Assembly: GCA_036744835.1 (NCBI GenBank)
Contig: DAIOHD010000001.1
Span: 335,860 to 399,859 of the forward strand
Direction: 5' to 3'
Length of the DNA: 64,000 nucleotides
From: Candidatus Magasanikiibacteriota bacterium
GTDB lineage: Bacteria > Patescibacteriota > Patescibacteriia > Magasanikbacterales > GWA2-37-8
Shown here: in pieces, positions 1 through 64,000 of the stretch
Layout of the letters: every line of letters begins with the position of its first letter
Position numbering within the stretch: position 1 is the stretch's first letter
The notes under the pieces: generated by a model
The model's database searches: none
Seen by the model: the letters and a program-made list of their open reading frames with translations, nothing else
Told to the model about the DNA's origin: nothing
Program-made: the position numbers and the translations under genes

Positions 1-833
1 TCTATGCCATAAAGTCCTTTCCATCCAGATTGGCCTAACCGCTTTCCAACTTCACCAGCGATTTTTATATATTGGTTAAATTGTTCTTTAGTAAGTATTT
101 TATGAGGCATTGCCCAATCATTGCCGACGGTTACAAAAGGATTGTCGGTAAAAGGTGGCAGTCCGGTAATCTGGAAATTTATATTTCCAAGCATTATTTT
201 GCTGTCCCAAACGCAATTGTTATTGGTGAAAAAAGGGCCTTCAATAAAATCACTGATGCGAATTTCGCGATTGGGAAAGTCTTTTTTTATTTGATCCAGT
301 TGTTTTGCAGAAGTTATGAGAAATGTTCCTGCTCCGGTGTGTGCACGGTTGTATTGCAAAATAAATTTTTTCCCTTGCCATTTTAGATTTTTACCTAAAA
401 TTATTTTTGCGTTAGGCAAATATTTTTTTAGCGGACCTAAAAACTTGACCTGACTGATTTTTTCTTCCACTTGTGCGGCTAACGAAGCTTGTGGGTTTAG
501 TAATTTCCAATTATTTTTTCGGCAGATGTTTTCTATCAGGTTAGTATTTTTAAAAACAACAATGAAATCTTTTCTGGTAATAATTTTTTTTATTTCAGGT
601 AAAGCAAGTAATTCATGGGTATCGAGTATTTTTTTACTTTTTATAGTTTTGATGTTTGAATATATCTTATTATATTTCTGGGAAAGCGGAGATTGATTGG
701 TAATAATAAAAAAATCTGGTATATTGCAAGACAAACCCGCAGTTGCTCGTTCTAAATCACGACAAACATAAAAAATACGACCAGTTTTTATCGCTTTTTT
801 TATCGCTTTTTTATACTCAGTTGCCTTATCCAT
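1..833 (-). CDS. Partial CDS (start at 833, runs off the window edge): putative ATP-grasp-like protein. Not in the ORF track because it has no stop within the window.
   Basis: My own translation of the minus strand from ATG at 833 gives a continuous ORF with no stops, beginning MDKATEYKKAIKKAIKTGRIFYVCRD...GAGTFLITSAKQLDQIKK...KGLYGID. This resembles ATP-grasp cores. The + ORF 72..386 overlaps it and is likely spurious. Confidence 0.4.
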   Translation of the reverse strand, partial: MDKATEYKKAIKKAIKTGRIFYVCRDLERATAGLSCNIPDFFIITNQSPLSQKYNKIYSNIKTIKSKKILDTHELLALPEIKKIITRKDFIVVFKNTNLIENICRKNNWKLLNPQASLAAQVEEKISQVKFLGPLKKYLPNAKIILGKNLKWQGKKFILQYNRAHTGAGTFLITSAKQLDQIKKDFPNREIRISDFIEGPFFTNNNCVWDSKIMLGNINFQITGLPPFTDNPFVTVGNDWAMPHKILTKEQFNQYIKIAGEVGKRLGQSGWKGLYGI

Positions 834-885
834 ATTTTTCTTTTATAATGAATATATTACGCTAAATTTCAAAAAAATTCAAGCT

Positions 886-1827
886 ATGAACGAATTATAT
901 AAAAAACTTAAATTTTTTGGCTCTGTTAAGCAAAATATTTCTTTAGCTCGGTTTTCCACTTTCAAAATAGGTGGACCGGCTGAATTTTTGGTAGAAATAA
1001 AGGAAAAAGATAGTTTGGTCGGGTTATTGGATTTTTTAAATCAAGAGAATTTGGACTTTTTGATACTTGGCGGTGGTTCAAATATTTTATTTCCAGATGA
1101 AGGTTTGAAAAAAGTTGTAATTAAAGTATTGACTTCACAGGTGAATATTCAGGATAATTTGATAGAATTAGAATCCGGAGTACCTCTTTCTTTGGCCGTT
1201 AGTTTAGCTATTAAAAATGGTTTAGGGGGCTTAGAATGGGCGGTAGGTATTCCAGGTACTGTTGGCGGGGCTACCAGGGGAAATGCTGGGGCTATGGGGG
1301 AAAATATGGGTGATTGTATACAAAAAGTATTCGTTTGGGAAAATGGTTTGATAAAGGAGTACTCCAAAGAAGATTGTAATTTTGAATATCGAAGCAGCAT
1401 TTTTAAGAAAAATAAAAATCTCGTAATATTGAAAATTGTGTTGTTGTTAAAATCAAGAGATAAAAAGGAAATTTTGAAAAAAATGAATAATAATTTAATA
1501 AATCGAGGTAAATTTCCTAATCTTCCTTCAGCCGGTAGTTTTTTTAAAAATATTAAATTAAGTAAATGGCCGGGAGACGTGGATATTCTACCTGAAATTT
1601 TTCGTGAACGAGGTACTGTTCCAGCTGGGTGGCTTATTGAAAATTGTGGTTTAAAAGGTTTTAAAATAGGCGGAGCAGGTATTTCTTTTGAGCATGGAAA
1701 CTTTCTGGTTAATTTCGACAAAGCGCGGCAAAATGAGGTTATTCAATTAGTTGAAGAAATTCAAAAAAAGGTGTATGATAAATATGGAGTGGACTTGGAA
1801 CCAGAGGTTCAAATCGTGGTTCCTTGA
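886..1827 (+). CDS. murB: UDP-N-acetylenolpyruvoylglucosamine reductase MurB
   Basis: FSTFKIGGPAEFLVEIKEKDSLVGLLDFLNQENLDFLILGGGSNILF is the classic MurB FAD-binding N-terminus. Full length 313 aa. Confidence 0.9.
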   Translation: MNELYKKLKFFGSVKQNISLARFSTFKIGGPAEFLVEIKEKDSLVGLLDFLNQENLDFLILGGGSNILFPDEGLKKVVIKVLTSQVNIQDNLIELESGVPLSLAVSLAIKNGLGGLEWAVGIPGTVGGATRGNAGAMGENMGDCIQKVFVWENGLIKEYSKEDCNFEYRSSIFKKNKNLVILKIVLLLKSRDKKEILKKMNNNLINRGKFPNLPSAGSFFKNIKLSKWPGDVDILPEIFRERGTVPAGWLIENCGLKGFKIGGAGISFEHGNFLVNFDKARQNEVIQLVEEIQKKVYDKYGVDLEPEVQIVVP

Positions 1828-1851
1828 ATAATTAAATAATTTTTAAAACAT

Positions 1852-2208
1852 ATGCAAGTCATCATCTCCGGTAAAAGTATTGAACTAACAGAGGCTATCA
1901 AAGATTATGCGGAAAAAAAGATATCCTCGCTTGAAAAGTTTTATGATAATATTTTGCGTGCTGAAGTAGTTGTGGGTTTGGAAACCAGACATCATCTCAA
2001 AGGTAAAAATTTTGTTTGTGAATGTAAATTGGTAGTTCCAGGAAATGATTTATTTGCTACCAAAGAAGAAGCGAATCTTTATAAAGCTATTGATAAGGTG
2101 CGTGATTATTTAGAAGCTGAATTAAAAAAACACAAAGTAAAACAGAGAGAAAAAGAAAAAAAAATAAAACGTGCCGTTCGAAAAACAAAAGAATATAAAG
2201 TTGAATAA
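1852..2208 (+). CDS. hpf: Ribosome hibernation promoting factor / RaiA (YfiA) family
   Basis: 118 aa; MQVIISGKSIELTEAIKDYAEKKISSLEKFYDNILRAEVVV matches the sigma-54-modulation/HPF family signature start. Confidence 0.85.
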   Translation: MQVIISGKSIELTEAIKDYAEKKISSLEKFYDNILRAEVVVGLETRHHLKGKNFVCECKLVVPGNDLFATKEEANLYKAIDKVRDYLEAELKKHKVKQREKEKKIKRAVRKTKEYKVE

Positions 2209-2216
2209 AGTCGGTT

Positions 2217-4445
2217 ATGTTTAGTTGGCAGAAAATAATTTATAAAAAGATAGTGCCCGGTTTATATTCGATAGCCGGGCCTTTTGTTATTGCTTATTGT
2301 TGGAATTGGTATCATTTGACCTCTGTGAATCGTCAAACAGAACTTTGTTGGTTAACTTTGCTTTATGCCGGTTTAATTTTCTTTGTTTTTTTTCTTTTCA
2401 AAGGATTGTTTAGATTTTTAATTTCAAAGTTTAAATGGCATAGTTTTTGGTTAGATGAATTTATTATTTATTTGGATGAACTTTTTTTCTTGAGCTCTTT
2501 GATTTTTTTTGTTTTATTTTCTCAGTCTGAATTTTTAGGCCTAACTTACGTTCTATCTTTATTTTTTTTGATTTTTCTTCGTCTGGATAATATTTTAGGA
2601 AAACACAAAGAAGATTTACTTTGGCAAAAAGTAAATAGAAAAGTTTTTCTTTTGGCCGGTTTTATTTTTTTGATTACTGGGATTTTTCAGTTTATTGCTT
2701 ATACTTATTATATATTTGATAGTAATGCAAAATATCACAGTATTGTGTTGTTTCGTACTTTTTCTTTGACAGTTTTTTGGCTTGGGGGCTTCTCTCTTTG
2801 TAGTCTATTTTATTTTTATTTTAAAAAAATTCGCCAATTGTTTCTTTTTATTTGGTTAATCATGTTTGGGATGGCTTTGTTTTTGGATATGATAAATACG
2901 GGGATAGTCGGAAATTCCGGGCTTTATTTGAGCCCGGTAATATTAAATCACTTGAGTTTTACAGGGTTAAAAATATTTTTCTTCCCAGTAGCAACTGTTG
3001 TGGTTGTTTATTTTTTTCTGCTGGTCTTATCTTTTTTGATTTTTCAAAGTGTGTTAAAGGCCCATAAAGAAACCACCAGAAGACATTGGTTATTTTATAA
3101 TTTTGCTTTATTGTCTATATCTATCGCGGCTATATTTTCCGTAAGCTCTTTTTGGAACACACCACAAGCTACAACTTTTAAAAATTTTACGGCAAATAAA
3201 TTGGTAAAAAATATTATTATTTCTCCGGAGATTTGGCAAAAATTGGAAAAATTCGGTTTAATTTATAATTTGGAATCTTTTTCCGTAATGCGTAAAGTTC
3301 AGCCAAAAGAAAAAAAATTAAATTTAAAAATTGAAAAACCCAATATCATTTTGATTTATTTGGAATCTTTTTCCGCGCGCTTAACCGGAGTATACAATGA
3401 GGAATATATTGAAGTTACTCCAAATTTAAATGATTTTGCCGGTCATAAAAATACCACTGTATTTTCCAAAGTCTATAATGCTTCTACTCCTACAATTACC
3501 GGCTTGATTTCCTCATTATGTTCTTTTTTACCTCCGACGGGCCATCAAGAAATCGAACAGGACAAGTTGCTCAAAAGACAGTATTTGACTTGTTTACCGG
3601 TTATTTTGAAAGAAAACGGATATGAAAGTGCGACTTTTGTAACTGCGGTAGCCAAAGAGTTTGCCAATAAAAATACTATTTTGGAAAGTATGGGTATCGA
3701 GAGTGTTTATGGTGTTGATGAACTTAAAAAAGAAATCAAAGAAGACCCTAAGTCTTGGGGATATTCCGACCATCAACTTTTTCCATTTATTTTTGATTTA
3801 GCAAAAAATAAAAAAAATCCTTTTTTCTTGGGTTATGCGACGGTTGATACACATCCTCCTTTTGATTTACCTCAAGATTTAGTTAAATTCAAAGAAGGAG
3901 AAAATGTTGTTTTAAATTCTATTCACACCACTGATAGTGCCTTTGGTCTTTTTTGGAAAGAATTTCAAAAGAGCTCTTTGGCGCAAAATACAATTTTAGT
4001 AGTTATGGCCGATCACGCAATTTTTCCTACTGCGTTAAATAAAAAATATTTTCCAAATTTTGGAGGCCAGACAACTTTTTATGATGAATTGTTTATGGCG
4101 GTGTATATTCCGGAAAATCAATTACCAAAAAGAAATGAAATTTACGGTAGTGGTATTGATTTAGCACCGACTGTTTTACATTTATTAAATTTTTCATCAC
4201 CAAATTCTTTTGAAGGTTATTCTTTGTTAGGGGCTCGTAAAAAATATCCTAACCTTATTGGGATGCATGAATTTGGTCTTTATTTAAACCAAGAAACATT
4301 GGATAAAAAGCGACAAGAAGAATTTGTTATGCCAAATGATGTTGATTGTGAAGAAAAAATATCCGGTGATCTTTTAACAATGTGTGAACTTAAACAATAT
4401 TATGATTGGAAAAGACAGATGATGTTACAAGGTCGTTTGTGGTAA
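2217..4445 (+). CDS. Polytopic membrane protein with C-terminal sulfatase / LTA-synthase (LtaS)-like alkaline-phosphatase-superfamily domain
   Basis: N-terminal ~300 aa is multi-TM. C-terminal has NIILIYLESFSARL...TPTITGL...DTHPPFD, typical of LtaS / phosphoglycerol-transferase sulfatase domains. Confidence 0.75.
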   Translation: MFSWQKIIYKKIVPGLYSIAGPFVIAYCWNWYHLTSVNRQTELCWLTLLYAGLIFFVFFLFKGLFRFLISKFKWHSFWLDEFIIYLDELFFLSSLIFFVLFSQSEFLGLTYVLSLFFLIFLRLDNILGKHKEDLLWQKVNRKVFLLAGFIFLITGIFQFIAYTYYIFDSNAKYHSIVLFRTFSLTVFWLGGFSLCSLFYFYFKKIRQLFLFIWLIMFGMALFLDMINTGIVGNSGLYLSPVILNHLSFTGLKIFFFPVATVVVVYFFLLVLSFLIFQSVLKAHKETTRRHWLFYNFALLSISIAAIFSVSSFWNTPQATTFKNFTANKLVKNIIISPEIWQKLEKFGLIYNLESFSVMRKVQPKEKKLNLKIEKPNIILIYLESFSARLTGVYNEEYIEVTPNLNDFAGHKNTTVFSKVYNASTPTITGLISSLCSFLPPTGHQEIEQDKLLKRQYLTCLPVILKENGYESATFVTAVAKEFANKNTILESMGIESVYGVDELKKEIKEDPKSWGYSDHQLFPFIFDLAKNKKNPFFLGYATVDTHPPFDLPQDLVKFKEGENVVLNSIHTTDSAFGLFWKEFQKSSLAQNTILVVMADHAIFPTALNKKYFPNFGGQTTFYDELFMAVYIPENQLPKRNEIYGSGIDLAPTVLHLLNFSSPNSFEGYSLLGARKKYPNLIGMHEFGLYLNQETLDKKRQEEFVMPNDVDCEEKISGDLLTMCELKQYYDWKRQMMLQGRLW

Positions 4446-4495
4446 AAAAGATTAAAAAATAATATAATAAAATTGTTAAAACTAATTACAAAAAT

Positions 4496-6748
4496 ATGAC
4501 CTATAAACTTATTGATAATGAAAAACTTAAAAATTTGATTGCTGATGAACCTGAGAGATTTTTACTACAAAAAAAATCCGATAGTGGCTACCTAAATTTA
4601 AAAGGACTGGCTTTGGAAGATGTTTCGGAGATTGATTTTGATCGTTTGGAAAAATTTGCCAAAATTATTAGAGCGATGATTTTTACAACTGTAGAGTTTT
4701 CTCAAAATGGTCATCCTGGGGGAAGCAGTTCTAAAGTAGAACAATGGTTGGCTTTAACGCTAACCGGTTTATTGGCTTTTGATCCATTATCTCCGAAAAA
4801 CCCTGGTCGTGATAGAATTGTTTGGAGTGCCGGGCATTGCACTCCTTTGCTTTACACCGGACAGGCACTTTTCTATGAAGCTTTGCGTCGTGAAGGCAGA
4901 CAGTTTTCACAAGCTGTTTTAAAAAATGTTTTTCCTGAAGATTTAGTTCGTTTTCGTCGAGTTGATGGACTGGGTGGACATGTAGAAAGTGCTCTACCTT
5001 ATAATGATTTTTCTGCCGGACCATCGGGTCATGGGTTTTGTGCAGCCGGTGGGATGGCGTTATCTCATAAAAGTAGCGGTTTACCGACCAATGTTTATGT
5101 GTTTATGGGGGACGCGGAAAGCGAAGAAGGGATGACTTACGAAGCTCGTAATGTTTTGTCATCTGTTGGAGCAGATAATTTAGTTGTAAGTTTGGATTTT
5201 AATAAATTTGGTTTGGACGGAAAAATAGATGAAGTTATTTCTTCCGACTACATTACTCATTGGCAAGGTTTAAATTGGAATGTTATTGAAGTTGACGGAC
5301 ATAATCTCAAAGAACTTTACTGTGCTTATCGTTTGGCCAAAGAAAAAGTTTTTGCCAATAGCTTACCAACTGTGGTTATCGCTCATACTATCAAAGGTAA
5401 GGATTATGGAGATTTGGAAAATAGTGAAAAATCTCATGGACAAATATTGTTGCATGAAAAATATTTGAAAGTTCAGAAAAAACTTGGTTTTGAAATTGCC
5501 GGAGATAAAAATAATCCGTTTAGGGATTTGGAAGATATCCTAAAAACATTAAATGATGAAGATGAAAAATATATCGTAAAAATGTTGGATAATGGAGTAA
5601 AAAATATTTTACCGGAAAAAGAAGCGGTAGATTTGATAAAAACTAAATTAAAAAAACGTCCATTAATTTCTGCCAATCATCTAAAAAAGCCTGAAAAAAT
5701 GCCAGTAGATTTGGTTTTTAAAGCTGGAGATGAAGTTTCTACTCGTCAGGCTCTAGGTGCTTGGCTTACATGGTTGATGAAAAACAGCGCGTTTGTTTAT
5801 GCTGGAGCCGGGGATTTGGGATCCTCAGTCATGACTACAGAAGCGGAAAAAGTTTACGGTTTGATAAACAAAGAAAATCCATTTGGTCGGGGGATAAAAT
5901 TTGGAATTGCGGAAAACAATATGGCAATGATGATGGCTGGGTTATCTGCCGATGTTTTACCAGGAGGATTTTGTCCAGTAGGAATTTTTGGGACTTTTGG
6001 TTTGTTTTTGAATATGGCTACCAATAGTATTCGTTTAGCCACCATCAACAATGCCGTTCATAAAGAAATACAAGGATTTTTTATCGCCGTATCGTCTCAT
6101 GACGGTCCAGATACTTCGCAAGATGGGCCGACACACCAGGGTTTGAATAATCTGAGTATTTTCAAAACCATGCCGGGAATAAAAGTTTATAAACCAAACA
6201 GTGCGCCTGAACTTATAGAAATGTTATTCCACGCTTTGGAAGTTGGTGAGCCGATAGTTTTGTCTATGGCAAGACCAAAGTTTTTGATAACTGATGAAAT
6301 TGCCAAAAATCATAAAGACGCTGTTTTGGGAGCTTATGTTTATGATGAAACTTCCGCCAATAAAAAGAAGAAAGCAGTTTTGGTAGTTTCTGGAATGCAA
6401 AATTTATTAAATACTACAAAGGTGAAGGGCTATCTAGAAAAAGATGGTTATGCGGTGAAAATAGTAACTGTAACTTCACCGGAACTATTTGGGGAGTTAT
6501 CACAAAACAATCCAGAAAAAGCTGATAAGATTTTATCTTCACAAGAAAAAGAAATAGTCATTACTATAAACAATGGGTACTCTGAATTTTTGAGTGATTT
6601 TTTGGAAGGTAAAAACCTAAAAGAAAGAATGGTTGGGATAGATGAATATTTGAAATCCGGTACATTGGAAGAAATTTATGATTATGCTGGATTATCATCG
6701 GAGAAACTTTATCAAAAAATAAAAAATATTTTGGAAAATGTTTTATAA
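4496..6748 (+). CDS. tkt: Transketolase family protein (long form)
   Basis: FSQNGHPGGSSS (TPP-binding GHPG motif), DRIVWSAGHCTPLLY, and C-terminal SHDGPDTSQDGPTHQG (the G-P-T-H-Q transketolase motif). Confidence 0.75.
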   Translation: MTYKLIDNEKLKNLIADEPERFLLQKKSDSGYLNLKGLALEDVSEIDFDRLEKFAKIIRAMIFTTVEFSQNGHPGGSSSKVEQWLALTLTGLLAFDPLSPKNPGRDRIVWSAGHCTPLLYTGQALFYEALRREGRQFSQAVLKNVFPEDLVRFRRVDGLGGHVESALPYNDFSAGPSGHGFCAAGGMALSHKSSGLPTNVYVFMGDAESEEGMTYEARNVLSSVGADNLVVSLDFNKFGLDGKIDEVISSDYITHWQGLNWNVIEVDGHNLKELYCAYRLAKEKVFANSLPTVVIAHTIKGKDYGDLENSEKSHGQILLHEKYLKVQKKLGFEIAGDKNNPFRDLEDILKTLNDEDEKYIVKMLDNGVKNILPEKEAVDLIKTKLKKRPLISANHLKKPEKMPVDLVFKAGDEVSTRQALGAWLTWLMKNSAFVYAGAGDLGSSVMTTEAEKVYGLINKENPFGRGIKFGIAENNMAMMMAGLSADVLPGGFCPVGIFGTFGLFLNMATNSIRLATINNAVHKEIQGFFIAVSSHDGPDTSQDGPTHQGLNNLSIFKTMPGIKVYKPNSAPELIEMLFHALEVGEPIVLSMARPKFLITDEIAKNHKDAVLGAYVYDETSANKKKKAVLVVSGMQNLLNTTKVKGYLEKDGYAVKIVTVTSPELFGELSQNNPEKADKILSSQEKEIVITINNGYSEFLSDFLEGKNLKERMVGIDEYLKSGTLEEIYDYAGLSSEKLYQKIKNILENVL

Positions 6749-6751
6749 ATT

Positions 6752-7798
6752 ATGCAATTAAAAGAAGTTTTAAAAAATGAACCAAAATATAAAATAGATC
6801 AAATTTGGCAAGGTAAATTTAACCCCGCTTTGAATTCGTTTATAGAAATTACCACTTTATCCAAAGATTTGCGAGAAAAAATAAAAGATTTTCCGTGGTT
6901 ATCTGTAAAACCGATTTTGTTACAAAAAAGCAAAGAAGGGGATACCACTAAAGCGTTGCTGGAACTATCCGACGGGCAAACCATAGAAACTGTATTGATG
7001 GGTAGGGTTAATAAACGAGAAACTCGCGAAGACGATTTTCGCAATACGATTTGTTTATCCACTCAAGTTGGTTGCGCGATGAATTGTGCTTTTTGCGCTA
7101 CCGGTAAAATGGGATTAAAAAGAAACCTGACAGCAGATGAACTGATAGATCAATATCGTTTTTGGCAAAAATATTTATTACAAAACGGTGGAGGAGAGGT
7201 GAATAATATCGTGCTCATGGGACAGGGTGAGCCGTTGCTCAACTATGAAAATATTAAAGAAGCGCTAAATTTGTTTATCAAATACGGTGAAATCGGACAA
7301 AGTAAAATCACCATGTCCACCTGTGGGATAGTTCCGGGGATGAAAAAGATGATTGAAGACAAAGATTTTCCGCCCGTACGTTTTGCGCTTTCGCTTCATA
7401 GTGCAATCCCAGAAATTCGCAAAAAATTAATGCCGAGTCACACGGATAATTTTTTTGAATTCTTGATTGACTGGTCCAAACAATATCATGCTAAATTTAC
7501 TTCGCGCACTCAGTTTATCGGTTTGGAATACGCTTTTCTTGCCGGTATAAACGATGATGACAAAAATTTCAAAGCTCTTATTAAGTTGGCAAGTAAACTC
7601 GGCCGAGTCAGAATTAATTTGATTCCGTATAATGATACGACAGGAATATTTGTTGGATCTGATATAGAGATATTAAAAAAATGGCAGAAGAAATTGATGG
7701 AAAGTGGATTTACTGTAACCATTCGCTTGTCACAAGGGCAGGATATTGCAGCAGCGTGCGGACAACTGAGTAATAAGTTGAAAGTAAAAAGTAATTGA
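6752..7798 (+). CDS. rlmN: 23S rRNA (adenine2503-C2)-methyltransferase RlmN (radical SAM)
   Basis: CLSTQVGCAMNCAFCATG radical-SAM CxxxCxxC in RlmN/Cfr context. Downstream motifs are conserved. Confidence 0.9.
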   Translation: MQLKEVLKNEPKYKIDQIWQGKFNPALNSFIEITTLSKDLREKIKDFPWLSVKPILLQKSKEGDTTKALLELSDGQTIETVLMGRVNKRETREDDFRNTICLSTQVGCAMNCAFCATGKMGLKRNLTADELIDQYRFWQKYLLQNGGGEVNNIVLMGQGEPLLNYENIKEALNLFIKYGEIGQSKITMSTCGIVPGMKKMIEDKDFPPVRFALSLHSAIPEIRKKLMPSHTDNFFEFLIDWSKQYHAKFTSRTQFIGLEYAFLAGINDDDKNFKALIKLASKLGRVRINLIPYNDTTGIFVGSDIEILKKWQKKLMESGFTVTIRLSQGQDIAAACGQLSNKLKVKSN

Positions 7799-7822
7799 AT
7801 ATTAAATGTTGAATATTGAAAA

Positions 7823-7850
7823 ATCGTCCGAAATGGCGATTTTTTAAATC
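7823..7850 (+). terminator. Rho-independent terminator after rlmN
   Basis: aaaatcg-tccgaaatgg-cgatttttt hairpin plus T-tract. Confidence 0.5.
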
Positions 7851-7886
7851 TTTCAATCTTTAAATCTTTGCAATTTTTGTAATTAA

Positions 7887-7915
7887 AAAATATCCGCTTT
7901 CGCGGATATTTTTTA
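7887..7915. terminator. Bidirectional intrinsic terminator between convergent rlmN and the sugar transferase gene
   Basis: atatccgc-tttc-gcggatat perfect hairpin, flanked by A-run on the left and T-run on the right. Confidence 0.6.
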
Positions 7916-9292
7916 TCTCCCCATCATCTTCATCACCACTGCCACAGTTTTGAGTATGATCATCAGATCAAGCATCGGTGAGCGATGTTTGATATAGTAT
8001 AAATCGTATTCCAATTTTTTGAGGTTTTCTTCAATGTTGCCGTAATAAGAATTTTGCAACTGTGCCCAGCCGGTAAGTCCGGGTTTGGTCAGATGACGTA
8101 AACGATAATACGGTAAAACACTGATTAATTCTTGTACAAATTCCGGGCGTTCTGGTCGAGGGCCGATGAGTGACATTTCATTTTTGAGTATGTTGATAAA
8201 TTGTGGTATTTCGTCAAGTCTGGTAGCGCGCATAATTTTCCCCAAAAAAGTGATACGACAATCTTTTTTTTGCGCAAATTGAGGACCCTCGGTTTCTGCG
8301 CTACCGTCGGAGTTCAGAACTTTCATTGTGCGATATTTATACATTTTGAAAGGTTTACCAAGTAGCCCGGTTCTGGTTTGGGTAAAAAATATAGGTCCAG
8401 ATGAGGTGATTTTGATGAGTAGTGAGATGAATGGAAAAGTAATGACGAAAAATAACCCCATCAAGACTCCAGCCGTATAATCCAAAATTATTTTTACCCG
8501 ATCATAAACTTTCTTTTCTTGTTCCGGGAGATTGTTCAAAAACCAATTTTCCGAAAAAACAAACGGCGGTAAACGACCAAACATTTTTTCATAAATTTCC
8601 ACTAACCCGACAATACTAACTCCGGTAAAAAATTCAGTATAAATTTCTTGAGCCAGTAGTTCGTTTTTTGTAATTTGTGGCGACAAAATTATTAAATTGC
8701 AATCTATTTTTTGTTCTTTTAATTGAGAAAAAGAAGGAAATAGGGGATACGACAGATATTTTTCTGGCAGGTGAACAGTTTCATTGTTTTCTACAAAACC
8801 GCATAAAATATAGCCTCTTTCCGGTTGATTTAAAAAAAGATCAGCTAATTCTAAAGATTCTTTGGTTATCCCGACAATTACCGTTTTGGTTTTAAAAATA
8901 TTTTTGGCCAAATATTTTAAATTTATAATACGCCAAATAGTTGATAAAAAAGCAAAAATAAAAGCATTCAGCAAAAGAATGGTTTTTGGGCTACCTAGTG
9001 AATTTTGAGCGAAATAAAAATAAGCGAATCCAAAAAACATCCAAAATAAAGAACTAATTAAAGTTTTTTGGATAATTTCACCAAAAGCATATTTTTTGCT
9101 TACATCATAAAGACCTGCGATATAGAAAAAAACCAAAATTAAAAAAAGCAAAGGTCTGTAATCGGTCAATAACTCTATAAATCTTTGGTTTGGATATTCT
9201 AAATAACGTAAAAACAAAGCAAAAAATAAGCTAAGATAAAGCAAAATTATATCTCCCAAGATTATTATCAATTGTTTAAAACGATAAAACAT
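7913..9292 (-). CDS. Undecaprenyl-phosphate sugar phosphotransferase (WbaP/WcaJ-type priming sugar transferase, bacterial sugar transferase family)
   Basis: C-terminal KPGLTGWAQ...MSLIGPRPERPEFV and DLYYIKHRS motifs of polyprenyl glycosylphosphotransferases; N-terminal TM segments. Confidence 0.85.
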   Translation of the reverse strand: MFYRFKQLIIILGDIILLYLSLFFALFLRYLEYPNQRFIELLTDYRPLLFLILVFFYIAGLYDVSKKYAFGEIIQKTLISSLFWMFFGFAYFYFAQNSLGSPKTILLLNAFIFAFLSTIWRIINLKYLAKNIFKTKTVIVGITKESLELADLFLNQPERGYILCGFVENNETVHLPEKYLSYPLFPSFSQLKEQKIDCNLIILSPQITKNELLAQEIYTEFFTGVSIVGLVEIYEKMFGRLPPFVFSENWFLNNLPEQEKKVYDRVKIILDYTAGVLMGLFFVITFPFISLLIKITSSGPIFFTQTRTGLLGKPFKMYKYRTMKVLNSDGSAETEGPQFAQKKDCRITFLGKIMRATRLDEIPQFINILKNEMSLIGPRPERPEFVQELISVLPYYRLRHLTKPGLTGWAQLQNSYYGNIEENLKKLEYDLYYIKHRSPMLDLMIILKTVAVVMKMMGR

Positions 9293-9343
9293 AAAAGAAT
9301 TGTTTTTTGTTTATTTTTTTGTTATACTAAAGATAGACATTTT

Positions 9344-11314
9344 ATGCTTAAAGTTTATCCCAATTTAACAAAAAAATCAATTGTGGCCTTTTTATTGGTC
9401 TGTTTTTTATTGAATTATGTAGATGTTGTCAGAGCATTAGAGCCAAACGATATTTTTTATGAAAAACAAGCAAAAATATTTAAGCAAATAAATGCTTTGG
9501 AAGCTTGGAATTTAACTACTGGAAATCGTAGAATAGTGGTAGCGGTAATTGATATCGGAGTAGATACTTGGCATCCTGATCTAGATAAAAATATTTGGGT
9601 AAATCAGAATGAAATAGAAGAAAACAATTTAGATGATGATGGCAATGGATATATAGATGATATTTCAGGGTGGAATTTTGTTGAAGAAAATAATGATCCG
9701 CGAGTAAGTGTTTTTGATAAAAATATGGACAAAGAAGCAATTTCTCATGGAACGATTGTGGCTGGTATTATCGGAGCAATAGGCAATAACAAAAAAGGTG
9801 CTGCGGGTTTAAATTTTGAAGTTAGTATAATGCCACTTAGAGCCATAGATAATAAAGGAACCGGAAGTTATAATAATATTGCCAGAGCTATAAATTATGC
9901 GGTAGAAAATGGCGCTCATATTATTAATCTGAGCTTTGTTGGACAAGAGGAAGATCCGGGTTTAAAAGAAGTACTTTTTAATGCTTACAAAAGAGGAGTT
10001 TTTATAGTGGCGGCTGCTGGGAATTTGGGTTATTTAACAAGTGAAAAAAGTCAAATTAATTACCCCGTTTGCTATGACAAGGAAGAACAAAATTGGATTA
10101 TGGGGGTTTCAGCGGTCGACAATAAAGACGGTTTTAGTTATTTTTCCAACTATGGCCCTTGTGTGGATATTTTAGCTCCCGGAGAAGGTATTTACGGTTT
10201 ACAGAGATATTCTCCTCAATATGGTTTTTATGAAGAATTTGGCGGGCCTTGGCAAGGAACCTCTTTTGCGACTGCTTTTGTTTCCGGGGCAGCAGCATTA
10301 ATCAAGAGCTTGCATCCGGAATGGACTCCGACGCAAATCAGTGATAATCTTGTTCAAACCGCCGATGATTTATTTTTTGATATAAATAATTCTGGGACAC
10401 ATTTGTATAAAAGATTAAACGTTGGCAAAGCTGTCGAAGTGGCTTACAAATCAAAAGTTAGTTTGGATAATTTAGATGGTTTTTATTTTTATCGTAATGG
10501 TAAAAATAATAACGCAGAAATTTTTTATCATTTTTTGGGAAGTGTTATTTCCAATTCAGTACTGAAGCTTCAGGGGCAAATAATGGCACTTTCTTCGCTT
10601 GATATCAATAATGACGGTAAAAGAGAATTCGTTGTAATTTTGAAAAATAAAGAAAAATATTCATTACAGGTTTATACGGATAGAGGAGTTTTGGCACGAG
10701 ATTTTAACCTGGTCAAACAAGGAAAGATCGATTATGAATTCAACGGAATAAAATTTGATGTTGATGCTAATAAACAGATAAATTTTGTACTAAGTCAATA
10801 TTATCCGAAACAAAAATTGACAAAATTTATTAAATATAATTGGCATGGAAAAAGTATGAATGAGTTTGGTGTTTTTGGTCAAGTCCCCGGTTGGGAAGTA
10901 AATAATTTCTTTGTTTATATAACTGCTTTTGAAAAAGGGGGGTTAAAAATCAAAGAGATAGACTGGGGAGGCAATATTATAGAGGAAATGAATTTTCCTA
11001 ATTTAAAGTCATTGGACTCTTTTCGTGTAGGTCATGTGGATAATTTAAAGAGTGACCAGGTGGTTTTTATAGCTCGTAATCAGAACAATATCTATCAATA
11101 TACGGTTGATTGGAATAGTCAAAGTTTTTATAAGGAATACGTAGACAAAAAAGCCGGTAAATGGTATCTTTTGCTGGGTAAATATCAAGATAGTTTATTG
11201 CATAATATATTTCGTTTTGATTTGGGTGGGGGAAACTATTTAATCAAAAATAATCAAGGAAAAAATTTAAAAAACTATACTTTGCCGAAAATTATCGGCA
11301 CGGTTGAAAAATAA
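9344..11314 (+). CDS. Secreted S8 (subtilisin-like) serine peptidase with long C-terminal extension
   Basis: Catalytic triad motifs VAVIDIGVDTWHPDL (Asp), SHGTIVAGIIGA (His) and GTSFATAFVSGAAAL (Ser). Signal-peptide-like MLKVYPNLTKKSIVAFLLVCFLL starts at ATG 9344. The tool's 9272 start overlaps the divergent gene. Confidence 0.85.
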   Translation: MLKVYPNLTKKSIVAFLLVCFLLNYVDVVRALEPNDIFYEKQAKIFKQINALEAWNLTTGNRRIVVAVIDIGVDTWHPDLDKNIWVNQNEIEENNLDDDGNGYIDDISGWNFVEENNDPRVSVFDKNMDKEAISHGTIVAGIIGAIGNNKKGAAGLNFEVSIMPLRAIDNKGTGSYNNIARAINYAVENGAHIINLSFVGQEEDPGLKEVLFNAYKRGVFIVAAAGNLGYLTSEKSQINYPVCYDKEEQNWIMGVSAVDNKDGFSYFSNYGPCVDILAPGEGIYGLQRYSPQYGFYEEFGGPWQGTSFATAFVSGAAALIKSLHPEWTPTQISDNLVQTADDLFFDINNSGTHLYKRLNVGKAVEVAYKSKVSLDNLDGFYFYRNGKNNNAEIFYHFLGSVISNSVLKLQGQIMALSSLDINNDGKREFVVILKNKEKYSLQVYTDRGVLARDFNLVKQGKIDYEFNGIKFDVDANKQINFVLSQYYPKQKLTKFIKYNWHGKSMNEFGVFGQVPGWEVNNFFVYITAFEKGGLKIKEIDWGGNIIEEMNFPNLKSLDSFRVGHVDNLKSDQVVFIARNQNNIYQYTVDWNSQSFYKEYVDKKAGKWYLLLGKYQDSLLHNIFRFDLGGGNYLIKNNQGKNLKNYTLPKIIGTVEK

Positions 11315-11327
11315 TATATTTTAAAAT

Positions 11328-12350
11328 ATGGAAAATGTAATTTTTGAAAAGAAAAATATTTTAGTGACTGGAGGGGCGGGTTTTATAGGATCTCATTTGT
11401 GTGAACGATTGCTCAAAGAGGGGAATGTAATTTGTTTGGATGATTTTAGTAATTCTGATCCGCAAAATATAAACCATCTCTTACAATATCCAGATTTTGA
11501 ATTTATCAATTACGATGTAAATAAACCGATAAATTTGGAAGATTTTGATGAATTGAATAAATTTAAAGTTAAATTTCAAGGGATTCAAGAAGTTTACCAT
11601 TTGGCTTGCCCAACCAGTCCAAAAGATTTTGAAGATTTTAAAATTAACTCTTTACAAGCTAATTCCGCTGCAGTTATAAATACTTTAGAGCTAGCTTTGA
11701 AATATCGCGCTAAATATGTTTTTGCGGGTAGTTCGGTGGTTTATGGAGACGCCACAGATAATAAAAATGTTTTTAAAGAAACAGATTTGGGAACAGTAAA
11801 TCAATTATCACCTCGTGCTTGTTATGATGAAGGAAAACGTTTTGCGGAAACCTGTGTCCAAACGTATCGCGATTTTCATGGCTTGGATGCTAAAATAGCC
11901 AGAATTTTTACCGCCTATGGTCCCAAAATGCGTCTTTTCCAAGGTTTACTTATTCCTGATTTTGTTATTAATGCTTTGGATAATAAAGATGTGGTGATTT
12001 ATGGAGATAAAACACTTTTAACTTCACTTTGTTATGTTTCCGATATTATCAGCGGGTTGTGTGATTTGATGTCAGCCGATCCAGGAGTAAATGTTATTAA
12101 TTTAGGAAGTGACGAAGTTTATTCTTTTACGGACATAGCGCAGATGATTATAAAAATGACCGGTTCCAAATCAAAAATAGTATATGACAATCCATTATTA
12201 TTTTTGACTCGAAAAGGTGCTCCAGATTTACAATATGTTAAAAAAACTTTAGGCTGGATGCCGTTGGTACGTCTTGAAGATGGTTTAGAAAAAACTATCG
12301 AATATGTAGCTGCCAATAAAGAAGCTTTGCTCTACAATAATAATAAATAA
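11328..12350 (+). CDS. NAD-dependent epimerase/dehydratase (UDP-glucuronate decarboxylase / UDP-xylose-synthase-like SDR)
   Basis: ILVTGGAGFIGSHLCERLL Rossmann motif; YxxxK-type extended SDR. Confidence 0.75.
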   Translation: MENVIFEKKNILVTGGAGFIGSHLCERLLKEGNVICLDDFSNSDPQNINHLLQYPDFEFINYDVNKPINLEDFDELNKFKVKFQGIQEVYHLACPTSPKDFEDFKINSLQANSAAVINTLELALKYRAKYVFAGSSVVYGDATDNKNVFKETDLGTVNQLSPRACYDEGKRFAETCVQTYRDFHGLDAKIARIFTAYGPKMRLFQGLLIPDFVINALDNKDVVIYGDKTLLTSLCYVSDIISGLCDLMSADPGVNVINLGSDEVYSFTDIAQMIIKMTGSKSKIVYDNPLLFLTRKGAPDLQYVKKTLGWMPLVRLEDGLEKTIEYVAANKEALLYNNNK

Positions 12351-12352
12351 TT

Positions 12353-13015
12353 ATGGTTTGGATCGTTATCCCGGCTTTTAATGAAGAAAAAAATATTACC
12401 GCAACCGTGCAGGGTCTTTTGGCACAAGGTTATGAAAACGTAGTGGTAGTAGATGACGGTTCTTTTGATAATACTTTTGAATCAGCTCAAAAAACCGGCG
12501 TGCATGTCTTGCAGCACGCGATTAATCGTGGGCAAGGAGCGGCGTTACAAACAGGCCACGATTATGTTTTGTTAAAAAATGCGGAAATAGTAGTTGATTT
12601 TGATGCAGATGGACAGTTTGATCCAAAAGATATTGCGTTTGCAATAGAAAAATTAAAAAAAGAAAAATTAGATGCGGTTTTGGGTTCTAGATTTTTAGAC
12701 AATCGTTCAAATTTACCTTTTACTAAAAAATATTTCATTTTACCTGTTGCCAAATTTGTTAATAGATTTTTTACTGGTATAAAATTAACGGATGTTCATA
12801 ACGGGTTTCGTATTTTTACTCGTCAAGCTTTGGAAAAAATTGAAATTACCCAAGATAAAATGGCCCATAATACTGAAATTGTGGCTCAAATCAAAAAAAA
12901 CAAACTTCGTTTTGTTGAAGTTCCGGTAAAAGTTTTTTATGCGGACTATGGGCAAAGTTGGTATGGAGGTATAGAAATAGTCAAGGATTTGTTTGTTAAT
13001 TTTTTTATAAAATAA
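12353..13015 (+). CDS. Glycosyltransferase family 2 (polyprenol-phosphate glycosyltransferase-like)
   Basis: MVWIVIPAFNEEKNI...VVVVDDGSFDNT...DADGQFDP, GT2 DxD architecture, 220 aa. Confidence 0.8.
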   Translation: MVWIVIPAFNEEKNITATVQGLLAQGYENVVVVDDGSFDNTFESAQKTGVHVLQHAINRGQGAALQTGHDYVLLKNAEIVVDFDADGQFDPKDIAFAIEKLKKEKLDAVLGSRFLDNRSNLPFTKKYFILPVAKFVNRFFTGIKLTDVHNGFRIFTRQALEKIEITQDKMAHNTEIVAQIKKNKLRFVEVPVKVFYADYGQSWYGGIEIVKDLFVNFFIK

Positions 13016-13019
13016 ATTT

Positions 13020-13355
13020 ATGATTTTTGCGCAAATAATTTTATTTTTTATCTTTATCTTTTTGTTTTTAAAAACCGCTTTAAGATGGAAGAAAAAAGAA
13101 TTGTCTCTGGGTGAAACTATCGGATGGTCTTTATTTTGGGTTTTCGGTCTTATTTTGACGATTAAACCAGACACTACATCATATTTTGCTAAAATTTTAG
13201 GGATTGGCAGAGGTGCTGATTTGGCTATTTATTCGGCATTGATGGTCTTGTTTTATTTGCATTTTGTTTTAACCGTTCGTTTAGAAAAAAACAGCCGAGA
13301 AATTACCCGTTTAACCAGAGAAAAAGCGTTAAAAGATAAAGAAAAAAGTTTATGA
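13020..13355 (+). CDS. Small 2-TM membrane protein (DUF2304-like, commonly paired with GT2)
   Basis: 111 aa, two hydrophobic helices. Immediately downstream of a GT2 and overlapping the next gene. Confidence 0.45.
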   Translation: MIFAQIILFFIFIFLFLKTALRWKKKELSLGETIGWSLFWVFGLILTIKPDTTSYFAKILGIGRGADLAIYSALMVLFYLHFVLTVRLEKNSREITRLTREKALKDKEKSL

Positions 13356-14470
13356 AGGTAGCGCACATAGTTTCTACTTTTTATCCGCATGTTGGCGGGA
13401 TGGGAGAAGTTTGTTTTTTGGAAACCGATAATTTGCGTGATCGAGGAGAATTGGATATCACCGTATTTACTCTACATTATCCAAAAACAGAATATCGTGA
13501 TGAACTTTTTCCTTTTACCGTCAAGCGTTTAAGGGCGGCTATCAAAATAGGCGATGCTGGATGGATGTGTTGTTTAAAAAATAAATTACAAGATTTTGAT
13601 ATTGTACATTTTCATTTTCCTTTTTATGGAGCGGAAAAATCAGTTATTGAAGCCAAAAAAGAGTATGGTTTTAAGCTGATAATTACTTATCATATGGACG
13701 CCCAAGTTAAGGGCTTTAAGAAAATTATTCAAAATGTTTTGGATTTTTTATATGGAAAAAAACTTTTTGAAATAGCGGATAAAATTATTTATATTGATGA
13801 AGAACGGTTTAAACATTTTAAATTTTTTAATGAAATTATAAAATTAAAATCTTTTTATTTACCCAATGCTGTAGAAACGGAAATTTTTAAACCACAAGAA
13901 AAAAATTATTCACAAGTTGGTTTGGATAAGTATAAGGGAAAAAAGATAATTTTGTTTGTTGGCAATCTTTTGCCGGTTAAAAATTTGGAAATACTCATAA
14001 AAGCTATGCCGGAAATACAAAAGGAATCTATTTTGTTGGTGATAGGTGGGGGTTATGCTGAAAAAAGATATAAAAAGATGGTAAAAGAAATGAATTTGAA
14101 TGATAGAGTTATTTTTTATGGTATAGAAAAAAATAAAGAAATTTTGGCACAAATTTACAATTTAGCTTCTGCGTTGGCTGTGCCTTCACATTATGAAACT
14201 TTTTCTCTTTCTGCATTGGAAGCTTTATCGTGTGGTATCCCGGTCATTGGAAACAATATTCCGGGAGTCCGCGGTAGAATAGCGCATGGCATTGACGGTA
14301 TCTTGTTGACAGAAAACACCAAAGAACAATGGGCTGATGCTATTAACAGTGTTTTACAATATAGTGAAGAACAAAGAAAAAATATCGCCAAAAGAGCTCG
14401 TCAAAAAGCTGTAGTAAATTATAGTGTGGAAACGCATATTAATAAATTGATCGGTTTTTATAAAGATTAA
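13352..14470 (+). CDS. Glycosyltransferase family 4
   Basis: MKVAHIVSTFYPHVGGMGE N-terminus; C-terminal LSALEALSCGIPVIGNNIPGVRG (GT4 E-x7-E region). Confidence 0.8.
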   Translation: MKVAHIVSTFYPHVGGMGEVCFLETDNLRDRGELDITVFTLHYPKTEYRDELFPFTVKRLRAAIKIGDAGWMCCLKNKLQDFDIVHFHFPFYGAEKSVIEAKKEYGFKLIITYHMDAQVKGFKKIIQNVLDFLYGKKLFEIADKIIYIDEERFKHFKFFNEIIKLKSFYLPNAVETEIFKPQEKNYSQVGLDKYKGKKIILFVGNLLPVKNLEILIKAMPEIQKESILLVIGGGYAEKRYKKMVKEMNLNDRVIFYGIEKNKEILAQIYNLASALAVPSHYETFSLSALEALSCGIPVIGNNIPGVRGRIAHGIDGILLTENTKEQWADAINSVLQYSEEQRKNIAKRARQKAVVNYSVETHINKLIGFYKD

Positions 14471-14474
14471 AAAT

Positions 14475-15296
14475 ATGCAATTTGATTATGAAAAAAATTT
14501 ATGGGGAAAAGAAGAAGCGACACTTTCTTTAGTTTCTCCGACTTATTTTCGTCTCAAAAAAGCTTTGCAGGTTTTGAAAAAAACTCCGATAGGAAAAAAT
14601 ATTTTGGATTTTGGTTGTGGGGCCGGTCGTTTTATTCGTGCTTTGCGTAATCGTCGTCCGGATCTACATGCTTATGGGTGTGATGTTAGTGTCTCAGCTA
14701 TTTCTTTGGCTCAACATAATGCCGATAATGTAAATTATGCTGTAAATAAAGTTGATGAGAGATTGCCTTATGAAAATGAATTTTTTTCCAATATTTTTAT
14801 TTTTGATGTATTGGAACATGTTTCTGATCCGCTTAGAACCTTGCTGGACCTAAACAGAATTTTAAAAAAAGAAGGAGTTCTATTTTTACAAGTTCCATGT
14901 GAAAAAGATTGGTTATCTCTGTGGTTTTGGTTTGATAAGTGGGGGTGGAAAAAAGATTTAACCAAAAAATTTGCCGGACATATTAGTTTTTTTTCACGCA
15001 AAGAATTAAAAAAGACGATTATGGAAGCCGGATTTAAAATAGAAAAAAAGTATTATTGCGATCATTTGCTCGGACAAAAAATAGGCATTTTAGCTTTTTA
15101 TCTCACCGCTTGGCAGGCTCGTAAGAAAAATTTATCTTTTTATAATAATGAAACTTGTATGAGTGAACTCAAAGAAAGTAGGGGAATGGGATGGTCTTTT
15201 TTAGGTAAGTTGATTAATTTTTTAATCAACTGTGAATCAGTATTGTTACAAAAAATACCATCAGCTAATGTTTTTTATATTTTGAAAAAATTATGA
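14475..15296 (+). CDS. Class I SAM-dependent methyltransferase
   Basis: ILDFGCGAGRF (motif I) and IFIFDVLEHVSDP. Confidence 0.75.
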   Translation: MQFDYEKNLWGKEEATLSLVSPTYFRLKKALQVLKKTPIGKNILDFGCGAGRFIRALRNRRPDLHAYGCDVSVSAISLAQHNADNVNYAVNKVDERLPYENEFFSNIFIFDVLEHVSDPLRTLLDLNRILKKEGVLFLQVPCEKDWLSLWFWFDKWGWKKDLTKKFAGHISFFSRKELKKTIMEAGFKIEKKYYCDHLLGQKIGILAFYLTAWQARKKNLSFYNNETCMSELKESRGMGWSFLGKLINFLINCESVLLQKIPSANVFYILKKL

Positions 15297-15934
15297 GGAT
15301 TTTACATATTGTTCCGGCGGCCTTTGAATATTTTGAAGTTATCAGAAAAGAAGCTTTTGATTTAGCTGATAGTTTGAATGCATTGGGTTTTGAAAGTGAA
15401 TTAATAACTTTGCAATACAGTCCTGTTAGTAGAAGATTTGAAAAAAAGGTAGCTGAAGAAACAAAAAAAAGAGTTAATTTTGAAAGAAATTATTCGGAAG
15501 ATGAGATTTTGGAAAAATTCAATCAACACGACATCATACATCTGCATATACCTTTTTTGGGGATGGGTAAAAAGATTTTAAAATTTAAAAAAAATAACCC
15601 ACAAAAGAAGTTTGTTATTACTTTGTATGAGAACTTGCCATATGTTGATTTTTTTACTATAATTATTTGGCTATACAATAGTTATTATGTAAAACGTTTG
15701 ATAAATTTGGCAGATTTTGTAGTGGCGGGAAGTGAACAGATTTTTCGTCGTAGTGGAGGTTTTTCTTACCTAAAAGATGAAAAAAAATTTGTTCCTCTAG
15801 ATAGCTTTGTTGAGTTTATATTAGAAAATAATTTTGATTTGACAAAAAAAATAAATAATTTAAAATTAAATAAATCAAATATCCATACGGCTGTCGCGTA
15901 TGGTGAACTTTACCGCTTACTTGGCGGAGAATAA
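15293..15934 (+). CDS. GT4 N-terminal-domain-like protein lacking the catalytic C-terminal half
   Basis: MRILHIVPAAF...HDIIHLHIPFLG parallels MKVAHIVSTFYP...FDIVHFHFPFYG of the GT4 at 13352. It is only 213 aa and has no E-x7-E region. Confidence 0.5.
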   Translation: MRILHIVPAAFEYFEVIRKEAFDLADSLNALGFESELITLQYSPVSRRFEKKVAEETKKRVNFERNYSEDEILEKFNQHDIIHLHIPFLGMGKKILKFKKNNPQKKFVITLYENLPYVDFFTIIIWLYNSYYVKRLINLADFVVAGSEQIFRRSGGFSYLKDEKKFVPLDSFVEFILENNFDLTKKINNLKLNKSNIHTAVAYGELYRLLGGE

Positions 15935-15949
15935 TCAATCTAATTTATT

Positions 15950-16780
15950 ATGGAAAACAGCAAAAATTTTTTTGAAATGCTTAGTCCTAAAACTGCAATT
16001 TTGACCGGTGTTTTAGCGGGTTTAGGAATTTTGGGTGTTTTGATAAGTCTGGTTTTTGGGGTTATGATTGTGCAGGGAAAAATCGTTTATGTTAAAAATC
16101 CTGTTAAAAAAACAACCGTTCAAACAGTTGTTACCGGAGAAGATCTAGCTCCTACGGTTGCCGCAAAAGCAGATAAACCCACAGTAGATCTTTTTGTAAT
16201 GTCTTATTGTCCTTATGGTTTGCAGATGCAAAAAGCAGTTTTACCGGTCATGGAATTATTTAAGGATAAAATTGATCTAAAGATGCGCTTTGTTTCTTAT
16301 ATAATGCATGATAAAATAGAAATAGATGAGAACAATTTGCAATATTGTTTACAAGAAGAGCAAAATGATAAGTTAGTTGCTTATTTAAAATGCTTTAGCG
16401 TTAGCGGAGATTCCAAAAGTTGCTTGAAAACAGCCAAGGTTAATGAAAGTAAATTAAATAGCTGTATTAGTGCTACGGATAAAAAATTTGGTACTACCGT
16501 TGCTTATAATGACAAGGCTAGTTGGTTGTCCGGTCGATATCCTTTGTATCCAGTTGATCAAGATTTAAATGATTTATATGGTGTTCAGGGTTCGCCCACA
16601 ATAGTTATCAATGGTTCTCAAACTCAAGTTTCTCGATCCCCAGAAGCTGTTAAGCTTGCTATTTGTGCTGCATTTAATAACCCGCCAAAAGAATGCGAAG
16701 AAACTTTAAGTACTCTTTCTGCTTCTCCTAGTTTTGGCGCCGGAACCGGAACTGACACAGCGGTTGAGTGTGGAACTTAA
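15950..16780 (+). CDS. Membrane-anchored thioredoxin-fold (DsbA-like) thiol-disulfide oxidoreductase
   Basis: N-terminal TM (ILTGVLAGLGILGVLISLVFGVMIV), then FVMSYCPYGLQMQ (CxxC active site) in a DsbA-like context. Confidence 0.6.
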   Translation: MENSKNFFEMLSPKTAILTGVLAGLGILGVLISLVFGVMIVQGKIVYVKNPVKKTTVQTVVTGEDLAPTVAAKADKPTVDLFVMSYCPYGLQMQKAVLPVMELFKDKIDLKMRFVSYIMHDKIEIDENNLQYCLQEEQNDKLVAYLKCFSVSGDSKSCLKTAKVNESKLNSCISATDKKFGTTVAYNDKASWLSGRYPLYPVDQDLNDLYGVQGSPTIVINGSQTQVSRSPEAVKLAICAAFNNPPKECEETLSTLSASPSFGAGTGTDTAVECGT

Positions 16781-16784
16781 TAGG

Positions 16785-16818
16785 ATACGAAATACGAAAC
16801 GATACGAAATTACGAAAT
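16785..16818. repeat. Short tandem repeat (A)TACGAAA x4
   Basis: gatacgaaatacgaaacgatacgaaattacgaaattt read directly. Confidence 0.7.
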
Positions 16819-16893
16819 TTAAAATTAATATTTAATAATTGAATATTAATTAAAAATTGTAAAATTAAAAATTAAAAATTTAATTTAAATTAT

Positions 16894-17208
16894 ATGGGAA
16901 ATTTCAAAAAAGGTTTATTTTTCGGTGGATTGCTTGGTGCCGGACTCATGTGGCTCAACGTTACCCCAAAAGGTAGAGAAATGCGCGCTAAGCTCATGGC
17001 TTATGCCGAACCGATGTATAATGAACTCAAAGAAAACATCAAGACATTAGAAGGCCCAACCAAAGAAATGTACGAAGCTTTGGTAGAGAGAGCTACTGAA
17101 GAATTGGCAGCCAAAAAAGAAATGGCTATGGAGATGAAAATGATGTTGATTAAAGAACTGAAGAAAAGATGGGGGAAATTGGAGAAAGAACTAAAGAAAA
17201 GCAAGTAA
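16894..17208 (+). CDS. YtxH-like small membrane-associated protein
   Basis: MGNFKKGLFFGGLLGAGLMWLNVTPKGREMRAKL matches the YtxH (DUF948) N-terminal glycine-zipper + PKSG(K/R)E motif. Coiled-coil tail. Confidence 0.6.
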   Translation: MGNFKKGLFFGGLLGAGLMWLNVTPKGREMRAKLMAYAEPMYNELKENIKTLEGPTKEMYEALVERATEELAAKKEMAMEMKMMLIKELKKRWGKLEKELKKSK

Positions 17209-17232
17209 GCTGGTAAGCTAGTAAGTAAAAAA

Positions 17233-17259
17233 CCGCCTTTTGGGCGGTTTTTTGATTTG
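17233..17259 (+). terminator. Intrinsic terminator
   Basis: aaaaaccgcc-tttt-gggcggttttttg. Confidence 0.75.
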
Positions 17260-17295
17260 TGGTTTGGCTAATGTTAGCTACAAAAATGGAACCTT

Positions 17296-17379
17296 GTCAC
17301 GCTGAGCGTGACTATAACCCCGGACTTATCTTCGCGGGCCACGCTAAGCGTGGCTTTACCGGCGCTCAGCGCCGGGGTT
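17296..17379. repeat. GC-rich nested-hairpin intergenic element (E1)
   Basis: gtcacgc-tga-gcgtgac, then an outer stem aaccccgg...ccggggtt enclosing ggccacgc-taa-gcgtggc and cggcgc-tca-gcgccg. Abuts the -35 box. Confidence 0.6.
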
Positions 17380-17406
17380 GACAAAAGTGCTAAAATGTGC
17401 TATAAT
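17378..17406 (+). promoter_or_regulatory. Sigma-70-type promoter (TTGACA-17-TGcTATAAT)
   Basis: ttgaca 17378-83, 17-nt spacer aaagtgctaaaatgtgc, tataat 17401-06 with extended-10 TG. Confidence 0.7.
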
Positions 17407-17444
17407 ATCCTGTTGGATACCTTTAACTTTATAAGGAGGAAGCC

Positions 17445-17624
17445 ATGGAAAGGTTGTCGGTTTATATTGCTATTGTCATTTTCAACATCGTTGTAGGAGG
17501 AGTACAGTATCTTTGTTTTGAGGCAGATGTAAAGCGTATCGTTGTTATAGCGCTAATAAGTCTTGTCTCTGGTATTGGAGCGACGGCTTTTTACTACAAA
17601 ACAACGACGGGCAAAGTGATGTAG
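17445..17624 (+). CDS. 59-aa two-TM hydrophobic peptide (unlisted small ORF) with perfect SD
   Basis: AGGAGG at 17434-39, 5 nt before ATG 17445. Translated codon by codon: MERLSVYIAIVIFNIVVGGVQYLCFEADVKRIVVIALISLVSGIGATAFYYKTTTGKVM*. Driven by the consensus promoter above. Confidence 0.55.
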   Translation: MERLSVYIAIVIFNIVVGGVQYLCFEADVKRIVVIALISLVSGIGATAFYYKTTTGKVM

Positions 17625-17876
17625 AAAAAGACAAGGTAAGGTTCACAGCAGTTTTGAACTACTGCTTAAACAAAAGGTTCTTTTTTTATCCAAAAACAAA
17701 AATTCGTTCTCTCAGACGAATATTTTAAAATTACAAATTCAAAATTTCAAATTCCAAATAAATTACAATAAGCAATTTCAAAATTCAAAACGTTTTATGA
17801 GTTTGGATCTGTAATTTGAGATTTATTTGGAGCTTATAATTTTGAGTTTGTGATTTATATTCTAAAATCTAAAATC

Positions 17877-19658
17877 TTAAATCTCACTTTTTTTAATATC
17901 CTCAATGGTTAGCTGTAGCTCTCTGTTTCCATTCCATTGATTCACGCTAATGCGGAACACCATATCTATTTTATCTCCGGGTTTTAGGACTTCTTTCCAA
18001 TTGAGCGGATGTTTGTTGATATCACCTAGTCCAAAGCCGATAGTTTTTTTAATAAGATGAGAATTGTGTTTGACCATCAGGCGAAGATGTTTGCCATCAT
18101 TGCCAACCGGCACGACGGATGAAACAGTTAAATTGCGTGCTAGATATTTTGGTTCTTCGTTGCCAACGCCAAAGGGTTCAAATTTTTGCAACAAATCATA
18201 AAGACTCCAATTTACTTCGTCCAAATCAACTTCCGCATCAATAGTGATTTGTGGAACGAGCTCTACATTTTTTAATTTAGCTTCCGCGTATTTAAAAAAT
18301 CTTTCCTTAAATTCAGCCAAAGCATTTTTATCTTTCAAAGTAAAACCGCAAGCTTGCGGGTGTCCGCCAAATTTTTCAAATAAATCAGCGTTATCTTTCA
18401 ACGCCTCTATCAGATTAAATTCGGGGATACTACGTCCGGAACCGACAATTTCTTCATCCGTGATACCCATTACTAAGGTCGGTTTATAAAATTGTTCACG
18501 CACTTTACCGGAAACTAATCCCAAAATACCAGTTGGCCAATTTTCTTTGGCGATGATTAACATATGTTTATCTTCTTGTTTTTCTTCTTTTACTTGTTTG
18601 AGAGCTTCGTTGACTATTTTTTCCGTGAGTTTTTGACGATCAATATTATTTTTGTTGAGTTGAGCGGCTAGAGTATCAGCATCTTCTTCATTCAAAGCGG
18701 ATAATAACGCAAATGCGCTATTGGCATGATCCATGCGTCCGGCGGCGTTGAGGCGGGGGACTATCTGATAAGAAATATTTTCCGAACTTAGTCCGGCTAC
18801 ATTTTTGAGTTTATCCTTATCATCCAAAAGTCCGGCGTATTTAAAAAGTTTTTTCAAACCGAAATTTTTTGTTTTGTTTAAGACGGTCAACCCATAGCGA
18901 GTGAGAGTGCGACTTTCGCCGATAAGCGGAACCATATCACCGATACTTGCAATGGCCACTAAATCTAACATCCATTTTTCATATGACTCGTGAGTTTGTC
19001 CGTCGGGTAAAAATTCATTGGTTTTTTTGTGCTCTTTGAGAAGTCCTTGTGCCAATTTAAAAGCCACAGCCGCACCACAAAGGCCTTTGTCAGGATAGGG
19101 TTCATTTGGCATCAGATGATGGATGATAGCATCAGCCGGAGGAATATTTTCTGGAACAACATGATGATCCGTGATTATTACTTGTATGTTATTTTTTTTG
19201 ACCAGTTCTATTTCTTTGAAATTACTAACTCCGCAATCACAAGTGATTATCAAATCTATTTTTTGTTCTTTGAAATATTCAACCGTATTTTCGTTTAGGC
19301 CATAACCGTCAATTTCACGATGGGGAATAAAAACAGTTATATTTTTACCACCAAGTTTTTTGAGAGTATTGATGAGAATTGTGGCTGCGCAAACTCCGTC
19401 AGCATCATAATCACCGTGCACAACAATATTTTTATTAGTGACGATATTTTTCAAAATTATTTTCACCGCTTTTTCCATTTGCGAAAATAAAAAAGGATCA
19501 TGGATATCCATTCCATAATCGGGATTAAGAAATTCATCTATTTTTTTTTGGTCGCGTAAATTTCTATTCCAAAGCAAATTATTGACGATGCTTGGAAGTT
19601 CGGGATGAGAAGAAATAAAATCTACTGGTGCCTGTGGTAAAACTATCCACTTTTTCAT
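17877..19658 (-). CDS. recJ: Single-stranded-DNA-specific exonuclease RecJ
   Basis: VHGDYDADGVCAATIL and ITDHHV (DHH motifs), DHHA1 domain. Start chosen at MKKWIVLPQAP (ATG 19658, preceded by GAGG) rather than the upstream in-frame start. Confidence 0.85.
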   Translation of the reverse strand: MKKWIVLPQAPVDFISSHPELPSIVNNLLWNRNLRDQKKIDEFLNPDYGMDIHDPFLFSQMEKAVKIILKNIVTNKNIVVHGDYDADGVCAATILINTLKKLGGKNITVFIPHREIDGYGLNENTVEYFKEQKIDLIITCDCGVSNFKEIELVKKNNIQVIITDHHVVPENIPPADAIIHHLMPNEPYPDKGLCGAAVAFKLAQGLLKEHKKTNEFLPDGQTHESYEKWMLDLVAIASIGDMVPLIGESRTLTRYGLTVLNKTKNFGLKKLFKYAGLLDDKDKLKNVAGLSSENISYQIVPRLNAAGRMDHANSAFALLSALNEEDADTLAAQLNKNNIDRQKLTEKIVNEALKQVKEEKQEDKHMLIIAKENWPTGILGLVSGKVREQFYKPTLVMGITDEEIVGSGRSIPEFNLIEALKDNADLFEKFGGHPQACGFTLKDKNALAEFKERFFKYAEAKLKNVELVPQITIDAEVDLDEVNWSLYDLLQKFEPFGVGNEEPKYLARNLTVSSVVPVGNDGKHLRLMVKHNSHLIKKTIGFGLGDINKHPLNWKEVLKPGDKIDMVFRISVNQWNGNRELQLTIEDIKKSEI

Positions 19659-19904
19659 AATTTTTAGCCTAACCTCTGTTTTTTTTAATAAAATATCGGT
19701 GCGATGGTAAAAAGTAGCATGGCCAAAATTCCCAAAATGGAAATCATTATCCAAATTGACTTGACGGTTTTGTGTTTCATATAAATTAAGTATAAAGTAT
19801 TTAGTATTAAGTATTTAGTATGTAAACGTTGTTTTAAATTTCGATTTGATAATTGAAATTTAATTAAAAATTGCAAAATTAAAAATTAAAAATTGCTGAA
19901 AAGA

Positions 19905-21713
19905 TTATCTTTTTAACACTTCCAGGTATGTTTCCGTCGGTATATCCACCTTACCGTGAGCGATCATACGTTTCTTACCTTTCTTTTGTTTCTGTAGAAG
20001 TTTCAATTTGCGAGTATAATCACCACCACTCATAGTTTCGATAACATCTTTACGTAAAGCGGACAATCTTTCCGAAGCGATAATTTTTCCTCCAACTGCA
20101 GCTTGTATTTTTACCTCAAAATGTTGTCTTGGTAGAGATTCTTTTAGAGATTCTACAATTTTCTTACCGACTTTGTAAGCATCTTCTTTCCATACAAGGG
20201 TGGATAAAGATTCCACCGGGTCTTCAGCTATCAAAATATCCAGTTTTAATATGTTTGTTTCTTCATAATCCGTAAATTCATAATTCATAGAAGCATAGCC
20301 CGAAGTTACAGTTTTGAGCTTATCATAAAAATCCGTAATAAGGGAAGCAAGGGGAATTTCATAATGAAGCATGGCTCTTTGATCTGAACCGGTACTCAAG
20401 TATTGAGTATTGATATATCTTCCTTTGCGTTCTGATATTAGCCCCATAACATTTCCTACATAATCTTTTGGAGTGATAATGTCCAATTTCATCCAAGGTT
20501 CAAAAACTGATTTTAAATGACTAGGATCGGGCATTTCTTGTGGACTGTGAATAGTCAATTCTGTTCCGTTATTTTTGGTAATTCTATAAGCCACACTTGG
20601 AACGGTAATGATGATTTCTATTTCGTATTCACGTTTCAATCTTTCTTGAAAAATATCTAAATGCAACATCCCCAAAAAACCACAACGAAAACCAAATCCC
20701 AGAGCCTGGGAGTGTTCCGGTTCAAAAAATAAAGCCGAATCGCTTAATTTTAATTTTTCTATAGCATCTCGTAGTGATTGATATTCGTCGCCTTCTTTTG
20801 GAAAAATTCCGGCAAAAACCATGGGCTTGACTTCTTTGTATCCTGGAAGTGGTAATAAACTTTTATTTTTCTCTATTGATTCACGTAAAGTAATGGTGTC
20901 TCCAACACGACAATCGCGAACTTCTTTTAAGCCGGTAACAATATAACCTATTTCACCATTGCCTATTTTTTCATTACTTACAAATTTAGGTATATAATAA
21001 CCGACGTCAAGTGTATCAGCCGGAGTTTGAGTACCCATTAAATAAATTTTATCACTTTTTTTTATTTCTCCGTCAACCATACGAACCGATGCTACAACGC
21101 CTTTGTATTCGTTGTAAGTAGAATCAAAAATCATTGCTCGAGGAGGTAAGTCAACGGTATTTTTTGGTGGTTTAATTTGTTGAATAATTTTTTGCAATAT
21201 TTCTTCAACGCCCACGCCGGTTTTTCCTGAAGCCAAAATAATATCGCTTTCTGCACAGCCTATTAAATGTATAATTTCCGCTTTGGTTTTTTCTACATTG
21301 GCTATTGGCATGTCTATCTTATTGATAACAGGAATAATGGTGAGATTTTGTTCTAATGCCAGATAAAGATTACCAATAGTTTGCGCTTGGACTCCTTGAG
21401 TAGCATCTACCAATAGTATGGCGCCCTCAACAGCGGCCAGAGAGCGAGAAACTTCATAAGTGAAATCCACGTGTCCGGGGGTATCTATGAGATTTAAAAT
21501 ATAATCTTGATTTTCAAAATGATATTTCATGCGAACTGGAGTGAGTTTAATAGTGATACCGCGTTCACGCTCCAAATCCATAGAATCAAGTAGTTGAGCC
21601 TTCATTTCTCTTTTTTGGACAGTATGGGTAAATTCCAAAAAACGATCAGCCAAGGTGCTTTTACCGTGATCGATATGGGCGATAATACAGAAATTCCGAA
21701 TATTTTTTTGCAT
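19905..21713 (-). CDS. lepA: Elongation factor 4 (LepA)
   Basis: MQKNIRNFCIIAHIDHGKSTLADRFLE...DTPGHVDF, and the LepA-specific C-terminal domain. Confidence 0.92.
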   Translation of the reverse strand: MQKNIRNFCIIAHIDHGKSTLADRFLEFTHTVQKREMKAQLLDSMDLERERGITIKLTPVRMKYHFENQDYILNLIDTPGHVDFTYEVSRSLAAVEGAILLVDATQGVQAQTIGNLYLALEQNLTIIPVINKIDMPIANVEKTKAEIIHLIGCAESDIILASGKTGVGVEEILQKIIQQIKPPKNTVDLPPRAMIFDSTYNEYKGVVASVRMVDGEIKKSDKIYLMGTQTPADTLDVGYYIPKFVSNEKIGNGEIGYIVTGLKEVRDCRVGDTITLRESIEKNKSLLPLPGYKEVKPMVFAGIFPKEGDEYQSLRDAIEKLKLSDSALFFEPEHSQALGFGFRCGFLGMLHLDIFQERLKREYEIEIIITVPSVAYRITKNNGTELTIHSPQEMPDPSHLKSVFEPWMKLDIITPKDYVGNVMGLISERKGRYINTQYLSTGSDQRAMLHYEIPLASLITDFYDKLKTVTSGYASMNYEFTDYEETNILKLDILIAEDPVESLSTLVWKEDAYKVGKKIVESLKESLPRQHFEVKIQAAVGGKIIASERLSALRKDVIETMSGGDYTRKLKLLQKQKKGKKRMIAHGKVDIPTETYLEVLKR

Positions 21714-21715
21714 AA

Positions 21716-23347
21716 CTATTCCTTTGGATTAATAATTTCTTCTCCTGGTAGATTGCGTATTTTAAGCCATTGTTTTTTCAAAGAGGCTGTTAGAGAAAAA
21801 ACTTCTGGTAGTTGAAAAATATAGCATAAAAAACCATAAGTTAGCAAGCAGAGAAAAGCACTAAGAATAAATTGGAGAAAAACTCCGTAAAATCTGGTTT
21901 GGTCAAAAATATTTTCAAATAAACCGGAAAAATGATTTAAAACCAAATAACTCAAAATCAGACCGGTTATTACTTTAAATAAAAAGATAAAAAGTTTTTT
22001 AAAATTACGATTTTTGAAGTTTAATTGTAATAAAAAGAAAAGTAAAATTACGTTTATAGTTGAGCCGATAACTGTGGCTAAAGCTAAACCGTAAACACCA
22101 AAAGGACGCATCAATAAAATAGCACTGGTTATAGTGATGATTTCGGCTGCCAAGGCGGTAAAAAAAGGAGTCTTGGTGTTGGAAAGTGAATAAAAAGTTC
22201 TGGCCAATAGAGGTATTAAACTTTGGGCTAAAAGACCAAAAGCAAAATAAGCCAAGGTTTTGGAAGTGACTAAAGTGTTTTGCCAACTAAAAGATCCGCT
22301 TCCCAAAATCAAGCGAACAATTTGTGTGTTTAATGCTATAAAAATTATTACTAAAGGAGAAACCAAAAAAATTATTTGTCTAAGCACGGCCATGTATTGT
22401 TGATAAAAACTTTCCAGGTCATTTTTGGCGGAAAGGTTAGAAAGAACTGGAAAAACAGCTAAAGCAAAAGGTATACCGATTAACCCAATAGGCACAGCCT
22501 GTAAATTACTGGCAAAAGTAAATGCTGACAAACTTCCTGAAGGTAGCCAAGAGGCTAAAATTGCGATAACTATTAGATCGAGTTGAACAATAGCTAAACC
22601 GGCAGTTCGGGGGATCATGAGTTTGCCAATAAGACGCATTTCTTTATCTTTGAGGTCAAATATTTTTTTGAAACGAAAACCAGCTTGATAAGCTCCATAA
22701 TACTGGATAATCATATGTAAAAAGGCGCCCAAAATCACACCCATCGCCAGAGCCAAATAACCAAAATATTTAGTTAAATATAGAGCTCCAAAAATAATTC
22801 CCAAATTATAAAAAAGAGGAGCAATAGAAAAAAGAAAAAAACGACGTAATGATTGTAATACTCCTCCAAAGACCATGGACAAGCCAAAAAGAAATGGAGA
22901 TATAAACATCAAACGCATCAAAGAAACAACCATTTCCTGGCCTTGAAAAGAAAAACCAGGAGCGATAAGCGGAGCTAAAAACGGTGCTAAAATTATTCCA
23001 AACAAGCCGAGAACTATCAACAAAACAGAAATGATATTTATGACGTTGTTGGTTAAATCCCAAGCTCTTTGTTCATTTTTTTCTTCTTGATAAAAAAGTT
23101 TGGTAAATATCGGGATAAAACCCGCGGAAAGGGCTCCAATAACCAAAAGATTATAAATTAGATCAGGTATCTTGAAAGCGGCATAATAAGCATCCAAAAT
23201 TTCACCAGCTCCAAATTGATGTGCTAAAACTCGATCACGCAGAAGACCTATAATACGTGAAAGTAAAGTAGCGCCGGAAATAACCAAAGCTGAACCGGCA
23301 ATGGTTTTAAATTCAGTATTTAAATTAAATATTTTTTTAGAAAACAT
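21716..23347 (-). CDS. murJ: Lipid II flippase MurJ (MviN)
   Basis: LLSRIIGLLRDRVLAHQFGAGEILDAYYAAFKIPDLIYNLL, 14 predicted TMs. ATG 23347 chosen; the tool's start at 23383 is a TTG. Confidence 0.85.
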   Translation of the reverse strand: MFSKKIFNLNTEFKTIAGSALVISGATLLSRIIGLLRDRVLAHQFGAGEILDAYYAAFKIPDLIYNLLVIGALSAGFIPIFTKLFYQEEKNEQRAWDLTNNVINIISVLLIVLGLFGIILAPFLAPLIAPGFSFQGQEMVVSLMRLMFISPFLFGLSMVFGGVLQSLRRFFLFSIAPLFYNLGIIFGALYLTKYFGYLALAMGVILGAFLHMIIQYYGAYQAGFRFKKIFDLKDKEMRLIGKLMIPRTAGLAIVQLDLIVIAILASWLPSGSLSAFTFASNLQAVPIGLIGIPFALAVFPVLSNLSAKNDLESFYQQYMAVLRQIIFLVSPLVIIFIALNTQIVRLILGSGSFSWQNTLVTSKTLAYFAFGLLAQSLIPLLARTFYSLSNTKTPFFTALAAEIITITSAILLMRPFGVYGLALATVIGSTINVILLFFLLQLNFKNRNFKKLFIFLFKVITGLILSYLVLNHFSGLFENIFDQTRFYGVFLQFILSAFLCLLTYGFLCYIFQLPEVFSLTASLKKQWLKIRNLPGEEIINPKE

Positions 23348-23369
23348 GATTAAGATTGTATTTTGAAAA

Positions 23370-24044
23370 TTATTTATTTTCAAGTGGCGGCATGTTTAAA
23401 ACTAAAAAAGCGTAAGTCACTTTATTTTTTTGGTTACTTTTATTTTCCGCGTAAATAGTTCCGGTATAACCGTCATTACGAACAAATTCTATTTTCTTAT
23501 AGTCATTGCCCTCGGCGTAAGAATTGATAATAAAATTTTTTCTTTCTAATTCTTTTTGATAGTAATTAAGAAAACTATTGAGATTATTTTCTATATCTTC
23601 CCATTCTATTTTAAAATTATCATTTTTATCTGAAACAGGAGTTGTTAGAGTCTGAAAAAGATTTTTGAAACTTATTTTTTCCTCGGTTTGTTCTTGGTTG
23701 TGTTCGGAATTTAACCAAAGAGGTAATAAAACTAATTTAGGAAAAATAGCCGCTATTTCCATCCGACGATTTTTGTATTCACCGGAAATAAAGGTCATCC
23801 TGACTATTTTTTCTTTATTATGAACAGGTATATCTTCCAATGGAAAATTTAGAGGGATAACGGTAACGGTTTTGGGGCCTGAACCAAGATAAAATTTTAA
23901 TCCGATAAGTAAACCGAAAATTATTAAAAAAATAAAACTACAGCCGAAAAAACAAGACCTCTTTAGGCCAGATGACTTTTTGTTGAGTTCATAAATCGGC
24001 GGATCGACTATTTTTACATCTTTTATGAGATCTTTTCTCTTCAT
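23370..24044 (-). CDS. Hypothetical membrane-anchored protein
   Basis: Single N-terminal TM (CFFGCSFIFLIIFGLLIGL), no recognisable domain. Co-oriented with murJ and lepA. Confidence 0.5.
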   Translation of the reverse strand: MKRKDLIKDVKIVDPPIYELNKKSSGLKRSCFFGCSFIFLIIFGLLIGLKFYLGSGPKTVTVIPLNFPLEDIPVHNKEKIVRMTFISGEYKNRRMEIAAIFPKLVLLPLWLNSEHNQEQTEEKISFKNLFQTLTTPVSDKNDNFKIEWEDIENNLNSFLNYYQKELERKNFIINSYAEGNDYKKIEFVRNDGYTGTIYAENKSNQKNKVTYAFLVLNMPPLENK

Positions 24045-24130
24045 AAAAAGTAGATAATTGTTATCAACATTTTATCAGGTTTTTTGCTTTTTGTATAGAG
24101 TAAAGTATGATACAATAAGTTCATAAAGCT

Positions 24131-24193
24131 CACCCCGTTAAATCCGGCAAAGCCGGAATTTCGCAAAAAGCGAAATTATTTAACAGGGGTAAA
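24131..24193. repeat. GC-rich nested-hairpin intergenic element (E2)
   Basis: CACCCCGTTAAAT [ccgg-caaag-ccgg] [aatttcgc-aaaaa-gcgaaatt] ATTTAACAGGGGTAAA. Same architecture and outer-stem sequence as E3 at 50557. Confidence 0.6.
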
Positions 24194-24275
24194 TAAAGTT
24201 CGTAAGGTCCGTAAAGTCCACAAAAATGGTTGATAATTGAAAATTATAAATTCATTAAAAATTAAAATTTGACTT

Positions 24276-25649
24276 ATGAAGATTTCTTTTCATGGAGCGG
24301 CGGGGGAGGTCACTGGTTCTTGCACCATGCTTGAAACTGGTGAACAAAAAATATTGATAGATTGCGGTTTATTTCAAGGTAGTGATTTTGCCGATGGTAA
24401 AAATTTTGAAGATTTTTCTTTTAATCCCAAAGAAATTAGCGCGGTAATTTTAACTCATACCCACCTTGATCATATTGGCAGATTACCAAAACTTATCAGA
24501 GATGGTTTTTCCGGTTTGGTTTATGCCACTCCTCCAACAGCTGATTTGGTAGAATTAGTTTTAGAAGATGCTTATGAAATTATGGAATATAATTACAGAA
24601 AGTTCGGTGCACCACTTTTGTATCGTTTGGAAGATGTCAGATCTGTGATGGCTAGGATAAAAACATTTAATTACGAAGATCCTTTTGAGCTGGGGCGAGG
24701 TCTTTTCAATCGTAATAAATTAAAAGTAACTTTTTATGAGGCGGGCCATATATTTGGTTCTGCTTTTATCGAAATAATTGCTGAAGGAAAGAAATTAATT
24801 TTTTCTGGAGATATTGGAAATATAGACGTGCCTATTTTGAAAGATACCACTGATTTACCGGAAGATGTAGATGTGTTGCTATGCGAGTCAACGTATGGTA
24901 ATCGTCTTCATCCTGCTGGTTTAGATCGTAAAGTAATCATTGAATTAAAAATAAAAGAAGCTTTAATGCGTGGCGGAACCTTATTAATTCCGGCTTTTTC
25001 CATTGAGCGTACTCAAGAGCTTTTATATACATTAAATGAATTGATAGATGTCCAGGGTAAATTTAAAAAAATACCGATATTTTTAGATAGTCCTTTGTCT
25101 ATCCGGGCTACTAGAGTTTTCCAACGCTATACCACATATTATGATGAAAAAGCTTTTGAATATTTGGCGGCTGACCAAAATATTTTTGAATTTCCCAGTT
25201 TGACGCTTTGTGAAACACGAGAAGATTCCAAAAAAATAAATGCGGTCCCAGGCAGTAAGATTATTATTGCCGGGGCGGGAATGATGAATGGTGGTCGTAT
25301 TTTACACCACGCTTTGCGTTATTTGACCGACGAGAGGAGTACGTTGCTTTTTACAGGTTTTCAAGCACCCGGAACGTTGGGTAGAAGGATATTGATGGGT
25401 GAATCACCGGTGCATGTTTTAGGAGAAAGGCTACCGGTAAAATGTCGTATTGATTCTATAGATATTTTATCAGCTCACGGTGATCAAAAAAAACTTATTA
25501 AGTGGCTTGGAAGTGCCAAAAATTGGCCGAAAAAAATATTTTTAAATCATGGAGAAACTGAAGTTATAAATGGCTTTGCTAAAAAAATAAATGAAGAATT
25601 TGGAATAGAGCCAGTTTTGGCCGCTCCGCATACGGAGTATGAGATATAA
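24276..25649 (+). CDS. Beta-CASP family MBL-fold ribonuclease (RNA-metabolising metallo-beta-lactamase)
   Basis: MKISFHGAAGEVTGSCTMLETGEQKILIDCGLFQG...ILTHTHLDHIGRLP (HxHxDH), beta-CASP and RMMBL C-terminal motifs (SAHGDQ). Confidence 0.8.
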   Translation: MKISFHGAAGEVTGSCTMLETGEQKILIDCGLFQGSDFADGKNFEDFSFNPKEISAVILTHTHLDHIGRLPKLIRDGFSGLVYATPPTADLVELVLEDAYEIMEYNYRKFGAPLLYRLEDVRSVMARIKTFNYEDPFELGRGLFNRNKLKVTFYEAGHIFGSAFIEIIAEGKKLIFSGDIGNIDVPILKDTTDLPEDVDVLLCESTYGNRLHPAGLDRKVIIELKIKEALMRGGTLLIPAFSIERTQELLYTLNELIDVQGKFKKIPIFLDSPLSIRATRVFQRYTTYYDEKAFEYLAADQNIFEFPSLTLCETREDSKKINAVPGSKIIIAGAGMMNGGRILHHALRYLTDERSTLLFTGFQAPGTLGRRILMGESPVHVLGERLPVKCRIDSIDILSAHGDQKKLIKWLGSAKNWPKKIFLNHGETEVINGFAKKINEEFGIEPVLAAPHTEYEI

Positions 25650-25723
25650 TTTGACTTCGGTTTAAGGTCTTCAGTCTTTAGTCTAATGTAGTCCGTAGTC
25701 TGTAGTCTGAAGTCCGATTGAGG

Positions 25724-25752
25724 TTGACAAAATAGGGAACTTTTGTTTAAAT
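25724..25752 (+). promoter_or_regulatory. Putative promoter of ankyrin gene
   Basis: ttgacaaaatag...17 nt...ttaaat; AGGAGA SD before ATG 25797. Confidence 0.45.
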
Positions 25753-25796
25753 TTAAGCAAAAGTTCTTTTTATTAATGTTTTAGAAGGAGATAATC

Positions 25797-26426
25797 ATGT
25801 CTTTATCAAAGTATTTCATTGATTCGTTTTTAAAAAATTTAAACCAAAGAAGTTCATTAGTGAAATTCATGATTCCTTGGATTAGGAACATGGTAATTTT
25901 ACAGCACGAGGAAAATGACGACGAAGTTAGTTTTTTTGCGGTTGTTGTAGCTGTTGGAAATTATGAATTGTTGTGTAAAGCTTACAACAAACTCCATGTG
26001 CATAAACGCAAAAATGTGCTGAACAAAGTTGATAAAACCGGTACCTCGGTGCTTGATAGGGCATATCTTTTGCCGGTTGAGGAAGCCGATCGAGAAAAAA
26101 TCATTCATTTTCTGAAAAGCCAGGGTGCGGAAATCTTGGGTTACAAAGCTTTGAATCATTTTATCGAAAGAGGAAGTCTTTCGGTAGTGGAAACACTCTG
26201 TAGACATTGCACGGACTTTTCCGCTCACAATAAGTCGGGTAAAACCATTTTGATGGTGGCAGCGGAAAGCGGCCATATGGATATCGTTCGTTATTTGGTA
26301 GAAAAAATAGCTGTTAACCCGGGAGAAAAGAATGATGAAGGGGAAACTGCTGCTGATTTTGCCAAAATCATGGGACACAAGGAAGTGTACGAATATCTGA
26401 AACATAAAATTTCAGATGCCCTTTAA
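25797..26426 (+). CDS. Ankyrin-repeat protein
   Basis: C-terminal half contains ANK repeats (DKTGTSVLDRA..., HNKSGKTILMVAAESGHMDIVRYLVEK..., NDEGETAADFAKIMGHKEVYEYL). GC visibly higher than neighbours; own promoter and terminator. Confidence 0.7.
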   Translation: MSLSKYFIDSFLKNLNQRSSLVKFMIPWIRNMVILQHEENDDEVSFFAVVVAVGNYELLCKAYNKLHVHKRKNVLNKVDKTGTSVLDRAYLLPVEEADREKIIHFLKSQGAEILGYKALNHFIERGSLSVVETLCRHCTDFSAHNKSGKTILMVAAESGHMDIVRYLVEKIAVNPGEKNDEGETAADFAKIMGHKEVYEYLKHKISDAL

Positions 26427-26578
26427 AGGGCTAAGGATCGCTACCAAGCGGTCCTTTTTTATTTTTTAATATTAAATATATTTAAGTGGGGAAATTAGTT
26501 ATCCACAAGCATCTATTTATATTAATTTTTTTATCTAAAATTAGCCAAAATAAAGGCTGATTTTTTATTTCTAATCAT

Positions 26579-26607
26579 TTGACGTTATTTTTAAAGTGGT
26601 GTAGAAT
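26579..26607 (+). promoter_or_regulatory. mraZ promoter (TTGACG-17-TAGAAT)
   Basis: Read directly. Confidence 0.6.
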
Positions 26608-26615
26608 GGATACAA

Positions 26616-26638
26616 GTGGGGAAAAGTGGAAAATTGGA
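26616..26638 (+). promoter_or_regulatory. Putative MraZ operator: three GTGG(G/A)-like boxes at 10-bp periodicity
   Basis: GTGGGgaaaaGTGGAaaatTGGA immediately downstream of the -10; more GTGGKG copies at 26596 and 26505. MraZ is known to bind direct GTGGG repeats with 10-bp spacing. Confidence 0.5.
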
Positions 26639-26672
26639 AAAACATGCTTGTCTTTTTCAATAACATTTTTTT

Positions 26673-27104
26673 ATGTTTATAGGTGAATATTCTCACAATT
26701 TAGATGATAAATTTCGCTTGGCCATTCCGGTCAAATTTCGACGCGAACTTGAGGAGGGGGCGGTTATAACCAAAGGTTTGGATAACTGTTTGTTTTTGTA
26801 TACCAAAAACGAATGGAACAAACTGGCAGAAAAATTGGCGACTTTGCCATTTTCCCAAGCCAATAGCCGCGCGTTCGCTCGACATATGTTGTCCGGAGCT
26901 ATGGAAGTTGAAGTAGACAAGCAAGGGCGCGTAGTGGTTCCCGAATATTTAAGGCAGTTTGCTGGATTAAAAAAGAATTTGATTGTTGCCGGGTTGTATA
27001 ACCGAGTGGAAATTTGGGATGCAGGGTCTTGGAATGTTTATAAAACAAAAACAGAAAAAGATAGTAATGAGATTGCAGAAAACATCAGCGATCTAGGAGT
27101 TTAA
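26673..27104 (+). CDS. mraZ: Transcriptional regulator MraZ
   Basis: MFIGEYSHNLDDKFRLAIPVKFRREL...; duplicated MraZ domain, 143 aa. Confidence 0.9.
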   Translation: MFIGEYSHNLDDKFRLAIPVKFRRELEEGAVITKGLDNCLFLYTKNEWNKLAEKLATLPFSQANSRAFARHMLSGAMEVEVDKQGRVVVPEYLRQFAGLKKNLIVAGLYNRVEIWDAGSWNVYKTKTEKDSNEIAENISDLGV

Positions 27105-27105
27105 T

Positions 27106-28029
27106 ATGAGACACATTCCCGTTCTTTTAAAAGAAGTGCTTGAAGGTTTAAATTTAAAAAAGGGCGCTAAAGTTATTGACTGTACTATGGGAGACGGTGG
27201 TCATAGTGAGGCAATTTTAGAATATATTGGTCCACGAGGAAAATTACTTGGGCTTGATGCTGATCCGGAATCATTACTTCGAGCTAAAAGATTTTTATAT
27301 CGCTTTGAAGATCAAGTTATTTTTATTAGAGAAAATTTTGCTTCTTTGAAGCAAGTAGTCACAGACAGCGGTTTTTTGGGTGTCAACGTAATTTTGTTTG
27401 ATTTAGGCTGGAGTACACCGCAATTTGCCGAACGTAGTCGAGGTTTCAGTTTTGATAAAGACGAACCTTTAAATATGCGTTACGACAATAAGTGTCAGGT
27501 TTTTGGCAAAGAAATGTGTTTGGATGCTTTGCATATAGTCAATAATTATAATCAAGAAGATTTATCTTGGATTTTAAAAAATTACGGCGAAGAAGAATTA
27601 AACAAAGAGATAACCGCGGCTATAATTGCAGAAAGAAAAAACGGACAGATAAAAACCAGTAAAGAATTATCAAATATAATTTTGAAAGTTTATCGACAAA
27701 AATTACATACGGAAAAAGAGATTCCTTGGATCGGGGGAATTCATCCGGCGACAAAAACGTTTCAAGCCTTACGGATTGCGGTAAACAATGAATTGGAAAT
27801 TTTAAAAAATGTTTTGCCGGAGGCATTTGAAATATTGGGTCAGGGTGGTAGATTGGCGGTGATCAGTTTTCATTCGCTTGAAGACAGAATAGTTAAACAA
27901 TTTTTTCAGAGTTTACCATTTGCTAAGGCAAAAATAATTACCAAAAGACCCATAGTGGCCGATGAAAAAGAAATCGAGAGCAATCCTCGCGCGCGAAGCG
28001 CCAAATTACGTATAGTTGAAAAAATATGA
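27106..28029 (+). CDS. rsmH: 16S rRNA (cytosine1402-N4)-methyltransferase RsmH (MraW)
   Basis: MRHIPVLLKEVLEGL...DCTMGDGGHSEAIL...FDLGWST. Confidence 0.9.
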   Translation: MRHIPVLLKEVLEGLNLKKGAKVIDCTMGDGGHSEAILEYIGPRGKLLGLDADPESLLRAKRFLYRFEDQVIFIRENFASLKQVVTDSGFLGVNVILFDLGWSTPQFAERSRGFSFDKDEPLNMRYDNKCQVFGKEMCLDALHIVNNYNQEDLSWILKNYGEEELNKEITAAIIAERKNGQIKTSKELSNIILKVYRQKLHTEKEIPWIGGIHPATKTFQALRIAVNNELEILKNVLPEAFEILGQGGRLAVISFHSLEDRIVKQFFQSLPFAKAKIITKRPIVADEKEIESNPRARSAKLRIVEKI

Positions 28030-28409
28030 TAGATTTATTTAAAAAAATTTATATCAAAATAAATAACTTTTTTGTAGAAGTTACAAATTCCGCTTTGTTT
28101 TTATTGAAAATGCCGGAATGGTTATTTGGGTCAAAATTTCGTTTTGCCTTGGTTTTTGCCAATATTTCACTTATTATCATGTTTGTTTTACAAGTAGCAA
28201 CTACCTCAAGTACTGGTTATGAATTAAAAAAATTAGAAAGAATTACCGAGGAATTAAGTAAAGAACAACAAAAAATAGAAGTAGAGATAACCATGGCTAA
28301 TTCACTTACAAATCTTAGTGCCAAAGTTGCTGATTCTTCAATGACTAGCGTTTCTCGCGTGCAGTATATCAAAACCGCCCCCTCTTTGGTTGCTGTTAGT
28401 ACAAAATAG
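28026..28409 (+). CDS. FtsL-like cell-division protein (single TM + coiled coil)
   Basis: Position after rsmH; TM (FALVFANISLIIMFVLQVA) followed by a coiled coil (ELKKLERITEELSKEQQKIEVEI). Confidence 0.5.
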   Translation: MIDLFKKIYIKINNFFVEVTNSALFLLKMPEWLFGSKFRFALVFANISLIIMFVLQVATTSSTGYELKKLERITEELSKEQQKIEVEITMANSLTNLSAKVADSSMTSVSRVQYIKTAPSLVAVSTK

Positions 28410-28525
28410 ATTTTTTAACTCAACGATAGATTCGCCGAATGAATTTTGGCGAATTTTTTAATTTATGGTAAAATAAAGATAGTCAAATATTCAATCTTTA
28501 AACCAATAGAGCCAATTTTATTTTT

Positions 28526-28876
28526 ATGTTTTTTGTAGCTTTACCAAGATTAATTTTAGAAACTTTTTTAGATTTTTTATATTTTCCTTTGTGGTGGTAT
28601 ACTTTGGGTGCTTTCAAAAGTATCAAGTGGTGTTTAAGTTTAGTGGCGGTAGGAAATGGTCATTTTGCTCCCGGTTTATGGTTGAACAATATTTTTGTTC
28701 CTATGTATGGACAGTATGATATTGAGGGCAGGGTGATAAGTTTTGTTATGCGCCTTTTTCAGATTGTTGTGCGTTTTATAGCTTTGTTTATCTGGGTGAT
28801 TGCTTGTCTGATTTTATTTTTAATTTGGCTATCTTTACCTGCTTTGGTTTTATACGGTTTTTTGTCATTAAAATAA
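28526..28876 (+). CDS. Small polytopic membrane protein
   Basis: 116 aa, 3 hydrophobic segments. Confidence 0.4.
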   Translation: MFFVALPRLILETFLDFLYFPLWWYTLGAFKSIKWCLSLVAVGNGHFAPGLWLNNIFVPMYGQYDIEGRVISFVMRLFQIVVRFIALFIWVIACLILFLIWLSLPALVLYGFLSLK

Positions 28877-28882
28877 TTTTTT

Positions 28883-31648
28883 ATGGAATTCAAAAAAATC
28901 AACCCATTACCTTTGTTGCTTTGCGATGAATGTAAAGAAATCGGTGAAAAACAAAATAATCACCGTTGTAGCAACTGTAAAGGTTTGACCGTTGTTTATC
29001 AACCGCGAGAAAAATTATTATATTGGAAATTTCCTTTGAGTTATTATCGTTTATCGCTTTTACAAACCAGGCTTTGGTGGAATAAAGGACGTAGACTATT
29101 TCTAATTTTACTTTTATTAAATTTTTGGCTTTGGGCCGGTTTTTCTGTTTATGCAGCCGGTCTTTTTTCTTATCTTTGGCAAGGACAGAACTACATCGAT
29201 CTCTTTTTGAAAGGTCTAACGTATTATCAAAAATTATTATTTTTACTCGGAGCTTTGACGTTACTTTATCTTTGGTCTCGGATTATTCGTGAAAAACAGC
29301 ACTTTCAAATCGTTGAAAAACATAGTTATGAAAGCGACGATAAAAATAGACAGCCACGAGAGTTATCATGGGAAGAAATAAAAAAAGTTTCACATCGCCA
29401 ACGTCTAAATATTTCTCAATCTTTTACTCAAGAAGCTGTTTTGTCTATTGTTAAAGCTTGCAAAGAAGCGCAAAAGCTCGGACACAATACGGTTTCGCCT
29501 TTGCACCTATTTTATATTTTATTATCTACCAATAGAATAGCCAATGTGTTTATTCGTCTTGGTTATCCGGTAGATTTTTTACAAAAGAAAATCAGAGAAA
29601 ACCTTTTATTTAAAAATCAAAATACCAGTTTCAATTTTCCTTTGCCGGGAAAAGATTTATTTCAAATATTCTTTTTGGCTTATGAAGAAGCATACGCTTT
29701 CCACCAAGATTATGTTAGTGTGGTAGAATTACTTTCGGCGACGATTTTTTTTACTCCGCAATTACAAGAATTTTTATTTGAACTTGGTTTGGAATCGCCC
29801 AAGATAAAAAATGTGATTATGTGGGCCAGAATCAGAGAGCAACTTTATCGTCAATATGTTAAATATGCCAAAACTCATGCATTGAAACCAAAATCCGGTT
29901 TAGATAGAGCGATGACCGCTGTGGCTACACCTTATTTGAATAATTTTAGCGAGGATATGACGATGATGGCGCGTTTTAACCATTACGACCCTTGTGTGGC
30001 ACGAGATAAAGAAATAGAAGAAATATTTAGAGTAGTTGAAGGTGGCGGTGGAAATATAGTATTGGTTGGGGAAAATGGAGTTGGAAAAATGAGTTTGCTT
30101 GAAGGTTTGGCACAAAAAATGGCGGGAGACGATGTGCCAAAACGTTTGCAAGATAAACGTTTGGTACGACTGAAAATATCTTCTCTTTTATCCGGTACTA
30201 CGCCTGCCGGAGCGGTGGAGAGGGTCAATAATATTTTTTACGAAGTTGCCAAAGCGGGAAATATTATTTTATGTATTCATAATATCCATGAATTGTTTGG
30301 AGTAAGCGCCGGAGGGACTAGTAGTTTGGATGTGGCCGGAGCTTTGGCGGAAAATTTATCCAAAAATAGGTTTTTAACCGTAGCAACTACGAGTTTACAA
30401 GAATATGCCCAGAGCTTCGCCGGTACAACATTAAATAGTGTATTTACCAAAGTAGATGTTCCGGAAATGACTGAAAACCAAGCGATTGCCGTAGTAGAAG
30501 CGAAAATTGGTTATATTGAACATAAACATTCTGTGTTTTTTTCTTATGATGCGATAGAAAAAGCGGTTAAACAAAGTCATAGATTTTTACATGATATTTG
30601 TTTGCCCGGTAGTGCTTTGGAGGTTGTAGTAGAAGCTGCAGCTTTTACCAGAAATCACAAAGGTGTAAATTCTTTAGTTACGGACGAAGAGGTAGCTAAA
30701 ATTATTTCTGATAAAACCGGAGTGCCAATAACTTCTATCACTGCTCAAGAAGGTAGTCGATTGTTAAAATTGGAAGGGGAGATGCACAAAAGAGTTATCG
30801 GTCAAGATGAGGCGGTCCAAGCAGTGGCTTCAGCTTTACGACGTGCGCGTGCGGAAATGCGTTCACAAAATCGTCCTATTTCCACTTTTTTATTTTTGGG
30901 TAGCACCGGGGTGGGGAAAACTGAATTGGCTAAAACTATCGCCGATATTTATTTTGGCGGAGAAAAGAAGATGGTGCGTTTGGATATGAGTGAATATCAA
31001 GATAGTGGCAGTATAACTCGTTTGATAGGCATGCCTGGACAAAAAGGTACCGGATTATTGACTGAAAATATTCGTCGACAACCTTTTTCGCTTTTATTAC
31101 TTGATGAAATAGAAAAAGCGGATAAGGATATTTTAAATTTATTTTTACAAGTGATGGATGATGGTCGTCTAACTGATAGTATTGGGCAAACAGTGGATTT
31201 TACCAATACAATTATTATTGCCACCAGCAATGCGGGTACTTCTTATATCAACGAAAGTCGTAAAGCCGGGTTATCTATGCCGGCAATCAAAGAAAGATTA
31301 TTGCACGGGGAACTCAAACAATATTTTCGTCCTGAATTTTTGAATCGTTTTGACGGGATCGTTTTATTTGAAGATTTAAATAAAGAAGCTTTAAAGAAAA
31401 TTGCCGCTTTGATGTTGAAAAAAACAGCTTTGGAATTACAAAATAAAGGGATTGAATTTGAATATGATGAAGAAGGTTTAGAATTTTTGACTCAAGTTGG
31501 TTTTGATCCAGAGTTTGGTGCCAGACCGATGCGTCGGGCGGTACAAGAAAATGTGGAAAATAAACTCGCTGAATTATTTTTAAGCGGTTATCTCAAGCGA
31601 GGAACCAAAGTAATTTTTAGCGCTAAGGGGGAATTGTTGATAGTTTAA
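28883..31648 (+). CDS. ClpC/ClpB-like AAA+ chaperone with N-terminal Zn-ribbon and two TM helices; NBD1 Walker motifs degenerate
   Basis: CDECKEIGEKQNNHRCSNCKG (CxxC-x11-CxxC); TM segments LFLILLLLNFWLWAGFSVYAAGLF and LLFLLGALTLLYLW; two Clp_N repeats. NBD1 has GENGVGKMS (no T/S after GK) and ILCIHNIHELF (HN replaces the Walker-B DE). NBD2 is intact: FLFLGSTGVGKTELAKT and LLLLDEIEKA. Confidence 0.8.
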   Translation: MEFKKINPLPLLLCDECKEIGEKQNNHRCSNCKGLTVVYQPREKLLYWKFPLSYYRLSLLQTRLWWNKGRRLFLILLLLNFWLWAGFSVYAAGLFSYLWQGQNYIDLFLKGLTYYQKLLFLLGALTLLYLWSRIIREKQHFQIVEKHSYESDDKNRQPRELSWEEIKKVSHRQRLNISQSFTQEAVLSIVKACKEAQKLGHNTVSPLHLFYILLSTNRIANVFIRLGYPVDFLQKKIRENLLFKNQNTSFNFPLPGKDLFQIFFLAYEEAYAFHQDYVSVVELLSATIFFTPQLQEFLFELGLESPKIKNVIMWARIREQLYRQYVKYAKTHALKPKSGLDRAMTAVATPYLNNFSEDMTMMARFNHYDPCVARDKEIEEIFRVVEGGGGNIVLVGENGVGKMSLLEGLAQKMAGDDVPKRLQDKRLVRLKISSLLSGTTPAGAVERVNNIFYEVAKAGNIILCIHNIHELFGVSAGGTSSLDVAGALAENLSKNRFLTVATTSLQEYAQSFAGTTLNSVFTKVDVPEMTENQAIAVVEAKIGYIEHKHSVFFSYDAIEKAVKQSHRFLHDICLPGSALEVVVEAAAFTRNHKGVNSLVTDEEVAKIISDKTGVPITSITAQEGSRLLKLEGEMHKRVIGQDEAVQAVASALRRARAEMRSQNRPISTFLFLGSTGVGKTELAKTIADIYFGGEKKMVRLDMSEYQDSGSITRLIGMPGQKGTGLLTENIRRQPFSLLLLDEIEKADKDILNLFLQVMDDGRLTDSIGQTVDFTNTIIIATSNAGTSYINESRKAGLSMPAIKERLLHGELKQYFRPEFLNRFDGIVLFEDLNKEALKKIAALMLKKTALELQNKGIEFEYDEEGLEFLTQVGFDPEFGARPMRRAVQENVENKLAELFLSGYLKRGTKVIFSAKGELLIV

Positions 31649-31656
31649 TATAAAAT

Positions 31657-32010
31657 ATGTTACTTTTATTAAAATCTCATTTTAAAGACATTTTTGTTTT
31701 TATCGGTTTAACCATTAGTCTGGTTTTTTTTGCTTTGTCTTCTTGGTATATTTTTGGCGAAGTCAATTGGGAAGCGGAAAGATTTTTTTTACATTACAAT
31801 ATTATTTTTGGTGTTGATCGTTTGGGAGAAGTCAGAGATTTATGGCATTTCTTTTTTGGGGCGCTGGGAGTTTTATTATTTAATTATTTTTTATCTTTGT
31901 TTTTGTTTACCAAAGATAAAATTATTTCTCGCATCATAGTTATTTTTGGCGGTATCTGGCAAATATTTATGTTTATTGCTTTGTATTTGATAATTTCTCT
32001 TAACAGTTGA
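31657..32010 (+). CDS. Small membrane protein
   Basis: 117 aa, 3 TMs. Confidence 0.4.
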   Translation: MLLLLKSHFKDIFVFIGLTISLVFFALSSWYIFGEVNWEAERFFLHYNIIFGVDRLGEVRDLWHFFFGALGVLLFNYFLSLFLFTKDKIISRIIVIFGGIWQIFMFIALYLIISLNS

Positions 32011-32011
32011 T

Positions 32012-33118
32012 ATGATTGGTAGAGAATATAAAGTAAAAAAAATCGATTGGAATTACTTTATCTATGTGGCTATATTGGTTTGTTTTGGTTTGGCCATGTT
32101 GGCTTCAGCCAGTGCACCGCTTGGTTATGTAAAATTTAATGATTCTTATTTTTATCTCAAAAGACAGTTGCTGTTCGGAATTTTGCCGGGTATACTGCTT
32201 TTTTTGTTGGCCTTAAAAGTAAATTCTGAACTATTTAGACGTTTAGCTTGGGTTCTTTATTTTGCTTGTATTGTTTTATTGCTTTTATCTTTTGTTCCCG
32301 GACTATCTTTGGTAGTTAATCATGCCAAGAGTTGGGTACAAATTTTTGGTTTTAGTTTTCAACCCGCGGAGTTTATGAAATTGGGTTTGATTTTTTTACT
32401 GGCTTCCATGCTTTCCGATCCTCGGCGTGATTTGCGAGATTGGCAATACGGTTTATTGCCGGTACTGGTTTTTATTGCGATTCCGCTTGGTTTGGTTTTG
32501 TTACAACCGGATTTGGGTACAATGTTTATTTTGGGAATTATCGCTTTTTTTATTTTATTTTCTGCTAAAATTCCTTGGAGTTATCTTCTGGTTCTAGGTC
32601 TTTTGGGAATAGTAGTTTTTAGTGCCATGGTGATAGTCAAGCCTTATCGCATGGATAGGTTGAATATGTTTATGCATCCGGAACTTGATCCGCAAGGTGT
32701 TGGTTACCATGTTAACCAAGCGTTTTTAGCTGTAGGATCAGGAGGTTTTTGGGGTTTGGGCTATGGACACTCTAGACAAAAATATCAATATTTACCAGAA
32801 GTGAACGCTGATTCTGTTTATGCGGTTATTGCCGAAGAAATGGGATTTGTGGTAGCCGGAGGTTTGATTTTTTTAATTTTAGTAATAGCAATGCGGGGTT
32901 TGAAAATAGCCAGAGAGCAAAGCGATGATTTCAATCGTTATGTGGTGGTGGGAGTAACAGCTTGGTTTTTTTGTCAGTCAGTAATAAATATCGGGGCAAT
33001 GGTTGGTATAATGCCTTTGACGGGTGTACCTCTCCCTTTTGTTTCACACGGTGGTTCGGCGATGTTAGCGGCTCTTGTCGGTGTGGGTGTGGTTTTAAAT
33101 ATTAGTAGAAACGATTAA
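32012..33118 (+). CDS. ftsW: SEDS-family peptidoglycan glycosyltransferase (FtsW/RodA)
   Basis: 10-TM profile, FTEF-like loop and PLPFVSHGGSAMLAA C-terminal SEDS motif. Confidence 0.8.
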   Translation: MIGREYKVKKIDWNYFIYVAILVCFGLAMLASASAPLGYVKFNDSYFYLKRQLLFGILPGILLFLLALKVNSELFRRLAWVLYFACIVLLLLSFVPGLSLVVNHAKSWVQIFGFSFQPAEFMKLGLIFLLASMLSDPRRDLRDWQYGLLPVLVFIAIPLGLVLLQPDLGTMFILGIIAFFILFSAKIPWSYLLVLGLLGIVVFSAMVIVKPYRMDRLNMFMHPELDPQGVGYHVNQAFLAVGSGGFWGLGYGHSRQKYQYLPEVNADSVYAVIAEEMGFVVAGGLIFLILVIAMRGLKIAREQSDDFNRYVVVGVTAWFFCQSVINIGAMVGIMPLTGVPLPFVSHGGSAMLAALVGVGVVLNISRND

Positions 33119-33246
33119 TTTCAATGTTGTACATGGTGTGTGAAACATTGAAAATGTGTAAAATTTGACAAAAATCTTAAAATATTCAAATAATTAATAA
33201 ATCCGTCTTTTTTAGACGGTTATATTAAATAATTTAGATAAAATTT

Positions 33247-34302
33247 ATGAATCTACTTGTTTGTGGCGGAGCCGGTTTTATCGGGTCCAATTTTATCCGC
33301 TATATGATAAATAAATATCCGGATTATAAAATCGTCAATTATGATAAATTGACCTATGCTGGTAATTTAGAAAATCTGAAAGACGTGGAAAATAATCCAA
33401 ATTATATCTTTGTCCAAGGCGATATCGTGGATTTGGAATATTTGGATAAAGTTGTTAAAGAACATAGTATAACTCACGTGATAAATTTTGCGGCGGAAAC
33501 GCATGTGGATAGATCTATTCACGGTGGTTGTAAAGATTTTGTTTTGACCAATACTTTGGGTGTGCAGATGATTTTGGATGCGGTACGCAACAATAATTTA
33601 AAAAAATTCGTCAATGTTTCTACAGATGAAGTATATGGTTCACTGGAACTAGATGAAGAAAGACTTTTTACGGAAGATACCCCGATAGAACCAAATATGC
33701 CTTATGCAGCGGCTAAAGCCGGCGGTGATTTGATGTGTCGCGCTTATTTTGCCACACATAAAGTTCCGGTGGTAGTTACTCATTGTTCCAACAATTATGG
33801 CTCTTATCAGTTTCCGGAAAAATTGATTCCTTTCTTTATATTTAAGCTTCTCAAAGGAGAAAAAGTTCCGGTTTATGGTGATGGTTTAAATGTTCGTGAT
33901 TGGATTCATGTAGTTGATCATGCAAGGGCTTTAGATTTGCTTTTACACAAAGGCATTCCTGGTGAAGTCTATAATATTGGAGTTGACAATGAAAGAAATA
34001 ATTTAGAAATTACCAAATTGATTTTAAAATTAATGAATTTAGGCGAGGATAGGATAGAATATATTACTGACAGGCCAGGGCACGATAGACGTTATGCTAT
34101 TGATGCAAGTAAAATATTATCTTTGGGTTGGAATCCGGAATATAACAGAGAAAAATTTGAACAAGGCCTGAAAGAAACTATAGATTGGTATTTGAGTAAT
34201 CAACCGTGGGTGGAAAATCTTTGGCAAAAAAAGAAAGGTGAGATGAATAAATTTCAAAATAGTTTAGAAAGATCTCAAGATAAAATGAAATCTTCAACTT
34301 AA
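33247..34302 (+). CDS. rfbB: dTDP-glucose 4,6-dehydratase
   Basis: MNLLVCGGAGFIGSNFIRYMINKYPDYKIVNYDKLTYAGNLENL, YAAAKAGGD (YxxxK). Confidence 0.9.
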   Translation: MNLLVCGGAGFIGSNFIRYMINKYPDYKIVNYDKLTYAGNLENLKDVENNPNYIFVQGDIVDLEYLDKVVKEHSITHVINFAAETHVDRSIHGGCKDFVLTNTLGVQMILDAVRNNNLKKFVNVSTDEVYGSLELDEERLFTEDTPIEPNMPYAAAKAGGDLMCRAYFATHKVPVVVTHCSNNYGSYQFPEKLIPFFIFKLLKGEKVPVYGDGLNVRDWIHVVDHARALDLLLHKGIPGEVYNIGVDNERNNLEITKLILKLMNLGEDRIEYITDRPGHDRRYAIDASKILSLGWNPEYNREKFEQGLKETIDWYLSNQPWVENLWQKKKGEMNKFQNSLERSQDKMKSST

Positions 34303-34311
34303 TTTATCTAT

Positions 34312-34725
34312 ATGCAAAAATTTCAACAATTTTCCATCAAAAAAATAGAAGTTCCGGGTAAATTTGTTATGAGTCCGGTGGAGCTCAAAGATTACATAGA
34401 CTTTGAAGTAAAAAGAATTTATTATATCACCAAGGTGGAAGCTCCGACCGGTGCTCATTGTCATAAAGTAGAAGAAGAATTGTTTATTTTACTTTCCGGT
34501 ACTTGCACGGCGGTGGTAGACAAAGGAAACGGTTTGGAAGAAATCTCGATGAGTGGACCGACCGATGCACTCTATGTTCCAGGTTATGTCTGGCACCATT
34601 TTAAGGATTTTTCTTCCGATGCTATATTGTTAGCTATTTCTTCAACCAATTACAATCCCGATAGAAGCGATTATATAGAAAATTACGAAGAATATTTAAA
34701 AATAAGAGATGAAAAATTGAAATAA
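34312..34725 (+). CDS. Cupin sugar 3,4-ketoisomerase (FdtA/WxcM-like)
   Basis: 137 aa; AHCHKVEEELFILLSGTCTAVVD...LYVPGYVWHHF pattern of TDP-4-oxo-6-deoxyglucose 3,4-isomerases. Confidence 0.6.
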   Translation: MQKFQQFSIKKIEVPGKFVMSPVELKDYIDFEVKRIYYITKVEAPTGAHCHKVEEELFILLSGTCTAVVDKGNGLEEISMSGPTDALYVPGYVWHHFKDFSSDAILLAISSTNYNPDRSDYIENYEEYLKIRDEKLK

Positions 34726-34726
34726 T

Positions 34727-35581
34727 ATGAAAGTTTTAATTTTGGGCTACAAAGGAATGCTTGGCCAAGCTTTGATCGATGAATTTAAAAACAACGGTTA
34801 TGAAACCGTGCTTTGGGATAAAGAAGACGTAGATGTCGGTGATTTTGAACTACTGAAAGATAAAATAAAAGAAGTAAAGCCTGATATTTTGATAAATGCT
34901 ACGGCCGTAAATGCCGTGGACAAGATAGAAGAAGACCCGGCTGTTTTTGAATTGGCCTGGAAAATTAATGGTGAAGCAATAGGAAGTTTAGCGGAAATTT
35001 GCAAAGAGCAAAATATTGTTTTTGTTCACTATTCGTCAGACTATGTTTTTTATGGTGATAAAAAAGAAGGTTATGATGAAAAAAGTGAAACCAATCCCGT
35101 GGATAAATATGGAGAAACAAAAGTCAGGGGAGAAAAACTGTTGCAAGAAAAAGGGGATAAATATTATTTAATCCGTTTATCTAAATTATTCGGTAAACCG
35201 GCGATTGCAGAAGGTGCCAAGAAAAGCTTTGTAGATACTATGATTTGGTTAGCAACCGAAGGTGGAAAAACACACCTTGATTTGGTGGATGAGGAAATCA
35301 GTTCTCCGACTTATGCGCCGGATTTGGCAAGATTTACCAGGGTGTTATTGGAAGAACAAAAAACTTTTGGAATTTATCATGGAACCAATAGCGGGGTTTG
35401 TAGTTGGTATGAATTGGGAAAAGAGACATTTGAATTGAAAAATATCAAAATAGACATTGCGCCGGTTAGCGGGGATAAATTCCAGAGACCCGCAAAAAGA
35501 CCGGTTTATTCGGAACTCAAAAATACGAAAATGCCACTACAGAGAAGTTGGCAAGAGGCGCTCAAAGAGTATTTGAAATAA
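34727..35581 (+). CDS. rfbD: dTDP-4-dehydrorhamnose reductase
   Basis: MKVLILGYKGMLGQAL..., YSSDYVF..YGETK. Confidence 0.8.
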   Translation: MKVLILGYKGMLGQALIDEFKNNGYETVLWDKEDVDVGDFELLKDKIKEVKPDILINATAVNAVDKIEEDPAVFELAWKINGEAIGSLAEICKEQNIVFVHYSSDYVFYGDKKEGYDEKSETNPVDKYGETKVRGEKLLQEKGDKYYLIRLSKLFGKPAIAEGAKKSFVDTMIWLATEGGKTHLDLVDEEISSPTYAPDLARFTRVLLEEQKTFGIYHGTNSGVCSWYELGKETFELKNIKIDIAPVSGDKFQRPAKRPVYSELKNTKMPLQRSWQEALKEYLK

Positions 35582-35593
35582 ATTAGCAAAAAA

Positions 35594-35617
35594 CAGCCCA
35601 AACAGGGCTGTTTTTTG
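35594..35617 (+). terminator. Intrinsic terminator after rfbD
   Basis: cagccc-aaaca-gggctg-tttttt. Confidence 0.8.
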
Positions 35618-35625
35618 TTTTAATC

Positions 35626-35654
35626 TTGACAAAATAGTCAAAATGTGCTAATCT
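35626..35654 (+). promoter_or_regulatory. Promoter TTGACA-17-TAATCT (near-copy of the 17378 and 52404 promoters)
   Basis: ttgacaaaatagtcaaaatgtgctaatct. Confidence 0.6.
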
Positions 35655-35706
35655 AAGTCCGTGTTCTTTGTTAGTTTCATAAACTTTTTTTGGAAGAGGT
35701 AAAAAC

Positions 35707-36165
35707 ATGACCAAGTACAAGCAGTGGGATCTGTTGACCGATGACGAGAAGTACAATCTGTGTAATCTCGGCCCCGACGGCAAGAAACAGTTCTACGAGG
35801 TCATCATGGGCCAGTACGGGCAGCCGCTCATCGTGGCCGAACCCGACAGGGCCTTCCCGTGTCCGGCGACGCTCGAGTATGTCAACGCCAAGGGCGAAAC
35901 GGCCGTTCCGACCGAGAAGATCGCCGGAATAATCTGTTCCGACGGTAAGCGTTTCTCGCTGACCAACGCCGCCAACAAAGGGATCAAGATCGAGACCAAG
36001 GAAAACGGTTCCATCCAGATCGACGACGAGATCTGGTGGATCAAGACCTTGTTCCAGAAAGACAAGAACCGCATCATCAACTACGATGCGTACCTTTCGC
36101 CGGACAAGCCGGAGAAGGTCAAAATCCTTGAACTGGCCGACCTCACGGCTCATCTCTGTTCCTAA
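35707..36165 (+). CDS. High-GC 152-aa hypothetical protein (compositional island inside the rhamnose locus)
   Basis: GGAAGAGG SD 7 nt upstream. The ORF is visibly ~50-55% GC against ~30% background; all six frames are open across it. Own promoter and strong terminator. No recognisable domain. Confidence 0.6.
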   Translation: MTKYKQWDLLTDDEKYNLCNLGPDGKKQFYEVIMGQYGQPLIVAEPDRAFPCPATLEYVNAKGETAVPTEKIAGIICSDGKRFSLTNAANKGIKIETKENGSIQIDDEIWWIKTLFQKDKNRIINYDAYLSPDKPEKVKILELADLTAHLCS

Positions 36166-36185
36166 ACCTAAAGTTCTGAATTTCC

Positions 36186-36214
36186 CGGCCCCGCTTTATT
36201 GCGGGGCTTTTTTA
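36186..36214 (+). terminator. Intrinsic terminator
   Basis: gccccgc-tttatt-gcggggc-tttttt. Confidence 0.8.
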
Positions 36215-36284
36215 ATCCGTGAATGAATTTACAAAAAACATTTTTGGTGATAAAATCAAAGTAATCTTTTTAATCAAAAATTTT

Positions 36285-37343
36285 ATGAAAATTCTAGATA
36301 ATTTAGCCAAAATCAAGCAATTGGATAGTAAAAGCATGCTTCACAGTATTGAATTGCTGGATCAGCAAATAAAAGAGGTAGAAAAAGCGGTTAAAACTAT
36401 CAAAATCCCGAAAAATTATAAAAAGTTTGAAAATGTGGTTGTATGCGGGATGGGTGGTTCGGCACTAGGCGCGCATCTGATAAAAAGTTTATATAAAAAC
36501 GATTTGAAAGTTTCACTTAATATTGTTAATGGCTATCATCTGCCTGGATTTGCGGATAAAAATACTTTGGTGATACTTAGTAGTTATTCTGGAAATACGG
36601 AAGAAGTTTTATCTTGTGCCAGCGAGGCTAAAAAGAAAAAATGCAAAATCGCTATAATTGCCTCGGGCGGTAAATTGGCGATTTTGAGTAAAAAAGAAAA
36701 ATATCCGTCTTTGATTTTTACGACAAATAATAATCCGTGCGGATCACCTCGAATGGGACTAGGTTATTCAATAGTTGGACAGATTTATTTATTTTCTAAA
36801 TTGGGTTTGTTGAAAGTTAAAACCGACGAATTGAAAAAAATTCCGGATTTAGCAGGGGAGTTAAATAATAAATTTGGTGTTAAAATAAAAAGTGTTTTGA
36901 AAGATATTGCCGAAAAAACAAAAGGCAAATCCGTGTGGTTTGTCGCAGCTGAGCATCTGGCAGGTTCCGCTCATATTGCCGCCAATCAGATGAATGAAAA
37001 TGCCAAACGTTTTGCCGGATATTTTCTCATCCCGGAACTCAATCATCATCTGATGGAAGGAATGATAAATCCCAAAAGCAATAAAGATAATTTATTGTTT
37101 GTATTTTTGGAATCGGATTTATATAGTGATAATTTCAAAAAACGTTTTGTCTTGACCAAAGAAATTTTGAAAATGAATAAAATAAATTTTGTTTCTATCA
37201 AAGCAAAAGAAAAATCCGCTTTGGATCAAACCATGGAAATATTAGTTATCAGTTCTTATTTGAGTTTTTATTCTGCGATGGTGGAGGGGATTGACCCAAC
37301 GGCTATTCCTTTCGTGGACTTTTTTAAGAAAAAATTGGCTTAA
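36285..37343 (+). CDS. Bifunctional phosphoglucose/phosphomannose isomerase (SIS domain)
   Basis: VVCGMGGSALGAHL...ILSSYSGNTEEVLSCASEAKKKKCKIAIIASGG tandem SIS motifs. Start moved to ATG 36285 (MKILDNLAKI). Confidence 0.7.
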   Translation: MKILDNLAKIKQLDSKSMLHSIELLDQQIKEVEKAVKTIKIPKNYKKFENVVVCGMGGSALGAHLIKSLYKNDLKVSLNIVNGYHLPGFADKNTLVILSSYSGNTEEVLSCASEAKKKKCKIAIIASGGKLAILSKKEKYPSLIFTTNNNPCGSPRMGLGYSIVGQIYLFSKLGLLKVKTDELKKIPDLAGELNNKFGVKIKSVLKDIAEKTKGKSVWFVAAEHLAGSAHIAANQMNENAKRFAGYFLIPELNHHLMEGMINPKSNKDNLLFVFLESDLYSDNFKKRFVLTKEILKMNKINFVSIKAKEKSALDQTMEILVISSYLSFYSAMVEGIDPTAIPFVDFFKKKLA

Positions 37344-37388
37344 TTATTATTAAAACTTACTTGCTTATTAGCTTACTTGCTTAATTAT

Positions 37389-38267
37389 ATGAAATTATCG
37401 GTCATTACTGTTACTTGGAAAAATGAGTCATCCATTGGAAAACAGATAGAAAGCGTACAAAAAGGCGCTATTGGTTTGGAATTAGAGCAGATTATTGTGG
37501 ATAATGGTTCAACGGACAGTACAATAGAAATTATCAAAAAGTATCCGCAAGTTAAACTGATTCAAAATAAAGAAAATTTAGGTTTTGGGGCGGCCAATAA
37601 TCAAGGTTATAAAATAGCCACCGGTGATTATATTTTATTTTTAAATCCTGATAATGAAGTAGAACCAAATTCTTTGTTGAAACTTTGTAAAATGATGGAA
37701 CAACGTTCAAAAATTGGTTTATTGAGTTGTAAATTGACTACTCAAGAAGGACTTTTTAATGAAGGTGCTAAACCCAGGCGCTATCCTGGTTTGGTGGATC
37801 AATTGGCTTTGTTACTTAAAATTCCACACCTGTTTCCAAAAATTTTAGATAAATATTTAATGAAAGATTTTAATCCGGAAATAGAACAGGAAGTGGAAAC
37901 AGTGCGCGGTGCTTTTATGTTGTTATGCAAAAGTACTTTGGATAAACTAGGCTGGGGTTTTGATCCGCGGTATTTTATTTGGTTTGAAGATGTAGATTTA
38001 TGTAAAGAGGTACAAAAATTGGGGTTAAAAGTATTTTATACCCCAGAAGTTTCTTGTGTTGATTTGGTTGGACAAAGTTTTAAACAACAAGATAATTTAT
38101 GGAAGCAAAAGATTTTTACCACTAGCATGGTACAATATTTTCAAAAGTGGGAGCCATGGTATATATGGATTTGGATTGTTATTTTCCGGCCAGTGGCTAT
38201 TTTTATGGTGTGGTTAAAAGAAAAAATGGGAAAAAATAATTCAGATAAAATTAGACCTAGTTTATAA
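37389..38267 (+). CDS. Glycosyltransferase family 2
   Basis: MKLSVITVTWKNE...VDNGSTDST...LFLNPDNEVE...WFEDVDLC. Confidence 0.8.
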   Translation: MKLSVITVTWKNESSIGKQIESVQKGAIGLELEQIIVDNGSTDSTIEIIKKYPQVKLIQNKENLGFGAANNQGYKIATGDYILFLNPDNEVEPNSLLKLCKMMEQRSKIGLLSCKLTTQEGLFNEGAKPRRYPGLVDQLALLLKIPHLFPKILDKYLMKDFNPEIEQEVETVRGAFMLLCKSTLDKLGWGFDPRYFIWFEDVDLCKEVQKLGLKVFYTPEVSCVDLVGQSFKQQDNLWKQKIFTTSMVQYFQKWEPWYIWIWIVIFRPVAIFMVWLKEKMGKNNSDKIRPSL

Positions 38268-38268
38268 T

Positions 38269-39312
38269 ATGTCAAAACTTTCTGTAAATTTAGTTGTCTG
38301 GAACGGGGCAAAATATTTGCCTTATCTTTTTGATTCGCTACGCAAACAAATTTATCAAGATTGGGAATTGCAAATTTTGGACAATAATTCCACCGACAAT
38401 ACTGTGGAAATTATTGAAAAAGAAATTATAAATTTTCCAGTACCGGTAAAGTTTTTTAAAGAAAAAGAAAATCATGGTTTTGCCAAGGGACACAATATAT
38501 TATTTAAAGAAAATGAGAGCGAATATTTTTTGCTTTTGAATCAAGACATGTATTTAGAAAATACAGTTTTAGAAAAAATGGTAGATTTTTTGGATAAAAA
38601 TTCTGCCGTGGCCGCAGTTTCTCCGCGTTTGATGCGTTGGGATTTTGCCAAAATAGGGGAGGGGTTAAATAATACCTTTTCTTTTTCAGTGGATGCCTTG
38701 GGTTTAAAAGTTTTTCGCAATCGTCGGGTGATAGAACAATATACTGGAGAAAATTGGGAAGAGATAAAAAGTAAGTTTGGAGTAAATAATATTCTGGAAG
38801 TTTTCGGCGTATCTGGAGCCTTTCCGATGTACCGTCGTGAGGCTATAAAAAATGTTTTGTTTTCCGATGGTCAGATGCTTGATGAAAGTTATCATTCATA
38901 TAAAGAAGATGTTGATTTAGCTTGGCGTTTACGATTATCAGGAAACTCTTCCTTTATAATGCTAAATACTGTCGCGTATCATGACAGAGCCGGAGCTGGT
39001 CCGAAAGAAAAAAGTGACTTGGCGGCAATGCAAAATAAGAAAAAGCACAGTCCCTGGGTGAAATATTACAGTTATCGCAATCATCTGATGACTTTGTATA
39101 AAAATGAAAATAGTAAAAATTTTTGGCTTGATTTTATTTTTATTGCATGGTATGAATTAAAAAAGCTGGTTTATTTTATTGTCTTTGACCCAAAGGTTTT
39201 GAAAGGATGGAAAGATATTTGGTTGATGAAAAAAGATTTAAAAAATAAAAGACAAGAAATTAAAAAAATAATAAAAATTTCTATGGGGGATTTAAGAAAA
39301 TGGTGGAAATAA
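38269..39312 (+). CDS. Glycosyltransferase family 2
   Basis: LSVNLVVWNGAKYL...LDNNSTDNT...LLLNQDMYLE. Confidence 0.75.
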   Translation: MSKLSVNLVVWNGAKYLPYLFDSLRKQIYQDWELQILDNNSTDNTVEIIEKEIINFPVPVKFFKEKENHGFAKGHNILFKENESEYFLLLNQDMYLENTVLEKMVDFLDKNSAVAAVSPRLMRWDFAKIGEGLNNTFSFSVDALGLKVFRNRRVIEQYTGENWEEIKSKFGVNNILEVFGVSGAFPMYRREAIKNVLFSDGQMLDESYHSYKEDVDLAWRLRLSGNSSFIMLNTVAYHDRAGAGPKEKSDLAAMQNKKKHSPWVKYYSYRNHLMTLYKNENSKNFWLDFIFIAWYELKKLVYFIVFDPKVLKGWKDIWLMKKDLKNKRQEIKKIIKISMGDLRKWWK

Positions 39313-39318
39313 TTTTGT

Positions 39319-40158
39319 ATGAAAGATATAACAATAGTATTTGTAAATTATTTAATGAAAGACGACATAGTAAATGCCGTCGATTCTTTGATTAAAGATA
39401 TAACCGACTGTCCATATTCCGTTCAAATCACGGTTACGGATAATTCGCAAAATAAAGACAATATCAAAGAAGCTTTGGCGGAGAAATTTCTCCAAGTAAA
39501 ATATATAGACTGTGGCGGGAATATCGGTTTTGGCGCTGGTAATCAAGTAGGTTTTATAGATACCCCGGCTCGCTATTATTTTGCTATCAATCGCGACACA
39601 ATAATTCCGGAAAATAGCAAAACAATCGAAAGATTGATAAAATTTATGGACGAACATCCAAAAATCGGTTGCATAGGTCCGAAATTATTAAATTTGGACG
39701 GATCTTTACAAGATACTTGTTATCGATTTGATTTGCGAGCTTTATTAATAAAACCGTTCAAACAAATAAATTTTGATAAAAAATACGCTTGGGTTAAAAA
39801 ATATGCCGATTATTTATTAATGAAAGATTTTGATCACAACGAAACCCGTCCTGTAGATTGGGTGCTTGGGGCGGCAATGATTGTACGAGCGGAAGTAGTC
39901 AAAGATATCGGTTGGTTTGATCCGCGTTATTTTATGTATTTGGAAGATTGTGATTGGTGTCGTAGGATGTGGGAAAAAGGATGGCCGGTTTATTATGTTC
40001 ATGATATTACTATTTTGCATAGACACGAAAGACAATCGGCAAAAGTACCAGGTATTTTTAGAGCTTTAATAAAAAATAAAACCGCCCGGATCCATTTGGC
40101 CAGTTGGTTTAAATATCTCTGGAAATGGCGTGGTAAATATAAATATTATGCTGAATAA
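39319..40158 (+). CDS. Glycosyltransferase family 2
   Basis: ITIVFVNYLM...AINRDTIIP...YLEDCDWCRR. Confidence 0.75.
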   Translation: MKDITIVFVNYLMKDDIVNAVDSLIKDITDCPYSVQITVTDNSQNKDNIKEALAEKFLQVKYIDCGGNIGFGAGNQVGFIDTPARYYFAINRDTIIPENSKTIERLIKFMDEHPKIGCIGPKLLNLDGSLQDTCYRFDLRALLIKPFKQINFDKKYAWVKKYADYLLMKDFDHNETRPVDWVLGAAMIVRAEVVKDIGWFDPRYFMYLEDCDWCRRMWEKGWPVYYVHDITILHRHERQSAKVPGIFRALIKNKTARIHLASWFKYLWKWRGKYKYYAE

Positions 40159-41248
40159 TTTTCCTAAAGTTGCTATTGTTTATCTATCTTTTCACAGTGA
40201 GCCATATATTGACGATGTGGTTTCGGCTTTGAAAAAAGTATCCTATCCCAAGGAAAAATTGGAATTGGTTATTGTTGATAACCCGCACCCCAAATATGGT
40301 AATTCCGTCAGGTTTTTAAACGAAACAGTTATGCCGTTATCTAATACGGATTTGCCTCATGTGACGATTTTGCCACAAACGGAAAATTTGGGATTTGCCG
40401 GTGGAAATAATGTCGGGATAAAATGGGCAATAGACAATGGTTTTGATTATGTTTATTTTCATAATAATGACGGTTTTGTGACTACCAATTTTTTGGAATC
40501 GTTGGTGGAGGCTATGGAAGGTGATAAAAAAATAGGTGCTGCCCAATCGCTTATCATGTTGCACCCAGAAACGGAGATGATAAATACTTCTGGCAATGTG
40601 TTTCAATATTTGGGGATAGGTTTTTGTAATGATTTTCGTAAAAAAATAAACGATTTCACTCTACCCAAGATAAAAGAAATAAATTATGCTAGCGGAGCGG
40701 CGATGTTGATGAGAGTGAATTTATTAAAACAATTTGGAGTTTGGGATAAAGATTTCTTTTTATATCACGAAGATGTCGAATATTCTTTTCGTTTGAAAAT
40801 TGCCGGTTTTAAAATTGTAGTTGTTCCGGATTCGATTTTTTATCATAAATATTCTTTTTCTCGCAATAAAGAAAAATTTTATTACATTGAACGCAATCGT
40901 TACGGTGTGATGTTGATGTTTTTCAAGTGGCCGACACTTTTGTTGATGTTACCGATGGGAATTATACTAGATATCGGATTATTACTATTTTCTTTGAAAA
41001 ATGGCTGGATAAAAGAAAAATTAAACGCCTATAAGTATTGGCTATCTTTGAAAAATTGGCAGTTATGGCTTAAAAAAAGAAATTACATACAAAGTATTCG
41101 TCAAATTAAAGATAAAGAATTAATAAAAGATTTAGCGGGCAAAGTTGAATTTGAGGATAAAAGCGTCAATAATCCTGTTTTGAAATATTTAGGCAATCCT
41201 TTGATGAATATTTATTGGCAGGTAATAAAGAGACTAATTTTTTGGTAA
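40148..41248 (+). CDS. Glycosyltransferase family 2
   Basis: VAIVYLSFHSEPYI...VIVDNPHP...YFHNNDGFV...YHEDVEYSFR. Confidence 0.75.
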   Translation: MLNNFPKVAIVYLSFHSEPYIDDVVSALKKVSYPKEKLELVIVDNPHPKYGNSVRFLNETVMPLSNTDLPHVTILPQTENLGFAGGNNVGIKWAIDNGFDYVYFHNNDGFVTTNFLESLVEAMEGDKKIGAAQSLIMLHPETEMINTSGNVFQYLGIGFCNDFRKKINDFTLPKIKEINYASGAAMLMRVNLLKQFGVWDKDFFLYHEDVEYSFRLKIAGFKIVVVPDSIFYHKYSFSRNKEKFYYIERNRYGVMLMFFKWPTLLLMLPMGIILDIGLLLFSLKNGWIKEKLNAYKYWLSLKNWQLWLKKRNYIQSIRQIKDKELIKDLAGKVEFEDKSVNNPVLKYLGNPLMNIYWQVIKRLIFW

Positions 41249-41250
41249 TT

Positions 41251-42345
41251 ATGTCTATCAAAAAAATCAGAAAAGCTATTTTGACCGGCGGGGGAAAAGC
41301 GACTAGATTGCGTCCGGTAACTTCCACTATTAACAAACATCTTATCCCTTTGGCCAATAAGCCAATGATTTTTCATGCTATTGAGAAAGTAGTTGGAGCC
41401 GGGGTTGAAGAGATTTTTATCAATCTTAATCCTGGTGAAACCGAACTCCCAAAATATATTGGTGATGGCGGTCATTGGGGAATAAAAATTACTTATTTTG
41501 AACAAGAGGGTGGTCCGCAAGGTGTGGCCCATGTGGTCAAACAAGCACAAAAGTTTATTGGTAACGATCCTTTTATATTCTTTTTATCTGATAATGTAGT
41601 ACTTGGAGATATCAAGCCGATGGTAGCGGAATTTATAGAAAATAAATATGATTGTATGTTGGCGTTATCGGAAGTTCCTAACGCCAAATCTTTTGGCGTA
41701 CCAGTTTTTGATGAAAATAAAAAATTGATTGATGTTTGGGAAAAACCGGAAAATCCACCCAATAATTTTGCGGTTACCGGAATCTATATTTACGGTCCGG
41801 AAGTATTTTTTAAAGCTTTTGATAATATCGAAAGAAGTGCTCGTGGTGAATATGAAATCAGCAGTATTCACTCTCATTTTTTGAAAAATAATTATAAAGT
41901 CGGCTATAAAGAAATAACCGGTTGGTGGAAAGATACTGGTCAAGCCCACGATCTTATTTTGGCTAATAAATTATTACTTGATGAGTTGAAAACAGAAGAC
42001 TTTGTTATTCAAGGAAAAGTGGAAGAAGGAGCAAAATTTACGGATAGAGTTCATATTGGTGCTGGAACAGTTGTGAGAAGTGACGTAAAAATAAGTGGTC
42101 CGGTTACTATAGGTGAAAATTGTATTTTAGAAAACTGCGTGATAGGGCCTTATGCCACACTTGGTTCCGGGTGTGTGATAAAAAACGCAGAAATAAATAA
42201 TTCTATTATTTTAAAAAATTGTACTATTGATTGTCCGCTTAAATTTACCGAAAGTATTGTTGGAGAGAAAGCGGAAATAATAAAGAAAAGAACCGATGAG
42301 TGTCGTAGGGTGATTATTGGTGAACAGACGGTGATTGAGGTATAA
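41251..42345 (+). CDS. rfbA: Sugar-phosphate nucleotidyltransferase (RmlA-like, long form with C-terminal left-handed beta-helix)
   Basis: AILTGGGKATRLRPVTSTINKHLIPLANKPMIFHAIE (G-x-G-x-R-L motif); C-terminal hexapeptide repeats. Confidence 0.7.
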   Translation: MSIKKIRKAILTGGGKATRLRPVTSTINKHLIPLANKPMIFHAIEKVVGAGVEEIFINLNPGETELPKYIGDGGHWGIKITYFEQEGGPQGVAHVVKQAQKFIGNDPFIFFLSDNVVLGDIKPMVAEFIENKYDCMLALSEVPNAKSFGVPVFDENKKLIDVWEKPENPPNNFAVTGIYIYGPEVFFKAFDNIERSARGEYEISSIHSHFLKNNYKVGYKEITGWWKDTGQAHDLILANKLLLDELKTEDFVIQGKVEEGAKFTDRVHIGAGTVVRSDVKISGPVTIGENCILENCVIGPYATLGSGCVIKNAEINNSIILKNCTIDCPLKFTESIVGEKAEIIKKRTDECRRVIIGEQTVIEV

Positions 42346-42380
42346 AATAAATATTGGATATTAAATATTAAATATTAAAA

Positions 42381-42414
42381 ATTCTCTCCGCCCAGGGCGG
42401 AGAGAATTTTTTGT
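42381..42414. terminator. Intrinsic terminator (bidirectional-capable) between convergent rfbA-like and recR
   Basis: attctctccgcc-caggg-cggagagaat-tttttg. Confidence 0.8.
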
Positions 42415-42416
42415 AA

Positions 42417-42479
42417 TCTGTAGTTTGTAGATTGAAGTCTTTTTATTTTTCGTAGTTTGTAGTCCATAGTCCGAAATCC
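42417..42479. repeat. GTAGT(Y)(Y)-rich short repeats
   Basis: ctgtagtttgtagattgaagtct...cgtagtttgtagtccatagtccgaaatcc. Related to gtagtccgtagtctgtagtctgaagtcc at 25689-25716. Confidence 0.5.
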
Positions 42480-42481
42480 AA

Positions 42482-43078
42482 TCAAGTCCTGTTTTTCAAT
42501 GCGCTTATCAGTGTGATTTCATCCGCATATTGCAGATCCGATCCGAGCGGGAGCCCCCGCGCCAAGCGAGTGATTTTTAATTCCGGATTTATTTTAGCCA
42601 ATTCTTTTTTGAGATACATCATTGTAGTTTCGCCGGGTAAATCAGGAGAGAGAGCCAAAATAATTTCTTTTATTTCTTTGTTTGATACTCTTTTTTTCAA
42701 TTCTTCAATTTTGATTCTGGCGATTTCCGTTTCATCATCATCAGGGCTGATAGTTTCGCGTAAAACATGGTAGAGACCGTTGTATTCGTGGGTATTTTCG
42801 ATAGCCACCAAATCTTGCGGATCGGCCACCACACAAACAACTTCTTTGTTTCTTTTTGGATCGCTACAAATATGACAAGGGGAGTTGTCGTCAAAATTCC
42901 AACAAATTTCACAGCTTTTGGTATTTTGTAATAATTTGTCCAAAGCATCGCGCAATTCATTAACTTCTTTTTTACCGGATTTTAACCAATAAAAAACAAA
43001 ACGCTCGGCCGTACGTTGTCCGACCGAGGGTAATTTTTTGAGCGCTTCAATAAGTTTATTTATTGAAGAAGAGTACAT
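42482..43078 (-). CDS. recR: Recombination protein RecR
   Basis: MYSSSINKLIEALKKLPSVGQRTAERFVFYWLKSG, C4 zinc finger, Toprim. Confidence 0.9.
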   Translation of the reverse strand: MYSSSINKLIEALKKLPSVGQRTAERFVFYWLKSGKKEVNELRDALDKLLQNTKSCEICWNFDDNSPCHICSDPKRNKEVVCVVADPQDLVAIENTHEYNGLYHVLRETISPDDDETEIARIKIEELKKRVSNKEIKEIILALSPDLPGETTMMYLKKELAKINPELKITRLARGLPLGSDLQYADEITLISALKNRT

Positions 43079-43082
43079 AAAA

Positions 43083-43397
43083 TTATTGGTTACCACCGCC
43101 TAAGCCTGGTAAAGAGAAACCACTTTCTTGCATTTTACTAGCCATGATTTTTTGAACTTTTTTGAGTACATCGGCATGAACGTCTTTTATGGCACTTTCT
43201 AATTTTTCTTTTTTATCCAAGGAAAGCATTTCCGGGGCGATTTTGACTTCGGTAATTTGCATATTACCGTTCATGGTGATATTGACAGTATTTCCAAAAT
43301 TACTGGCAGTGCAAGATTCATTCCCGAGTATTTCTTGTAATTTTTTTCCTTGATCGCGGATATCTTTGAATTGTTTAAGTTTGGTAAACATGGACAT
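43083..43397 (-). CDS. ybaB: Nucleoid-associated protein YbaB/EbfC
   Basis: 104 aa, MSMFTKLKQFKDIRDQGKKLQEIL...ITEVKIAPEML. Confidence 0.9.
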   Translation of the reverse strand: MSMFTKLKQFKDIRDQGKKLQEILGNESCTASNFGNTVNITMNGNMQITEVKIAPEMLSLDKKEKLESAIKDVHADVLKKVQKIMASKMQESGFSLPGLGGGNQ

Positions 43398-43439
43398 ATA
43401 AAAAATTTTTAATTTTTAAATTTTCAATTATAAAATTGG

Positions 43440-44918
43440 TTAAAATTGTGGTGTTGGTGGTTCGGCGGAAATAGGCTTGTTTGTAAAATCACTTTTTGGT
43501 CTCAAACCGGCGGACGGTCTATTTTCGGTTTTATTTTCACTAACTACGCGAGTTTCCAAATTGCGGAAAGAAGTACAATTTTCGTTAAACAACAATTTTA
43601 CCATACCGGTCGGACCGTTTCTATGTTTGGCAATATGGATTTCTGCAATATAACGTTCGTCAGGAGATATTTCATCCAAGCGATAATTTCTATCAGCTGC
43701 TTTACGATAGATAAACATAACGATATCGGCATCTTGTTCGATGGATCCGGATTCACGTAAGTGGGAAAGTTTTGGCAAAGCCGGCTTACTTTGTTCCACC
43801 ACACGTGAAAGTTGAGAGAGAGCGACAACCGGGATGTTTAGCTCACGAGCGATACTTTTCAGACCGCGAGTTATTTCGGAAATTTCTTGTACTCTACTTT
43901 CAGAACTTCCGCGAGATTCCATCAATTGTAAATAATCGATAACAATCATTCCTAGATTGTGTTCGGCTTGTAAACGACGAGCTTTAGTGCGTAATTGTAA
44001 AATATTATTATTAGGAGAATCATCAATAAAAATTGGAGCTTCCGATAAAGTGCCGATAGCATGACCGATACGAGGAAAATCATCATCTTCGGGCTTGTCG
44101 GAAAGTTTACCGCTACGTAAACGCCACAAATCAATATTGGCTTCGGCGCAAAGCATACGATCAACTAACTGTTCTTTACTCATTTCCAATGAAAACATTC
44201 CAACCGGAACTTTTAATTTTCCGCCAATGTGTCGGACAATATCCATAGCAAAAGAAGTTTTACCAACAGACGGACGAGCGGCGATGATTATCAAATCTGA
44301 TTTTTGTAAACCGGCTAAAATATTGTCTAAATCTCGAAAACCGGTGGCATAACCGCGAAGTTGCCCTTTATTTTTGTGTAATTCATCAATACGATCAAAA
44401 GCGGTATCAAGCACGCCACGAATATGAGTAAAATTTTGTTTAAAATAATTTCCAGCCACACCAAACAAACTGCGCTGGGCTTCATCAAGTACTTGTTCCA
44501 AATCATCGCGTTCTTCATAACCCAGTTTGGCAATATCGGCGGAAGAATGGATCAAACGACGTCGGATAGCTTTACGATGAACTATCTGTCCGTAATGAGC
44601 CACATTGGAAGCTGTTGGCACCATATTACTTAGCGTGGCTAAATAAGGTTTACCGCCAATATCTTCAAGTTGATTTTTTTCTCGCAAACGATTATCTATT
44701 GTCAATAGATCTATAGATTCATTTTTGGTATAAAGTTCTTGCATGGCTTCATAAATTCTACCATGAGAATTTTTATAAAAATCTTCCGGAGCCACAATAT
44801 CGGCAATTTTCATCATGGCGTCTTTGTCTATAAGCAAAGCGCCAAGTAACGACATCTCCGCCTCCAAACTATGGGGCGGTATTTTTTCTACAGTTTCGAA
44901 ATTACCAGGGTTATTCAT
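43440..44918 (-). CDS. dnaB: Replicative DNA helicase DnaB
   Basis: PPHSLEAEMSLLGALLIDKDA N-terminus; RecA-like C-terminal with Walker A AARPSVGKTSFAMD. Confidence 0.9.
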   Translation of the reverse strand: MNNPGNFETVEKIPPHSLEAEMSLLGALLIDKDAMMKIADIVAPEDFYKNSHGRIYEAMQELYTKNESIDLLTIDNRLREKNQLEDIGGKPYLATLSNMVPTASNVAHYGQIVHRKAIRRRLIHSSADIAKLGYEERDDLEQVLDEAQRSLFGVAGNYFKQNFTHIRGVLDTAFDRIDELHKNKGQLRGYATGFRDLDNILAGLQKSDLIIIAARPSVGKTSFAMDIVRHIGGKLKVPVGMFSLEMSKEQLVDRMLCAEANIDLWRLRSGKLSDKPEDDDFPRIGHAIGTLSEAPIFIDDSPNNNILQLRTKARRLQAEHNLGMIVIDYLQLMESRGSSESRVQEISEITRGLKSIARELNIPVVALSQLSRVVEQSKPALPKLSHLRESGSIEQDADIVMFIYRKAADRNYRLDEISPDERYIAEIHIAKHRNGPTGMVKLLFNENCTSFRNLETRVVSENKTENRPSAGLRPKSDFTNKPISAEPPTPQF

Positions 44919-45007
44919 ATGCTTTTTAAGTTATCCTATCTTATCTAAAAAGTAAATAATCTGCAACCCCTAGAAGCGGATAAACTGTTGATGAGCTGTG
45001 ATTAAAA

Positions 45008-45030
45008 AAACCGCCCCCAAAGGAGCGGTT
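45008..45030 (-). terminator. Intrinsic terminator of the CDP-alcohol phosphatidyltransferase gene
   Basis: Minus strand reads aaccgctcc-ttt-gggggcgg-ttttttt. Confidence 0.6.
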
Positions 45031-45625
45031 ATGAACGAGCGTTAAGTTTGGCGATAAGAGATCGGTATGCAAACGGTCCGCTTACTATTATAAAAAAAGA
45101 ACCAAGCAAAGAAAAGCCACTTTCCGGGTTTGGATAAGCTAAGATAAAAGCTCCTAAACCGCACATTTCTAATAAAAACTTGATTTTACCCGATGTCCCG
45201 GCTTTTATTAAGCACTTACTATCGTTGTTAGCGGAAAATTTTAGATAATCTTGCCAACGAACAATAGCGAGCCAAATTTCCACTGGTACAATCAGGGTTA
45301 AACTACTGAAAGCGGCTACTGGATAAAATATTCCCGTGTTTGTGTAATCCATTAGGAAAACCAAAGGAACAATCAAGCAAACAAAGAAAATCTTGTCCAT
45401 TAGCGCATCAATGGCAGCTCCAAATTCAGTTAAAATTTTTCTACTTCTTGCTAACAGTCCGTCAACAGAGTCTAAATAGGCAGCAAAGACAAATAGAACA
45501 AAGGCGGAGACTTGAAAATCAAGCAGTAGTAAAATCAGTACCGGTACGAACATAAAAGCCCGAAACACGGAAATTCCGTTTGGTGTGATCCAAAGCGGAA
45601 AGATTTTTCCAACGATTTTTTCCAT
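45029..45625 (-). CDS. CDP-alcohol phosphatidyltransferase family protein
   Basis: ITPNGISVFRAF...DSVDGLLARSRKILTEFGAAIDALMDK (D-x2-D-G-x2-AR...G...D-x3-D motif). Start placed at MEKIVGK (45625). The tool's ORF extends to 45787 with a 54-aa N-terminal extension of uncertain reality. Confidence 0.65.
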   Translation of the reverse strand: MEKIVGKIFPLWITPNGISVFRAFMFVPVLILLLLDFQVSAFVLFVFAAYLDSVDGLLARSRKILTEFGAAIDALMDKIFFVCLIVPLVFLMDYTNTGIFYPVAAFSSLTLIVPVEIWLAIVRWQDYLKFSANNDSKCLIKAGTSGKIKFLLEMCGLGAFILAYPNPESGFSLLGSFFIIVSGPFAYRSLIAKLNARS

Positions 45626-45868
45626 TACGGAATTATATCGTTGATAGAAGATCTTGAAAATTTTTTCAAAGAACTCGAAGATGGTAAATACTACCACCAG
45701 AAAAAAATCCCATAACCTTTTGTACAGCAGATACGGATCATACTCCACCAATGGTGGAAGTATCGCAAGGCAGTTGGTTTGATACATTTTCTTCCTCCAT
45801 TAGTTTATTTCCATAAAGACACTACAATACTTTGCTTTTTTTGTCAACTTTGTTATAATTCAAATAAT

Positions 45869-47986
45869 ATGTTAAAAGTAGTAAAAAATTTGCTTGTTAT
45901 AGCTATTTTTGCTCTGTTTTCAGGGCTTATTATTACATATCAGCCAGGCTGGTTCTTCGGGCTGATTTTTTTGTTATTCTTTCTTTTTTACTATTCCAAT
46001 TTAGCTTATTTACTTTTGGTGCGCTTGTTTAATTTTCCTAAAAATTCTTTTTTACGCAGATTTTTTGGAATACTGATTGTTTTTTGGTTATTTGTCACTT
46101 CCGTCGGTTTTTTGATATTATCGGGTTTTTCAACTTTTTATTTAGGGGTGTTAGTTTTACCTTTTACCATTGTTTTGCTGAATATGTTTTTGGGCTTATC
46201 TGTTTTGAAACAAAAAAAAGAAGAAAGTTTATTGGAAGCGGAAGAAGTTCGAGAAATTGTTTTGCCCAGCTCTACTTCTTTTTTGGCGGCAGTTTTGATT
46301 TTGATGGCCGGTGCTTTTTATATTTTATTTCAGCATGAAACCGGCGCGGAAATTTGGACACCTTGGGCGATTTTACCCGATTATTATCCGTATCTGTATT
46401 TATTGATTTATTTGGTTTTGGGGTTACTTATTTTTACCAACAACCATGCTAAAACCTTATTGGCTTTGTTTTTTGTTTTTTCTCTGTTATGTCATTTTAA
46501 TCTGGCATTTACTCATGAATTGATTTATGGCGCGGATTATTGGCGACATTTAGGGACGCAAAATCAGATTTTACAAAATGGGGGAGTGACTATACGAAAT
46601 TTTATGGAAAATCCCGGTTGGATAGAAAAAATGAATTTTGGCTTATATTCTTACAGTGGATTTTGGGGTTTAAATGTAATTTTAAATTTATTTACCGGAA
46701 TTGATTTATTAAATCTAGGTAAATTTGTTGGACCTATTATTTGGTCTTTATTTGTACCGGTTTTATTTTATGCCCTGGGCAGGATATTAAATTTATCCAA
46801 ACGCCTGGCTTTATTTTTAGTTTGGTTGTCTTTTGTTCCGAGTGCGTTATTAATTAGCGGATCATTTAGCTTGCCGTCAAGCTTACATTTTATTTTTTGG
46901 TTGTTCAGTTTAATATTGCTTTTAAAAGCGGATTTTTCAGAAAATAAAAATCAATTATGGGCGTTATTAATTGTCGGATTGTTGCTTTCATCGGGGTATT
47001 TGCTTTATGCTGTTATTTTCTTTTTAGCGCTTGGTTTGAAATTATTAAATATATATTTGATAAAAAACAACTTGCTAAATAACGTCGCTTGGTTTTTTAT
47101 TTCTATTTTTGCTGTTTTGTTTTTACCGGTTTTGGAGATTGTTTCAGGTTATTCGCAAATGTCTTTCAAAAGTGATTTATTTTCCGCGATTAAGCAATTT
47201 GTCGGTAATTTGACCGGTGTTTATTTTGCTTTTGGTCCGCGACCGCATACCATTTCCACCGGAAATATTTTGTTTTATCAAACGCCGCAATCTTCTTTTG
47301 TGGAAAATATTTTTACCATCTGGCCTTATTGGTTGATTTTGACAGCGGTTTTATTTTGCACTTTGGCGATTTATGGCATGATAAAATTTTTCTTGCGAAA
47401 TGAAAATCAAAAATGGCTGGGGGTATTTTTCTTTTCTTTATTTGGCGGGTATTTTATTTCTCGTTATTTGTTAAACGGAGAAAATATTTTGACGCGCAGA
47501 CTGGATGTTGTTTTGGCTACCGGTTTGATAGTTTTCTTTTGTTTGGCAATTTTATATTTTCAAAAATATTTATTAAAAAGAAAATTTATTTTGATTGGTA
47601 TTATTTGTTTGTCGTTTTTTGGCGCAACAATTTATACACTTGGCCCGGTCAGTCGCGCCGTAAGTTCTCAAGAATATTTAGATTATCAAGATATTTATCA
47701 TCAGGTTAAAGAAGAAAAAAATTTTTGCATTATCGCTGATCCGTATAATCTCACGGTGTTAGAAGGCATTTCCGCCAAAAAGATAGTAGGTGGTGGTTTC
47801 CCAATAAAGGGTGATTTTTCACAAACAGAACTTCAGGCCGTGTTGAAAGATTGGGAAGATGGAAAAGACAAAGATCAGATTATAAAACAAGCCAAAAACA
47901 TTACCGGTGCAAATACCTGTTTTGTATTGGAAAAGAATGTAGGAGATTCCGGGATAGAGAGTAAAGTAAAGATGTTAAAATATTAA
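45869..47986 (+). CDS. Large polytopic membrane protein (GT-C-like fold suspected), function unknown
   Basis: >12 hydrophobic segments followed by a soluble C-terminal ~150 aa. Start moved to ATG 45869 after an extended-10 promoter (tgtTATAAT 45851-59). Confidence 0.45.
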   Translation: MLKVVKNLLVIAIFALFSGLIITYQPGWFFGLIFLLFFLFYYSNLAYLLLVRLFNFPKNSFLRRFFGILIVFWLFVTSVGFLILSGFSTFYLGVLVLPFTIVLLNMFLGLSVLKQKKEESLLEAEEVREIVLPSSTSFLAAVLILMAGAFYILFQHETGAEIWTPWAILPDYYPYLYLLIYLVLGLLIFTNNHAKTLLALFFVFSLLCHFNLAFTHELIYGADYWRHLGTQNQILQNGGVTIRNFMENPGWIEKMNFGLYSYSGFWGLNVILNLFTGIDLLNLGKFVGPIIWSLFVPVLFYALGRILNLSKRLALFLVWLSFVPSALLISGSFSLPSSLHFIFWLFSLILLLKADFSENKNQLWALLIVGLLLSSGYLLYAVIFFLALGLKLLNIYLIKNNLLNNVAWFFISIFAVLFLPVLEIVSGYSQMSFKSDLFSAIKQFVGNLTGVYFAFGPRPHTISTGNILFYQTPQSSFVENIFTIWPYWLILTAVLFCTLAIYGMIKFFLRNENQKWLGVFFFSLFGGYFISRYLLNGENILTRRLDVVLATGLIVFFCLAILYFQKYLLKRKFILIGIICLSFFGATIYTLGPVSRAVSSQEYLDYQDIYHQVKEEKNFCIIADPYNLTVLEGISAKKIVGGGFPIKGDFSQTELQAVLKDWEDGKDKDQIIKQAKNITGANTCFVLEKNVGDSGIESKVKMLKY

Positions 47987-48040
47987 AATTAATTTTGAAA
48001 AATAAAAAAACCGATCCGCGAAACGGGTCGGCTTTGGTTT

Positions 48041-48256
48041 TTAACTTTCTTGTACGGCTCCGGCGCCAGAGAGACGGTATCTGTCACTTTTGCAATCGGG
48101 GTTTTCTTTATCGTGTTTACGGTAACCACGAAAGAGCGCTATCTGCATGTTGTCAGCTCTGAAATCGAATGTTGAGCTACAAACCTTACAGACAAAGGTG
48201 TAGACATAAGCGCCTTCCTTGAGTTGTTCTGGAGTGGGTTTTTCAGCATAACTCAT
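48041..48256 (-). CDS. Small (71 aa) hypothetical protein with strong SD
   Basis: CCGGAGGAAACC-ATG on minus strand. Elevated GC. Sits between a bidirectional hairpin (48008-48040) and a divergent promoter region. Confidence 0.45.
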   Translation of the reverse strand: MSYAEKPTPEQLKEGAYVYTFVCKVCSSTFDFRADNMQIALFRGYRKHDKENPDCKSDRYRLSGAGAVQES

Positions 48257-48337
48257 GGTTTCCTCCGGTAAAGAAGTTTAAGAACTATTTTAAAATTAGC
48301 ATTAAATATTTTGGTTGTCAATGAGATAAACAAGTAT

Positions 48338-48365
48338 TGAATTTTTCAAATAAATGTGCTATCTT
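48338..48365 (+). promoter_or_regulatory. Promoter TTGAAT-16-TGcTATCTT
   Basis: ttgaatttttcaaataaatgtgctatctt; shares the AAATGTGCTA spacer/extended-10 with three other promoters. Confidence 0.5.
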
Positions 48366-48416
48366 TCTTTTGATTAGTTCCTTGAAAATAAACAACCTTT
48401 CTATTTGGAGGATATC

Positions 48417-49784
48417 ATGAAAGTAAATTTAGTAGGAGTTTCTTCTGTTGCTCCGTTGGGTATGACAGAGTTCGCTGGTAAAACTTGTTATCAAAACGAA
48501 ATGCCAGAGTTCATCAGTGATGAAGAAGAGGCGAAAAAATTTGTTAAAGAAAAACTGTTTTTGCCTTCTCATCACACAACATCAGAACACACCAATTTCA
48601 CATTCTTTTTGGAAGGTATTCCCGTGAGTGATGTGACACTGGGTCTTCATTTGGCTCATCCGTTTTATAATTCGGATCAGCGTTCAGGGAGGTATTGTTC
48701 CAAAATGTTCACTTCTCCTGATTTTGGAGCTATTCGCGCTCACATTATTTCTTTGTGGCCAGAACTTACCCCATTTCAGACTGAAAATGTCATCGGATTT
48801 ATCAAAACCGGGACAGAAATTTATTCAATTTATATGGAGAAAGCAGTTGAGGTTACTGCAAAGCTTCTTCGCAAAGAGAGACCTCATTTGAGTGAAAAAG
48901 GTGTTGCAGAAAGAGCGCCCAAAATTGCTCAGGAACAGCTCCGAATGTTCATTTCCACGATTTTTCCAACTGGCCTGGTTCATACTATTGACATCATCAC
49001 TTTGGTTTCTATGTGGGAATCGGCTTGGTCGCCTGGTATGAGAAAAATGACCGATATGATGAGAGATCATGTGTTGGAAAGATTTCCCCAAACATCCTTC
49101 ATGTTTGATGAAGATCGTCGTTGCAAAGACGATTGGGCTTGTGCTTTGGTAGAAATACCTCCAGATAATATGATTGCTTTTTCTCCCAAAGTTACTAATG
49201 TGAGATTAGACATCTCTCATTTGGCGAAATTGCCCGATGAAAAAATAATGCATCCGGTTGATAAGCTCCATTTTACTCCGGAGTTTATGGATAACAACAC
49301 CAATGATGTTTTGTCGCGAGTTCAGATTTCCTTGGCTACCATGGGTCAGGATCAGCGTCACAGAACCGTCAAAAGGAGTGAGCCCGCTTTTACCGGGGAA
49401 TTTTATCTTCCACCGATTTGTCAGATACTGGGACTTCATGAGATAGCCAGGAATTTTTTTAAGACATGGCTGGAAATGAGGGATTCTATTCCGGCAAGTC
49501 TGCTTGCTGCTATCGCTCCGTATGGTGCAGTAGTTACATACGAGAAAAAAGCAAATTTGAATGCTTTTTTTCATGAGATTGCCAAGCGTTTTTGTTGGCA
49601 GGCGCAGGAGGAGATTTATAACCTCAACATTTTACTAAAAAGAATTATTGAACTTCAATATCAGGATTCTGATATTCTCAGCAAGATGATCCCGCCTTGT
49701 TTTCACAGTGGCAAGTGCGCTGAAGGCGGTCGCTATTGCGGTCGCAACATGGAAAATCGCGAAAGCGATTTCCGAAAGGTTTGA
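48417..49784 (+). CDS. Divergent ThyX (flavin-dependent thymidylate synthase) family protein, elongated, with RHR motif replaced
   Basis: HTTSEHTNFTFFLEGIPVSDVTLGLHLAHPFYNSDQRSGRYCSKM aligns by eye to Thermotoga ThyX [42 protein letters not shown]. The catalytic RHR is AHP here, the protein is 455 aa (ThyX ~220-260), and a second RHR-containing stretch QDQRHRTVKRS is in the C-terminal half. GGAGGA SD. Confidence 0.55.
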   Translation: MKVNLVGVSSVAPLGMTEFAGKTCYQNEMPEFISDEEEAKKFVKEKLFLPSHHTTSEHTNFTFFLEGIPVSDVTLGLHLAHPFYNSDQRSGRYCSKMFTSPDFGAIRAHIISLWPELTPFQTENVIGFIKTGTEIYSIYMEKAVEVTAKLLRKERPHLSEKGVAERAPKIAQEQLRMFISTIFPTGLVHTIDIITLVSMWESAWSPGMRKMTDMMRDHVLERFPQTSFMFDEDRRCKDDWACALVEIPPDNMIAFSPKVTNVRLDISHLAKLPDEKIMHPVDKLHFTPEFMDNNTNDVLSRVQISLATMGQDQRHRTVKRSEPAFTGEFYLPPICQILGLHEIARNFFKTWLEMRDSIPASLLAAIAPYGAVVTYEKKANLNAFFHEIAKRFCWQAQEEIYNLNILLKRIIELQYQDSDILSKMIPPCFHSGKCAEGGRYCGRNMENRESDFRKV

Positions 49785-49798
49785 TATTAAAATTATAA

Positions 49799-49824
49799 GC
49801 GGAGCTCACCCTCCGCTTTTTTTA
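49799..49824 (+). terminator. Intrinsic terminator
   Basis: gcggag-ctcaccct-ctccgc-ttttttt. Confidence 0.75.
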
Positions 49825-49919
49825 ATTTTTTCAATTTCATATCCTTGACTTTCTCTTCAAAATATGTTATGTTCTAACTAGTTTTTTACAATTTATAAAC
49901 GATTTTTTGGAGGTGGGTT

Positions 49920-50501
49920 ATGTTGTCAAAAAAAATTGAAAGGGCAATCTGTCTAGCTGCTAGATTGCACAAAAACCAGCTTCGCAAAGATGGGGAAACA
50001 CCTTATGTTTCTCATTGTTTTGCGGTCGCTTGCGTTTTGAGTCAATACACCAATGAGCAGGAAATAATCATTGCCGGATTACTCCATGATGTATTGGAAG
50101 ATGTTCCTGGATATCTTTATGAAGATATCATACGCGATTTTGGTGAGCGTGTTGCAATCATTGTTCAGGGGGTTAGTGAAGATAAAAACCCTAACGAAGA
50201 AACGGATAAAAAGGCGACATGGGGTGAAAGAAAAGCCAAACAGTTGTCTTCCTTGCGCAATGCTAGTGTCGATGTCCTTCTTGTTTGTTGTGCAGATAAA
50301 ATTCACAACCTCAGATCAACAACCAATGAGTTCGAAGAGACTGGGAAAAAAATTTGGGAAAAGTTCAATGCACCGATCGAGAGACAGCTCTGGTACTATC
50401 AAGAAATTCTTTCTATTATGAAAAACAGGATATCTCTAAATCCGATAGTTCGAGAGCTGGAAATGGCACTGCAGTACTTTACCTGTATTGTTCGTGCCTA
50501 A
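49920..50501 (+). CDS. Rel/SpoT-type HD-domain hydrolase (small alarmone hydrolase-like)
   Basis: GETPYVSHCFAVACVLSQYTNEQEIIIAGLLHDVLEDV matches the (p)ppGpp hydrolase HD domain (GEPYITHPLAVA...LLHDVIED). 193 aa, no synthetase domain. Confidence 0.75.
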   Translation: MLSKKIERAICLAARLHKNQLRKDGETPYVSHCFAVACVLSQYTNEQEIIIAGLLHDVLEDVPGYLYEDIIRDFGERVAIIVQGVSEDKNPNEETDKKATWGERKAKQLSSLRNASVDVLLVCCADKIHNLRSTTNEFEETGKKIWEKFNAPIERQLWYYQEILSIMKNRISLNPIVRELEMALQYFTCIVRA

Positions 50502-50527
50502 AACTCCAGAATCGTTTATTTTTTACT

Positions 50528-50552
50528 ACCGCCCATATCCGGGCGGTTTTCT
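50528..50552 (+). terminator. Intrinsic terminator
   Basis: ccgccc-atatcc-gggcgg-tttt. Confidence 0.6.
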
Positions 50553-50556
50553 TATT

Positions 50557-50670
50557 CACCCCGTGAAATAATTTTTGTTTTAACAAAAATTGGCGCAAAG
50601 CGCCATTTCACAGGGGTAAACCCCGTGAAATTTCGTAATTTCGCTTTAATTTCGTACGTTCGTACGTAAC
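50557..50670. repeat. GC-rich nested-hairpin intergenic element (E3) with an extra 3' copy of the outer-stem 5' arm
   Basis: CACCCCGTGAAAT [aatttttgtt-ttaac-aaaaatt] [ggcg-caaag-cgcc] ATTTCACAGGGGTAAA CCCCGTGAAAT ttcgtaatttcg...cgtacgttcgtacgtaac. Confidence 0.6.
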
Positions 50671-50676
50671 TAATCT

Positions 50677-50705
50677 TTGCAATCTTTTTAAATTTGTGTT
50701 ATAAT
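50677..50705 (+). promoter_or_regulatory. Promoter TTGCAA-17-TGtTATAAT for the metK leader
   Basis: Read directly. Confidence 0.6.
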
Positions 50706-50736
50706 ATTTTCAGACAATTTAATAATTAGTTTTATC

Positions 50737-50845
50737 CAGAGTGCAGTTTGTTTTTTCGCCTTGGCGAAGAATCTAGGGATCTAGCCCGAACACTGCCGAC
50801 AACCGTTGAAAGATGACTCTTTCAAAAAGGTGCCAATTCTAGCCT
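50737..50845 (+). promoter_or_regulatory. Candidate SAM-binding riboswitch aptamer (S-box-like, non-canonical order) in the metK leader
   Basis: Contains AGGGAUC...GCCCGAA...GCCGACAACC, GUUGAAAGAUGAC and GGUGCCAAUUC. These strongly resemble SAM-I/SAM-IV core segments (GGCAACC, GGUGCYAAUUCC), and the element is upstream of metK. The segment order differs from the T. tengcongensis SAM-I I remember, so the class is uncertain. Confidence 0.5.
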
Positions 50846-50870
50846 TAAACTCCGCTTAGCGGGGCGTAGG

Positions 50871-50940
50871 GGAAAGATATCAAGTCGATTTTTTATTTCT
50901 TAAATAAAAAAATATCTTTCCTCAAAAGGGAAAGTTTTTT
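50871..50940 (+). terminator. Riboswitch expression platform: antiterminator (ggaaagatat...atatctttcc) competing with an intrinsic terminator (ctttcc-tcaaaa-ggaaag-tttttt)
   Basis: 10-bp antiterminator stem 50871-80/50912-21. The terminator stem 50916-21/50929-34 reuses ctttcc and is followed by T6 at 50935-40. Confidence 0.6.
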
Positions 50941-50946
50941 ATTGAC

Positions 50947-51037
50947 TGTCATTGCGAGGAATGTAATGACGAAGCAATCCCACAAAGTTCAGAAAGCAGT
51001 GAGATTGCCACGTCGTCTGCGACTCCTCGCAATGACA
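50947..51037. repeat. 91-bp stem-loop: perfect 14-bp inverted repeat tgtcattgcgagga / tcctcgcaatgaca around a 63-nt partly self-complementary spacer
   Basis: Read directly; lies between the leader terminator and the metK ATG. Confidence 0.7.
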
Positions 51038-51082
51038 CCTTACTAATCTTTAAATCTTTAAATTTTTAAATCTTTAAATCTT

Positions 51083-52201
51083 ATGTTCAAAACTTGTGAA
51101 TCAGTTTGTGCCGGACATCCGGACAAAATTTGTGATCAAATTAGCGATGCAATACTTGACGCATGTTTGCGTGAAGACAGTGAAGCCAGAGTAGCCATAG
51201 AATGTCTCATCAAAGACAAACATCTTATCTTGGCCGGTGAGATAACTAGCTCTGCTAATCCCGATTTTATTGCTATTGCCAAAAACACTTTAGAAAAAAT
51301 CGGTTATACAAAAGAGGAAGTAGAAAAATTTCAAATTCAAAATCTTATCGGCAAACAATCTTCCCATATCGCGCAAGGAGTAGATACGGGCGGAGCCGGC
51401 GATCAAGGGATGATGTATGGTTATGCTACGGATGAAACTCCGGAGATGATGCCTCTGCCTAGTTTACTCTCGCATCGTTTATGTCAAAAACTCAACGCCT
51501 TGATGATAGAAGACGCTACTTGTCCGCTCAAACCAGACGGTAAAGCGCAAGTAACTATACTATATGAAAATGATAAACCACTCATGGCCGATACGGTCAT
51601 AGTTTCTGTTCAGCACACACCGGAAATCACTTCTCCTGATTTGGAAAAATATGTTTGGGAAAAAGTCATCCAACCTATTTGTGCTCCTTGGCTCAAAATA
51701 GGTCCTATCATCAATCCGCATTTCAAAGATAAACAAAATACAGAATTTACCAAAATCTTCATCAACCCAACCGGACGTTTTGAAATCGGCGGACCTGAAG
51801 GTGATTGCGGTTTGACCGGTCGTAAAATCGCTGTAGATACTTATGGTGGAATTGGTCGTATCGGCGGGGGAGCATTCTCAGGCAAAGATCCGAGCAAAGT
51901 AGACCGTAGCGCCGCTTATATGGCCCGTTATCTGGCAAAAAAGCTAGTTTCTCTAGGTTTTGCTGGCGAGGTAGAAGTTCGTCTAGCTTATGCTATCGGG
52001 GTAGCGCAACCGGTTGATGTCAGTGTAGATATTATCCGTGGTGACAAAACTCGCCAAAGCGAAGCGGTAAAATATTTACGAGAAAACTTTGATCTCACTC
52101 CATCAGGAATCATAGAATTTTTGCAATTGAAACAACCAATTTATTCCGCAACTTCCGCTTACGGACATTTTGGGAGAAACGGATTTAGTTGGGAAAAATA
52201 A
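51083..52201 (+). CDS. metK: S-adenosylmethionine synthetase
   Basis: CESVCAGHPDKICDQISDAILDACL...GGGAFSGKDPSKVDRSAAY canonical MetK motifs. Confidence 0.92.
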   Translation: MFKTCESVCAGHPDKICDQISDAILDACLREDSEARVAIECLIKDKHLILAGEITSSANPDFIAIAKNTLEKIGYTKEEVEKFQIQNLIGKQSSHIAQGVDTGGAGDQGMMYGYATDETPEMMPLPSLLSHRLCQKLNALMIEDATCPLKPDGKAQVTILYENDKPLMADTVIVSVQHTPEITSPDLEKYVWEKVIQPICAPWLKIGPIINPHFKDKQNTEFTKIFINPTGRFEIGGPEGDCGLTGRKIAVDTYGGIGRIGGGAFSGKDPSKVDRSAAYMARYLAKKLVSLGFAGEVEVRLAYAIGVAQPVDVSVDIIRGDKTRQSEAVKYLRENFDLTPSGIIEFLQLKQPIYSATSAYGHFGRNGFSWEK

Positions 52202-52338
52202 CACACCCAGGTGTGTGAGTTGAAAGTAAAAATTTAAAAAATTGAAGAAATTTAAAAAATTCAAAAGATTAGATAAAATACAAGAATACAATTTCCTACT
52301 AAAGGTGGACGAAGGCGGGTTGAAAGAGATTAAATAAT

Positions 52339-52368
52339 TAAAAACTGTCCCAAAAGGGCAGTTTTTAA
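52339..52368. terminator. Bidirectional intrinsic terminator
   Basis: aaaaactgtccc-aaaa-gggcagttttt. Confidence 0.7.
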
Positions 52369-52403
52369 TATATCATTTAGCTAATATTAGCCAAATCTAC
52401 CTC

Positions 52404-52432
52404 TTGACAAAATCGTTAAAATGTGCTACAAT
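52404..52432 (+). promoter_or_regulatory. Promoter TTGACA-17-TGcTACAAT
   Basis: ttgacaaaatcgttaaaatgtgctacaat. Confidence 0.65.
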
Positions 52433-52477
52433 ACTCTGTTTAGTAGTTCTTTATATACAAACAAAAAGGAGGATGCC

Positions 52478-52606
52478 ATGTTTATTTTCTTTGGAATTAT
52501 TGCTTTTTTACTGGTAATAGCATTGGGATATTATTTTCTTAAAATAGTATTCACAATAATGTTCATCTGTTTTTTGGTGGACATGATAATGGATATTTTA
52601 TTTTAG
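52478..52606 (+). CDS. 42-aa two-TM hydrophobic peptide with perfect SD
   Basis: AAGGAGG 5 nt upstream of ATG 52478; MFIFFGIIAFLLVIALGYYFLKIVFTIMFICFLVDMIMDILF*; followed by a terminator. Confidence 0.5.
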   Translation: MFIFFGIIAFLLVIALGYYFLKIVFTIMFICFLVDMIMDILF

Positions 52607-52621
52607 TAAAACCTTTTTATA

Positions 52622-52648
52622 AGCGGAGCTTCGGCTCCGTTTTTTTGT
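52622..52648 (+). terminator. Intrinsic terminator
   Basis: gcggagc-ttcg-gctccgt-tttttttg. Confidence 0.8.
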
Positions 52649-52705
52649 TGAATTTTTTACAGAAAAAGGGTAAAATAAAGACGATAAATAAATAATTATT
52701 GTTTT

Positions 52706-53629
52706 ATGCCAGAAATTAGTTTACAAGATGCGGGATTTTGCCCCCACGGAAATTATCCCAATCAATGCGATGCTTGTCGTTTTGAATATTTGCATGAAGT
52801 CAAAGAACAAGCACAAAACAATTGCGAAAAAACTATAGAAGAATTTGGTTTAAAAAACAGCCCAACTTTTGCACAGGCGTATGAAAAAATGAAAAATATG
52901 AACCATGGACCTTATCATCAGGAAGGTGGTCCAGATGTTCACGTGTCTTTGGTGTTATGGGAGATGGATAAACTGATAGGGCAAGAAGAAAAAAATTTGA
53001 CTGATGAAGAAAAAAAGATATTACGTCTGAGCGCCTTACTGCATGATATTGGTAAACCAGAGAGCTCGTTTGTTGACCTGCCGACCAAAAAACACATGGA
53101 ATTATTTGAGAGTTCCAAAACAATGTTAAGTCCCGGAGCTTTGGACAAAGCGCAAAAAATAAGAACTGAAATATTAGACAGTATGATGCCGGGAAAAAGA
53201 TCAAAGCCCAAAGAAATGGATTTGGTTCGCACACCTGAGTTTCAAAACAAGGTAGAAGAGATGTTGCAAAATGAAGATGCAGAAGTAAAACGTGCGTTTG
53301 TGCCTAGATTTTTTGATCATGAAACTTTTAGCGCCAATTTATTGGATAAAATCACACAGGAAATAGATTTGAAATTAACACCTGGCCAGATAGAAACTTT
53401 GAAAAAAATTATCGGCAACCACATGGCTTTGTATGCCGATACAACTGGGTTGGAAAAATTTATTGCCAAAGCACTTACCAAAGATGGTCAGTTTGATGAA
53501 AATACTTGGAAAATGCTCAAGATGCAAGTTCGTTCCGATTCCCGTGGGACGTACTCTTATGGCGAACCCAATCGCGATGCAGGGGTAGATAAATTGATAG
53601 AGGGGATTGAAAAAACAAAGATAAAATAA
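52706..53629 (+). CDS. HD-domain phosphohydrolase family protein
   Basis: HGPYHQEGGPDVHVSLVL...LSALLHDIGKP (H...HD metal-binding motif); N-terminal Cys pair (CPHGNYPNQCDAC). Confidence 0.6.
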   Translation: MPEISLQDAGFCPHGNYPNQCDACRFEYLHEVKEQAQNNCEKTIEEFGLKNSPTFAQAYEKMKNMNHGPYHQEGGPDVHVSLVLWEMDKLIGQEEKNLTDEEKKILRLSALLHDIGKPESSFVDLPTKKHMELFESSKTMLSPGALDKAQKIRTEILDSMMPGKRSKPKEMDLVRTPEFQNKVEEMLQNEDAEVKRAFVPRFFDHETFSANLLDKITQEIDLKLTPGQIETLKKIIGNHMALYADTTGLEKFIAKALTKDGQFDENTWKMLKMQVRSDSRGTYSYGEPNRDAGVDKLIEGIEKTKIK

Positions 53630-53650
53630 ATTAATTTAAATAATAATATT

Positions 53651-54136
53651 ATGAAGAATAAAAAACTAATCACAATCACGATTTTGGCCGTCTTGGTTTT
53701 TCTGGGAGCTGGTTGTAAATATGGAAATGAAACCAAACCCGACATCGATCAATCTCCGGGAAATATTGTCGGCGCAGACAGAGACGCACATGGTTGTATC
53801 GGTTCAGCCGGATATTCTTGGTGTGAAGAAAAACAAAAATGTTTGCGTCCTTGGGAAGAAAAATGTGAGGGCGATGCCGGAAATACAGTTTGTGGAATAG
53901 AAAATTGCCATGGATTGGATATTCAATGCGGACCCAATCCAGCGGAAATGTGCACAGAAATTTATCAAATTGGAGATAAGTGTAGAAAATACGCAAAATG
54001 TGGCGTTCAAAACGGTACTTGTCAGCAAATACAAAATGCGCAATTTACGCAATGCAAAGAATGTGTTCAAAATTGTGAAAACAAAAACAATGATGATGTT
54101 ATGAAAATGTTTGAATGCGAGGGAAATTGTAATTAA
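53651..54136 (+). CDS. Cysteine-rich secreted lipoprotein
   Basis: Signal peptide plus lipobox (VLVFLGAGC); >20 Cys in the mature 140 aa; no recognisable domain. Confidence 0.6.
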   Translation: MKNKKLITITILAVLVFLGAGCKYGNETKPDIDQSPGNIVGADRDAHGCIGSAGYSWCEEKQKCLRPWEEKCEGDAGNTVCGIENCHGLDIQCGPNPAEMCTEIYQIGDKCRKYAKCGVQNGTCQQIQNAQFTQCKECVQNCENKNNDDVMKMFECEGNCN

Positions 54137-54254
54137 CATAAAATAAATATTGAATATCCCCTCCTTTTCAAGGAGGGGGGGAGGGGTGGTTAATATCCAA
54201 TATTCTATCTAATCTTTAAATCTTTCAATCTTGTAATCTTGCAATCAAAAAATT

Positions 54255-54503
54255 ATGTCTTTTTTCGTCTATATTGTAAAGTGTTCTGACAAAACTCTTT
54301 ACACCGGCATCACCACTGACTTGAAACGTCGTATTGATGAACATAATTCTTCGGATTTGGGCGCCAAATACACCCGCGCCCGCCGTCCGGTCAAACTCGT
54401 CTGGTCAAAAAAGTTCAAAACCAGATCTTCCGCCGCACGGATGGAGTATAAAATCAAACAGTTGAGTAGAGAGGAAAAAATCGTTTTGATAAAATCTAAA
54501 TAA
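54255..54503 (+). CDS. GIY-YIG nuclease-family protein (UPF0213/YhbQ-like)
   Basis: FFVYIVKCSDKTLYTGITTDLKRRIDEHN...RRP.KLVW GIY-YIG core; 82 aa. Confidence 0.8.
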   Translation: MSFFVYIVKCSDKTLYTGITTDLKRRIDEHNSSDLGAKYTRARRPVKLVWSKKFKTRSSAARMEYKIKQLSREEKIVLIKSK

Positions 54504-54505
54504 CT

Positions 54506-54596
54506 AAACACTTCGCCCTCTAGTTGAAGTGTTTTTATTTGCTTTGTTTTAGCAAAAATTATAGTTCTTGAAGTTTTGGGTGAAAGGGAGTAAAAT
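54506..54596 (+). promoter_or_regulatory. Repeated module copy A: terminator hairpin (aaacacttc...gaagtgttt) + palindromic ttgctttgttttagcaaaa + promoter TTGAAG-17-TAAAAT
   Basis: ~85% identical to copy B at 57272-57362; promoter part also matches 56384-56412. Confidence 0.65.
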
Positions 54597-54626
54597 ATAG
54601 AACATTATAAACAAAAAATAGTTAAC

Positions 54627-55316
54627 ATGTATATTTTTCTCGATGAAAGCGGACAATTTCATAAAAATCATAAAGACGATTATTTTGTGATTGGTTCTTT
54701 TACGATAGGTGACACAAAAAGAACGGCTAAACGTTTTAGATCTTGGTGTCGTACCAGATTTCCTAAAAAAATGTGTAAACAAGCGGAAATTAAATATTCT
54801 GATTCCGGTATATCCGATGAGCTTCGATTGAGAACCTTAAAATTCATTAGTTCTTTGGATGTAAGAGTGCGTTATAGTTTTATGAAAAAAGAAAATATTC
54901 CTGATGAATATAAAACTAAAGATACTTTAGAAAGTGGATTGCTCTATACTGCTATAGTCGGTGAGACCCTTGAATTATATTTACCAACTGATGATAATTT
55001 ATTACATGTTTTTTGTGATCAGCGTAGACTGAAAGGTGTTAGTAAAAAAGAATTTACGGAAAAAATTATACCTCATCTTTTGCCAAATTTATCAAAAGGC
55101 GGACAAATTAAAATTGAAATGGTTGATTCTAAAGAATACCCAAACATTCAAATCGCCGATTGGATTGTAGGTGGAATTGCCTCTTATTTAAATAAAAAAA
55201 ATTTGGGCGATGAAGTATTTACTATATTGAAAAATAATATTATTAGTGAAGGTAAAGAAATGTTTAAAGATTATTGGGATAATAAATATAACAAAAAACC
55301 CAATCTTATAGATTAG
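54627..55316 (+). CDS. DUF3800-family protein
   Basis: MYIFLDESGQF... N-terminal signature of DUF3800, 229 aa. Confidence 0.65.
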   Translation: MYIFLDESGQFHKNHKDDYFVIGSFTIGDTKRTAKRFRSWCRTRFPKKMCKQAEIKYSDSGISDELRLRTLKFISSLDVRVRYSFMKKENIPDEYKTKDTLESGLLYTAIVGETLELYLPTDDNLLHVFCDQRRLKGVSKKEFTEKIIPHLLPNLSKGGQIKIEMVDSKEYPNIQIADWIVGGIASYLNKKNLGDEVFTILKNNIISEGKEMFKDYWDNKYNKKPNLID

Positions 55317-55327
55317 GCATTTTGTTG

Positions 55328-55403
55328 AAGCAGCGTCTCCCAACGCGGAATTCCACAGCTGAAGCCTCAGGTTCCCTGAGGGAGCACCGTGGCGCACTGA
55401 AAG
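55328..55403. other. GC-rich structured segment between convergent genes
   Basis: gcgtctcccaacgcggaattccacagctgaagcctcaggttccctgagggagcaccgtggcgcac, containing cctcag-gttcc-ctgagg hairpin. Not a complete tRNA. Confidence 0.4.
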
Positions 55404-55523
55404 CTATTATTGCATACTTCAATATTAATATACCACAAAATCAGTCTTTAGTCAATATTTATCCACAACACAAATTCCGCCAAATAAGCGGAATTTTTTG
55501 TATGTTTACGATTTTGTTTTTAT

Positions 55524-56174
55524 TTAGAAGTTATTGGTGTATTCCAATAGTAAACCCATCATAACTTTTTTTACTGCTGGATGAGAATTGTACATTATTT
55601 CTTTTTTTATCTCTTTATTACGAAAAAAAGATATGATTTCTTTTTCAATCTCCAATTTATGCCAAGAAGGCATTTTGCTGAGTGTTTCTGATAAGTCTTC
55701 AGTTATAGATAATATAGCAGGGATATTTTCACTACTTCCCAAAGCAGAAAAAAGATCATAACCACCGCGTAAAGTTTTTGGCGCAAAATGGCTAGGCACG
55801 AAAGTTCCATATTTATTAAAACCCAACAAATATCCTTTTTCTTTATTTCCAAAACAAAGAGAGGCTTCGATATTTCCATCTTGAAAAAAATGACCGATGA
55901 AAGATTCTTTGGAAAGTGGTTCTCGGTCACGTCTTTGCATCGCTTCAGAATACCATGTATAAACTTCGTCAGCAGAAACATCGTCCAATATTTTATCTGT
56001 ATTAATTAATTCAAAATCATGACCGTTAAATCTCTCTTTAATAAGTAAATCTTCAGTCACTTCCAGTGTTTTATCCATCTCCTCTATTTTTTTATTATAT
56101 TCTTCCACGCCCATTTCTATTTCTTCTTTAATTTGTTTTGGGTCGGGTTTATTCCAATTATTTTCATTGTACAT
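55524..56174 (-). CDS. Hypothetical cytoplasmic protein
   Basis: 216 aa, no motif recognised; acidic N-terminus. Confidence 0.45.
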   Translation of the reverse strand: MYNENNWNKPDPKQIKEEIEMGVEEYNKKIEEMDKTLEVTEDLLIKERFNGHDFELINTDKILDDVSADEVYTWYSEAMQRRDREPLSKESFIGHFFQDGNIEASLCFGNKEKGYLLGFNKYGTFVPSHFAPKTLRGGYDLFSALGSSENIPAILSITEDLSETLSKMPSWHKLEIEKEIISFFRNKEIKKEIMYNSHPAVKKVMMGLLLEYTNNF

Positions 56175-56273
56175 ATATTTTTTTTAATTTTACTTTTTTC
56201 TAGAATATTATAAATACGAACAAAAGTCAATTTAAGTTAGATTATTGTAAAAGCTAAAATAAGCCGGTTTTGT

Positions 56274-56320
56274 CACCCCCGCGAATCCGCCTTCGCCAGT
56301 TGGCGAATGGCGGGAGGGGA
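56274..56320. repeat. GC-rich nested-hairpin element (E4)
   Basis: CACCCCCGCGAAT ccgcc [ttcgcc-agtt-ggcgaa] t ggcgg GAGGGGA. Confidence 0.55.
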
Positions 56321-56383
56321 TCCAGTGTCTAATTTCTGAAATTTTTTCAATTTCTGCAATCTTTATAATTTTTATTTTGGTTG

Positions 56384-56412
56384 TTGAATTTTTTAGGGAA
56401 AAGTAGTAAAAT
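56384..56412 (+). promoter_or_regulatory. Repeated promoter copy C (TTGAAT-17-TAAAAT)
   Basis: ttgaattttttagggaaaagtagtaaaat. Confidence 0.6.
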
Positions 56413-56418
56413 TTCATC

Positions 56419-57252
56419 ATGAAAAAACTTTATATTTCCATCATATTTCTACTATTTCTATCCGGTTGTACTTCTGAGATTGCGCAAAATAGTAAAGTAG
56501 AAATCAAAACCGAAAATCAAACCGTCACTGCGGTTGTTTCTTCTACCACAAATATAAAAATAAACGATGATTTTGATGATATAAAAACAGAAATTTTTGT
56601 TACTACCAATACCCCTACAAATTCAGAAAAAACTTTTTTGGTGACACGAGTTATTGACGGCGACACTATCGAGATAGAAGGCGGGCAAAAAGTGCGCTAT
56701 ATCGGTATAGACACTCCGGAAACTGTAGATCCGCGCAAACCCGTGCAATGTTTTGGCAAAGAAGCTTCCGCCAAAAACAAAGAATTGGTGGAAGGCAAAA
56801 AAGTGCGTTTGGAAAAAGATATCACAGACACTGATAAATACGGGCGCTTGTTGCGATACGTTTACATCGGCGATATTTTTGTAAATCTGGAATTGGTCAA
56901 ACAAGGTTACGCCTCCTCATATTCTTATCCGCCGGATATCAAATTTCAAAATGTATTTTTGCAAGCCCAGCAAGAAGCGCAAGCCAAGGATCTAGGTTTT
57001 TGGTCAGCTTGTGAAGAAAATAATATCCCCGAAATATCTACCCCTGCCATAAATACTACAACAAACAACAACAGCCCGACGGATTGTAAAATAAAAGGAA
57101 ATATCAGTTCAAAAGAAGAAAAAATTTACCATCTTATAGGGTGTGATAGTTACGATCTTACAAAAATAGATGAGGCTAGGGGAGAGAGATGGTTTTGCAC
57201 GGAAGAGGAAGCGGTGATGGCGGGGTGGAGAAAAGCATTAAATTGTCCGTAA
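56419..57252 (+). CDS. Secreted lipoprotein thermonuclease (SNase-like) with C-terminal CxxxC/YHxxGC domain
   Basis: Lipobox FLLFLSGCTS; VTRVIDGDTIEIEGGQKVRYIGIDTPE...GRLLRYVY SNase core; C-terminal KIYHLIGCDSYDLTK...FCTEEEAVMAGWRKA. Confidence 0.85.
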   Translation: MKKLYISIIFLLFLSGCTSEIAQNSKVEIKTENQTVTAVVSSTTNIKINDDFDDIKTEIFVTTNTPTNSEKTFLVTRVIDGDTIEIEGGQKVRYIGIDTPETVDPRKPVQCFGKEASAKNKELVEGKKVRLEKDITDTDKYGRLLRYVYIGDIFVNLELVKQGYASSYSYPPDIKFQNVFLQAQQEAQAKDLGFWSACEENNIPEISTPAINTTTNNNSPTDCKIKGNISSKEEKIYHLIGCDSYDLTKIDEARGERWFCTEEEAVMAGWRKALNCP

Positions 57253-57271
57253 AAATAATATTCTGTATTTT

Positions 57272-57362
57272 AAACACTTCACCCTAGGTTGAAGTGTTTT
57301 ATTTTTGCTTTATTTTAGCAAAAATTTGGTTTATTGAATTTTTTAGGGAAAAGGAGTAAAAT
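57272..57362 (+). promoter_or_regulatory. Repeated module copy B: terminator hairpin + palindrome + promoter TTGAAT-17-TAAAAT
   Basis: aaacacttc-accctaggtt-gaagtgttttatttttgctttattttagcaaaaatt...ttgaattttttagggaaaaggagtaaaat. Confidence 0.65.
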
Positions 57363-57397
57363 AAAGGCATTAAAAACAATATAAACTTTTCTATAAT

Positions 57398-59113
57398 ATG
57401 GAAAATATTTTTGAAAAATTAGTGGCTTTGCTCAAAAAAGATGAGCGGTTAAAATCTCAAGAAAATACCTTGTTAAAAAACAAAGCTCAAGAATTGGCTC
57501 GAGGCAATGATTTGGAATTAATCAAACTTTTGTTATCTGATAAGACTATTAAGCAAAACTTTTTTTATAAAGTAGATGAAGCTTTGATTTTTGATAAAGA
57601 AAAGTTTATTCGTTTTATTTCCAATAAACAATTTTTGCCGGATTCTTACACTGCTTTCAAAAATAAAATTGGTTTGACTGTTGGTGATGAGTATTTGAGC
57701 GAAAATAAAGATGTTGTTTTGGTTTGGCCGTATAAAGATTGTATTTTGGAAGGTGGAATGACCAAAGAAGATCAAAAAAGAGATGAGATATTTTACAATG
57801 AAACACTTGCACCGGATCAAATAACAAAATTATTAGATCCAAAGGTTTTTACTAATTTCAAAAGATTTGATGCAAAAGGCGAACACAAACTTGAGGGTTT
57901 TAAACGGGATGAAAAAGGGAATATAAAAGATAATTTAATTATTAAAGGCAACAATTTACTTGCCCTTGCTTCGCTTAAAAAAGAATTTGCCGGAAAAGTA
58001 AAATTGATTTACATTGATCCGCCATATAATACAGGTTCAAATAGTTTTGGATATAATGACAGTTTTAATCATTCAGCATGGATGGTTTTTATGAGAAATA
58101 GATTAGAAATTGCAAAAGATTTATTAAATGATGACGGAAGTATTTATATACAATTGGATTACAATGAAGCTCATTATGGCAAAATTTTGATGGATGAAAT
58201 TTTTGGCCGAAATAATTTTCAGCGTGAGATTATTTGGAAATTAGGCGGTTTAGCTGGTTATAAAAGCTTAGCAAATAATTTTATTCGAGGACATGAGACT
58301 ATACTTTTTTATACAAAATCATCAAATTTTAATTTTAATAAAATTTATTTGCCTTATAATGAAGGACAGCTAAAAAGATTTTCCAGCGTTGATGAAGAAG
58401 GCAGAAAATATAAAATTATCACAAAAGATAAAAAATTATATTTAGACACAGCCAAAGGTGTTCCTATTTCAGATTTATGGGATGATATCGCCAGTTTTCA
58501 AACCGTTGTTAATTCGCCAGAAATTATGGATTTTGATGGACAAAAACCTGAAAAATTATTACAACGTATCATTGAATCTTCTAGTAATAAAGGAGATTTG
58601 GTTTTAGATTATCATGCAGGTACGGGTACAACATTGGCTGTAGCTCATAAATTAAATCGTCAATATATCGGGGTTGAACAAATGGAATACATTCACGATT
58701 TACCAGAATCTCGTTTGAAGCGAGTGGTTACAGGAGAACAAGGGGGAATTTCAAAAGTAGTTAATTGGAAAGGTGGAGGAGAGTTTGTTTATTTGGAACT
58801 TGCGGAATTAAATCAAAAATGGGTAAAAGAAGTTAGAGAAGCAAAAACTGAAAAAGAATTATCTAAAATTTGGGAAGAAATGAAAGAAACTGCCTTTTTG
58901 AATCATAAAATAAGTCCAGAAAGTATTGATGCAAACATAAAAGAATTTGCGGATTTGAGTTTAGAAAACAAGAAGAAATTTTTGATTGAATGTTTGGATA
59001 AAAATCAGCTTTATGTAAATTTGAGTGAGATAGGGGATAAGGAGAATAAAATAAGTGAAGGAGATAAAAGGTTAAATAATGAATTTTATCAAAAAAGATA
59101 TGAAATTAAATAA
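57398..59113 (+). CDS. Type III restriction-modification Mod subunit (beta-class N6-adenine DNA methyltransferase)
   Basis: KLIYIDPPYNTGSNSFGYNDSF (motif IV DPPY) precedes DYHAGTGTTLAVAHKLNRQYIGVEQ (motif I), i.e. beta-class order. GKILMDEIFGRNNFQREIIW is typical of type III Mod. Confidence 0.85.
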   Translation: MENIFEKLVALLKKDERLKSQENTLLKNKAQELARGNDLELIKLLLSDKTIKQNFFYKVDEALIFDKEKFIRFISNKQFLPDSYTAFKNKIGLTVGDEYLSENKDVVLVWPYKDCILEGGMTKEDQKRDEIFYNETLAPDQITKLLDPKVFTNFKRFDAKGEHKLEGFKRDEKGNIKDNLIIKGNNLLALASLKKEFAGKVKLIYIDPPYNTGSNSFGYNDSFNHSAWMVFMRNRLEIAKDLLNDDGSIYIQLDYNEAHYGKILMDEIFGRNNFQREIIWKLGGLAGYKSLANNFIRGHETILFYTKSSNFNFNKIYLPYNEGQLKRFSSVDEEGRKYKIITKDKKLYLDTAKGVPISDLWDDIASFQTVVNSPEIMDFDGQKPEKLLQRIIESSSNKGDLVLDYHAGTGTTLAVAHKLNRQYIGVEQMEYIHDLPESRLKRVVTGEQGGISKVVNWKGGGEFVYLELAELNQKWVKEVREAKTEKELSKIWEEMKETAFLNHKISPESIDANIKEFADLSLENKKKFLIECLDKNQLYVNLSEIGDKENKISEGDKRLNNEFYQKRYEIK

Positions 59114-60860
59114 AGTCGGAATAAAGAATTTTCGTTCTATAGTAAATATTAATCTAGTTATCGAAGGAGATATAACTACTTTGGTTGGGGCAAACGAACA
59201 CGGAAAATCTAATATTTTAGCGGCCATATCATTTCTTAATCCAACATATGTTTTTGATATTAAAAAAGACAAAAGAATTGATGGTAATGCAATAAAATAT
59301 TGTCCATCAATAAAATTTTCTCTTACCCTTAGTTTAGCCGAACGTAAACAAATTCAAGAATTAATTCAAAGCAAATATCCGCCCGTTATAATTAAAAATG
59401 AAGATGGAGTTTCTTCCGAGGGCAAACCAGAAAAAGAAATAAAATTAAAAGACATACCAGAAAACATAGATTATGAGCGTTTTGTTGGTGAAGAAGATGA
59501 TAAATCTTATTATAGAATAAATACCAATGATGAAGATGTTTTAACAGAAGTTTATAAATTTATTTCTCAAGAATTTGGTACAAAAATAATTTATTTTGAT
59601 GAGTTTAATGACAGGTTAGAATCTATAATTTCAAAAGTCGATATTGAAGACACGGAACGAAATCCCATAATACAGGGTCTTTTAAAAGTTTGTGATTTAG
59701 AAGGTAAGGAAAAGCAAATTTTTACTGATGATATAGGCATGAGACAGCTTTTAGATAAAGCACCAGAAAAAATTACTAAAGCTGTTAAAGAAGCTTGGTA
59801 TCAAGGGTTGCAAGATGATATAAATATAAAAATAATTCGGGATTCAAAAGGTGAAAATTTACTTATTGATATTGAAGATAAAAATACCTATATCGATTTT
59901 AAAGCAAGAAGTCGTGGTTTTAAATGGTTTTTTTCTTTTTTTCTTAAATATCGTGCTTATCACGACGGAGAATTAAAAAATTCAATTTTTCTTATAGATG
60001 AGCCGGGATTGTTTTTACATCCAAAAGGCCAAAAAGATTTACTTCAATATTTAGAAAAATTAGGTAAATCAAACCAAATAATTTATTCTACACATTCGCC
60101 GTTCATGATTAACCGACTTAAAGAAAAAAGAGTCCGGGTTGTTGAAAAAAAACAAAAAGAAGGCACGACCATTAATACAAAAGGATTCACCGCAAATTGG
60201 CGACACATGCGAACTTCTTTAGGGATGGTACTTTCAGATAGTTTTTATTTTGCAGATAAAACATTAATAGTAGAAGGTCCGGAAGATAAAATTTATATAT
60301 TAGCTTTGTTACAATATTTTATAAAAAAAGAAAATTTAGATGTTGATGTAAACATGCTGTCTATTATGGATTCTGGGGGAGCAGCAAATTTACCTGCGAT
60401 GGCCAGAATCGTAAAGGATGAGGAACGGCCATTAATTGTTTTAATTGATAGCGACAGTATTTCAGTACTAAATAAATTAAAAAAATATATTAACGATAAA
60501 GAATGTAAAGAAATAAAGGAATTTAATTCTAATGCTGCAACAATCCAAGATTTACTTCCCAAAAAATATTATGAAAAAGCTGTTAATAATTATATCCAAC
60601 GTCTTAAAAATGACGGTCTTATAGTTTTATCAGAGGGGTGTAAAGAAGATTATAAAATTAAAGAAAAATTTAAAATAGATAAAGAAGTTGAAGATTTTGT
60701 GAAGACAAATTTTAACGAAGAAAGTATTTCTAAGGTAGGCATAGCCAGAGAGTTCGAAGAATTGTTAAATACAAAAGCATTTAATAGTACTGAAAATGAT
60801 TTTGAGAATTCTAAAAAATTAATAGAATGGGTAATCAAAACTTTAGAATTAAAAGTCTAA
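59079..60860 (+). CDS. OLD-family nuclease (N-terminal ABC/AAA ATPase + C-terminal TOPRIM)
   Basis: KVGIKNFRSI...TTLVGANEHGKSNILAAISFL (Walker A/P-loop of OLD/AAA_15-21), FLIDEPGLFLHP (Walker B/D-loop region), and C-terminal TLIVEGPEDKIYILALL (TOPRIM VEG-x2-D). Overlaps the Mod stop by 35 nt; alternative start ATG 59100. Confidence 0.8.
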   Translation: MNFIKKDMKLNKVGIKNFRSIVNINLVIEGDITTLVGANEHGKSNILAAISFLNPTYVFDIKKDKRIDGNAIKYCPSIKFSLTLSLAERKQIQELIQSKYPPVIIKNEDGVSSEGKPEKEIKLKDIPENIDYERFVGEEDDKSYYRINTNDEDVLTEVYKFISQEFGTKIIYFDEFNDRLESIISKVDIEDTERNPIIQGLLKVCDLEGKEKQIFTDDIGMRQLLDKAPEKITKAVKEAWYQGLQDDINIKIIRDSKGENLLIDIEDKNTYIDFKARSRGFKWFFSFFLKYRAYHDGELKNSIFLIDEPGLFLHPKGQKDLLQYLEKLGKSNQIIYSTHSPFMINRLKEKRVRVVEKKQKEGTTINTKGFTANWRHMRTSLGMVLSDSFYFADKTLIVEGPEDKIYILALLQYFIKKENLDVDVNMLSIMDSGGAANLPAMARIVKDEERPLIVLIDSDSISVLNKLKKYINDKECKEIKEFNSNAATIQDLLPKKYYEKAVNNYIQRLKNDGLIVLSEGCKEDYKIKEKFKIDKEVEDFVKTNFNEESISKVGIAREFEELLNTKAFNSTENDFENSKKLIEWVIKTLELKV

Positions 60861-63547
60861 TTATGCTCTATACAGAATTTGATATATACAAAAATTTCGC
60901 CGGACTGGAAGTTTTTAAAAATAAAGTTATTGAAAAAGCTGAAATTTTAAGAAGTCTCAACCCAAATTTTTTAGCACGCGAATACCAAAAAGAAGCTTTG
61001 GGGCGGTTTTATTATTATTGTGAAGAATATCATAATAAACAAAAACCGATTCATCTTTTGTTTAATATGGCCACTGGTTCCGGAAAAACCATGATCATGG
61101 CGGCCAACATTTTGTATTTATATCAAAAAGGTTATCGTAATTTTATATTTTTTACTCGCCTCGGTAATATTATCCAAAAAACAAAAGATAATTTTTTAAA
61201 TTCAGAATCAAAAAAGTATTTATTTGCGAATAAAATTATTTTGGATAGTAAGGAAATAAAAGTCAAAGAAGTGGAAAATTTTGAGGGTGTAAATAATGAC
61301 GATATAAATATTTGTTTTGCGACTATCGGAAAATTGCATCGCCGTTTTAATAGTTCGGTTGAAAATTCAGTAACTTTTGAAGACTTTGAAGATAAAAAAG
61401 TTGTGTTGATTGCTGATGAAGCGCATAATTTTTCCGCGGAAACAAGAAAGACAAAATACACAAAAGAAGAATTAGAAGATAGAAATAGTTGGGAAAAAAC
61501 TGTAATGGGAATATTGAATGCCAACAAAGAAAAAGAAAATGTTTTATTGGAATTTACAGCTACTGCTAGATTAGAACAAGAATATCCGGAAATGTTGGAA
61601 AAATATAAAGACAAAGCTATTTTCCGTTATGATCTTAAAGAATATCGTCTCGATGGTTTTTCCAAAGATGTTCGAACTATTTCTATTGATGCTCCAGTTT
61701 TACAAAGAGCTTTGACTGCTGTGATTATTTCACAATATCGTCGTAAAATAGCAGAAAAAAATAAAATAGCACTCAAGCCGGTTGTTTTATTCAAAGCCAA
61801 TAGAGTAACTCCGCCAAAAGATGAAAAAGAAACAAAAGGAGAAAATCCTCAAGTTGTTGTTTCTGGGGAATTTAAAGAAAAATTTCATAAATTAATTTCG
61901 GAATTGAAAGTTAGTGATTTAAAAGAATTAAAAAAGTTGGATGATAAAATATTGCAACAAGCTTTTGGTTTTTTTGATGAACAAAAAATCAATTTATCTG
62001 ATTTGGTTGATGAAATTAAAAATGATTTTGCGACTGAAAAATGTTTGACTGTGGATGATGATAAAGATATAGAGAAAAAACAAATATTATTAAATTCTTT
62101 GGAAGATAACAATAATGAAATTCGCGCAATTTTTGCCACGGAAAAATTGAATGAGGGTTGGGATGTCCTCAATTTGTTTGATATTGTTCGTCTTTATGAT
62201 AGCCGTGATGCGCGCGAGAACAGACCGGGTAAAACAACAGTAGCCGAAGCCCAATTAATTGGTAGAGGGGCGAGGTATTATCCTTTTGTCGTAAATGGTT
62301 TGAATGATTTGTATCGTCGTAAATTTGATACAGATGCGCAAAATGAACTGCGAATATTGGAACAGCTTTTTTATTATAGTGCTAATAATCCTCGTTATAT
62401 TCAAGAATTGACTAATGTTTTGGTAAAAGAGGGAATTATAGCTTCAAACAAAATAGAGCGAGAGATAAAAATAAAAGATGAGTTTAAAGAAAAAGATCTT
62501 TGGAAAAAAGGCATGATATTTTTAAATAGCCGAAAAGAAAATATTGGTGAACATATAAATAGTTTGGCGGATGCACAAATTCATTTTGATTTTAACGCAG
62601 AGTGGAATATCTACAAATTATCCAGTGGCGATGTTTCAGAAAAGGATATTTTTACAGGCGAACAAACAAAATCAAAACAGGTTACAAAAGAAATAAGAGA
62701 ATTTAAATTGATTGATTTTGGGCAAAATGTGATAAGAAGTGCTATGGATAGAATCCCGGCTTTTAGTTTTGATCGACTTTCTAGAATTTTTGGTAATTTA
62801 CAATCTGTAAAAGAATTTGTAAATAAAAAAGATTATTTGGGAGATATAAGAGTAAAAATAGAAGGTACACCAGAACAATTGGATAATTTGAGTCAAGACC
62901 AAAAATTAAAAGTTTCCATTTTTGTGCTTGGTAGAATTTTACAAGAAATGGATAAACACAAAAGTGAATTTATTGGTGAAAAATTATTTAAAGCCCATAA
63001 ACTTTCTGATGTTTTTGTTGATAAAAAATTACAACTTGACAATGATAGTAATCGCGCACAAGAAATGCGAGATTTAATTTTGAAAGACAAAAAATGGTTT
63101 GCACAAAATGAAATTTGGGGAACAAGCGAAGAAGAATCATTTATTAAATTTTTTGATGTAGTTGCTAATGAATTAGAGAAGAAATATAGTGAAATTGGTT
63201 TGCTCCGCAATGAACAACATTTTAAAATTTATAGTTTTGACGAAGGATTAGCGTTTTCTCCGGATTTTGTATTATTTTTAAAAGAAAAGAAAACTAAGCA
63301 AGAAGTTGTTTATCAAGTATTTATTGAACCAAAAGGTGATCAATTTTTAGACAAAGATAATACTTTTGAACAGTCACAAGAAGGCTGGAAGCAAAAGTTT
63401 TTGTTAGATATTGAGAAGAATTACAAAGTTGATTTGAAAATGGAAAATAAAGATTTTAGATTAATTGGTTTACCTTTTTATAATGAGGGGAATAAAAATC
63501 CGAAGTTGAAAGAAAAGTTTGAAGAGGGGTTTAAAGAGAAAATATGA
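60827..63547 (+). CDS. Type III restriction enzyme Res subunit (SF2 DEAH helicase + C-terminal PD-(D/E)xK nuclease)
   Basis: MATGSGKTMIMAANILYL (motif I), VVLIADEAHNF (DEAH), AEAQLIGRGARY (motif VI), and C-terminal VYQVFIEPKGDQF (E-x-K). Overlaps the OLD gene by 34 nt; alternative start ATG 60863, 2 nt after the OLD stop. Confidence 0.8.
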   Translation: MGNQNFRIKSLIMLYTEFDIYKNFAGLEVFKNKVIEKAEILRSLNPNFLAREYQKEALGRFYYYCEEYHNKQKPIHLLFNMATGSGKTMIMAANILYLYQKGYRNFIFFTRLGNIIQKTKDNFLNSESKKYLFANKIILDSKEIKVKEVENFEGVNNDDINICFATIGKLHRRFNSSVENSVTFEDFEDKKVVLIADEAHNFSAETRKTKYTKEELEDRNSWEKTVMGILNANKEKENVLLEFTATARLEQEYPEMLEKYKDKAIFRYDLKEYRLDGFSKDVRTISIDAPVLQRALTAVIISQYRRKIAEKNKIALKPVVLFKANRVTPPKDEKETKGENPQVVVSGEFKEKFHKLISELKVSDLKELKKLDDKILQQAFGFFDEQKINLSDLVDEIKNDFATEKCLTVDDDKDIEKKQILLNSLEDNNNEIRAIFATEKLNEGWDVLNLFDIVRLYDSRDARENRPGKTTVAEAQLIGRGARYYPFVVNGLNDLYRRKFDTDAQNELRILEQLFYYSANNPRYIQELTNVLVKEGIIASNKIEREIKIKDEFKEKDLWKKGMIFLNSRKENIGEHINSLADAQIHFDFNAEWNIYKLSSGDVSEKDIFTGEQTKSKQVTKEIREFKLIDFGQNVIRSAMDRIPAFSFDRLSRIFGNLQSVKEFVNKKDYLGDIRVKIEGTPEQLDNLSQDQKLKVSIFVLGRILQEMDKHKSEFIGEKLFKAHKLSDVFVDKKLQLDNDSNRAQEMRDLILKDKKWFAQNEIWGTSEEESFIKFFDVVANELEKKYSEIGLLRNEQHFKIYSFDEGLAFSPDFVLFLKEKKTKQEVVYQVFIEPKGDQFLDKDNTFEQSQEGWKQKFLLDIEKNYKVDLKMENKDFRLIGLPFYNEGNKNPKLKEKFEEGFKEKI

Positions 63548-64000
63548 TAGATAATAATGAGTTAAAAAAAGAATTTGAAGATCAATTAGAGTTGTTAGAT
63601 GCTTTAACTAGGGTTTATGATAAAAATGAGTTTGTAGTTTCTAAATCAATCGCTACTACTATTCGTGTTTTATTACACAATACAAAAAATTCCCATTCAT
63701 TAATAGAGCAAATTGGTTTTATTAATGAAAAATTTTTTGATTCATCTTCATCCTTTTCTTTAAAAGAAAAGGATATTCAAAGATTTGGTAGTTTTTGTGG
63801 TTTGGTGGGAATTTCTACAGGAATAAATAATACTAATAATATTTATATTCCTTATCTTGACAGTGTGCCAGAAAAAAGTTTTGGTTATACAAATTTCGAC
63901 GAATATTGGGAAAGGATAATTTTTATAGATAAATACAATAATAAATTTTCTAGAAAAGATATTATTTTAAATGTTGCTAATAAAGGTGGTGGGGCACATG
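63544..64000 (+). CDS. Partial CDS of unknown function, translationally coupled to Res (ATGA overlap)
   Basis: ATG 63544 overlaps the Res TGA; open to the window end (>152 aa: MIDNNELKKEFEDQLELLDALTRVYDKNEFVV...NKGGGAH). Confidence 0.5.
   Translation, partial: MIDNNELKKEFEDQLELLDALTRVYDKNEFVVSKSIATTIRVLLHNTKNSHSLIEQIGFINEKFFDSSSSFSLKEKDIQRFGSFCGLVGISTGINNTNNIYIPYLDSVPEKSFGYTNFDEYWERIIFIDKYNNKFSRKDIILNVANKGGGAH

Follow-up and report, generated by a model that had tools for sequence, protein, structure and literature searches.

Intergenic three-way-junction palindromes with arms shared by a small GIY-YIG nuclease cassette

Structured elements in the window

Four GC-rich structured spots, E1 to E4, had been picked out in a first-pass annotation of the window (the whole 64-kb stretch of DNA analysed), and all four are there. 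E2 and E3 are three-way-junction palindromes; E1 and E4 are structures of other kinds. These and the related features, all on the + strand, are:

17296-17379, +: E1, a cluster of three CGC-TnA-GCG mini-hairpins (17296-17312, 17339-17353, 17359-17375), with the pair AACCCCGG (17316-17323) / CCGGGGTT (17372-17379); not of the E2/E3 family
24129-24193, +: E2, complete three-way-junction palindromic element (covariance model R1, 51.4 bits; ssDNA fold)
24132-24143: E2 5′ arm ACCCCGTTAAAT, preceded by a CTC flank
24144-24156: E2 hairpin 1, CCGGC-AAA-GCCGG
24157-24177: E2 hairpin 2, AATTTCGC-AAAAA-GCGAAATT
24178-24190: E2 3′ arm ATTTAAC-A-GGGGT, followed by an AAA flank
50555-50620, +: E3, complete three-way-junction palindromic element (model R1, 53.3 bits; ssDNA fold)
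50558-50569: E3 5′ arm ACCCCGTGAAAT, preceded by a TTC flank
50570-50591: E3 hairpin 1, AATTTTTGT..ACAAAAATT
50592-50604: E3 hairpin 2, GGCGC-AAA-GCGCC
50605-50617: E3 3′ arm ATTTCAC-A-GGGGT, followed by an AAA flank
50620-50631, +: solo third copy of the 5′ arm (ACCCCGTGAAAT), directly 3′ of E3
50947-51037, +: nested palindrome without a gene, with perfect 14-bp arms TGTCATTGCGAGGA / TCCTCGCAATGACA
54255-54503, +: GIY-YIG nuclease gene, 82 aa, UPF0213/YhbQ type (Pfam PF01541, E=1e-19)
56271-56325, +: E4, an interrupted NTS/SRM-like hairpin, not of the E2/E3 family; 5′ half TGTCACCCCCGCGAA (56271-56285), 3′ half GAGGGGATCCAG (56314-56325) and an interrupting repeat hairpin of a different type, CCGCCTTCGCCAGTTGGCGAATGGCGG (56287-56313)

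In both E2 and E3 a 12-bp outer stem, ACCCCGTnAAAT / ATTTnAC-A-GGGGT, surrounds two adjacent hairpins, and the three-way junction so formed has zero unpaired bases. The arms common to the two are CACCCCGT[T/G]AAAT ... ATTT[A/C]ACAGGGGTAAA, and the near-identity of their outer stems around differing inner hairpins, already noticed at first reading, extends to one compensatory change (T-A/G-C). Folded as ssDNA, E2 reaches −21.5 kcal/mol on each strand (z about −8) and E3 −21.3 kcal/mol (z −7.3), the range against shuffles for both strands of the two elements being −6.8 to −8.4. With RNA parameters E1, E2 and E3 give z values of −4.4 to −6.6. E4 folds more weakly (z −1.4 on the + strand and −2.7 on the − strand).

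E2 is located between divergent genes, upstream of two divergent promoter-like sites, and E3 after a canonical terminator and before the metK promoter; both are outside the predicted or obvious transcription units of the window. At orthologous sites the two elements are unchanged while the flanking AT-rich DNA has diverged or turned over. E2 is identical at 59 of 59 positions to its ortholog in locus L044, where the flanks are 75% identical, and the E3 60-mer is identical in loci L026, L063, L067/L068 and L069, where the neighbouring ThyX is 72–88% identical. The solo arm at 50620-50631, which the first-pass annotation had missed, is able on folding to pair with the 3′ arm of E3 as an alternative hairpin. 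It is also found in L026 and is absent from L063/L067/L069, and is probably the stump of a second element or cassette adjoining E3.

The proposal that the four loci form one family did not survive. Model R1, built from family members and used to scan the whole window with filters off, matches only E2 and E3, and finds neither E1 nor E4 even at E<=10. The CACCCCG outer stem thought to be shared is coincidental in these two (the word is not enriched in the window, with 4 found against 2 expected). Since three of the window’s four CGCTNAGCG palindromes are within E1 (0.22 being expected for the whole window), E1 represents a mini-hairpin type of its own. It abuts a −35 box of consensus sequence, TTGACA (17378-17383), and in L044 an E1-type hairpin is directly upstream of another TTGACA, its place in the window being taken by an 8-nt tandem array. 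The outer halves of E4, TGTCACCCCCGCGAA ... GGGAGGGGATCCAG, match the published NTS/SRM hairpin, which is intact in related genomes, and its 5′ half is identical to an intact SRM copy in L005. The SRM pattern HGTCWYN(0-2)YYVSBRHN(0-5)WNVSBRGN(0-2)RNCYNB has 0 matches in the window on either strand, both of its halves being present in E4 but interrupted by 24–28 nt; canonical matches number nine, in the related loci L005, L006, L015, L031, L032 and L039. The hairpin inside E4 recurs in L061 with a compensatory change, G-C to A-T.

Family members and their pairing

The family to which E2 and E3 belong is real and its structure is conserved. Further copies had been anticipated, and a scan of public genomes yielded 66 with exact arms, in 64 loci and about 42 species (mostly Patescibacteria, with some MAGs labelled Elusimicrobia, Bacteroidota and Desulfobacterota). 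The search fixed the arms by design, and the conservation of the arms among these copies is therefore partly built in. The interiors are wholly different between copies yet still paired: perfect two-hairpin interiors without junction bases account for 40 of the 60 unique interiors, against about 0.08 in shuffles. The compensatory substitutions that the first reading had called for are abundant. Nearly every inner-stem position shows all four Watson-Crick pair types among the copies, the free arm position n is paired in 58 of 60 (the remaining 2 being G·T), and in divergent copies the outer stem is kept through compensatory changes. Related copies can carry their two inner hairpins in reverse order, as E3 does compared with L043/L048. 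Across copies there are 655 Watson-Crick pairs and 8 G·T (1.2%).

The elements are about 65 bp long, with half-sites 22–50 bp apart and the variable spacing occupied by hairpins, and are flanked by TTy ... rAA. Among the loops, UUCG-like, GAA and GNRA-like types are frequent, and the strand with the bulged A has A-rich ones. Direct repeats of at least 7 nt, of no fixed length, occur in the flanks of 17 of 63 copies and belong to 8-nt tandem arrays that host the copies; the longest word common to both flanks averages 5.9 compared with 4.7 in mismatched controls. Genomes hold 1–7 exact copies (4 in one complete 626-kb genome), identical short copies occur at different loci of one genome, and in 11 of the 64 loci there is a second copy within 8 kb.

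Of 56 copies with gene context, 39 are between co-directional genes, 9 between divergent and 8 between convergent ones. Where the neighbours are co-directional, 19 copies are on the same strand and 20 on the opposite one, and counted against GC skew the two orientations number 28 and 25. The flanking genes fall into 84 and 80 different Pfam families, none occurring more than three times, and among the flanking genes examined no transposase adjoins any copy. Many copies are 8–60 nt from a start codon or overlap an upstream stop codon, and some end exactly at a −35 box (GGGGT-TGACA). The element behaves like a DNA palindrome, free in orientation and almost purely Watson-Crick.

A nuclease cassette with the same arms

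In locus L035 the family arms enclose an 84-aa single-domain GIY-YIG ORF (Pfam PF01541), a link that was not visible from the window at first reading. The cassette is about 300 bp: a 5′ arm (TTyACCCyGTnAAAT), some 20–25 nt, the ORF, and a 3′ arm that is itself the last four codons of the ORF plus its stop (tAT TTn ACn GGG TAA/TGA, encoding Y-F/L-T-G). All 8 distinct cassettes have the 5′ arm upstream of the ATG, bracketing the ORF; covariation links the 5′ arm to the F/L codon and to the third base of the Thr codon, and a single U·G arm pair is found (L097). The C-terminal Y[F/L]TG is present in 28 of 28 homologues inspected, from more than 2,585 at 74–86% identity in several phyla. The protein has no NCBIfam match and no PDB match. 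Homology between distant cassettes starts at the 5′ arm and stops at the 3′ arm. These boundaries and the distribution of the cassette suggest that it is mobile, though no pair of empty and filled sites was found for it.

The arms of the short elements are conserved because they are shared with this cassette. Short copies adjoin cassettes twice (45 nt away in L035 and 69 nt in L105), these two loci also placing short copies and the nuclease gene together in one genome, and the first 21 nt of E3 match the end of the L035 cassette at 20 positions. At 62 of the 64 loci there is no cassette within 8 kb of the short copies, and the 64-kb window has no L035-type gene. The window’s one stand-alone GIY-YIG gene (54255-54503) is not of the 84-aa cassette type: its product is 33% identical to the L035-type protein and has PDB relatives (1zg2 and 1ywl) that are both annotated UPF0213, and no clear inverted repeat brackets it. 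The repeat type of the nested palindrome at 50947-51037 brackets a GIY-YIG ORF in L012.

Among known systems the closest is Ssn/NTS, in which Ssn nucleases act on NTS/SRM hairpin repeats (Chenal et al. 2025, Nat Commun, PMC11893778). These GIY-YIG enzymes bind the repeats cognate to them strand-specifically and solely in single-stranded form, cutting upstream, and the NTS-ssnA-NTS arrangement was likened by those authors to an insertion sequence and to REP/RAYT (PMC11893778). In both systems an inverted-repeat motif brackets a small single-domain GIY-YIG gene and, as hairpins of conserved sequence spread across phyla, also occurs at dispersed intergenic sites that lack the gene, in genomes that hold it (for the present family, those of L035 and L105); canonical NTS/SRM copies even adjoin three-way-junction elements in close relatives of the window. 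However, the E2/E3 motif is unrelated in sequence to the SRM consensus, the dispersed unit is an outer stem with two hairpins rather than a single 20–50-nt hairpin, on either side of the gene there is one half-site in place of a full hairpin, that on the 3′ side forming part of the coding sequence, and exact copies are few per genome where theirs number hundreds. The 84-aa protein, assigned to Pfam PF01541, is a candidate member of the Ssn clade (cd10448), and its ssDNA activity is putative.

What the short elements may be

Several other repeats bear comparison. Like REP/BIME with RAYT, and the ends of IS200/IS605, the elements are extragenic bulged-stem palindromes in either orientation, clustered with other repeats, and the folded ssDNA is probably recognised by a small nuclease whose gene carries the same flanking repeats. 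That enzyme is GIY-YIG here and HUH/Y1 there. The present elements lack the GTAG tetranucleotide, do not avoid divergent promoter regions, and keep their arms from phylum to phylum, REPs being specific to a species. With MITEs (e.g. Correia/NEMIS of Neisseria) they share being short, non-coding, intergenic and multi-copy, sometimes overlapping gene ends or fused to a −35 box, and having terminal inverted repeats in common with a longer, protein-coding partner, the homology of which is bounded by those arms. Unlike in MITEs, the interiors are wholly dissimilar between copies instead of near-identical, the partner protein is not a known transposase, and the TTy/rAA flanks, which are part of the element because rAA is the cassette stop codon, show no demonstrated target-site duplication. 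The T-shaped inverted terminal repeats of parvoviruses (AAV) likewise have an outer palindrome around two small ones with a perfect three-way junction, and the swapped order of inner hairpins resembles flip/flop; the likeness is of shape only, these being chromosomal intergenic elements, not replication termini, and having no Rep protein. Integron attC sites were considered and rejected. A folded attC site, with its extrahelical bases, has R″ (RYYYAAC) 5′ and R′ (GTTRRRY) 3′; here GTTAAAT and ATTTAAC stand the other way round, and half of the copies carry GTGAAAT instead.

The first-pass annotation had spoken of a structure-selected RNA or a REP/MITE-like element. For E2 and E3 the second part stands and the first is weakened. 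That the copies are structured RNAs (a cis-regulatory leader, a processing or stabilising site or a small RNA, bound by protein through the conserved bulged stem) would fit the strong covariation of both inner hairpins and position n, and the loop types and their A-richness on the bulge-A strand could hint at RNA; the U·G pair of L097 would suit it too, the pairing of the cassette arms could rather have its role in the nuclease’s own mRNA, and the many copies close to a start codon or over an upstream stop must be transcribed there. However, orientation between co-directional genes is even, divergent regions are not avoided, neighbouring genes have no functional coherence, G·T pairs are far rarer than is typical of RNAs, no conserved unpaired junction nucleotides are available for a ligand or catalytic pocket, and Rfam gives nothing on E1–E4 at the gathering threshold and nothing credible for E2 or E3 at E<=10. 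For these reasons, and with E2 and E3 outside predicted transcription units and the arms accounted for by the cassette, an RNA is improbable and a DNA palindrome is preferred. It is unlikely that the short elements are inert leftovers, decayed cassettes minus the ORF and devoid of activity or function. Their arms and adjacent bases are those of the cassettes, a solo arm adjoins E3 and copy number is low, but what lies between the arms is not a piece of ORF: it is made up of perfectly paired hairpins kept by compensatory change, in elements that cluster, recur identically within a genome and stay unchanged where adjacent DNA has turned over.

Classical REP elements mobilised by a RAYT (an IS200/IS605-like Y1 HUH transposase) would also be extragenic palindromes in both orientations clustered with other hairpin repeats, and one of these genomes does have a hairpin-flanked RAYT-like gene (L066, 5217-5954; Pfam Y1_Tnp 20.8 bits, below the cut-off). 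That gene is flanked by another hairpin (CCAGCCACCAGTCGGACTGGTGGCTGG), not by E2/E3 arms, no copy has a Y1 transposase beside it, tblastn with IS608 TnpA and E. coli RAYT (approximate query sequences) gave no match in the window, no GTAG-type 5′ tetranucleotide is at the hairpin foot, and the arms coincide instead with GIY-YIG cassette ends, all of which makes this reading very unlikely. GC-rich intergenic stems, some ending at a −35 box, might suggest intrinsic terminators, whether ordinary or bidirectional, or else a transcription-factor operator in double-stranded DNA. Yet, as the first reading had supposed, E2 and E3 are not ordinary terminators: no T-run follows the stem, E3 already follows a canonical terminator, and E2 is between divergent genes. 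A terminator scan found the canonical terminators at 17226-17254 and 50528-50547 without listing the elements as wholes, and on the minus strand only the inner hairpin of E3 (50591-50605). The wide and variable hairpin-filled spacing of the half-sites is ill-suited to a dimeric operator, and we regard terminators and operators as scarcely credible.

On balance, then, E2 and E3 are likely to be gene-less members of an element family whose full form is the GIY-YIG cassette, and they resemble a small DNA element, selfish or domesticated, in a version without its gene. The short form would have two small hairpins in place of the ORF; the arms, with hairpins replacing the ORF, pair directly, and each strand folds into a perfect three-way junction. 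By analogy with Ssn/NTS, the folded stem may be the recognition site of a cognate GIY-YIG nuclease that would nick nearby, the stem being exposed as ssDNA when transforming DNA is taken up, during replication or as a cruciform extrudes. Such recognition and nicking would explain why the copies have spread and cluster, in the manner of MITEs or REPs, and a host-level role in restricting or steering the recombination of incoming DNA is conceivable. A DNA-level role is the most economical for E2 and E3 since both are outside obvious transcription units.

It is possible, though we hold it doubtful, that the arm–ORF–arm cassette is an autonomous mobile element spawning the ~65-bp three-way-junction miniatures. 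If so, it would be among the smallest mobile elements known, with a GIY-YIG nuclease instead of a transposase, and would move between phyla, E2 and E3 being its miniatures. Its nuclease would act on folded arms in single-stranded DNA, recognising them and nicking alongside, and the nick would promote copying into new intergenic sites, often beside existing copies.

Membership and fold of the hairpin elements

GC-rich palindromic sequence occurs at all four of the intergenic spots (E1 to E4) grouped by the first-pass annotation, in a window that is AT-rich (about 34% G+C) with sigma-70-like promoters. The grouping stands for half of them: E2 and E3 are true members of one family, while E1 and E4 are unrelated hairpin repeats. 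The outer stem with CACCCCG that all four were said to share does not survive. The heptamer is found four times in the window against about two expected, and is not enriched. A covariance model (R1) made from 11 family members, with which both strands of the whole window were scanned with filters off, gives E2 51.4 bits and E3 53.3 bits; the next match, at 14.9 bits, is within an ORF, and relaxing the cut-off to E≤10 brings up neither E1 nor E4.

Family members in the window
24129-24193: E2, arms and two inner hairpins
50555-50620: E3, arms and two inner hairpins
50620-50631: solo third copy of the left arm, after E3

The left arm of E2 and E3 is 12 nt, ACCCCGT[T/G]AAAT, and the right arm 13 nt, ATTT[A/C]AC-A-GGGGT, with one A bulged; the variable base covaries, being T-A in E2 and G-C in E3. 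Between the arms, two hairpins stand back to back; the junction is three-way and perfect, with zero unpaired bases. RNA folding of the two elements has z-scores of -4.7 to -6.6; folded as single-stranded DNA, both strands of each take on one Y-shape, at about -21.5 kcal/mol with z between -6.8 and -8.4.

The placements first described for these two are confirmed: E2 is upstream of promoter-like sites of both divergent genes, and E3 follows a canonical terminator (50528-50547) and precedes the metK promoter. Immediately 5′ of E3 is an HD_4-domain gene (49825-50543) with its own promoter-like site and terminator. It is absent from the same spot in the related loci L026, L063, L067/L068 and L069, and so is a gene-sized indel abutting E3; its tblastn comparison with all loci gave no matches, and so does not point to a cassette carried by the element. 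The ThyX-like protein encoded at 48405-49784 is, at 459 aa, about twice the usual length, and its Thy1 domain covers only residues 20-228.

E1 is three clustered mini-hairpins of the type CGC-TnA-GCG, of which three of the four window occurrences are inside E1 (0.22 expected). In the orthologous locus L044, an E1-type hairpin is directly upstream of a TTGACA box; the corresponding site of the window is occupied instead by an 8-nt tandem array. E4 is a composite, in which the outer halves, TGTCACCCCCGCGAA ... GAGGGGATCCAG, match a hairpin that related genomes have intact (TGTCACCCCCGCGAAGGCGGGGGTCCAG in L005). A second repeat hairpin forms the centre of E4; L061 also has this one, with a compensatory change.

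Copies in other genomes and their surroundings

The further copies anticipated by the first-pass annotation came from one scan of a species-representative genome collection with the pattern ACCCCGTNAAAT-N(20-50)-ATTTNACAGGGGT, which yielded 66 matches in 64 loci of about 42 assemblies. Most are in Patescibacteria (Nomura-, Parcu-, Paceibacterota, Saccharibacteria, Moran-, Berkelbacteria), and some are in MAGs labelled Elusimicrobia, Prolixibacteraceae/Bacteroidales or Desulfatiglandales. Such labels need caution, since the window shares 70-87% identity over kilobases with MAGs labelled ‘uncultured Gammaproteobacteria’, which are taken to be its close relatives. A complete Saccharibacteria chromosome of 626 kb has 4 exact copies. 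Viral contigs scanned for the arm pattern gave 0 matches, which argues against a phage element. Several copies are at contig ends; at 11 of the 64 loci a second copy is present within 8 kb, typically at operon boundaries, and one genome can hold identical short copies at different loci.

Interior sequences are unrelated between copies, and 52 of 60 unique copies have exactly two hairpins. Two perfect hairpins with zero junction bases are found in 40 of the 60, against 0.075 in shuffles (maximum 2), and the unconstrained arm position n is Watson-Crick paired in 58. In a structure-registered alignment all four Watson-Crick pair types occur at nearly every inner-stem position (the alignment was built from predicted pairing, so that 100% pairing is by construction, but the diversity of pair types is not). 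The compensatory substitutions at issue in the first-pass annotation are thus seen in inner stems, and also in the outer stems of divergent copies recovered with R1, others of which have C, T or nothing as the bulge. Paralogues in Nomurabacteria show such changes stepwise, and orthologous hisS-rpsU copies of two lineages have one hairpin kept and the other remodelled. The inner hairpins are found in either order; the E3 interior resembles the reverse complement of that of L043/L048, with arm orientation unchanged.

A 60-mer of E3 is identical across the window, L026, L063, L067/L068 and L069. Around it these loci differ: the neighbouring ThyX is 72-88% identical as a protein, the loop of the upstream terminator varies and the AT-rich sequence immediately downstream has been completely turned over. 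E2 is identical in L044, where its flanks are 75% identical. As 53 of the 60 E3 bases are paired, this conservation is compatible with constraint on structure and does not imply that each base is read. Target-site duplication was sought in the flanks; the outcome is ambiguous because of tandem arrays around the copies.

Tandem arrays of approximately 8-nt period (AATCTTTA, TTCGTAAG/GTCCGTAAA, GTAGTCYG) fill many intergenic regions of the window, often just before promoters or start codons and around hairpin elements. In place of one of them L044 has two CGCTGAGCG hairpins, and Prolixibacteraceae loci have GGTTTCAG and TTACTGA arrays around the same element. Intergenic TAACTGA direct repeats, the subject of one paper (PMC4679880), may be relevant. 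A promoter-like block of about 53 nt, TTGAAtTTTTtaGGGAAAAGgAGTAAAAT, is present in four copies upstream of consecutive genes (HD/Cas3-HD-like, DUF3800, SNase and a 571-aa ORF), which suggests a co-regulated gene set.

Repeated intergenic features and other sites of the window
7829-7874, 24194-24224, 25660-25720, 50632-50670, 51035-51088, 54209-54246: tandem arrays of about 8-nt period
52638-52690, 54558-54610, 56374-56426, 57324-57376: copies of the TTGAAtTTTTtaGGGAAAAGgAGTAAAAT block
50729-50883 (+): SAM-I riboswitch match upstream of metK (51083-52201), 21.2 bits, sub-threshold (44.4)
55326-55421 (-): full-length DUF3800-V RNA (Rfam RF02964), 73.2 bits against a gathering score of 37.4
35707-36165: island of 61% G+C, against 34% for the genome, with overlapping ORFs on both strands

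DUF3800-V, on the opposite strand just downstream of the DUF3800-domain gene (54627-55316, +), is the window's only Rfam match at gathering threshold. The SAM riboswitch is probably divergent but real, as its core is nearly invariant in four relatives and one stem has a compensatory change. The G+C island, in which Pfam gave no match, may be foreign DNA.

A nuclease cassette with the same arms

At L035, a locus from a search for solo arms, about 260 nt separate the arms, and between them is an 84-aa ORF with a GIY-YIG nuclease domain (Pfam, E=4.8e-15); the protein had no match in NCBIfam or among PDB sequences. The right arm encodes its C-terminus, ...SYFTG-stop (tAT TTC ACG GGG TGA). There are at least 2,585 homologous proteins at E≤1e-5, and probably more; the top 120 of these are 73-86% identical and derive from Patescibacteria, Elusimicrobia, Bacteroidales, Flavobacteriales, Chloroflexi and Cloacimonetes. 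C-terminal SY[F/L]TG is present in all 28 homologue sequences read.

Six homologue loci, L035 and a tandem second gene copy in L072 provide eight distinct cassettes at the DNA level, and in all eight the left arm is 20-25 nt upstream of the ATG. Codon choice in the right arm goes with the left arm: the third base of the Thr codon (ACG, ACT or ACA) is paired with C, A or T, respectively, and Phe TTC or Leu TTA pairs with a left-arm G or T, with Leu TTG giving a T·G pair; in two cassettes the Thr position is mismatched. Homology of distant or paralogous cassettes begins at the left arm and ends at the right arm. A short gene-less element is 45 nt upstream of the L035 cassette and another is 69 nt downstream of that in L105. 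The first 21 nt of E3 match the L035 cassette end at 20 positions, and the rAA flank of short elements corresponds to the cassette stop codon.

Two other mini GIY-YIG genes are also within repeats. That of L032 is bracketed by its own inverted repeat, a perfect 19-bp pair, and that of L012 is inside a GTCATTGCGAG-type palindrome, a gene-less version of which is in the metK leader of the window. Relatives differ at this spot, with another GC-rich hairpin in L063 and L069 and an additional, inserted one in L067. No convincing bracketing repeat was found around the window's own GIY-YIG gene. The hairpin just upstream of that gene has a 92% identical copy in L014 and thus represents another shared repeat family.

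Related features in the window
50947-51037: gene-less L012-type palindrome between riboswitch terminator and metK start codon, nested, with perfect 14-bp arms TGTCATTGCGAGGA / TCCTCGCAATGACA
54146-54204: hairpin CCCCTCCTT-TTC-AAGGAGGGG then GGGAGGGGTGG
54255-54503: GIY-YIG gene of UPF0213/YhbQ type

Probable action as folded DNA and a putative nuclease partner

That the elements act at the RNA rather than the DNA level could be favoured by the many copies elsewhere that are 8-60 nt from a start codon, by the several that overlap the stop codon of the upstream ORF (TAA within GTTAAAT) and so are transcribed there, and by loops rich in A on the bulge-A strand, many of which resemble UUCG or GNRA loops. 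Several results, however, point away from a conventional regulatory RNA. Copies between co-directional genes are antisense in 20 cases and sense in 19, and orientation relative to flanking genes has no RNA-strand bias. Settings are co-directional in 39 cases, divergent in nine and convergent in eight, so that promoter-side regions are not avoided, and in the window itself E2 is promoter-upstream and E3 in a terminator-to-promoter gap. Orientation bears no relation to local GC skew (28 to 25), with no replication-strand bias. The 107 neighbouring genes assigned with Pfam comprise more than 80 families on each side, none recurring more than three times, with no regulon and no adjacent transposase. 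G·T accounts for only 8 of the 663 pairs in inner stems, a scarcity expected if both strands must pair. Rfam, searched with the whole window at gathering threshold and with the E2 and E3 regions at E≤10, has no family for the elements.

The search for a Y1 transposase/RAYT partner gave only an unrelated pair in L066. Its RAYT-like gene (5217-5954; Pfam Y1_Tnp 20.8 bits, below cut-off; HUH-like motif NHFH) has the hairpin CCAGCCACCAGTCGGACTGGTGGCTGG on both sides, and this is a separate REP/RAYT-type pair of a Paceibacterota genome. Readings as attC, as a Rex/CRP-type operator and as a terminator were rejected on sequence and spacing.

E2 and E3 share their arms with the cassette, family elements occur adjacent to it and their behaviour is DNA-like. 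They are most likely gene-less miniatures of the arm-bracketed GIY-YIG cassette, acting as folded DNA. The literature yielded nothing specific on the motif or on palindromic repeats of Patescibacteria. There is a precedent in the Ssn proteins, single-domain GIY-YIG nucleases (cd10448) encoded between hairpin repeats (NTS/SRM), of which further copies are scattered through intergenic DNA (Chenal et al. 2025, PMC11893778). In Neisseria, binding by the enzyme requires the hairpin to be single-stranded DNA and in one orientation, and cleavage falls a few bases upstream of it, which limits natural transformation; NTS-ssnA-NTS was likened by the authors to an insertion sequence and to REP/RAYT (PMC11893778). 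The published SRM pattern has no match in the window; nine hairpins in related Patescibacteria loci match it, some directly beside three-way-junction copies, and E4 is an interrupted relative of these. On this comparison E2 and E3 would work like an SRM-type repeat, although they fail its sequence definition and differ in architecture: the unit is a three-way junction, the gene has a half-site to each side and the right arm is coding. By analogy with Ssn, the cognate nuclease would recognise and cut at E2/E3-type elements, and these may have a host role in DNA uptake or recombination.

Patescibacteria depend on DNA uptake, so that an ssDNA-specific nuclease with its sites could shape what is acquired. 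If the proposal is true, the pairing of mini GIY-YIG nucleases with hairpin repeats would gain a second, sequence-unrelated motif of different architecture and would reach the ultra-small Patescibacteria. The GC-rich hairpins that are dotted through these AT-rich genomes and interrupt their assembly would be accounted for, at least in part, and there would be a new candidate nuclease/site pair in which the putative recognition structure is defined as a stem of 12 bp with a single bulged base. Should the cassette move on its own, it would represent a minimal mobile element of a new kind.

Follow-up and report, generated by a model that had tools for sequence, protein, structure and literature searches.

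We describe a family of membrane-anchored Hsp100 relatives in Patescibacteria, very small and uncultivated bacteria; the family was undescribed until now, and its member studied here is a 921-residue Clp-like ATPase encoded at 28883..31648 on the plus strand of the window, the 64,000-nucleotide stretch of a Magasanikbacteria genome that was analysed. We propose, as an explanation that taken as a whole is a little less likely than not, that the region is a truncated dcw head (mraZ-rsmH-ftsL) adjoining a Patescibacteria-specific operon whose core is a small membrane protein gene, sm1, and the Hsp100-derived ATPase gene, and that the ATPase most likely works independently of ClpP and without threading, as an ATP-driven remodeller or switch that acts at the membrane on enzymes of envelope synthesis. 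Relatives of the protein are encoded in 211 species-representative genomes, all of them uncultivated MAGs, and 118 full-length aligned relatives have its features in common; it is therefore neither a one-off nor an assembly artefact.

The genes of the block run, all on the plus strand, from mraZ, rsmH and an ftsL-like gene through sm1, the Clp-like gene and sm2 to ftsW, an order already given, with the coordinates of the block, in the first-pass annotation and confirmed by the ORF positions and profile matches. The genes mraZ (26673..27104; PF02381, 1.5e-38; TIGR00242, 146 bits, above cutoff) and rsmH, or mraW (27106..28029; PF01795, 2.4e-95; TIGR00006, 299 bits, above cutoff), precede a gene for a 127-residue single-pass coiled-coil membrane protein (28026..28409), which matches NF053549 FtsL_Actino (2.9e-6), though its 27 bits fall short of the cutoff of 55, and which we call FtsL-like because of its position 3' of rsmH and its cluster of 67 homologues. 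At the far end, ftsW (32012..33118), of the SEDS family, is recognised by PF01098 (1.3e-96) and TIGR02614 (349.8 bits against a cutoff of 337.5) and scores below the cutoff of the RodA model.

Where, then, is the rest of the dcw cluster? Its standard order begins mraZ-rsmH-ftsL-ftsI-murE-murF-mraY-murD-ftsW; compared with this, the window keeps the head and ftsW, and neither ftsI, mur ligases nor mraY were found in the block or in the whole 64-kb window by searches that included Pfam and NCBIfam profiles. The Clp-like gene had been read as replacing ftsI and the mur genes, but in related genomes (L080, L037) the module has genes for a class-B PBP and for a Mur ligase as immediate neighbours, with ftsI-murF immediately 5' of sm1 and the ATPase gene in L037. 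These genes have therefore been displaced, not lost or substituted, and the reading as a dcw cluster with a Clp protein in the ftsI/mur slot is not borne out.

The proposed link to the divisome is clade-specific. Among about 81 related loci, mraZ lies upstream of the module in 64, rsmH is present in 67, and linkage to ftsL is kept in about 67; this association with the head extends throughout Magasanikbacteria and no further, more distant relatives having ATP synthase, tgt, glycosyltransferase or dnaK/dnaJ genes upstream instead, and ftsW adjoins the module in 12 loci only, a single subclade that includes the window. A divisome-associated unfoldase, remodelling or quality-controlling FtsL, FtsW and other division proteins at the septum, would sit naturally in the 64-67 Magasanikbacteria loci with mraZ-rsmH-ftsL directly upstream, in the window and the 11 other loci where ftsW comes next, and in L037 with its ftsI-murF pair. 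We nevertheless regard it as unlikely. Besides the missing linkage in distant relatives, a spacer with a median of 81 bp (46 loci) parts ftsL from sm1, against 1-3 bp between genes within the module; in the window this spacer holds a terminator-like hairpin (28428..28456, plus strand; 12-bp stem and T-run), overlapped by a promoter-like site (28446-28474), and a terminator-like palindromic hairpin without assigned strand lies 3' of ftsW (33203..33219), all three coming from a pattern scan only. Moreover, the commonest downstream gene is WecA/TagO-like rather than a division gene, and both rings of the ATPase lack an aromatic pore loop.

The constant core is sm1 together with the Clp-like gene, and the usual third partner is a WecA/TagO-like transferase. 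The sm1 gene (28526..28876, plus strand), the conserved upstream partner, encodes a 116-residue helical-hairpin membrane protein and lies directly 5' of the Clp-like gene in 70 of 76 loci, at a median gap of 3 bp; its HMM also matches the ORF upstream of the Clp-like gene in the distant loci L085-L087 (1e-31 to 1e-36). Its family of 2859 clusters, every one annotated as hypothetical, has no match in Pfam, and the AF2 model (pLDDT 86.9) has helices at residues 5-47 and 66-114. The WecA/TagO-like gene follows directly in 48 loci and one gene further on in 9 more, is likewise downstream in L085, L086 and all four loci with D1-only forms of the ATPase, and usually starts within 3 bp of the preceding Clp-like gene; L087 has sm1 and the ATPase gene with no envelope gene downstream. 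The subclade-specific sm2 (31657..32010, plus strand), encoding a 117-residue three-TM membrane protein without a family match among Pfam and NCBIfam profiles, is confined, among the roughly 81 loci, to the 12 in which ftsW comes next, and is spaced 3 bp from the Clp-like gene and 1 bp from ftsW. The association of sm1, ATPase and partner is one of gene adjacency, which may reflect, and is no proof of, physical or functional interaction.

The Clp-like protein consists, in order, of a Cys4 ribbon, a two-helix membrane hairpin, Clp_N, a degenerate D1 and an intact D2. Domain annotation recovers Clp_N (PF02861, 22.0 bits; cutoff 20.7), AAA_lid_9 (PF17871, 33.1; 22.8), AAA_2 (PF07724, 174; 27) and ClpB_D2-small (PF10431, 80.7; 21.9), all above their Pfam cutoffs and in the order Clp_N, D1 with AAA_lid_9, D2, D2-small that places the protein in class I of the Clp/Hsp100 superfamily. 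Its best sequence match is the ClpC structure 3j3t (1.5e-129), and Foldseek returns ClpC and ClpB as best matches, ClpC leading, with TM-scores up to 0.84 on the target.

The ribbon and the two TM helices described in the first-pass annotation are both present and, far from being lost in orthologues, form a conserved module that is confined to this superfamily (163 matches among 1.84 billion representatives). The Cys4 zinc ribbon (residues 12-48; 28916..29026, plus strand) has the spacing C14xxC17-x11-C29xxC32, with all four cysteines invariant across relatives and beta strands predicted by AF2. It may be a zinc finger of the DnaJ type: the family consensus CPxCxGTG...CxxCxG agrees by eye with the CxxCxGxG motif, and of 28 N-modules from the family, 17 match PF00684 weakly and below threshold, with a best E of 0.0011; the protein of the window reaches 14 bits where the cutoff is 32.7. 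An amphipathic helix with TM1, a short outside loop and TM2 follow (residues 54-139; 29042..29299, plus strand), modelled by AF2 as helices 54-91 and 114-139; the hydrophobic peaks of both are kept across the family, and the positive-inside rule is obeyed (K+R residues average 4.6 ahead of TM1, 1.3 within the loop and 3.7 beyond TM2). The hairpin anchors the ATPase in the membrane and leaves ribbon, Clp_N, D1 and D2 on the cytoplasmic side. Clp_N (residues 181-331; 29423..29875, plus strand) aligns with ClpC residues 6-150 and is modelled with eight helices. At the positions of the paired GTEH motifs of ClpC, which we take to be its phospho-arginine-binding sites, the alignment reads SPLH and SVVE (family consensus xVxPxHLF and YVSVTELL), so that the pair is absent.

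That D1 (residues 346-592; 29918..30658, plus strand) is inactive had been proposed from the motifs GVGKMS and IHNIH, and residue-level alignment to B. subtilis ClpC upholds this. Walker A reads GVGKM for GVGKT (R54, K42, M6, T6 and S6 at the position after GK across the family) and Walker B reads IHN for IDE (I, then H77/N21/Q9, then N113), a Walker B DE occurring in none of the distant members examined. The losses go beyond those first noted: both Arg fingers are gone (NSVF where ClpC has ERRF; family form [GSK]-x-V-F), as is the pore-loop Tyr (TPAG, within G-T-T-P-A-G-A, where ClpC has KYRG), and GK[ST], hhhhDE and Arg fingers together, as a competent D1 has them, are not found in the family. 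Mean identity to the query is 62% for D1 and 68% for D2 across the 118 sequences, and the 'dead' ring is therefore under purifying selection. Judged by its motifs, D1 is a conserved pseudo-ATPase that keeps the P-loop Lys, whereas its catalytic residues have gone, together with Arg fingers and pore Tyr.

D2 with D2-small (residues 593-921; 30659..31648, plus strand) is, again by motif, Walker-competent and retains all motifs for ATP hydrolysis, as first claimed: Walker A and B are intact against B. subtilis ClpC, and Walker A, Walker B, sensor-1 Asn, Arg finger and sensor-2 GAR are all present, the motifs G-P/S-T-G-V-G-K-T, L-L-L-D-E, T-S-N, N-R-F-D and G-A-R-P-M-R-R varying little or not at all among the 118 sequences. 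Its pore loop is another matter. It reads G-[AT]-P-G-E-K-G-T-G, four residues shorter than PPGYVGYEEGG, with the Lys present in 110 of 118 sequences and the preceding position also taking Gln (P-G-[EQ]-K-G-T-G); APPGF persists in 2 of the 31 more distant homologues, and in none of the 118 aligned sequences does the pore loop of D1 or D2 have an aromatic residue. To our knowledge, in every protein-threading AAA+ motor characterised so far, the pore loop of one ring or more carries a residue that is either aromatic or bulky and hydrophobic. The label 'unfoldase' is accordingly not borne out, the more so as forms without a motor persist at the same locus.

Might the protein instead thread through charged loops, as an FtsH-like extractase or quality-control motor for membrane proteins that has no protease and whose neighbourhood is incidental? 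The two-TM anchor brings the face through which substrate enters up to the membrane, an arrangement shared with FtsH or Msp1, D2 is fully competent by motifs, Clp_N and the DnaJ-like finger could bind clients, and the PGEKG loop is conserved and hence functionally constrained; it could conceivably grip substrate in an unconventional way. Yet the pore residue kept by characterised threading motors is missing from both rings, the length and sequence of the D2 loop are hypervariable within the superfamily, as would be unusual in a part that grips, D1-only forms remain at the same locus, and the coupling to envelope genes is very tight; such an extractase seems to us quite improbable.

A ClpP-binding loop, which the first pass suggested looking for, is absent. 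The docking tripeptide [LIV]-G-[FL] was not found in D2, where the aligned segment reads K-A-G-L-S (first position A69/N15/S8/E7/K4 across the family), and the AF2 model has no extended loop there: residues 795-798 (AGLS) form a four-residue tight turn between helices 786-794 and 799-808. The M-domain insertion is missing as well, query residues 590 to 594 spanning ClpC residues 403 to 466, with no coiled coil in the AF2 model, and Pfam and NCBIfam profiles detect no peptidase domain, M41 included. Among NCBIfam equivalogs the highest match is ClpB (TIGR03346), yet at 535.8 against a cutoff of 1232; ClpA (TIGR02639) scores 489.5 against 993, ClpG 435.7 and ClpK 435.9 against 1900 each, and ClpV 420.3 against 885. 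We give almost no credence to an ordinary ClpC/ClpA working with ClpP, a reading that the source annotations and the ClpC structures among the best sequence and fold matches would favour: the docking element is absent, the ClpA and ClpB scores are far under cutoff, and the dead D1 comes with the loss of M-domain and pore tyrosines. A stand-alone disaggregase of the ClpB/ClpG type, serving heat or stress tolerance and tethered to the membrane by chance, is very unlikely too; it would share the missing ClpP loop with ClpB, and one D1-only homologue lies directly 3' of an hrcA-grpE-hsp20-dnaK-dnaJ operon, but this adjacency is seen in a single locus, there is no M-domain for DnaK coupling, the D1 ATPase and both pore tyrosines required for disaggregation are missing, and the ClpG and ClpK models score far short.

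The D1-only class comprises proteins of about 590-630 residues with anchor, Clp_N and dead D1, without D2, at the same locus; the next gene begins 6-183 bp past the stop codon, and the class is therefore real. Its existence suggests that anchor, Clp_N and D1 perform part of the function by scaffolding or binding, without need of ATP. For the full-length protein, the membrane remodeller or switch that we favour would form a hexamer with its N-terminal face against the membrane together with sm1. Of its two rings, D1 would assist assembly or sense nucleotide, and D2 alone would be the motor. ATP turnover would then drive a conformational switch in, or local remodelling of, membrane-embedded partners, rather than classical hand-over-hand threading, ClpP-coupled degradation or DnaK-coupled disaggregation. 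Its clients or partners are likely polyprenyl-phosphate-dependent envelope enzymes encoded 1-3 bp downstream, probably differing by lineage: the WecA/TagO-like GlcNAc-1-P transferase in most, sm2-FtsW in the window's subclade. A bolder version, which we think improbable, is that sm1 and the Clp-derived ATPase constitute a new Patescibacteria-specific membrane machine that directly energises or gates a step in the synthesis or export of lipid-linked envelope precursors and does not process proteins; it would have a ring of at least 12 TM helices under a stack of one motor and one pseudo-ring with charged Glu-Lys pore loops, would act on WecA/TagO-like or FtsW/SEDS proteins, and would be a fixed component of the division/cell-wall locus in Magasanikbacteria.

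In the textbook picture, Hsp100/Clp proteins are soluble threading machines with aromatic pore loops, two working rings and a ClpP loop or M-domain. The present family has kept the fold and one motif-intact ring, has lost the other hallmarks, and has acquired a zinc finger, an anchor in the membrane and a small membrane partner of its own, while purifying selection has maintained it in hundreds of species; it offers a natural experiment in repurposing an unfoldase scaffold, comparable to Torsin and Pex1/Pex6, and a candidate lineage-specific factor for envelope biogenesis or division in CPR bacteria, whose cell biology is barely known. ClpC and ClpE belong to the class-I Hsp100 proteins and work with ClpP in Firmicutes and Actinobacteria, and ClpE, like ClpX, carries an N-terminal Cys4 zinc module. 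The Clp-like protein shares with ClpC/ClpE the order Clp_N, D1, D2, D2-small and differs in its TM hairpin, its dead D1 without Arg fingers, the lack of M-domain, VGF/IGF loop and pore-loop tyrosines, and its obligate small membrane partner gene. With ClpB/Hsp104 it shares two rings and the absence of a docking loop, the helix-turn-helix there resembling ClpB, whereas the long M-domain coiled coil, an active D1 and pore tyrosines are wanting and a membrane anchor is present.

Other AAA+ proteins offer parallels in logic. In Pex1/Pex6, as proposed here, one ring survives as a pseudo-ATPase with a structural or nucleotide-binding role, the second ring is the motor, and the site of action is the surface of a membrane (PMC9265785). 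Pex1/Pex6 are of the type-II AAA+ kind with one degenerate, non-hydrolysing ring, working at a membrane, NSF being the mirror image; they belong, however, to another AAA+ clade, are recruited by a separate anchor protein and thread with aromatic D2 pore loops, whereas the Clp-like protein carries its own anchor in cis and has pore loops without an aromatic residue. Torsin is Hsp100-D2-related and membrane-associated, is not known to have aromatic pore-loop residues and works with TM cofactors bearing a degenerate AAA-like domain (LAP1/LULL1). Motor ring, dead AAA-like module and TM partner make up an analogous scheme, with homology shown for the AAA+ fold only; Torsin is lumenal and eukaryotic and lacks its own Arg finger, while the Clp-like protein is cytoplasmic and bacterial, with its own D2 Arg finger (the invariant NRFD) and its dead module in cis. 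FtsH, Msp1 and LonB, implicated in membrane-protein surveillance and the regulation of envelope enzymes, share N-terminal TM anchoring (two TMs in FtsH) with the ring toward the membrane; the Clp-like protein differs in lacking an M41 or Lon protease and an aromatic pore loop, in having two rings and in its AAA+ clade.

Database records name the relatives 'ATP-dependent Clp protease ATP-binding subunit', a label that needs correcting, the ClpP-docking element being missing. The annotation of the adjacent Glycos_transf_4 gene, easily misread as MraY, needs correcting too: we rejected that assignment, since its products score 87-127 bits for WecA, as compared with 40-85 bits for MraY.

The Clp-like ATPase lies in a Patescibacteria (CPR) genome, in a window of ~33% GC overall whose proteins have their nearest named relatives in Candidatus Magasanikbacteria. 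Seven ORFs run in the same direction on the + strand at 26673-33118: mraZ (26673-27104), rsmH (27106-28029), a 127-aa FtsL-like ORF (28026-28409) recognized weakly by NF053549 (27 bits; cutoff 55), a membrane ORF of 116 aa, here called sm1 (28526-28876), the 921-aa Clp-like ORF (28883-31648; ORF call and Pfam), a 117-aa membrane ORF, sm2 (31657-32010), and ftsW (32012-33118), which scores above the TIGR02614 cutoff, with the RodA model below its own. The first-pass annotation had described this order correctly, including the lack of ftsI and mur genes after the ftsL-like ORF. No gene for a penicillin-binding protein, a Mur ligase or a member of the MraY family was found within the whole 64 kb, and murB (886-1827) and murJ (21716-23383, - strand) lie away from the block. 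Operon boundaries were drawn from spacing and pattern scans, and pattern matching alone places a terminator-like hairpin with a 12-bp stem at 28428-28456 and a promoter-like site in the ftsL-sm1 spacer, and a second hairpin 3' of ftsW.

By domain content and fold, the 921-aa protein belongs to the Clp/Hsp100 superfamily. Clp_N, AAA_lid_9, AAA_2 and ClpB_D2-small all exceed their Pfam cutoffs, and an AlphaFold2 model (79 homologues as input, mean pLDDT 81.5) has ClpC and ClpB as its best Foldseek matches in the PDB. The model comprises a beta-rich ribbon (residues 12-48), long helices at 54-91 and 114-139, a Clp_N domain of eight helices, and two AAA+ modules, the coiled-coil insertion being absent. 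The transmembrane helices and Zn ribbon reported at first pass are upheld as a conserved two-helix hairpin and Cys4 motif; K+R residues flanking the hydrophobic helices average 4.6 before the first, 1.3 in the loop and 3.7 after the second (79 sequences), a distribution that gives an N-in/C-in hairpin and so places both ribbon and ATPase in the cytoplasm. The ribbon weakly resembles the CxxCxGxG finger of DnaJ (sub-threshold matches in 17 of 28).

Residue-level alignment with B. subtilis ClpC also bears out the earlier proposal of a degenerate first ring (D1) and a canonical second ring (D2). In D1, Walker A reads GENGVGKMS (ClpC, GEPGVGKTA), Walker B ILCIHNIH (ILFIDELH), the pore loop GTTPAGA (GTKYRGE) and the Arg-finger segment LNSVFT (LERRFQ). 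The M-domain is missing, residues 590 to 594 matching ClpC 403 to 466. Walker A (GSTGVGKT), Walker B (LLLLDEIEKA), sensor 1, Arg finger and sensor 2 are all canonical in D2, whose pore loop, RLIGMPGQKGTGLLTE, contains no aromatic residue and is four residues shorter than that of ClpC. The phospho-arginine sites of ClpC are paired GTEH motifs, and in this alignment they are not conserved in the Clp-like protein.

Is the first ring merely decaying? A database search returned 346 relatives at E<=1e-50, the best 120 of which share 52-82% identity, are nearly all ~880-954 aa long and align over 95-100%; motif counts come from an alignment of 118 of these. Of the 108 sequences with an N-terminus, 106-107 carry all four ribbon cysteines, and both hydrophobic peaks are conserved. 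In Walker A of D1 the residue after GxGK is R in 54 sequences, K in 42, and M, T or S in 6 each; Walker B has the form I-[H77/N21/Q9]-N113, and the pore aromatic and Arg fingers occur in none of the 118. D1 retains its P-loop Lys (112 of 118) and the sensor-1 Thr, but the Thr that coordinates Mg, the catalytic acids and the Arg fingers acting in trans are gone. The catalytic motifs of D2 are invariant, and its pore loop has the consensus G-[ATMS]-P-G-[E81/Q24]-K110-G-[TS]-G. Mean identity to the window protein is 62% in D1 and 68% in D2, as against 37-39% in the N-module (Zn ribbon, transmembrane hairpin and linker), so the "dead" ring is under strong purifying selection; judged from these sequences, D1 is a pseudo-enzyme and not a decaying domain. 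When one genome was scanned per species, 211 of them proved to encode a relative. Many MAG records of these loci (among L003-L082) carry the title "uncultured Gammaproteobacteria", almost certainly a placeholder or wrong label in the metadata as deposited, since sequence, gene order and named relatives all point to Magasanikbacteria or other Patescibacteria.

These features bear on two conventional roles. The ClpP-docking loop of ClpC (KYVGFNVQ...) corresponds to a shorter RKAGLSMPA, of which AGLS (795-798) is modelled as a tight turn joining helices 786-794 and 799-808, as in ClpB and with no extended docking loop. The first position of the would-be ClpP tripeptide is A, N, S, E or K across the 118 sequences, and this variability and the turn rule out AGL 795-797 as a degenerate ClpP loop; the check for a ClpP-binding loop suggested at first pass thus found none. 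Scores lie far under every cutoff for the NCBIfam equivalogs ClpB, ClpA, ClpG, ClpK and ClpV, and membership tests placed the protein in none of ClpC, ClpA, ClpE, ClpB, ClpG, ClpK and ClpV. Tested for the defining features of a ClpP-coupled protease, the protein fails, and we regard such a role as extremely improbable; a ClpB-like disaggregase, whose defining features it fails to show as well, is very improbable.

To place the gene in its genomic setting, ORFs were called and clustered in 82 related loci plus the window, giving clusters of 64 (mraZ), 67 (rsmH), 67 (FtsL-like), 73 (sm1) and 81 (Clp-like). sm1 is directly upstream of the Clp-like gene in 70 of 76 informative loci, and five of the exceptions are an antisense ORF-calling artefact. 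A Glycos_transf_4 gene lies directly 3' of the Clp-like gene in 48 loci and one gene further in 9 more, followed in these relatives by DUF192 and rplU; sm2-ftsW lies downstream in 12 loci, the window among them. The Glycos_transf_4 gene scores 87-127 bits with the NCBIfam WecA model versus 40-85 bits with MraY (four representatives, WecA higher in all) and carries a DRxH[IL][HY] motif that we take to be WecA/TagO-like, MraY having HHH; scores and motif together identify it as a WecA/TagO-like polyprenyl-phosphate GlcNAc-1-P transferase. Its identification as MraY, under which the Clp-like gene would occupy precisely the ftsI-murE-murF slot, is rejected on these scores and on the motif. Median gaps are 3 bp from sm1 to the Clp-like gene, 3 bp from there to the wecA-like gene, 1 bp from wecA-like to DUF192, 3 bp from the Clp-like gene to sm2 and 1 bp from sm2 to ftsW, versus 81 bp from ftsL to sm1 and 94 bp from DUF192 to rplU, individual values being approximate because ORF starts are longest-ORF calls.

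Downstream of ftsW in the window, a dTDP-rhamnose and glycosyltransferase cluster (33247-42345) encodes an rmlB-like gene, a cupin-like ORF, an rmlD-like gene, a PGI/SIS protein, four GT2 genes and rmlA (41215-42345). Beyond it, on the - strand, comes recR-ybaB-dnaB, which in most relatives sits directly after wecA-like-DUF192-rplU. The window's subclade appears to have swapped the latter segment for sm2-ftsW and the polysaccharide cluster.

The first-pass annotation held that the Clp-like gene replaces ftsI and mur. This does not stand: a class-B PBP (PF03717 and PF00905) and a Mur ligase adjoin the same module in two related loci, ordered ftsI-murF-x-mraZ-rsmH-ftsL-sm1-Clp in L080 and ftsI-murF-sm1-Clp in L037. 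The reading that the clade has lost ftsI is rejected on this PBP_dimer and Transpeptidase protein beside the module in L080 and L037, and because the genes are present there within the clade, ftsI and mur are displaced within a fragmented dcw region, not replaced.

Outside Magasanikbacteria the setting changes. An exhaustive search of 1.84 billion representative proteins with an N-module profile gave only 163 matches. Some of these are fragments and others two-ring proteins of ~890-960 aa; the rest form a separate class of ~590-630 aa, made up of N-module, Clp_N, degenerate D1 and lid, without D2. This D1-only class is not a truncation artefact, because the next gene begins 6-183 bp past the stop codon in four loci (L083, L084, L088 and L089); one D1-only cluster contains a Candidatus Falkowbacteria record. 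Among 31 distant two-ring members, none has a DE Walker B, Arg fingers or pore aromatic in D1, all keep D2 Walker A and B intact, and the D2 pore loop differs widely among them in both length and sequence. APPGF is kept in two of the 31 (P0220 and P0259), which suggests descent from a canonical threading Hsp100.

In loci outside Magasanikbacteria, mraZ-rsmH-ftsL is unlinked to the Clp-like gene, and upstream genes are instead tgt, ATP synthase, glycosyltransferases or an hrcA-grpE-hsp20-dnaK-dnaJ operon. The proposed linkage to ftsL and ftsW therefore holds within Magasanikbacteria (ftsL-like cluster of 67), for ftsW in 12 loci only, and fails in distant relatives. A WecA-like gene is still 3' of the Clp-like gene in L085, L086 and all four D1-only loci. 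In a single case, L084 (1-10896), the D1-only gene directly follows an hrcA-grpE-hsp20-dnaK-...-dnaJ heat-shock operon, perhaps a trace of an ancestral location in a chaperone operon. The initial model of a divisome-associated, membrane-tethered unfoldase fits the Magasanikbacteria synteny but accords with neither the wider family nor the ftsL-sm1 spacer, the WecA-like partner or the pore loops, and we consider it unlikely.

sm1 accompanies the two-ring form more widely: its HMM matches the ORF directly upstream in L085, L086 and L087 (E 1e-31 to 1e-36) and finds no match beside the D1-only forms of L083 and L084, the two searched. The sm1 family has 2859 clusters, all "hypothetical" and all Patescibacteria where named, with no Pfam match. 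An AlphaFold2 model (pLDDT 86.9) is a long helical hairpin joined by an invariant N.FVPMYGQYD loop, and a fold search against the PDB gave no match (best E 4.7).

What might such a machine do? The protein is a cytoplasmic two-ring Hsp100 body tethered to the membrane by its N-terminus, without ClpP loop, M-domain or aromatic pore loops, with a dedicated small membrane partner gene and tight coupling to envelope-enzyme genes. We propose, at a probability of about 0.45, a membrane-tethered one-motor Hsp100 that acts as an ATP-driven switch or remodeller of envelope-enzyme partners; the architectural parts of this explanation are near-certain, and the functional parts are what we infer. A predicted hexamer would hold its N-terminal (D1) face against the membrane, in an FtsH-like geometry, with D1 as a nucleotide-binding assembly ring like D1 of Pex1/Pex6 or D2 of NSF, and D2 as the presumed sole motor. 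Since the elements that grip and thread polypeptide are missing or hypervariable, processive unfolding is a less probable outcome of ATP turnover than a switch or the local remodelling of partners. Conservation of the D2 pore-loop motif PGEKG within the clade would suit an FtsH-like extractase working through unconventional loops, a reading that we find rather improbable. For the switch or remodeller that we favour, the Zn ribbon and Clp_N form a candidate partner-binding module, and the best candidate partners are the membrane enzymes that depend on polyprenyl phosphate and have their genes 1-3 bp downstream: the WecA/TagO-like enzyme in most lineages and sm2-FtsW in the window. The D1-only forms point to a possible ATP-independent scaffolding role in the anchor, Clp_N and D1 part.

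In working logic the protein appears to resemble most closely Pex1/Pex6, type-II AAA+ proteins with one dead ring, and Torsin-LAP1, a Clp-D2-like ATPase without aromatic pore loops paired with a degenerate AAA-like module and a transmembrane partner. Databases name the family "Clp protease ATP-binding subunit" or "hypothetical", and full-text literature searches turned up no description of it. The family occurs only in uncultivated organisms; it would surprise an AAA+ specialist and is probably relevant to CPR envelope biology.

Several other features of the window deserve mention. Adjoining murJ is a conserved 224-aa membrane protein (23370-24044, - strand) that, like sm1 and sm2, matched no family in Pfam or NCBIfam searches; it and a nearby beta-CASP/RMMBL RNase J-like gene (24276-25649, + strand) keep their position 5' of mraZ in many Magasanikbacteria loci (clusters of 32 and 55 members). 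Directly upstream of mraZ, a 209-aa ankyrin-repeat protein (25797-26426), unusual for bacteria, has homologues at the same position in only two related loci (cluster n=3 including the window) and could bear on an episymbiotic lifestyle. The rmlD-like and PGI-like genes flank a ~460-bp island (35700-36200) of 53-63% GC in a 33% GC genome, with long ORFs on both strands (35707-36165, +, 152 aa; 35677-36153, -, 158 aa); no Rfam family, tRNA or tmRNA was found in it, and it may represent inserted foreign DNA or a structured RNA not yet described. A Type III restriction-modification system (57398-63547; mod 57398-59113, res 60827-63547) encloses an OLD-family AAA_15/TOPRIM nuclease (59079-60860), and this region is probably a defence island, since it is the lowest-GC (~29%) part of the window. 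Finally, a ThyX-like ORF of 459 aa (48405-49784), in a region of elevated GC (~40%), has a Thy1 domain that spans residues 20-228 only.

What the first reader, a model, noticed from the sequence alone, without database searches (positions are those of the whole stretch)
35594..36214. Strikingly high-GC 152-aa gene with native-looking promoter, SD and terminators, inserted inside the rhamnose/glycosyltransferase locus
Between rfbD and the PGI/PMI gene lies a self-contained unit: terminator, TTGACA-17-TAATCT promoter, GGAAGAGG SD, a 459-nt ORF that is visibly 50-55% GC (all six frames open across it, with only spurious antisense ORFs), then a strong terminator. The surrounding genes are ~30% GC. 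The promoter is nearly identical to two others in the window (17378 and 52404), so the regulatory DNA looks native while the coding sequence looks foreign or is under unusual constraint. This implies very recent HGT with promoter capture, or a gene kept GC-rich for a reason (e.g. RNA structure or codon-driven regulation). The protein has no recognisable domain.
Basis: seen in the sequence. Interest (0 to 1): 0.58.

Follow-up and report, generated by a model that had tools for sequence, protein, structure and literature searches.

The report
Conserved gene with persistently GC-rich codons
A small gene of unknown function in an AT-rich, tiny-genome bacterium uses G- or C-ending codons almost exclusively. 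Its relatives have kept this reversed codon usage over long evolutionary time, so it is under unusual selection and is not a recent foreign import.

Summary
ORF 35707-36165 (+, 152 aa) has GC 0.549 and GC1/2/3 of 0.50/0.34/0.81. Every other ORF of at least 120 aa in the 34%-GC window has GC3 of 0.18-0.40, apart from two shadow ORFs. The gene has its own promoter, Shine-Dalgarno site and terminator.

Recent horizontal transfer is not supported. The gene belongs to an unannotated protein family that carries source names only from CPR/Patescibacteria. In Magasanikbacteria-type genomes it keeps one position (FtsW-RmlB-RmlD-gene-PGI-glycosyltransferases). Its amino-acid divergence tracks its neighbours (0.89, 0.78 and 0.60 identity).

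About 21-23 distinct orthologues form most of one clade and have GC3 of 0.58-0.99, against background GC3 of 0.24-0.46. One reaches 0.993. Synonymous sites keep changing but stay G or C.

Ribosomal protein L27, EF-P and two window genes with the same promoter have normal GC3. An overlapping gene, a specific RNA structure, a known RNA family, and phage or plasmid carriage all find no support.

The shift is equal for codon pairs read by one tRNA and for pairs that may be read by different tRNAs. That points to selection on the nucleic acid itself. My best guess is a stable, decay-resistant mRNA for a strongly expressed protein. The protein's function is unknown: a confident beta-rich model has no structural match.

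The parts
35585..35619 (+). Intrinsic terminator hairpin closing the rmlD gene. Its T-tract continues into a T/A-rich stretch just upstream of the -35 element.
   Evidence: Terminator scan. The stretch TTTTTTGTTTTAA-CTTGACA is conserved in orthologous loci, including ones that lack this hairpin.
35626..35654 (+). Promoter: -35 TTGACA (35626-35631), 17-nt spacer, TG (35646-35647), -10 TAATCT (35649-35654).
   Evidence: The same 25-nt core occurs at 17378 and 52404. It is almost invariant among orthologues at 70-89% protein identity. That it fires strongly is inferred, not measured.
35661..35706 (+). Short AT-rich 5' UTR with Shine-Dalgarno GGAAGAGG at 35692-35699. The transcription start near 35661 is inferred.
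   Evidence: Sequence. The UTR blocks GTGTTC.TT, AACTTTT and AGAGGTA are conserved. GC is 0.26-0.32 here, against 0.46-0.70 inside the CDS.
35707..36165 (+). Protein-coding gene of 152 aa with GC3 0.81. It belongs to an unannotated, apparently CPR-restricted family. The product is predicted to be mostly beta with a short flexible C-terminal helix.
35677..36153 (-). Antisense 158-aa ORF. It is a by-product of the codon usage, not a gene.
   Evidence: It is open only because the sense codons TTA, CTA and TCA are absent. The frame carries 1-4 stops in 5 of 23 GC3-rich orthologues. Its GC1/2/3 of 0.77/0.35/0.48 is the mirror image of the sense frame.
36187..36214 (+). Strong intrinsic terminator (8-bp stem, 7 G-C pairs, T-run) that ends the monocistronic transcript.
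36228..36256 (+). Separate promoter (TTTACA-17-TAAAAT, preceded by TG) for the downstream PGI/glycosyltransferase genes. It shows that the GC-rich gene is its own transcription unit.

Best explanation
This is a vertically inherited, chromosomal, monocistronic gene for a small, mostly-beta protein. No signal-peptide or transmembrane prediction was run, so where the protein sits in the cell is untested. It belongs to an unannotated family that carries source names only from CPR/Patescibacteria.

In the Magasanikbacteria-type branch of that family, the coding sequence is held at very high G+C at synonymous sites by gene-specific selection. This works against the AT-biased composition of the rest of the genome.

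The pressure acts on strong (G/C) versus weak (A/T) bases as such, not on particular tRNAs. The most likely target is therefore the transcript. It combines an AT-rich, unstructured ribosome-binding region, a GC-rich and strongly folding coding body, and a strong terminator hairpin. That design would give a long-lived mRNA that resists A/U-directed decay, and so a high or condition-proof protein yield from a conserved near-consensus promoter.

**Shown:**
- the composition;
- its restriction to synonymous sites;
- vertical co-inheritance with the flanking genes;
- persistence across a clade, with turnover of synonymous sites;
- absence of the trait from other genes.

**Inferred:** that the cause is selection, that it acts on the mRNA, and that expression is high.

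**Unknown:** what the protein does.
For: **Synonymous-only GC excess.** GC1/2/3 is 0.50/0.34/0.81, against GC3 of 0.18-0.40 elsewhere.

**All amino acids switch codons.**
- At four-fold sites the family has A .06, C .49, G .33, T .13. The background has A .24, C .20, G .20, T .36.
- The C fraction of two-fold pyrimidine-ending codons is 0.71 against 0.21.
- The G fraction of Gln/Lys/Glu codons is 0.81 against 0.20.
- The log-odds shift is about 2.2 and about 2.9 in these two classes (computed by hand from the fractions). The first class is read by a single tRNA per amino acid. A similar shift in both argues for base-level rather than isoacceptor-level selection.

**Vertical inheritance.** Synteny is conserved, and amino-acid identity tracks the flanks.

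**Persistence.** There are 23 distinct GC3-rich sequences, 21 after dropping near-identical strain copies. Their GC3 is 0.58-0.99, against background medians of 0.24-0.46. Nearly all fall in one clade.

**Turnover within the G/C class.** pS is 0.25 at short distance, against 0.41-0.67 in the flanks. It reaches 0.54-0.66 at longer distance, yet GC3 stays high. Per-column codon variety confirms this.

**Strength of the bias.** A mutation-selection balance estimate gives S of about 2.4 for the window gene and 5.4 for L019.

**Not a general high-expression signature.** L27 has GC3 0.36 and EF-P 0.33 in related genomes. The two window genes with the same promoter have 0.39 and 0.31.

**Transcript design.**
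- The promoter, UTR and Shine-Dalgarno site are conserved.
- GC3 is lower in the first 20 codons (0.74 and 0.69, against about 0.82 further in).
- The CDS folds at -156 kcal/mol, against -81 to -116 for equal-length control CDSs.
- Flanking UTR-like sequence is modestly GC-enriched across the clade: 0.41 and 0.42 against 0.36, p = 0.02 and 0.009.
Against: - No expression, half-life or proteomic data were available.
- Codon-permutation z-scores for folding (mean -1.65) do not differ significantly from control genes (mean -1.14, p = 0.08). Nothing beyond composition supports structure-based selection.
- UTR GC enrichment is absent in the window's own subclade, and in some loci it is partly explained by N-terminal coding extensions.
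- A sister clade in Peregrinibacteria does without the trait (GC3 0.13-0.31), so the protein itself does not require it.
- DNA-level explanations were not excluded. Examples are suppression of spurious AT-rich promoters, duplex stability and exclusion of nucleoid proteins.
- Only two high-expression control genes could be examined.
Confidence: 0.45

Rival explanations
1. Codon- or tRNA-channel regulation. The gene is written in codons that are rare in this genome. Its translation would then depend on, or be buffered by, a different set of tRNAs or tRNA modifications than bulk translation. Examples are tRNAs with C at anticodon position 34, or unmodified G at that position. This would gate or protect its synthesis during starvation, tRNA cleavage or dormancy.
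For: - Every amino acid uses the genome-rare codon.
- G-ending Gln/Lys/Glu codons make up 0.81 of their class, against 0.20 in the background.
- At least one C34 tRNA, tRNA-Gln(CTG), exists in a related genome.
- In some lineages the gene sits among tRNA clusters.
- From my own knowledge, precedents exist: bldA/TTA in Streptomyces, selective isoacceptor charging under starvation (Elf et al. 2003), and codon-biased translation of the DosR regulon (Chionh et al. 2016).
Against: - C- versus T-ending two-fold codons share one tRNA, yet they shift as much as the A/G-ending ones.
- A-ending codons are read by Watson-Crick pairing with U34, yet they are the most depleted.
- SS-type codons also prefer G or C, so the 'intermediate pairing energy' rule is not followed.
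- GC enrichment reaches non-coding flanks in several lineages.
- No full tRNA complement could be obtained.
Confidence: 0.2
2. Recent horizontal transfer from a GC-rich donor, with the foreign ORF placed behind a native promoter.
For: The codon usage resembles that of a high-GC bacterium: GCC, GGC, CCG, CTG/CTC, AAG and GAG. The gene also occurs in different genomic contexts in other CPR lineages.
Against: - Synteny is conserved and divergence equals that of the flanks.
- GC3 is 0.70-0.99 in orthologues that are only 53-61% identical, long after amelioration should have erased it.
- GC1 and GC2 are native-like.
- The boundaries coincide with the start and stop codons.
- All named family members are CPR.
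- There are no phage, plasmid or viral hits.
Confidence: 0.03
3. GC-biased gene conversion or a local mutational bias. The gene would be a recombination or repair hotspot, which drives GC up without selection.
For: - The rml-glycosyltransferase block is much more similar between the window and L014 (80-96% aa, mostly 86-96%) than the adjacent ClpB-FtsW block (73-76%). This suggests recombination in the neighbourhood.
- pS of the gene is lower than that of the flanks at short distance.
Against: - The flanking genes inside the same recombining block have normal GC3.
- The effect stops at the CDS boundaries in the window's subclade.
- It shows strict three-base periodicity.
- From my own knowledge, reported gBGC effects in bacteria amount to a few percent of GC3, not 50 points.
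- The trait follows the gene into unrelated genomic contexts.
Confidence: 0.07
4. A second, overlapping gene. GC3 would be kept high to hold an antisense or alternative frame open, or the true gene would lie on the minus strand.
For: The codon-aligned antisense frame is stop-free in 18 of 23 GC3-rich members. It gives a 158-aa ORF in the window.
Against: - That frame needs only TTA, CTA and TCA to be avoided. This does not explain AAG/GAG/CAG or NNC preferences.
- The frame is interrupted in L041, L022, L018, L042 and L053.
- The other frames carry 3-10 stops in the window gene.
- The promoter, Shine-Dalgarno site and terminator are all on the plus strand.
- The plus-strand product gives a confident fold, with pLDDT 90.9.
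Confidence: 0.02
5. Assembly chimera or contamination, or a GC-rich structured RNA gene miscalled as an ORF.
For: GC-rich islands in AT-rich genomes are usually RNA genes. A second GC-rich island without a clean ORF exists in a related locus (L017, about 14900-15600).
Against: - The same gene with the same flanks occurs in contigs from many independent samples and assemblers.
- Codon periodicity is clear and the protein is conserved across about 137 clusters at 50% identity.
- There is no Rfam match.
- Folding does not exceed that of codon-permuted controls by more than in ordinary genes.
Confidence: 0.01

Closest known systems
Horizontally acquired genes or islets recognised by atypical GC and codon usage
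   Same: A sharp local GC and codon-usage anomaly relative to the host genome.
   Different: - The anomaly is confined to synonymous sites and to the CDS.
- Orthologues are syntenic and co-diverge with their neighbours.
- The anomaly persists, up to GC3 0.99, over divergence at which amelioration should be complete.
- There are no mobility genes and no phage or plasmid relatives.
Translationally selected codon bias of highly expressed genes (ribosomal proteins, EF-Tu; CAI-type bias)
   Same: Gene-specific synonymous bias together with a near-consensus promoter, a good Shine-Dalgarno site and a monocistronic layout.
   Different: - The direction is opposite to the genome's usage.
- The bias is not shared by L27 or EF-P in related genomes.
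- A-ending Lys/Glu/Gln codons are avoided.
- Codons read by the same tRNA shift as strongly as the others.
Codon-gated or stress-robust translation (Streptomyces bldA/TTA; selective charging of rare-codon isoacceptors; codon-biased DosR regulon) - from my own knowledge
   Same: Use of genome-rare codons in a particular gene, maintained by selection.
   Different: Here the whole gene and all amino acids are involved, not one codon or one box. The pattern follows base strength (G/C against A/T) rather than tRNA identity. No tRNA data are available.
mRNA stabilisation by CDS structure or GC content, and long-lived mRNAs of very abundant proteins such as S-layer genes with stabilising 5' UTRs - from my own knowledge
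   Same: - A strong promoter.
- Its own terminator.
- An unstructured initiation region followed by a strongly folding body.
- Long GC-rich UTRs in several lineages.
   Different: This is a small protein, and no signal-peptide prediction was run on it. Stability has not been measured. No specific conserved structure was detected beyond composition.
GC-rich structural RNA genes (rRNA, tRNA, RNase P RNA) in AT-rich genomes
   Same: A GC island maintained by selection at the nucleic-acid level against AT mutational pressure.
   Different: Three-base periodicity, protein-level conservation and a confident protein fold show that this is a coding gene. There is no Rfam family.

Membership tests
Recent horizontal acquisition (genomic islet) | Atypical base composition relative to the genome | tested here: met
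   GC 0.549 against 0.342, z = 5.1.
Recent horizontal acquisition (genomic islet) | Patchy presence, or divergence discordant with the flanking genes | tested here: not met
   The gene is present at the same site in all syntenic relatives. Amino-acid identities of 0.89, 0.78 and 0.60 match the flanks.
Recent horizontal acquisition (genomic islet) | Donor-like composition at all codon positions and in the adjacent non-coding DNA | tested here: not met
   GC1 and GC2 are native-like. The 5' UTR has GC 0.26-0.32. The boundaries fall at the start and stop codons.
Recent horizontal acquisition (genomic islet) | Link to mobile elements or to donors outside the lineage | tested here: not met
   No phage, plasmid or IMG/VR hits. 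Named homologues are all CPR.
Translationally optimised highly expressed gene | Codon preference shared with ribosomal-protein and elongation-factor genes of the same lineage | tested here: not met
   L27 has GC3 0.36 and EF-P 0.33 in related genomes, against 0.82-0.85 for the family gene there. Only two control genes were available.
Translationally optimised highly expressed gene | Strong expression signals | tested here: met
   A conserved TTGACA-17-TG-TAATCT promoter, a Shine-Dalgarno site and a terminator. The expression level itself was not measured.
Codon/tRNA-gated translation | The bias tracks tRNA isoacceptor identity | tested here: not met
   NNC/NNT pairs, which are read by a single tRNA, shift as much as NNG/NNA pairs.
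Codon/tRNA-gated translation | A matching tRNA or tRNA-modification repertoire in the genome | not testable with these tools
   Only fragments of the genomes were available. One tRNA-Gln(CTG) was seen.
Any Pfam / NCBIfam / PHROG / PADLOC family, or a solved structure | A significant profile or fold match | tested here: not met
   - Pfam: best hit L15e, E = 0.17.
- NCBIfam: L15e, E = 0.026, 14 bits against a cutoff of 178.
- PHROG: E = 0.079.
- PADLOC: nothing.
- PDB sequence profile: E of 0.007 or worse.
- Foldseek against PDB: best E = 0.14. Against BFVD: best E = 0.029.
Structured non-coding RNA | An Rfam match, or folding beyond what composition explains | tested here: not met
   No Rfam hit. 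The codon-permutation z-score is not different from that of control genes.
Overlapping (antisense) protein gene | The alternative frame is kept open in all orthologues beyond what the codon usage explains | tested here: not met
   The frame is interrupted in 5 of 23 members. Its openness follows from the codon usage alone.

The most novel reading that the evidence does not exclude
The GC-rich, A-avoiding recoding makes this transcript 'orthogonal' to the AT-rich bulk transcriptome. Its mRNA would escape an A/U-directed endoribonuclease, or a global decay or translation shutdown such as toxin activation, dormancy or host-dependent starvation. This one CPR-specific protein could then keep being made when everything else stops. 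That would be a natural, evolutionarily maintained counterpart of engineered 'cleavage-site-free' mRNAs.
Probability: 0.15. Interest if true: 0.85.

Novelty: new variant of a known kind. Interest (0 to 1): 0.62.

Why it matters
Single-gene compositional anomalies are routinely read as horizontal transfer. Here the anomaly is ancient, vertically inherited and actively maintained. One orthologue has GC3 of 0.993 in a 39%-GC locus.

This implies synonymous-site selection of unusual strength, with S of about 2.4-5.4, in organisms thought to have weak codon selection. It gives a clean natural system for asking what selects for G+C in coding DNA or mRNA independently of tRNA usage. That question has been open since the reports of a universal AT mutation bias and of selection favouring GC.

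It also flags an unannotated, apparently CPR-restricted protein family of about 137 clusters at 50% identity. The family has a confidently predicted fold with no structural match, and strongly conserved expression signals. It is a good candidate for a major, uncharacterised cellular component of these episymbiotic bacteria.

Tried and rejected
- **Domain, family and structure searches all came back negative.** These were Pfam, PHROG, NCBIfam, PADLOC, PDB sequence profiles, Foldseek against PDB and Foldseek against BFVD. The recurring weak L15e hit is a short K.F.EVI-type motif far below threshold, and I rejected it.
- **Rfam on the window and on orthologue UTRs gave nothing above threshold**.
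- **Specific mRNA structure.** The dinucleotide-shuffle z-score is -2.9 for the whole transcript. Codon-permutation z-scores (mean -1.65) do not differ from 24 control genes (mean -1.14, p = 0.08). I rejected this as a distinct signal. One low-GC3 member, L021, had z = -5.4 and remains unexplained.
- **Overlapping-gene test:** rejected.
- **Sequence-level synonymous constraint.** There is only a slight excess codon homozygosity (0.055) and a few locally conserved codon runs at residues 84-88 and 119-122.
- **Polarising recent synonymous polymorphisms among near-identical strains:** too few sites and not cleanly polarisable.
- **Neighbour clustering for a conserved partner gene** found only the rml/PGI/glycosyltransferase/FtsW synteny of one subclade, and nothing family-wide.
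- **Literature searches** for a described case found nothing relevant.
- **C-terminal tail.** The conserved tail ...V.VLEL.DL(D/N)LF-COOH resembles acidic-hydrophobic docking peptides such as the SSB tip, clamp-binding motifs and the FtsZ C-terminal peptide. That comparison rests on my memory only. The window's own subclade ends in ...LCS instead. I treat it as a lead, not a finding.
Full report
**1. The observation**

The region 35594-36214 contains a self-contained transcription unit.
- The hairpin at 35585-35619 terminates the upstream rmlD gene.
- The promoter has TTGACA at 35626-35631, a 17-nt spacer, TG at 35646-35647 and TAATCT at 35649-35654.
- GGAAGAGG lies at 35692-35699, 7 nt before the ATG.
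- The ORF is 35707-36165, 152 aa.
- A strong terminator lies at 36187-36208 and is followed by a T-run.
- The next gene, PGI, has its own promoter at 36228-36256.

The ORF has GC 0.549 in a window of GC 0.342. No other 459-nt window exceeds 0.458 (z = 5.1).

The excess is almost purely synonymous: GC1 0.50, GC2 0.34, GC3 0.81. Every other ORF of at least 120 aa has GC3 of 0.18-0.40, apart from two opposite-strand shadow ORFs.

The promoter core TTGACA-N11-ATGTGCTA occurs exactly three times in the window, at 17378, 35626 and 52404.

Three details needed correction:
- Only the sense frame and the codon-aligned antisense frame are stop-free; the other four are not.
- The flanks are 33-37% GC.
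- The -10 hexamer is a 3-of-6 match that relies on the upstream TG.

**2. It is a real protein gene of an unannotated, apparently CPR-restricted family**

The product has no Pfam, PHROG, NCBIfam or PADLOC match.

It does have 24 clear full-length homologues of about 150 aa. A profile search finds 137 clusters at 50% identity among 1.8 billion representatives. All source names given are Magasanikbacteria, Peregrinibacteria or Gracilibacteria.

An AlphaFold model built on the family alignment is confident, with pLDDT 90.9 and pTM 0.83. It is mostly beta with a short, low-confidence C-terminal helix. Foldseek finds nothing in the PDB (best E = 0.14) or in BFVD (best E = 0.029). PDB sequence profiles also find nothing.

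The family shares a C-terminal tail...V.VLEL.DL(D/N)LF, which often forms the exact C-terminus. Its meaning is unknown.

**3. It is not a recent import**

In Magasanikbacteria-type genomes the gene sits in a conserved neighbourhood: FtsW, RmlB, (FdtA), RmlD, this gene, PGI, four glycosyltransferases, then an NTP-transferase. About 12 distinct loci from independent samples and assemblers show this order.

Its amino-acid identity to the window copy tracks that of its neighbours:

| Comparison | This gene | Flanking genes |
|---|---|---|
| window vs L014 | 0.89 | about 0.91 |
| window vs L015 | 0.78 | about 0.83 |
| window vs L017 | 0.60 | about 0.57 |

The promoter, UTR and Shine-Dalgarno site are conserved with the gene. 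At 70-89% protein identity they are almost invariant, far better conserved than the synonymous sites of the flanks. The promoter was therefore not 'captured'.

No relative occurs on phages, plasmids or IMG/VR contigs.

**4. The GC3 excess is an old, maintained trait**

Across 39 distinct family genes with flanking DNA, 23 have GC3 of 0.58-0.99. The other ORFs of their loci have median GC3 of 0.24-0.46. The extreme cases are L019, at 0.993 in a 39%-GC locus, and L031, at 0.96.

On a protein tree these members make up nearly all of one large clade.
- Inside that clade, one sub-lineage from very AT-rich genomes (L021/L046) has fallen to 0.30, still about 1.7 times its background.
- L031 and L053 lie outside the clade.
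- The Peregrinibacteria-type clades have ordinary or low GC3 (0.13-0.31).

Synonymous sites are not frozen. pS is 0.25 against L014, where the flanks show 0.41-0.67. It rises to 0.54-0.66 at greater distances. Conserved amino-acid columns carry several alternative G/C-ending codons. The sites therefore turn over but stay G or C.

A simple mutation-selection balance gives S of about 2.4 for the window gene and 5.4 for L019.

**5. What the bias looks like**

Every amino acid switches to its genome-rare codon. Pooled over 21 GC3-rich genes and 138 background ORFs:

| Site class | Family genes | Background ORFs |
|---|---|---|
| Four-fold sites (A / C / G / T) | .06 / .49 / .33 / .13 | .24 / .20 / .20 / .36 |
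| C fraction of two-fold pyrimidine-ending codons | 0.71 | 0.21 |
| G fraction of Gln/Lys/Glu codons | 0.81 | 0.20 |

The log-odds shift is similar in the last two classes, about 2.2 and about 2.9 (computed by hand from the fractions). The first class is read by one tRNA per amino acid. The second may be read by different tRNAs.

Three further points:
- A-ending codons are the most depleted, although they pair in Watson-Crick fashion with U34.
- SS-type codons also prefer G or C.
- First-position synonymous sites shift as well (Leu TTR to CTN, Arg AGR to CGN).

The pressure therefore acts on strong versus weak bases, not on tRNA identity or on wobble geometry.

**6. It is gene-specific**
- Ribosomal protein L27 (GC3 0.36) and EF-P (0.33) in related genomes are ordinary.
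- The two window genes driven by the near-identical promoter are tiny hydrophobic ORFs at 17445 and 52478. Their GC3 is 0.39 and 0.31.
- In eleven related loci scanned, the family gene was the only clearly coding GC3-rich ORF. Three other GC-rich stretches are noted separately below.

**7. Rivals tested**
- **Overlapping gene.** The antisense frame is open simply because TTA, CTA and TCA are absent. It is interrupted in 5 of 23 members. Avoiding three codons does not explain the rest of the bias.
- **Specific RNA structure or an RNA gene.** There is no Rfam match. The CDS folds much more stably than equal-length neighbours (-156 against -81 to -116 kcal/mol). Its excess over codon-permuted versions (mean z = -1.65) is no greater than in 24 control genes (mean z = -1.14, p = 0.08). 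Composition is the trait, not a particular fold.
- **gBGC or local mutation bias.** Neighbours within the same apparently recombining block have normal GC3. The effect is three-periodic and stops at the CDS ends in this subclade.
- **Artefact.** Recurrence in unrelated assemblies excludes it.

**8. Most likely mechanism**

This part is inferred. The evidence above points to gene-specific selection at the nucleic-acid level.

The transcript has three parts:
- an AT-rich, conserved ribosome-binding leader;
- slightly lower GC3 in the first 20 codons (0.74 and 0.69, against about 0.82), followed by a GC-rich body;
- a strong terminator.

In several deeper lineages the 5' and 3' flanks are also GC-enriched. 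The overall figures are 0.41 and 0.42 against 0.36 for other intergenic DNA (p = 0.02 and 0.009). This is heterogeneous and absent in the window's own subclade.

This is the design expected for a long-lived mRNA that resists A/U-directed decay and still initiates efficiently. The conserved near-consensus promoter suggests high transcription.

I put about 0.85 on 'selection-maintained, vertically inherited GC3'. I put about 0.4-0.45 on the transcript-stability reading specifically. Codon-channel regulation (about 0.2) and DNA-level effects remain open.

The protein's own function is unknown. The stable linkage to the rhamnose/PGI/glycosyltransferase/FtsW neighbourhood in one subclade is a weak hint at envelope biogenesis. 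The gene is transcribed separately, and it sits elsewhere in other lineages.

**9. Comparison with what is known, and novelty**

The case resembles three known things: an HGT islet, high-expression codon bias, and codon-gated translation. It fails a defining test of each (see the membership table).

I found no description of a gene whose codon usage is inverted relative to its genome and held that way across a deep clade (and my own knowledge). I classify it as a new and extreme variant of gene-specific synonymous selection, in a new protein family.

Noticed in passing
window 55326-55421 (-): Full-length Rfam match to the DUF3800-V RNA motif (RF02964), 73.2 bits against a gathering score of 37.4. 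It is the only Rfam hit in the window.
   Followed up: no
window 17378-17402 and 52404-52428 (+): Two promoters almost identical to the one studied (TTGACAAAA..AAAATGTGCTA.AAT, both with perfect or near-perfect -10 hexamers). Each drives a tiny hydrophobic ORF with a strong Shine-Dalgarno site: 17445-17624 (59 aa) and 52478-52606 (42 aa). Their GC3 is normal, 0.39 and 0.31. A weaker copy at 48337 precedes the Thy1 gene.
   Followed up: partly
L002 7652-8014; L004 4244-4606: In some strains a 120-aa bAvd / 23S_rRNA_IVP-type four-helix-bundle gene is inserted between PGI and the first glycosyltransferase. It is absent from the window and from L001, L003 and L005.
   Followed up: no
window 28000-42400 compared with L014 and L015: Divergence is discontinuous. 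ClpB to FtsW are 73-76% identical in protein between the window and L014. The adjacent rml/PGI/glycosyltransferase genes are 80-96% identical, mostly 86-96%. This suggests recombinational exchange of the glycan-synthesis block between lineages.
   Followed up: no
L017 about 14900-15600: A second GC-rich island (0.58-0.64 in a 42%-GC locus) lies just after the NTP-transferase gene. Its only long ORF lacks coding-type periodicity (GC1/2/3 of .63/.53/.67). It has no Pfam and no Rfam match, so it may be an unknown RNA or a gene in another frame.
   Followed up: partly
L034 11075-11953 (-); L018 9935-10633 (+): Other GC-rich ORFs occur in AT-rich CPR loci. One is a 292-aa ORF at GC 0.71 with no Pfam match. 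The other is a 232-aa ORF at GC 0.54 with Dicty_CTDC Cys-rich repeats.
   Followed up: partly
L017 about 7820-7985 and L023 about 6180-6340; L019 about 7850-7985 and L012 about 5860-6000: In deeper lineages the family gene has a 130-170-nt GC-rich 5' leader behind a TTGACA...TGTGCTAT promoter. The leaders align in pairs (L017 with L023, L019 with L012) and have no Rfam match. They may be lineage-specific regulatory or stabilising leaders.
   Followed up: partly
L019 8510-8610 (+): A sub-threshold match to the trpB ncRNA motif (34.8 bits against a gathering score of 59, E = 0.007). It lies between the family gene and a downstream 240-aa ORF whose translation looks like a membrane protein; that ORF was not annotated.
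   Followed up: no
L012 5407-5724 and 6767-7221; L020 6306-6565; L044 2306-2565: In one subclade the family gene lies next to tRNA clusters: Ala-TGC, Phe-GAA and Pro-TGG upstream, and Gly-GCC, Met and Gly-TCC downstream.
   Followed up: no
L021 372-851: This low-GC3 family member (0.29, in a locus at 28% GC) folds far better than its codon-permuted versions, with z = -5.4. This is the strongest arrangement-based structure signal seen, and it is unexplained.
   Followed up: no
family proteins P0025, P0027, P0029, P0033, P0046 and others: Some relatives carry an unannotated N-terminal extension of about 110 aa, or two copies of the domain (P0025, 426 aa). Several end in ...AA-COOH, for example ...KEAA...NNAA and ...QKAA. 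From memory this resembles ssrA-like C-terminal degrons; it was not tested.
   Followed up: no
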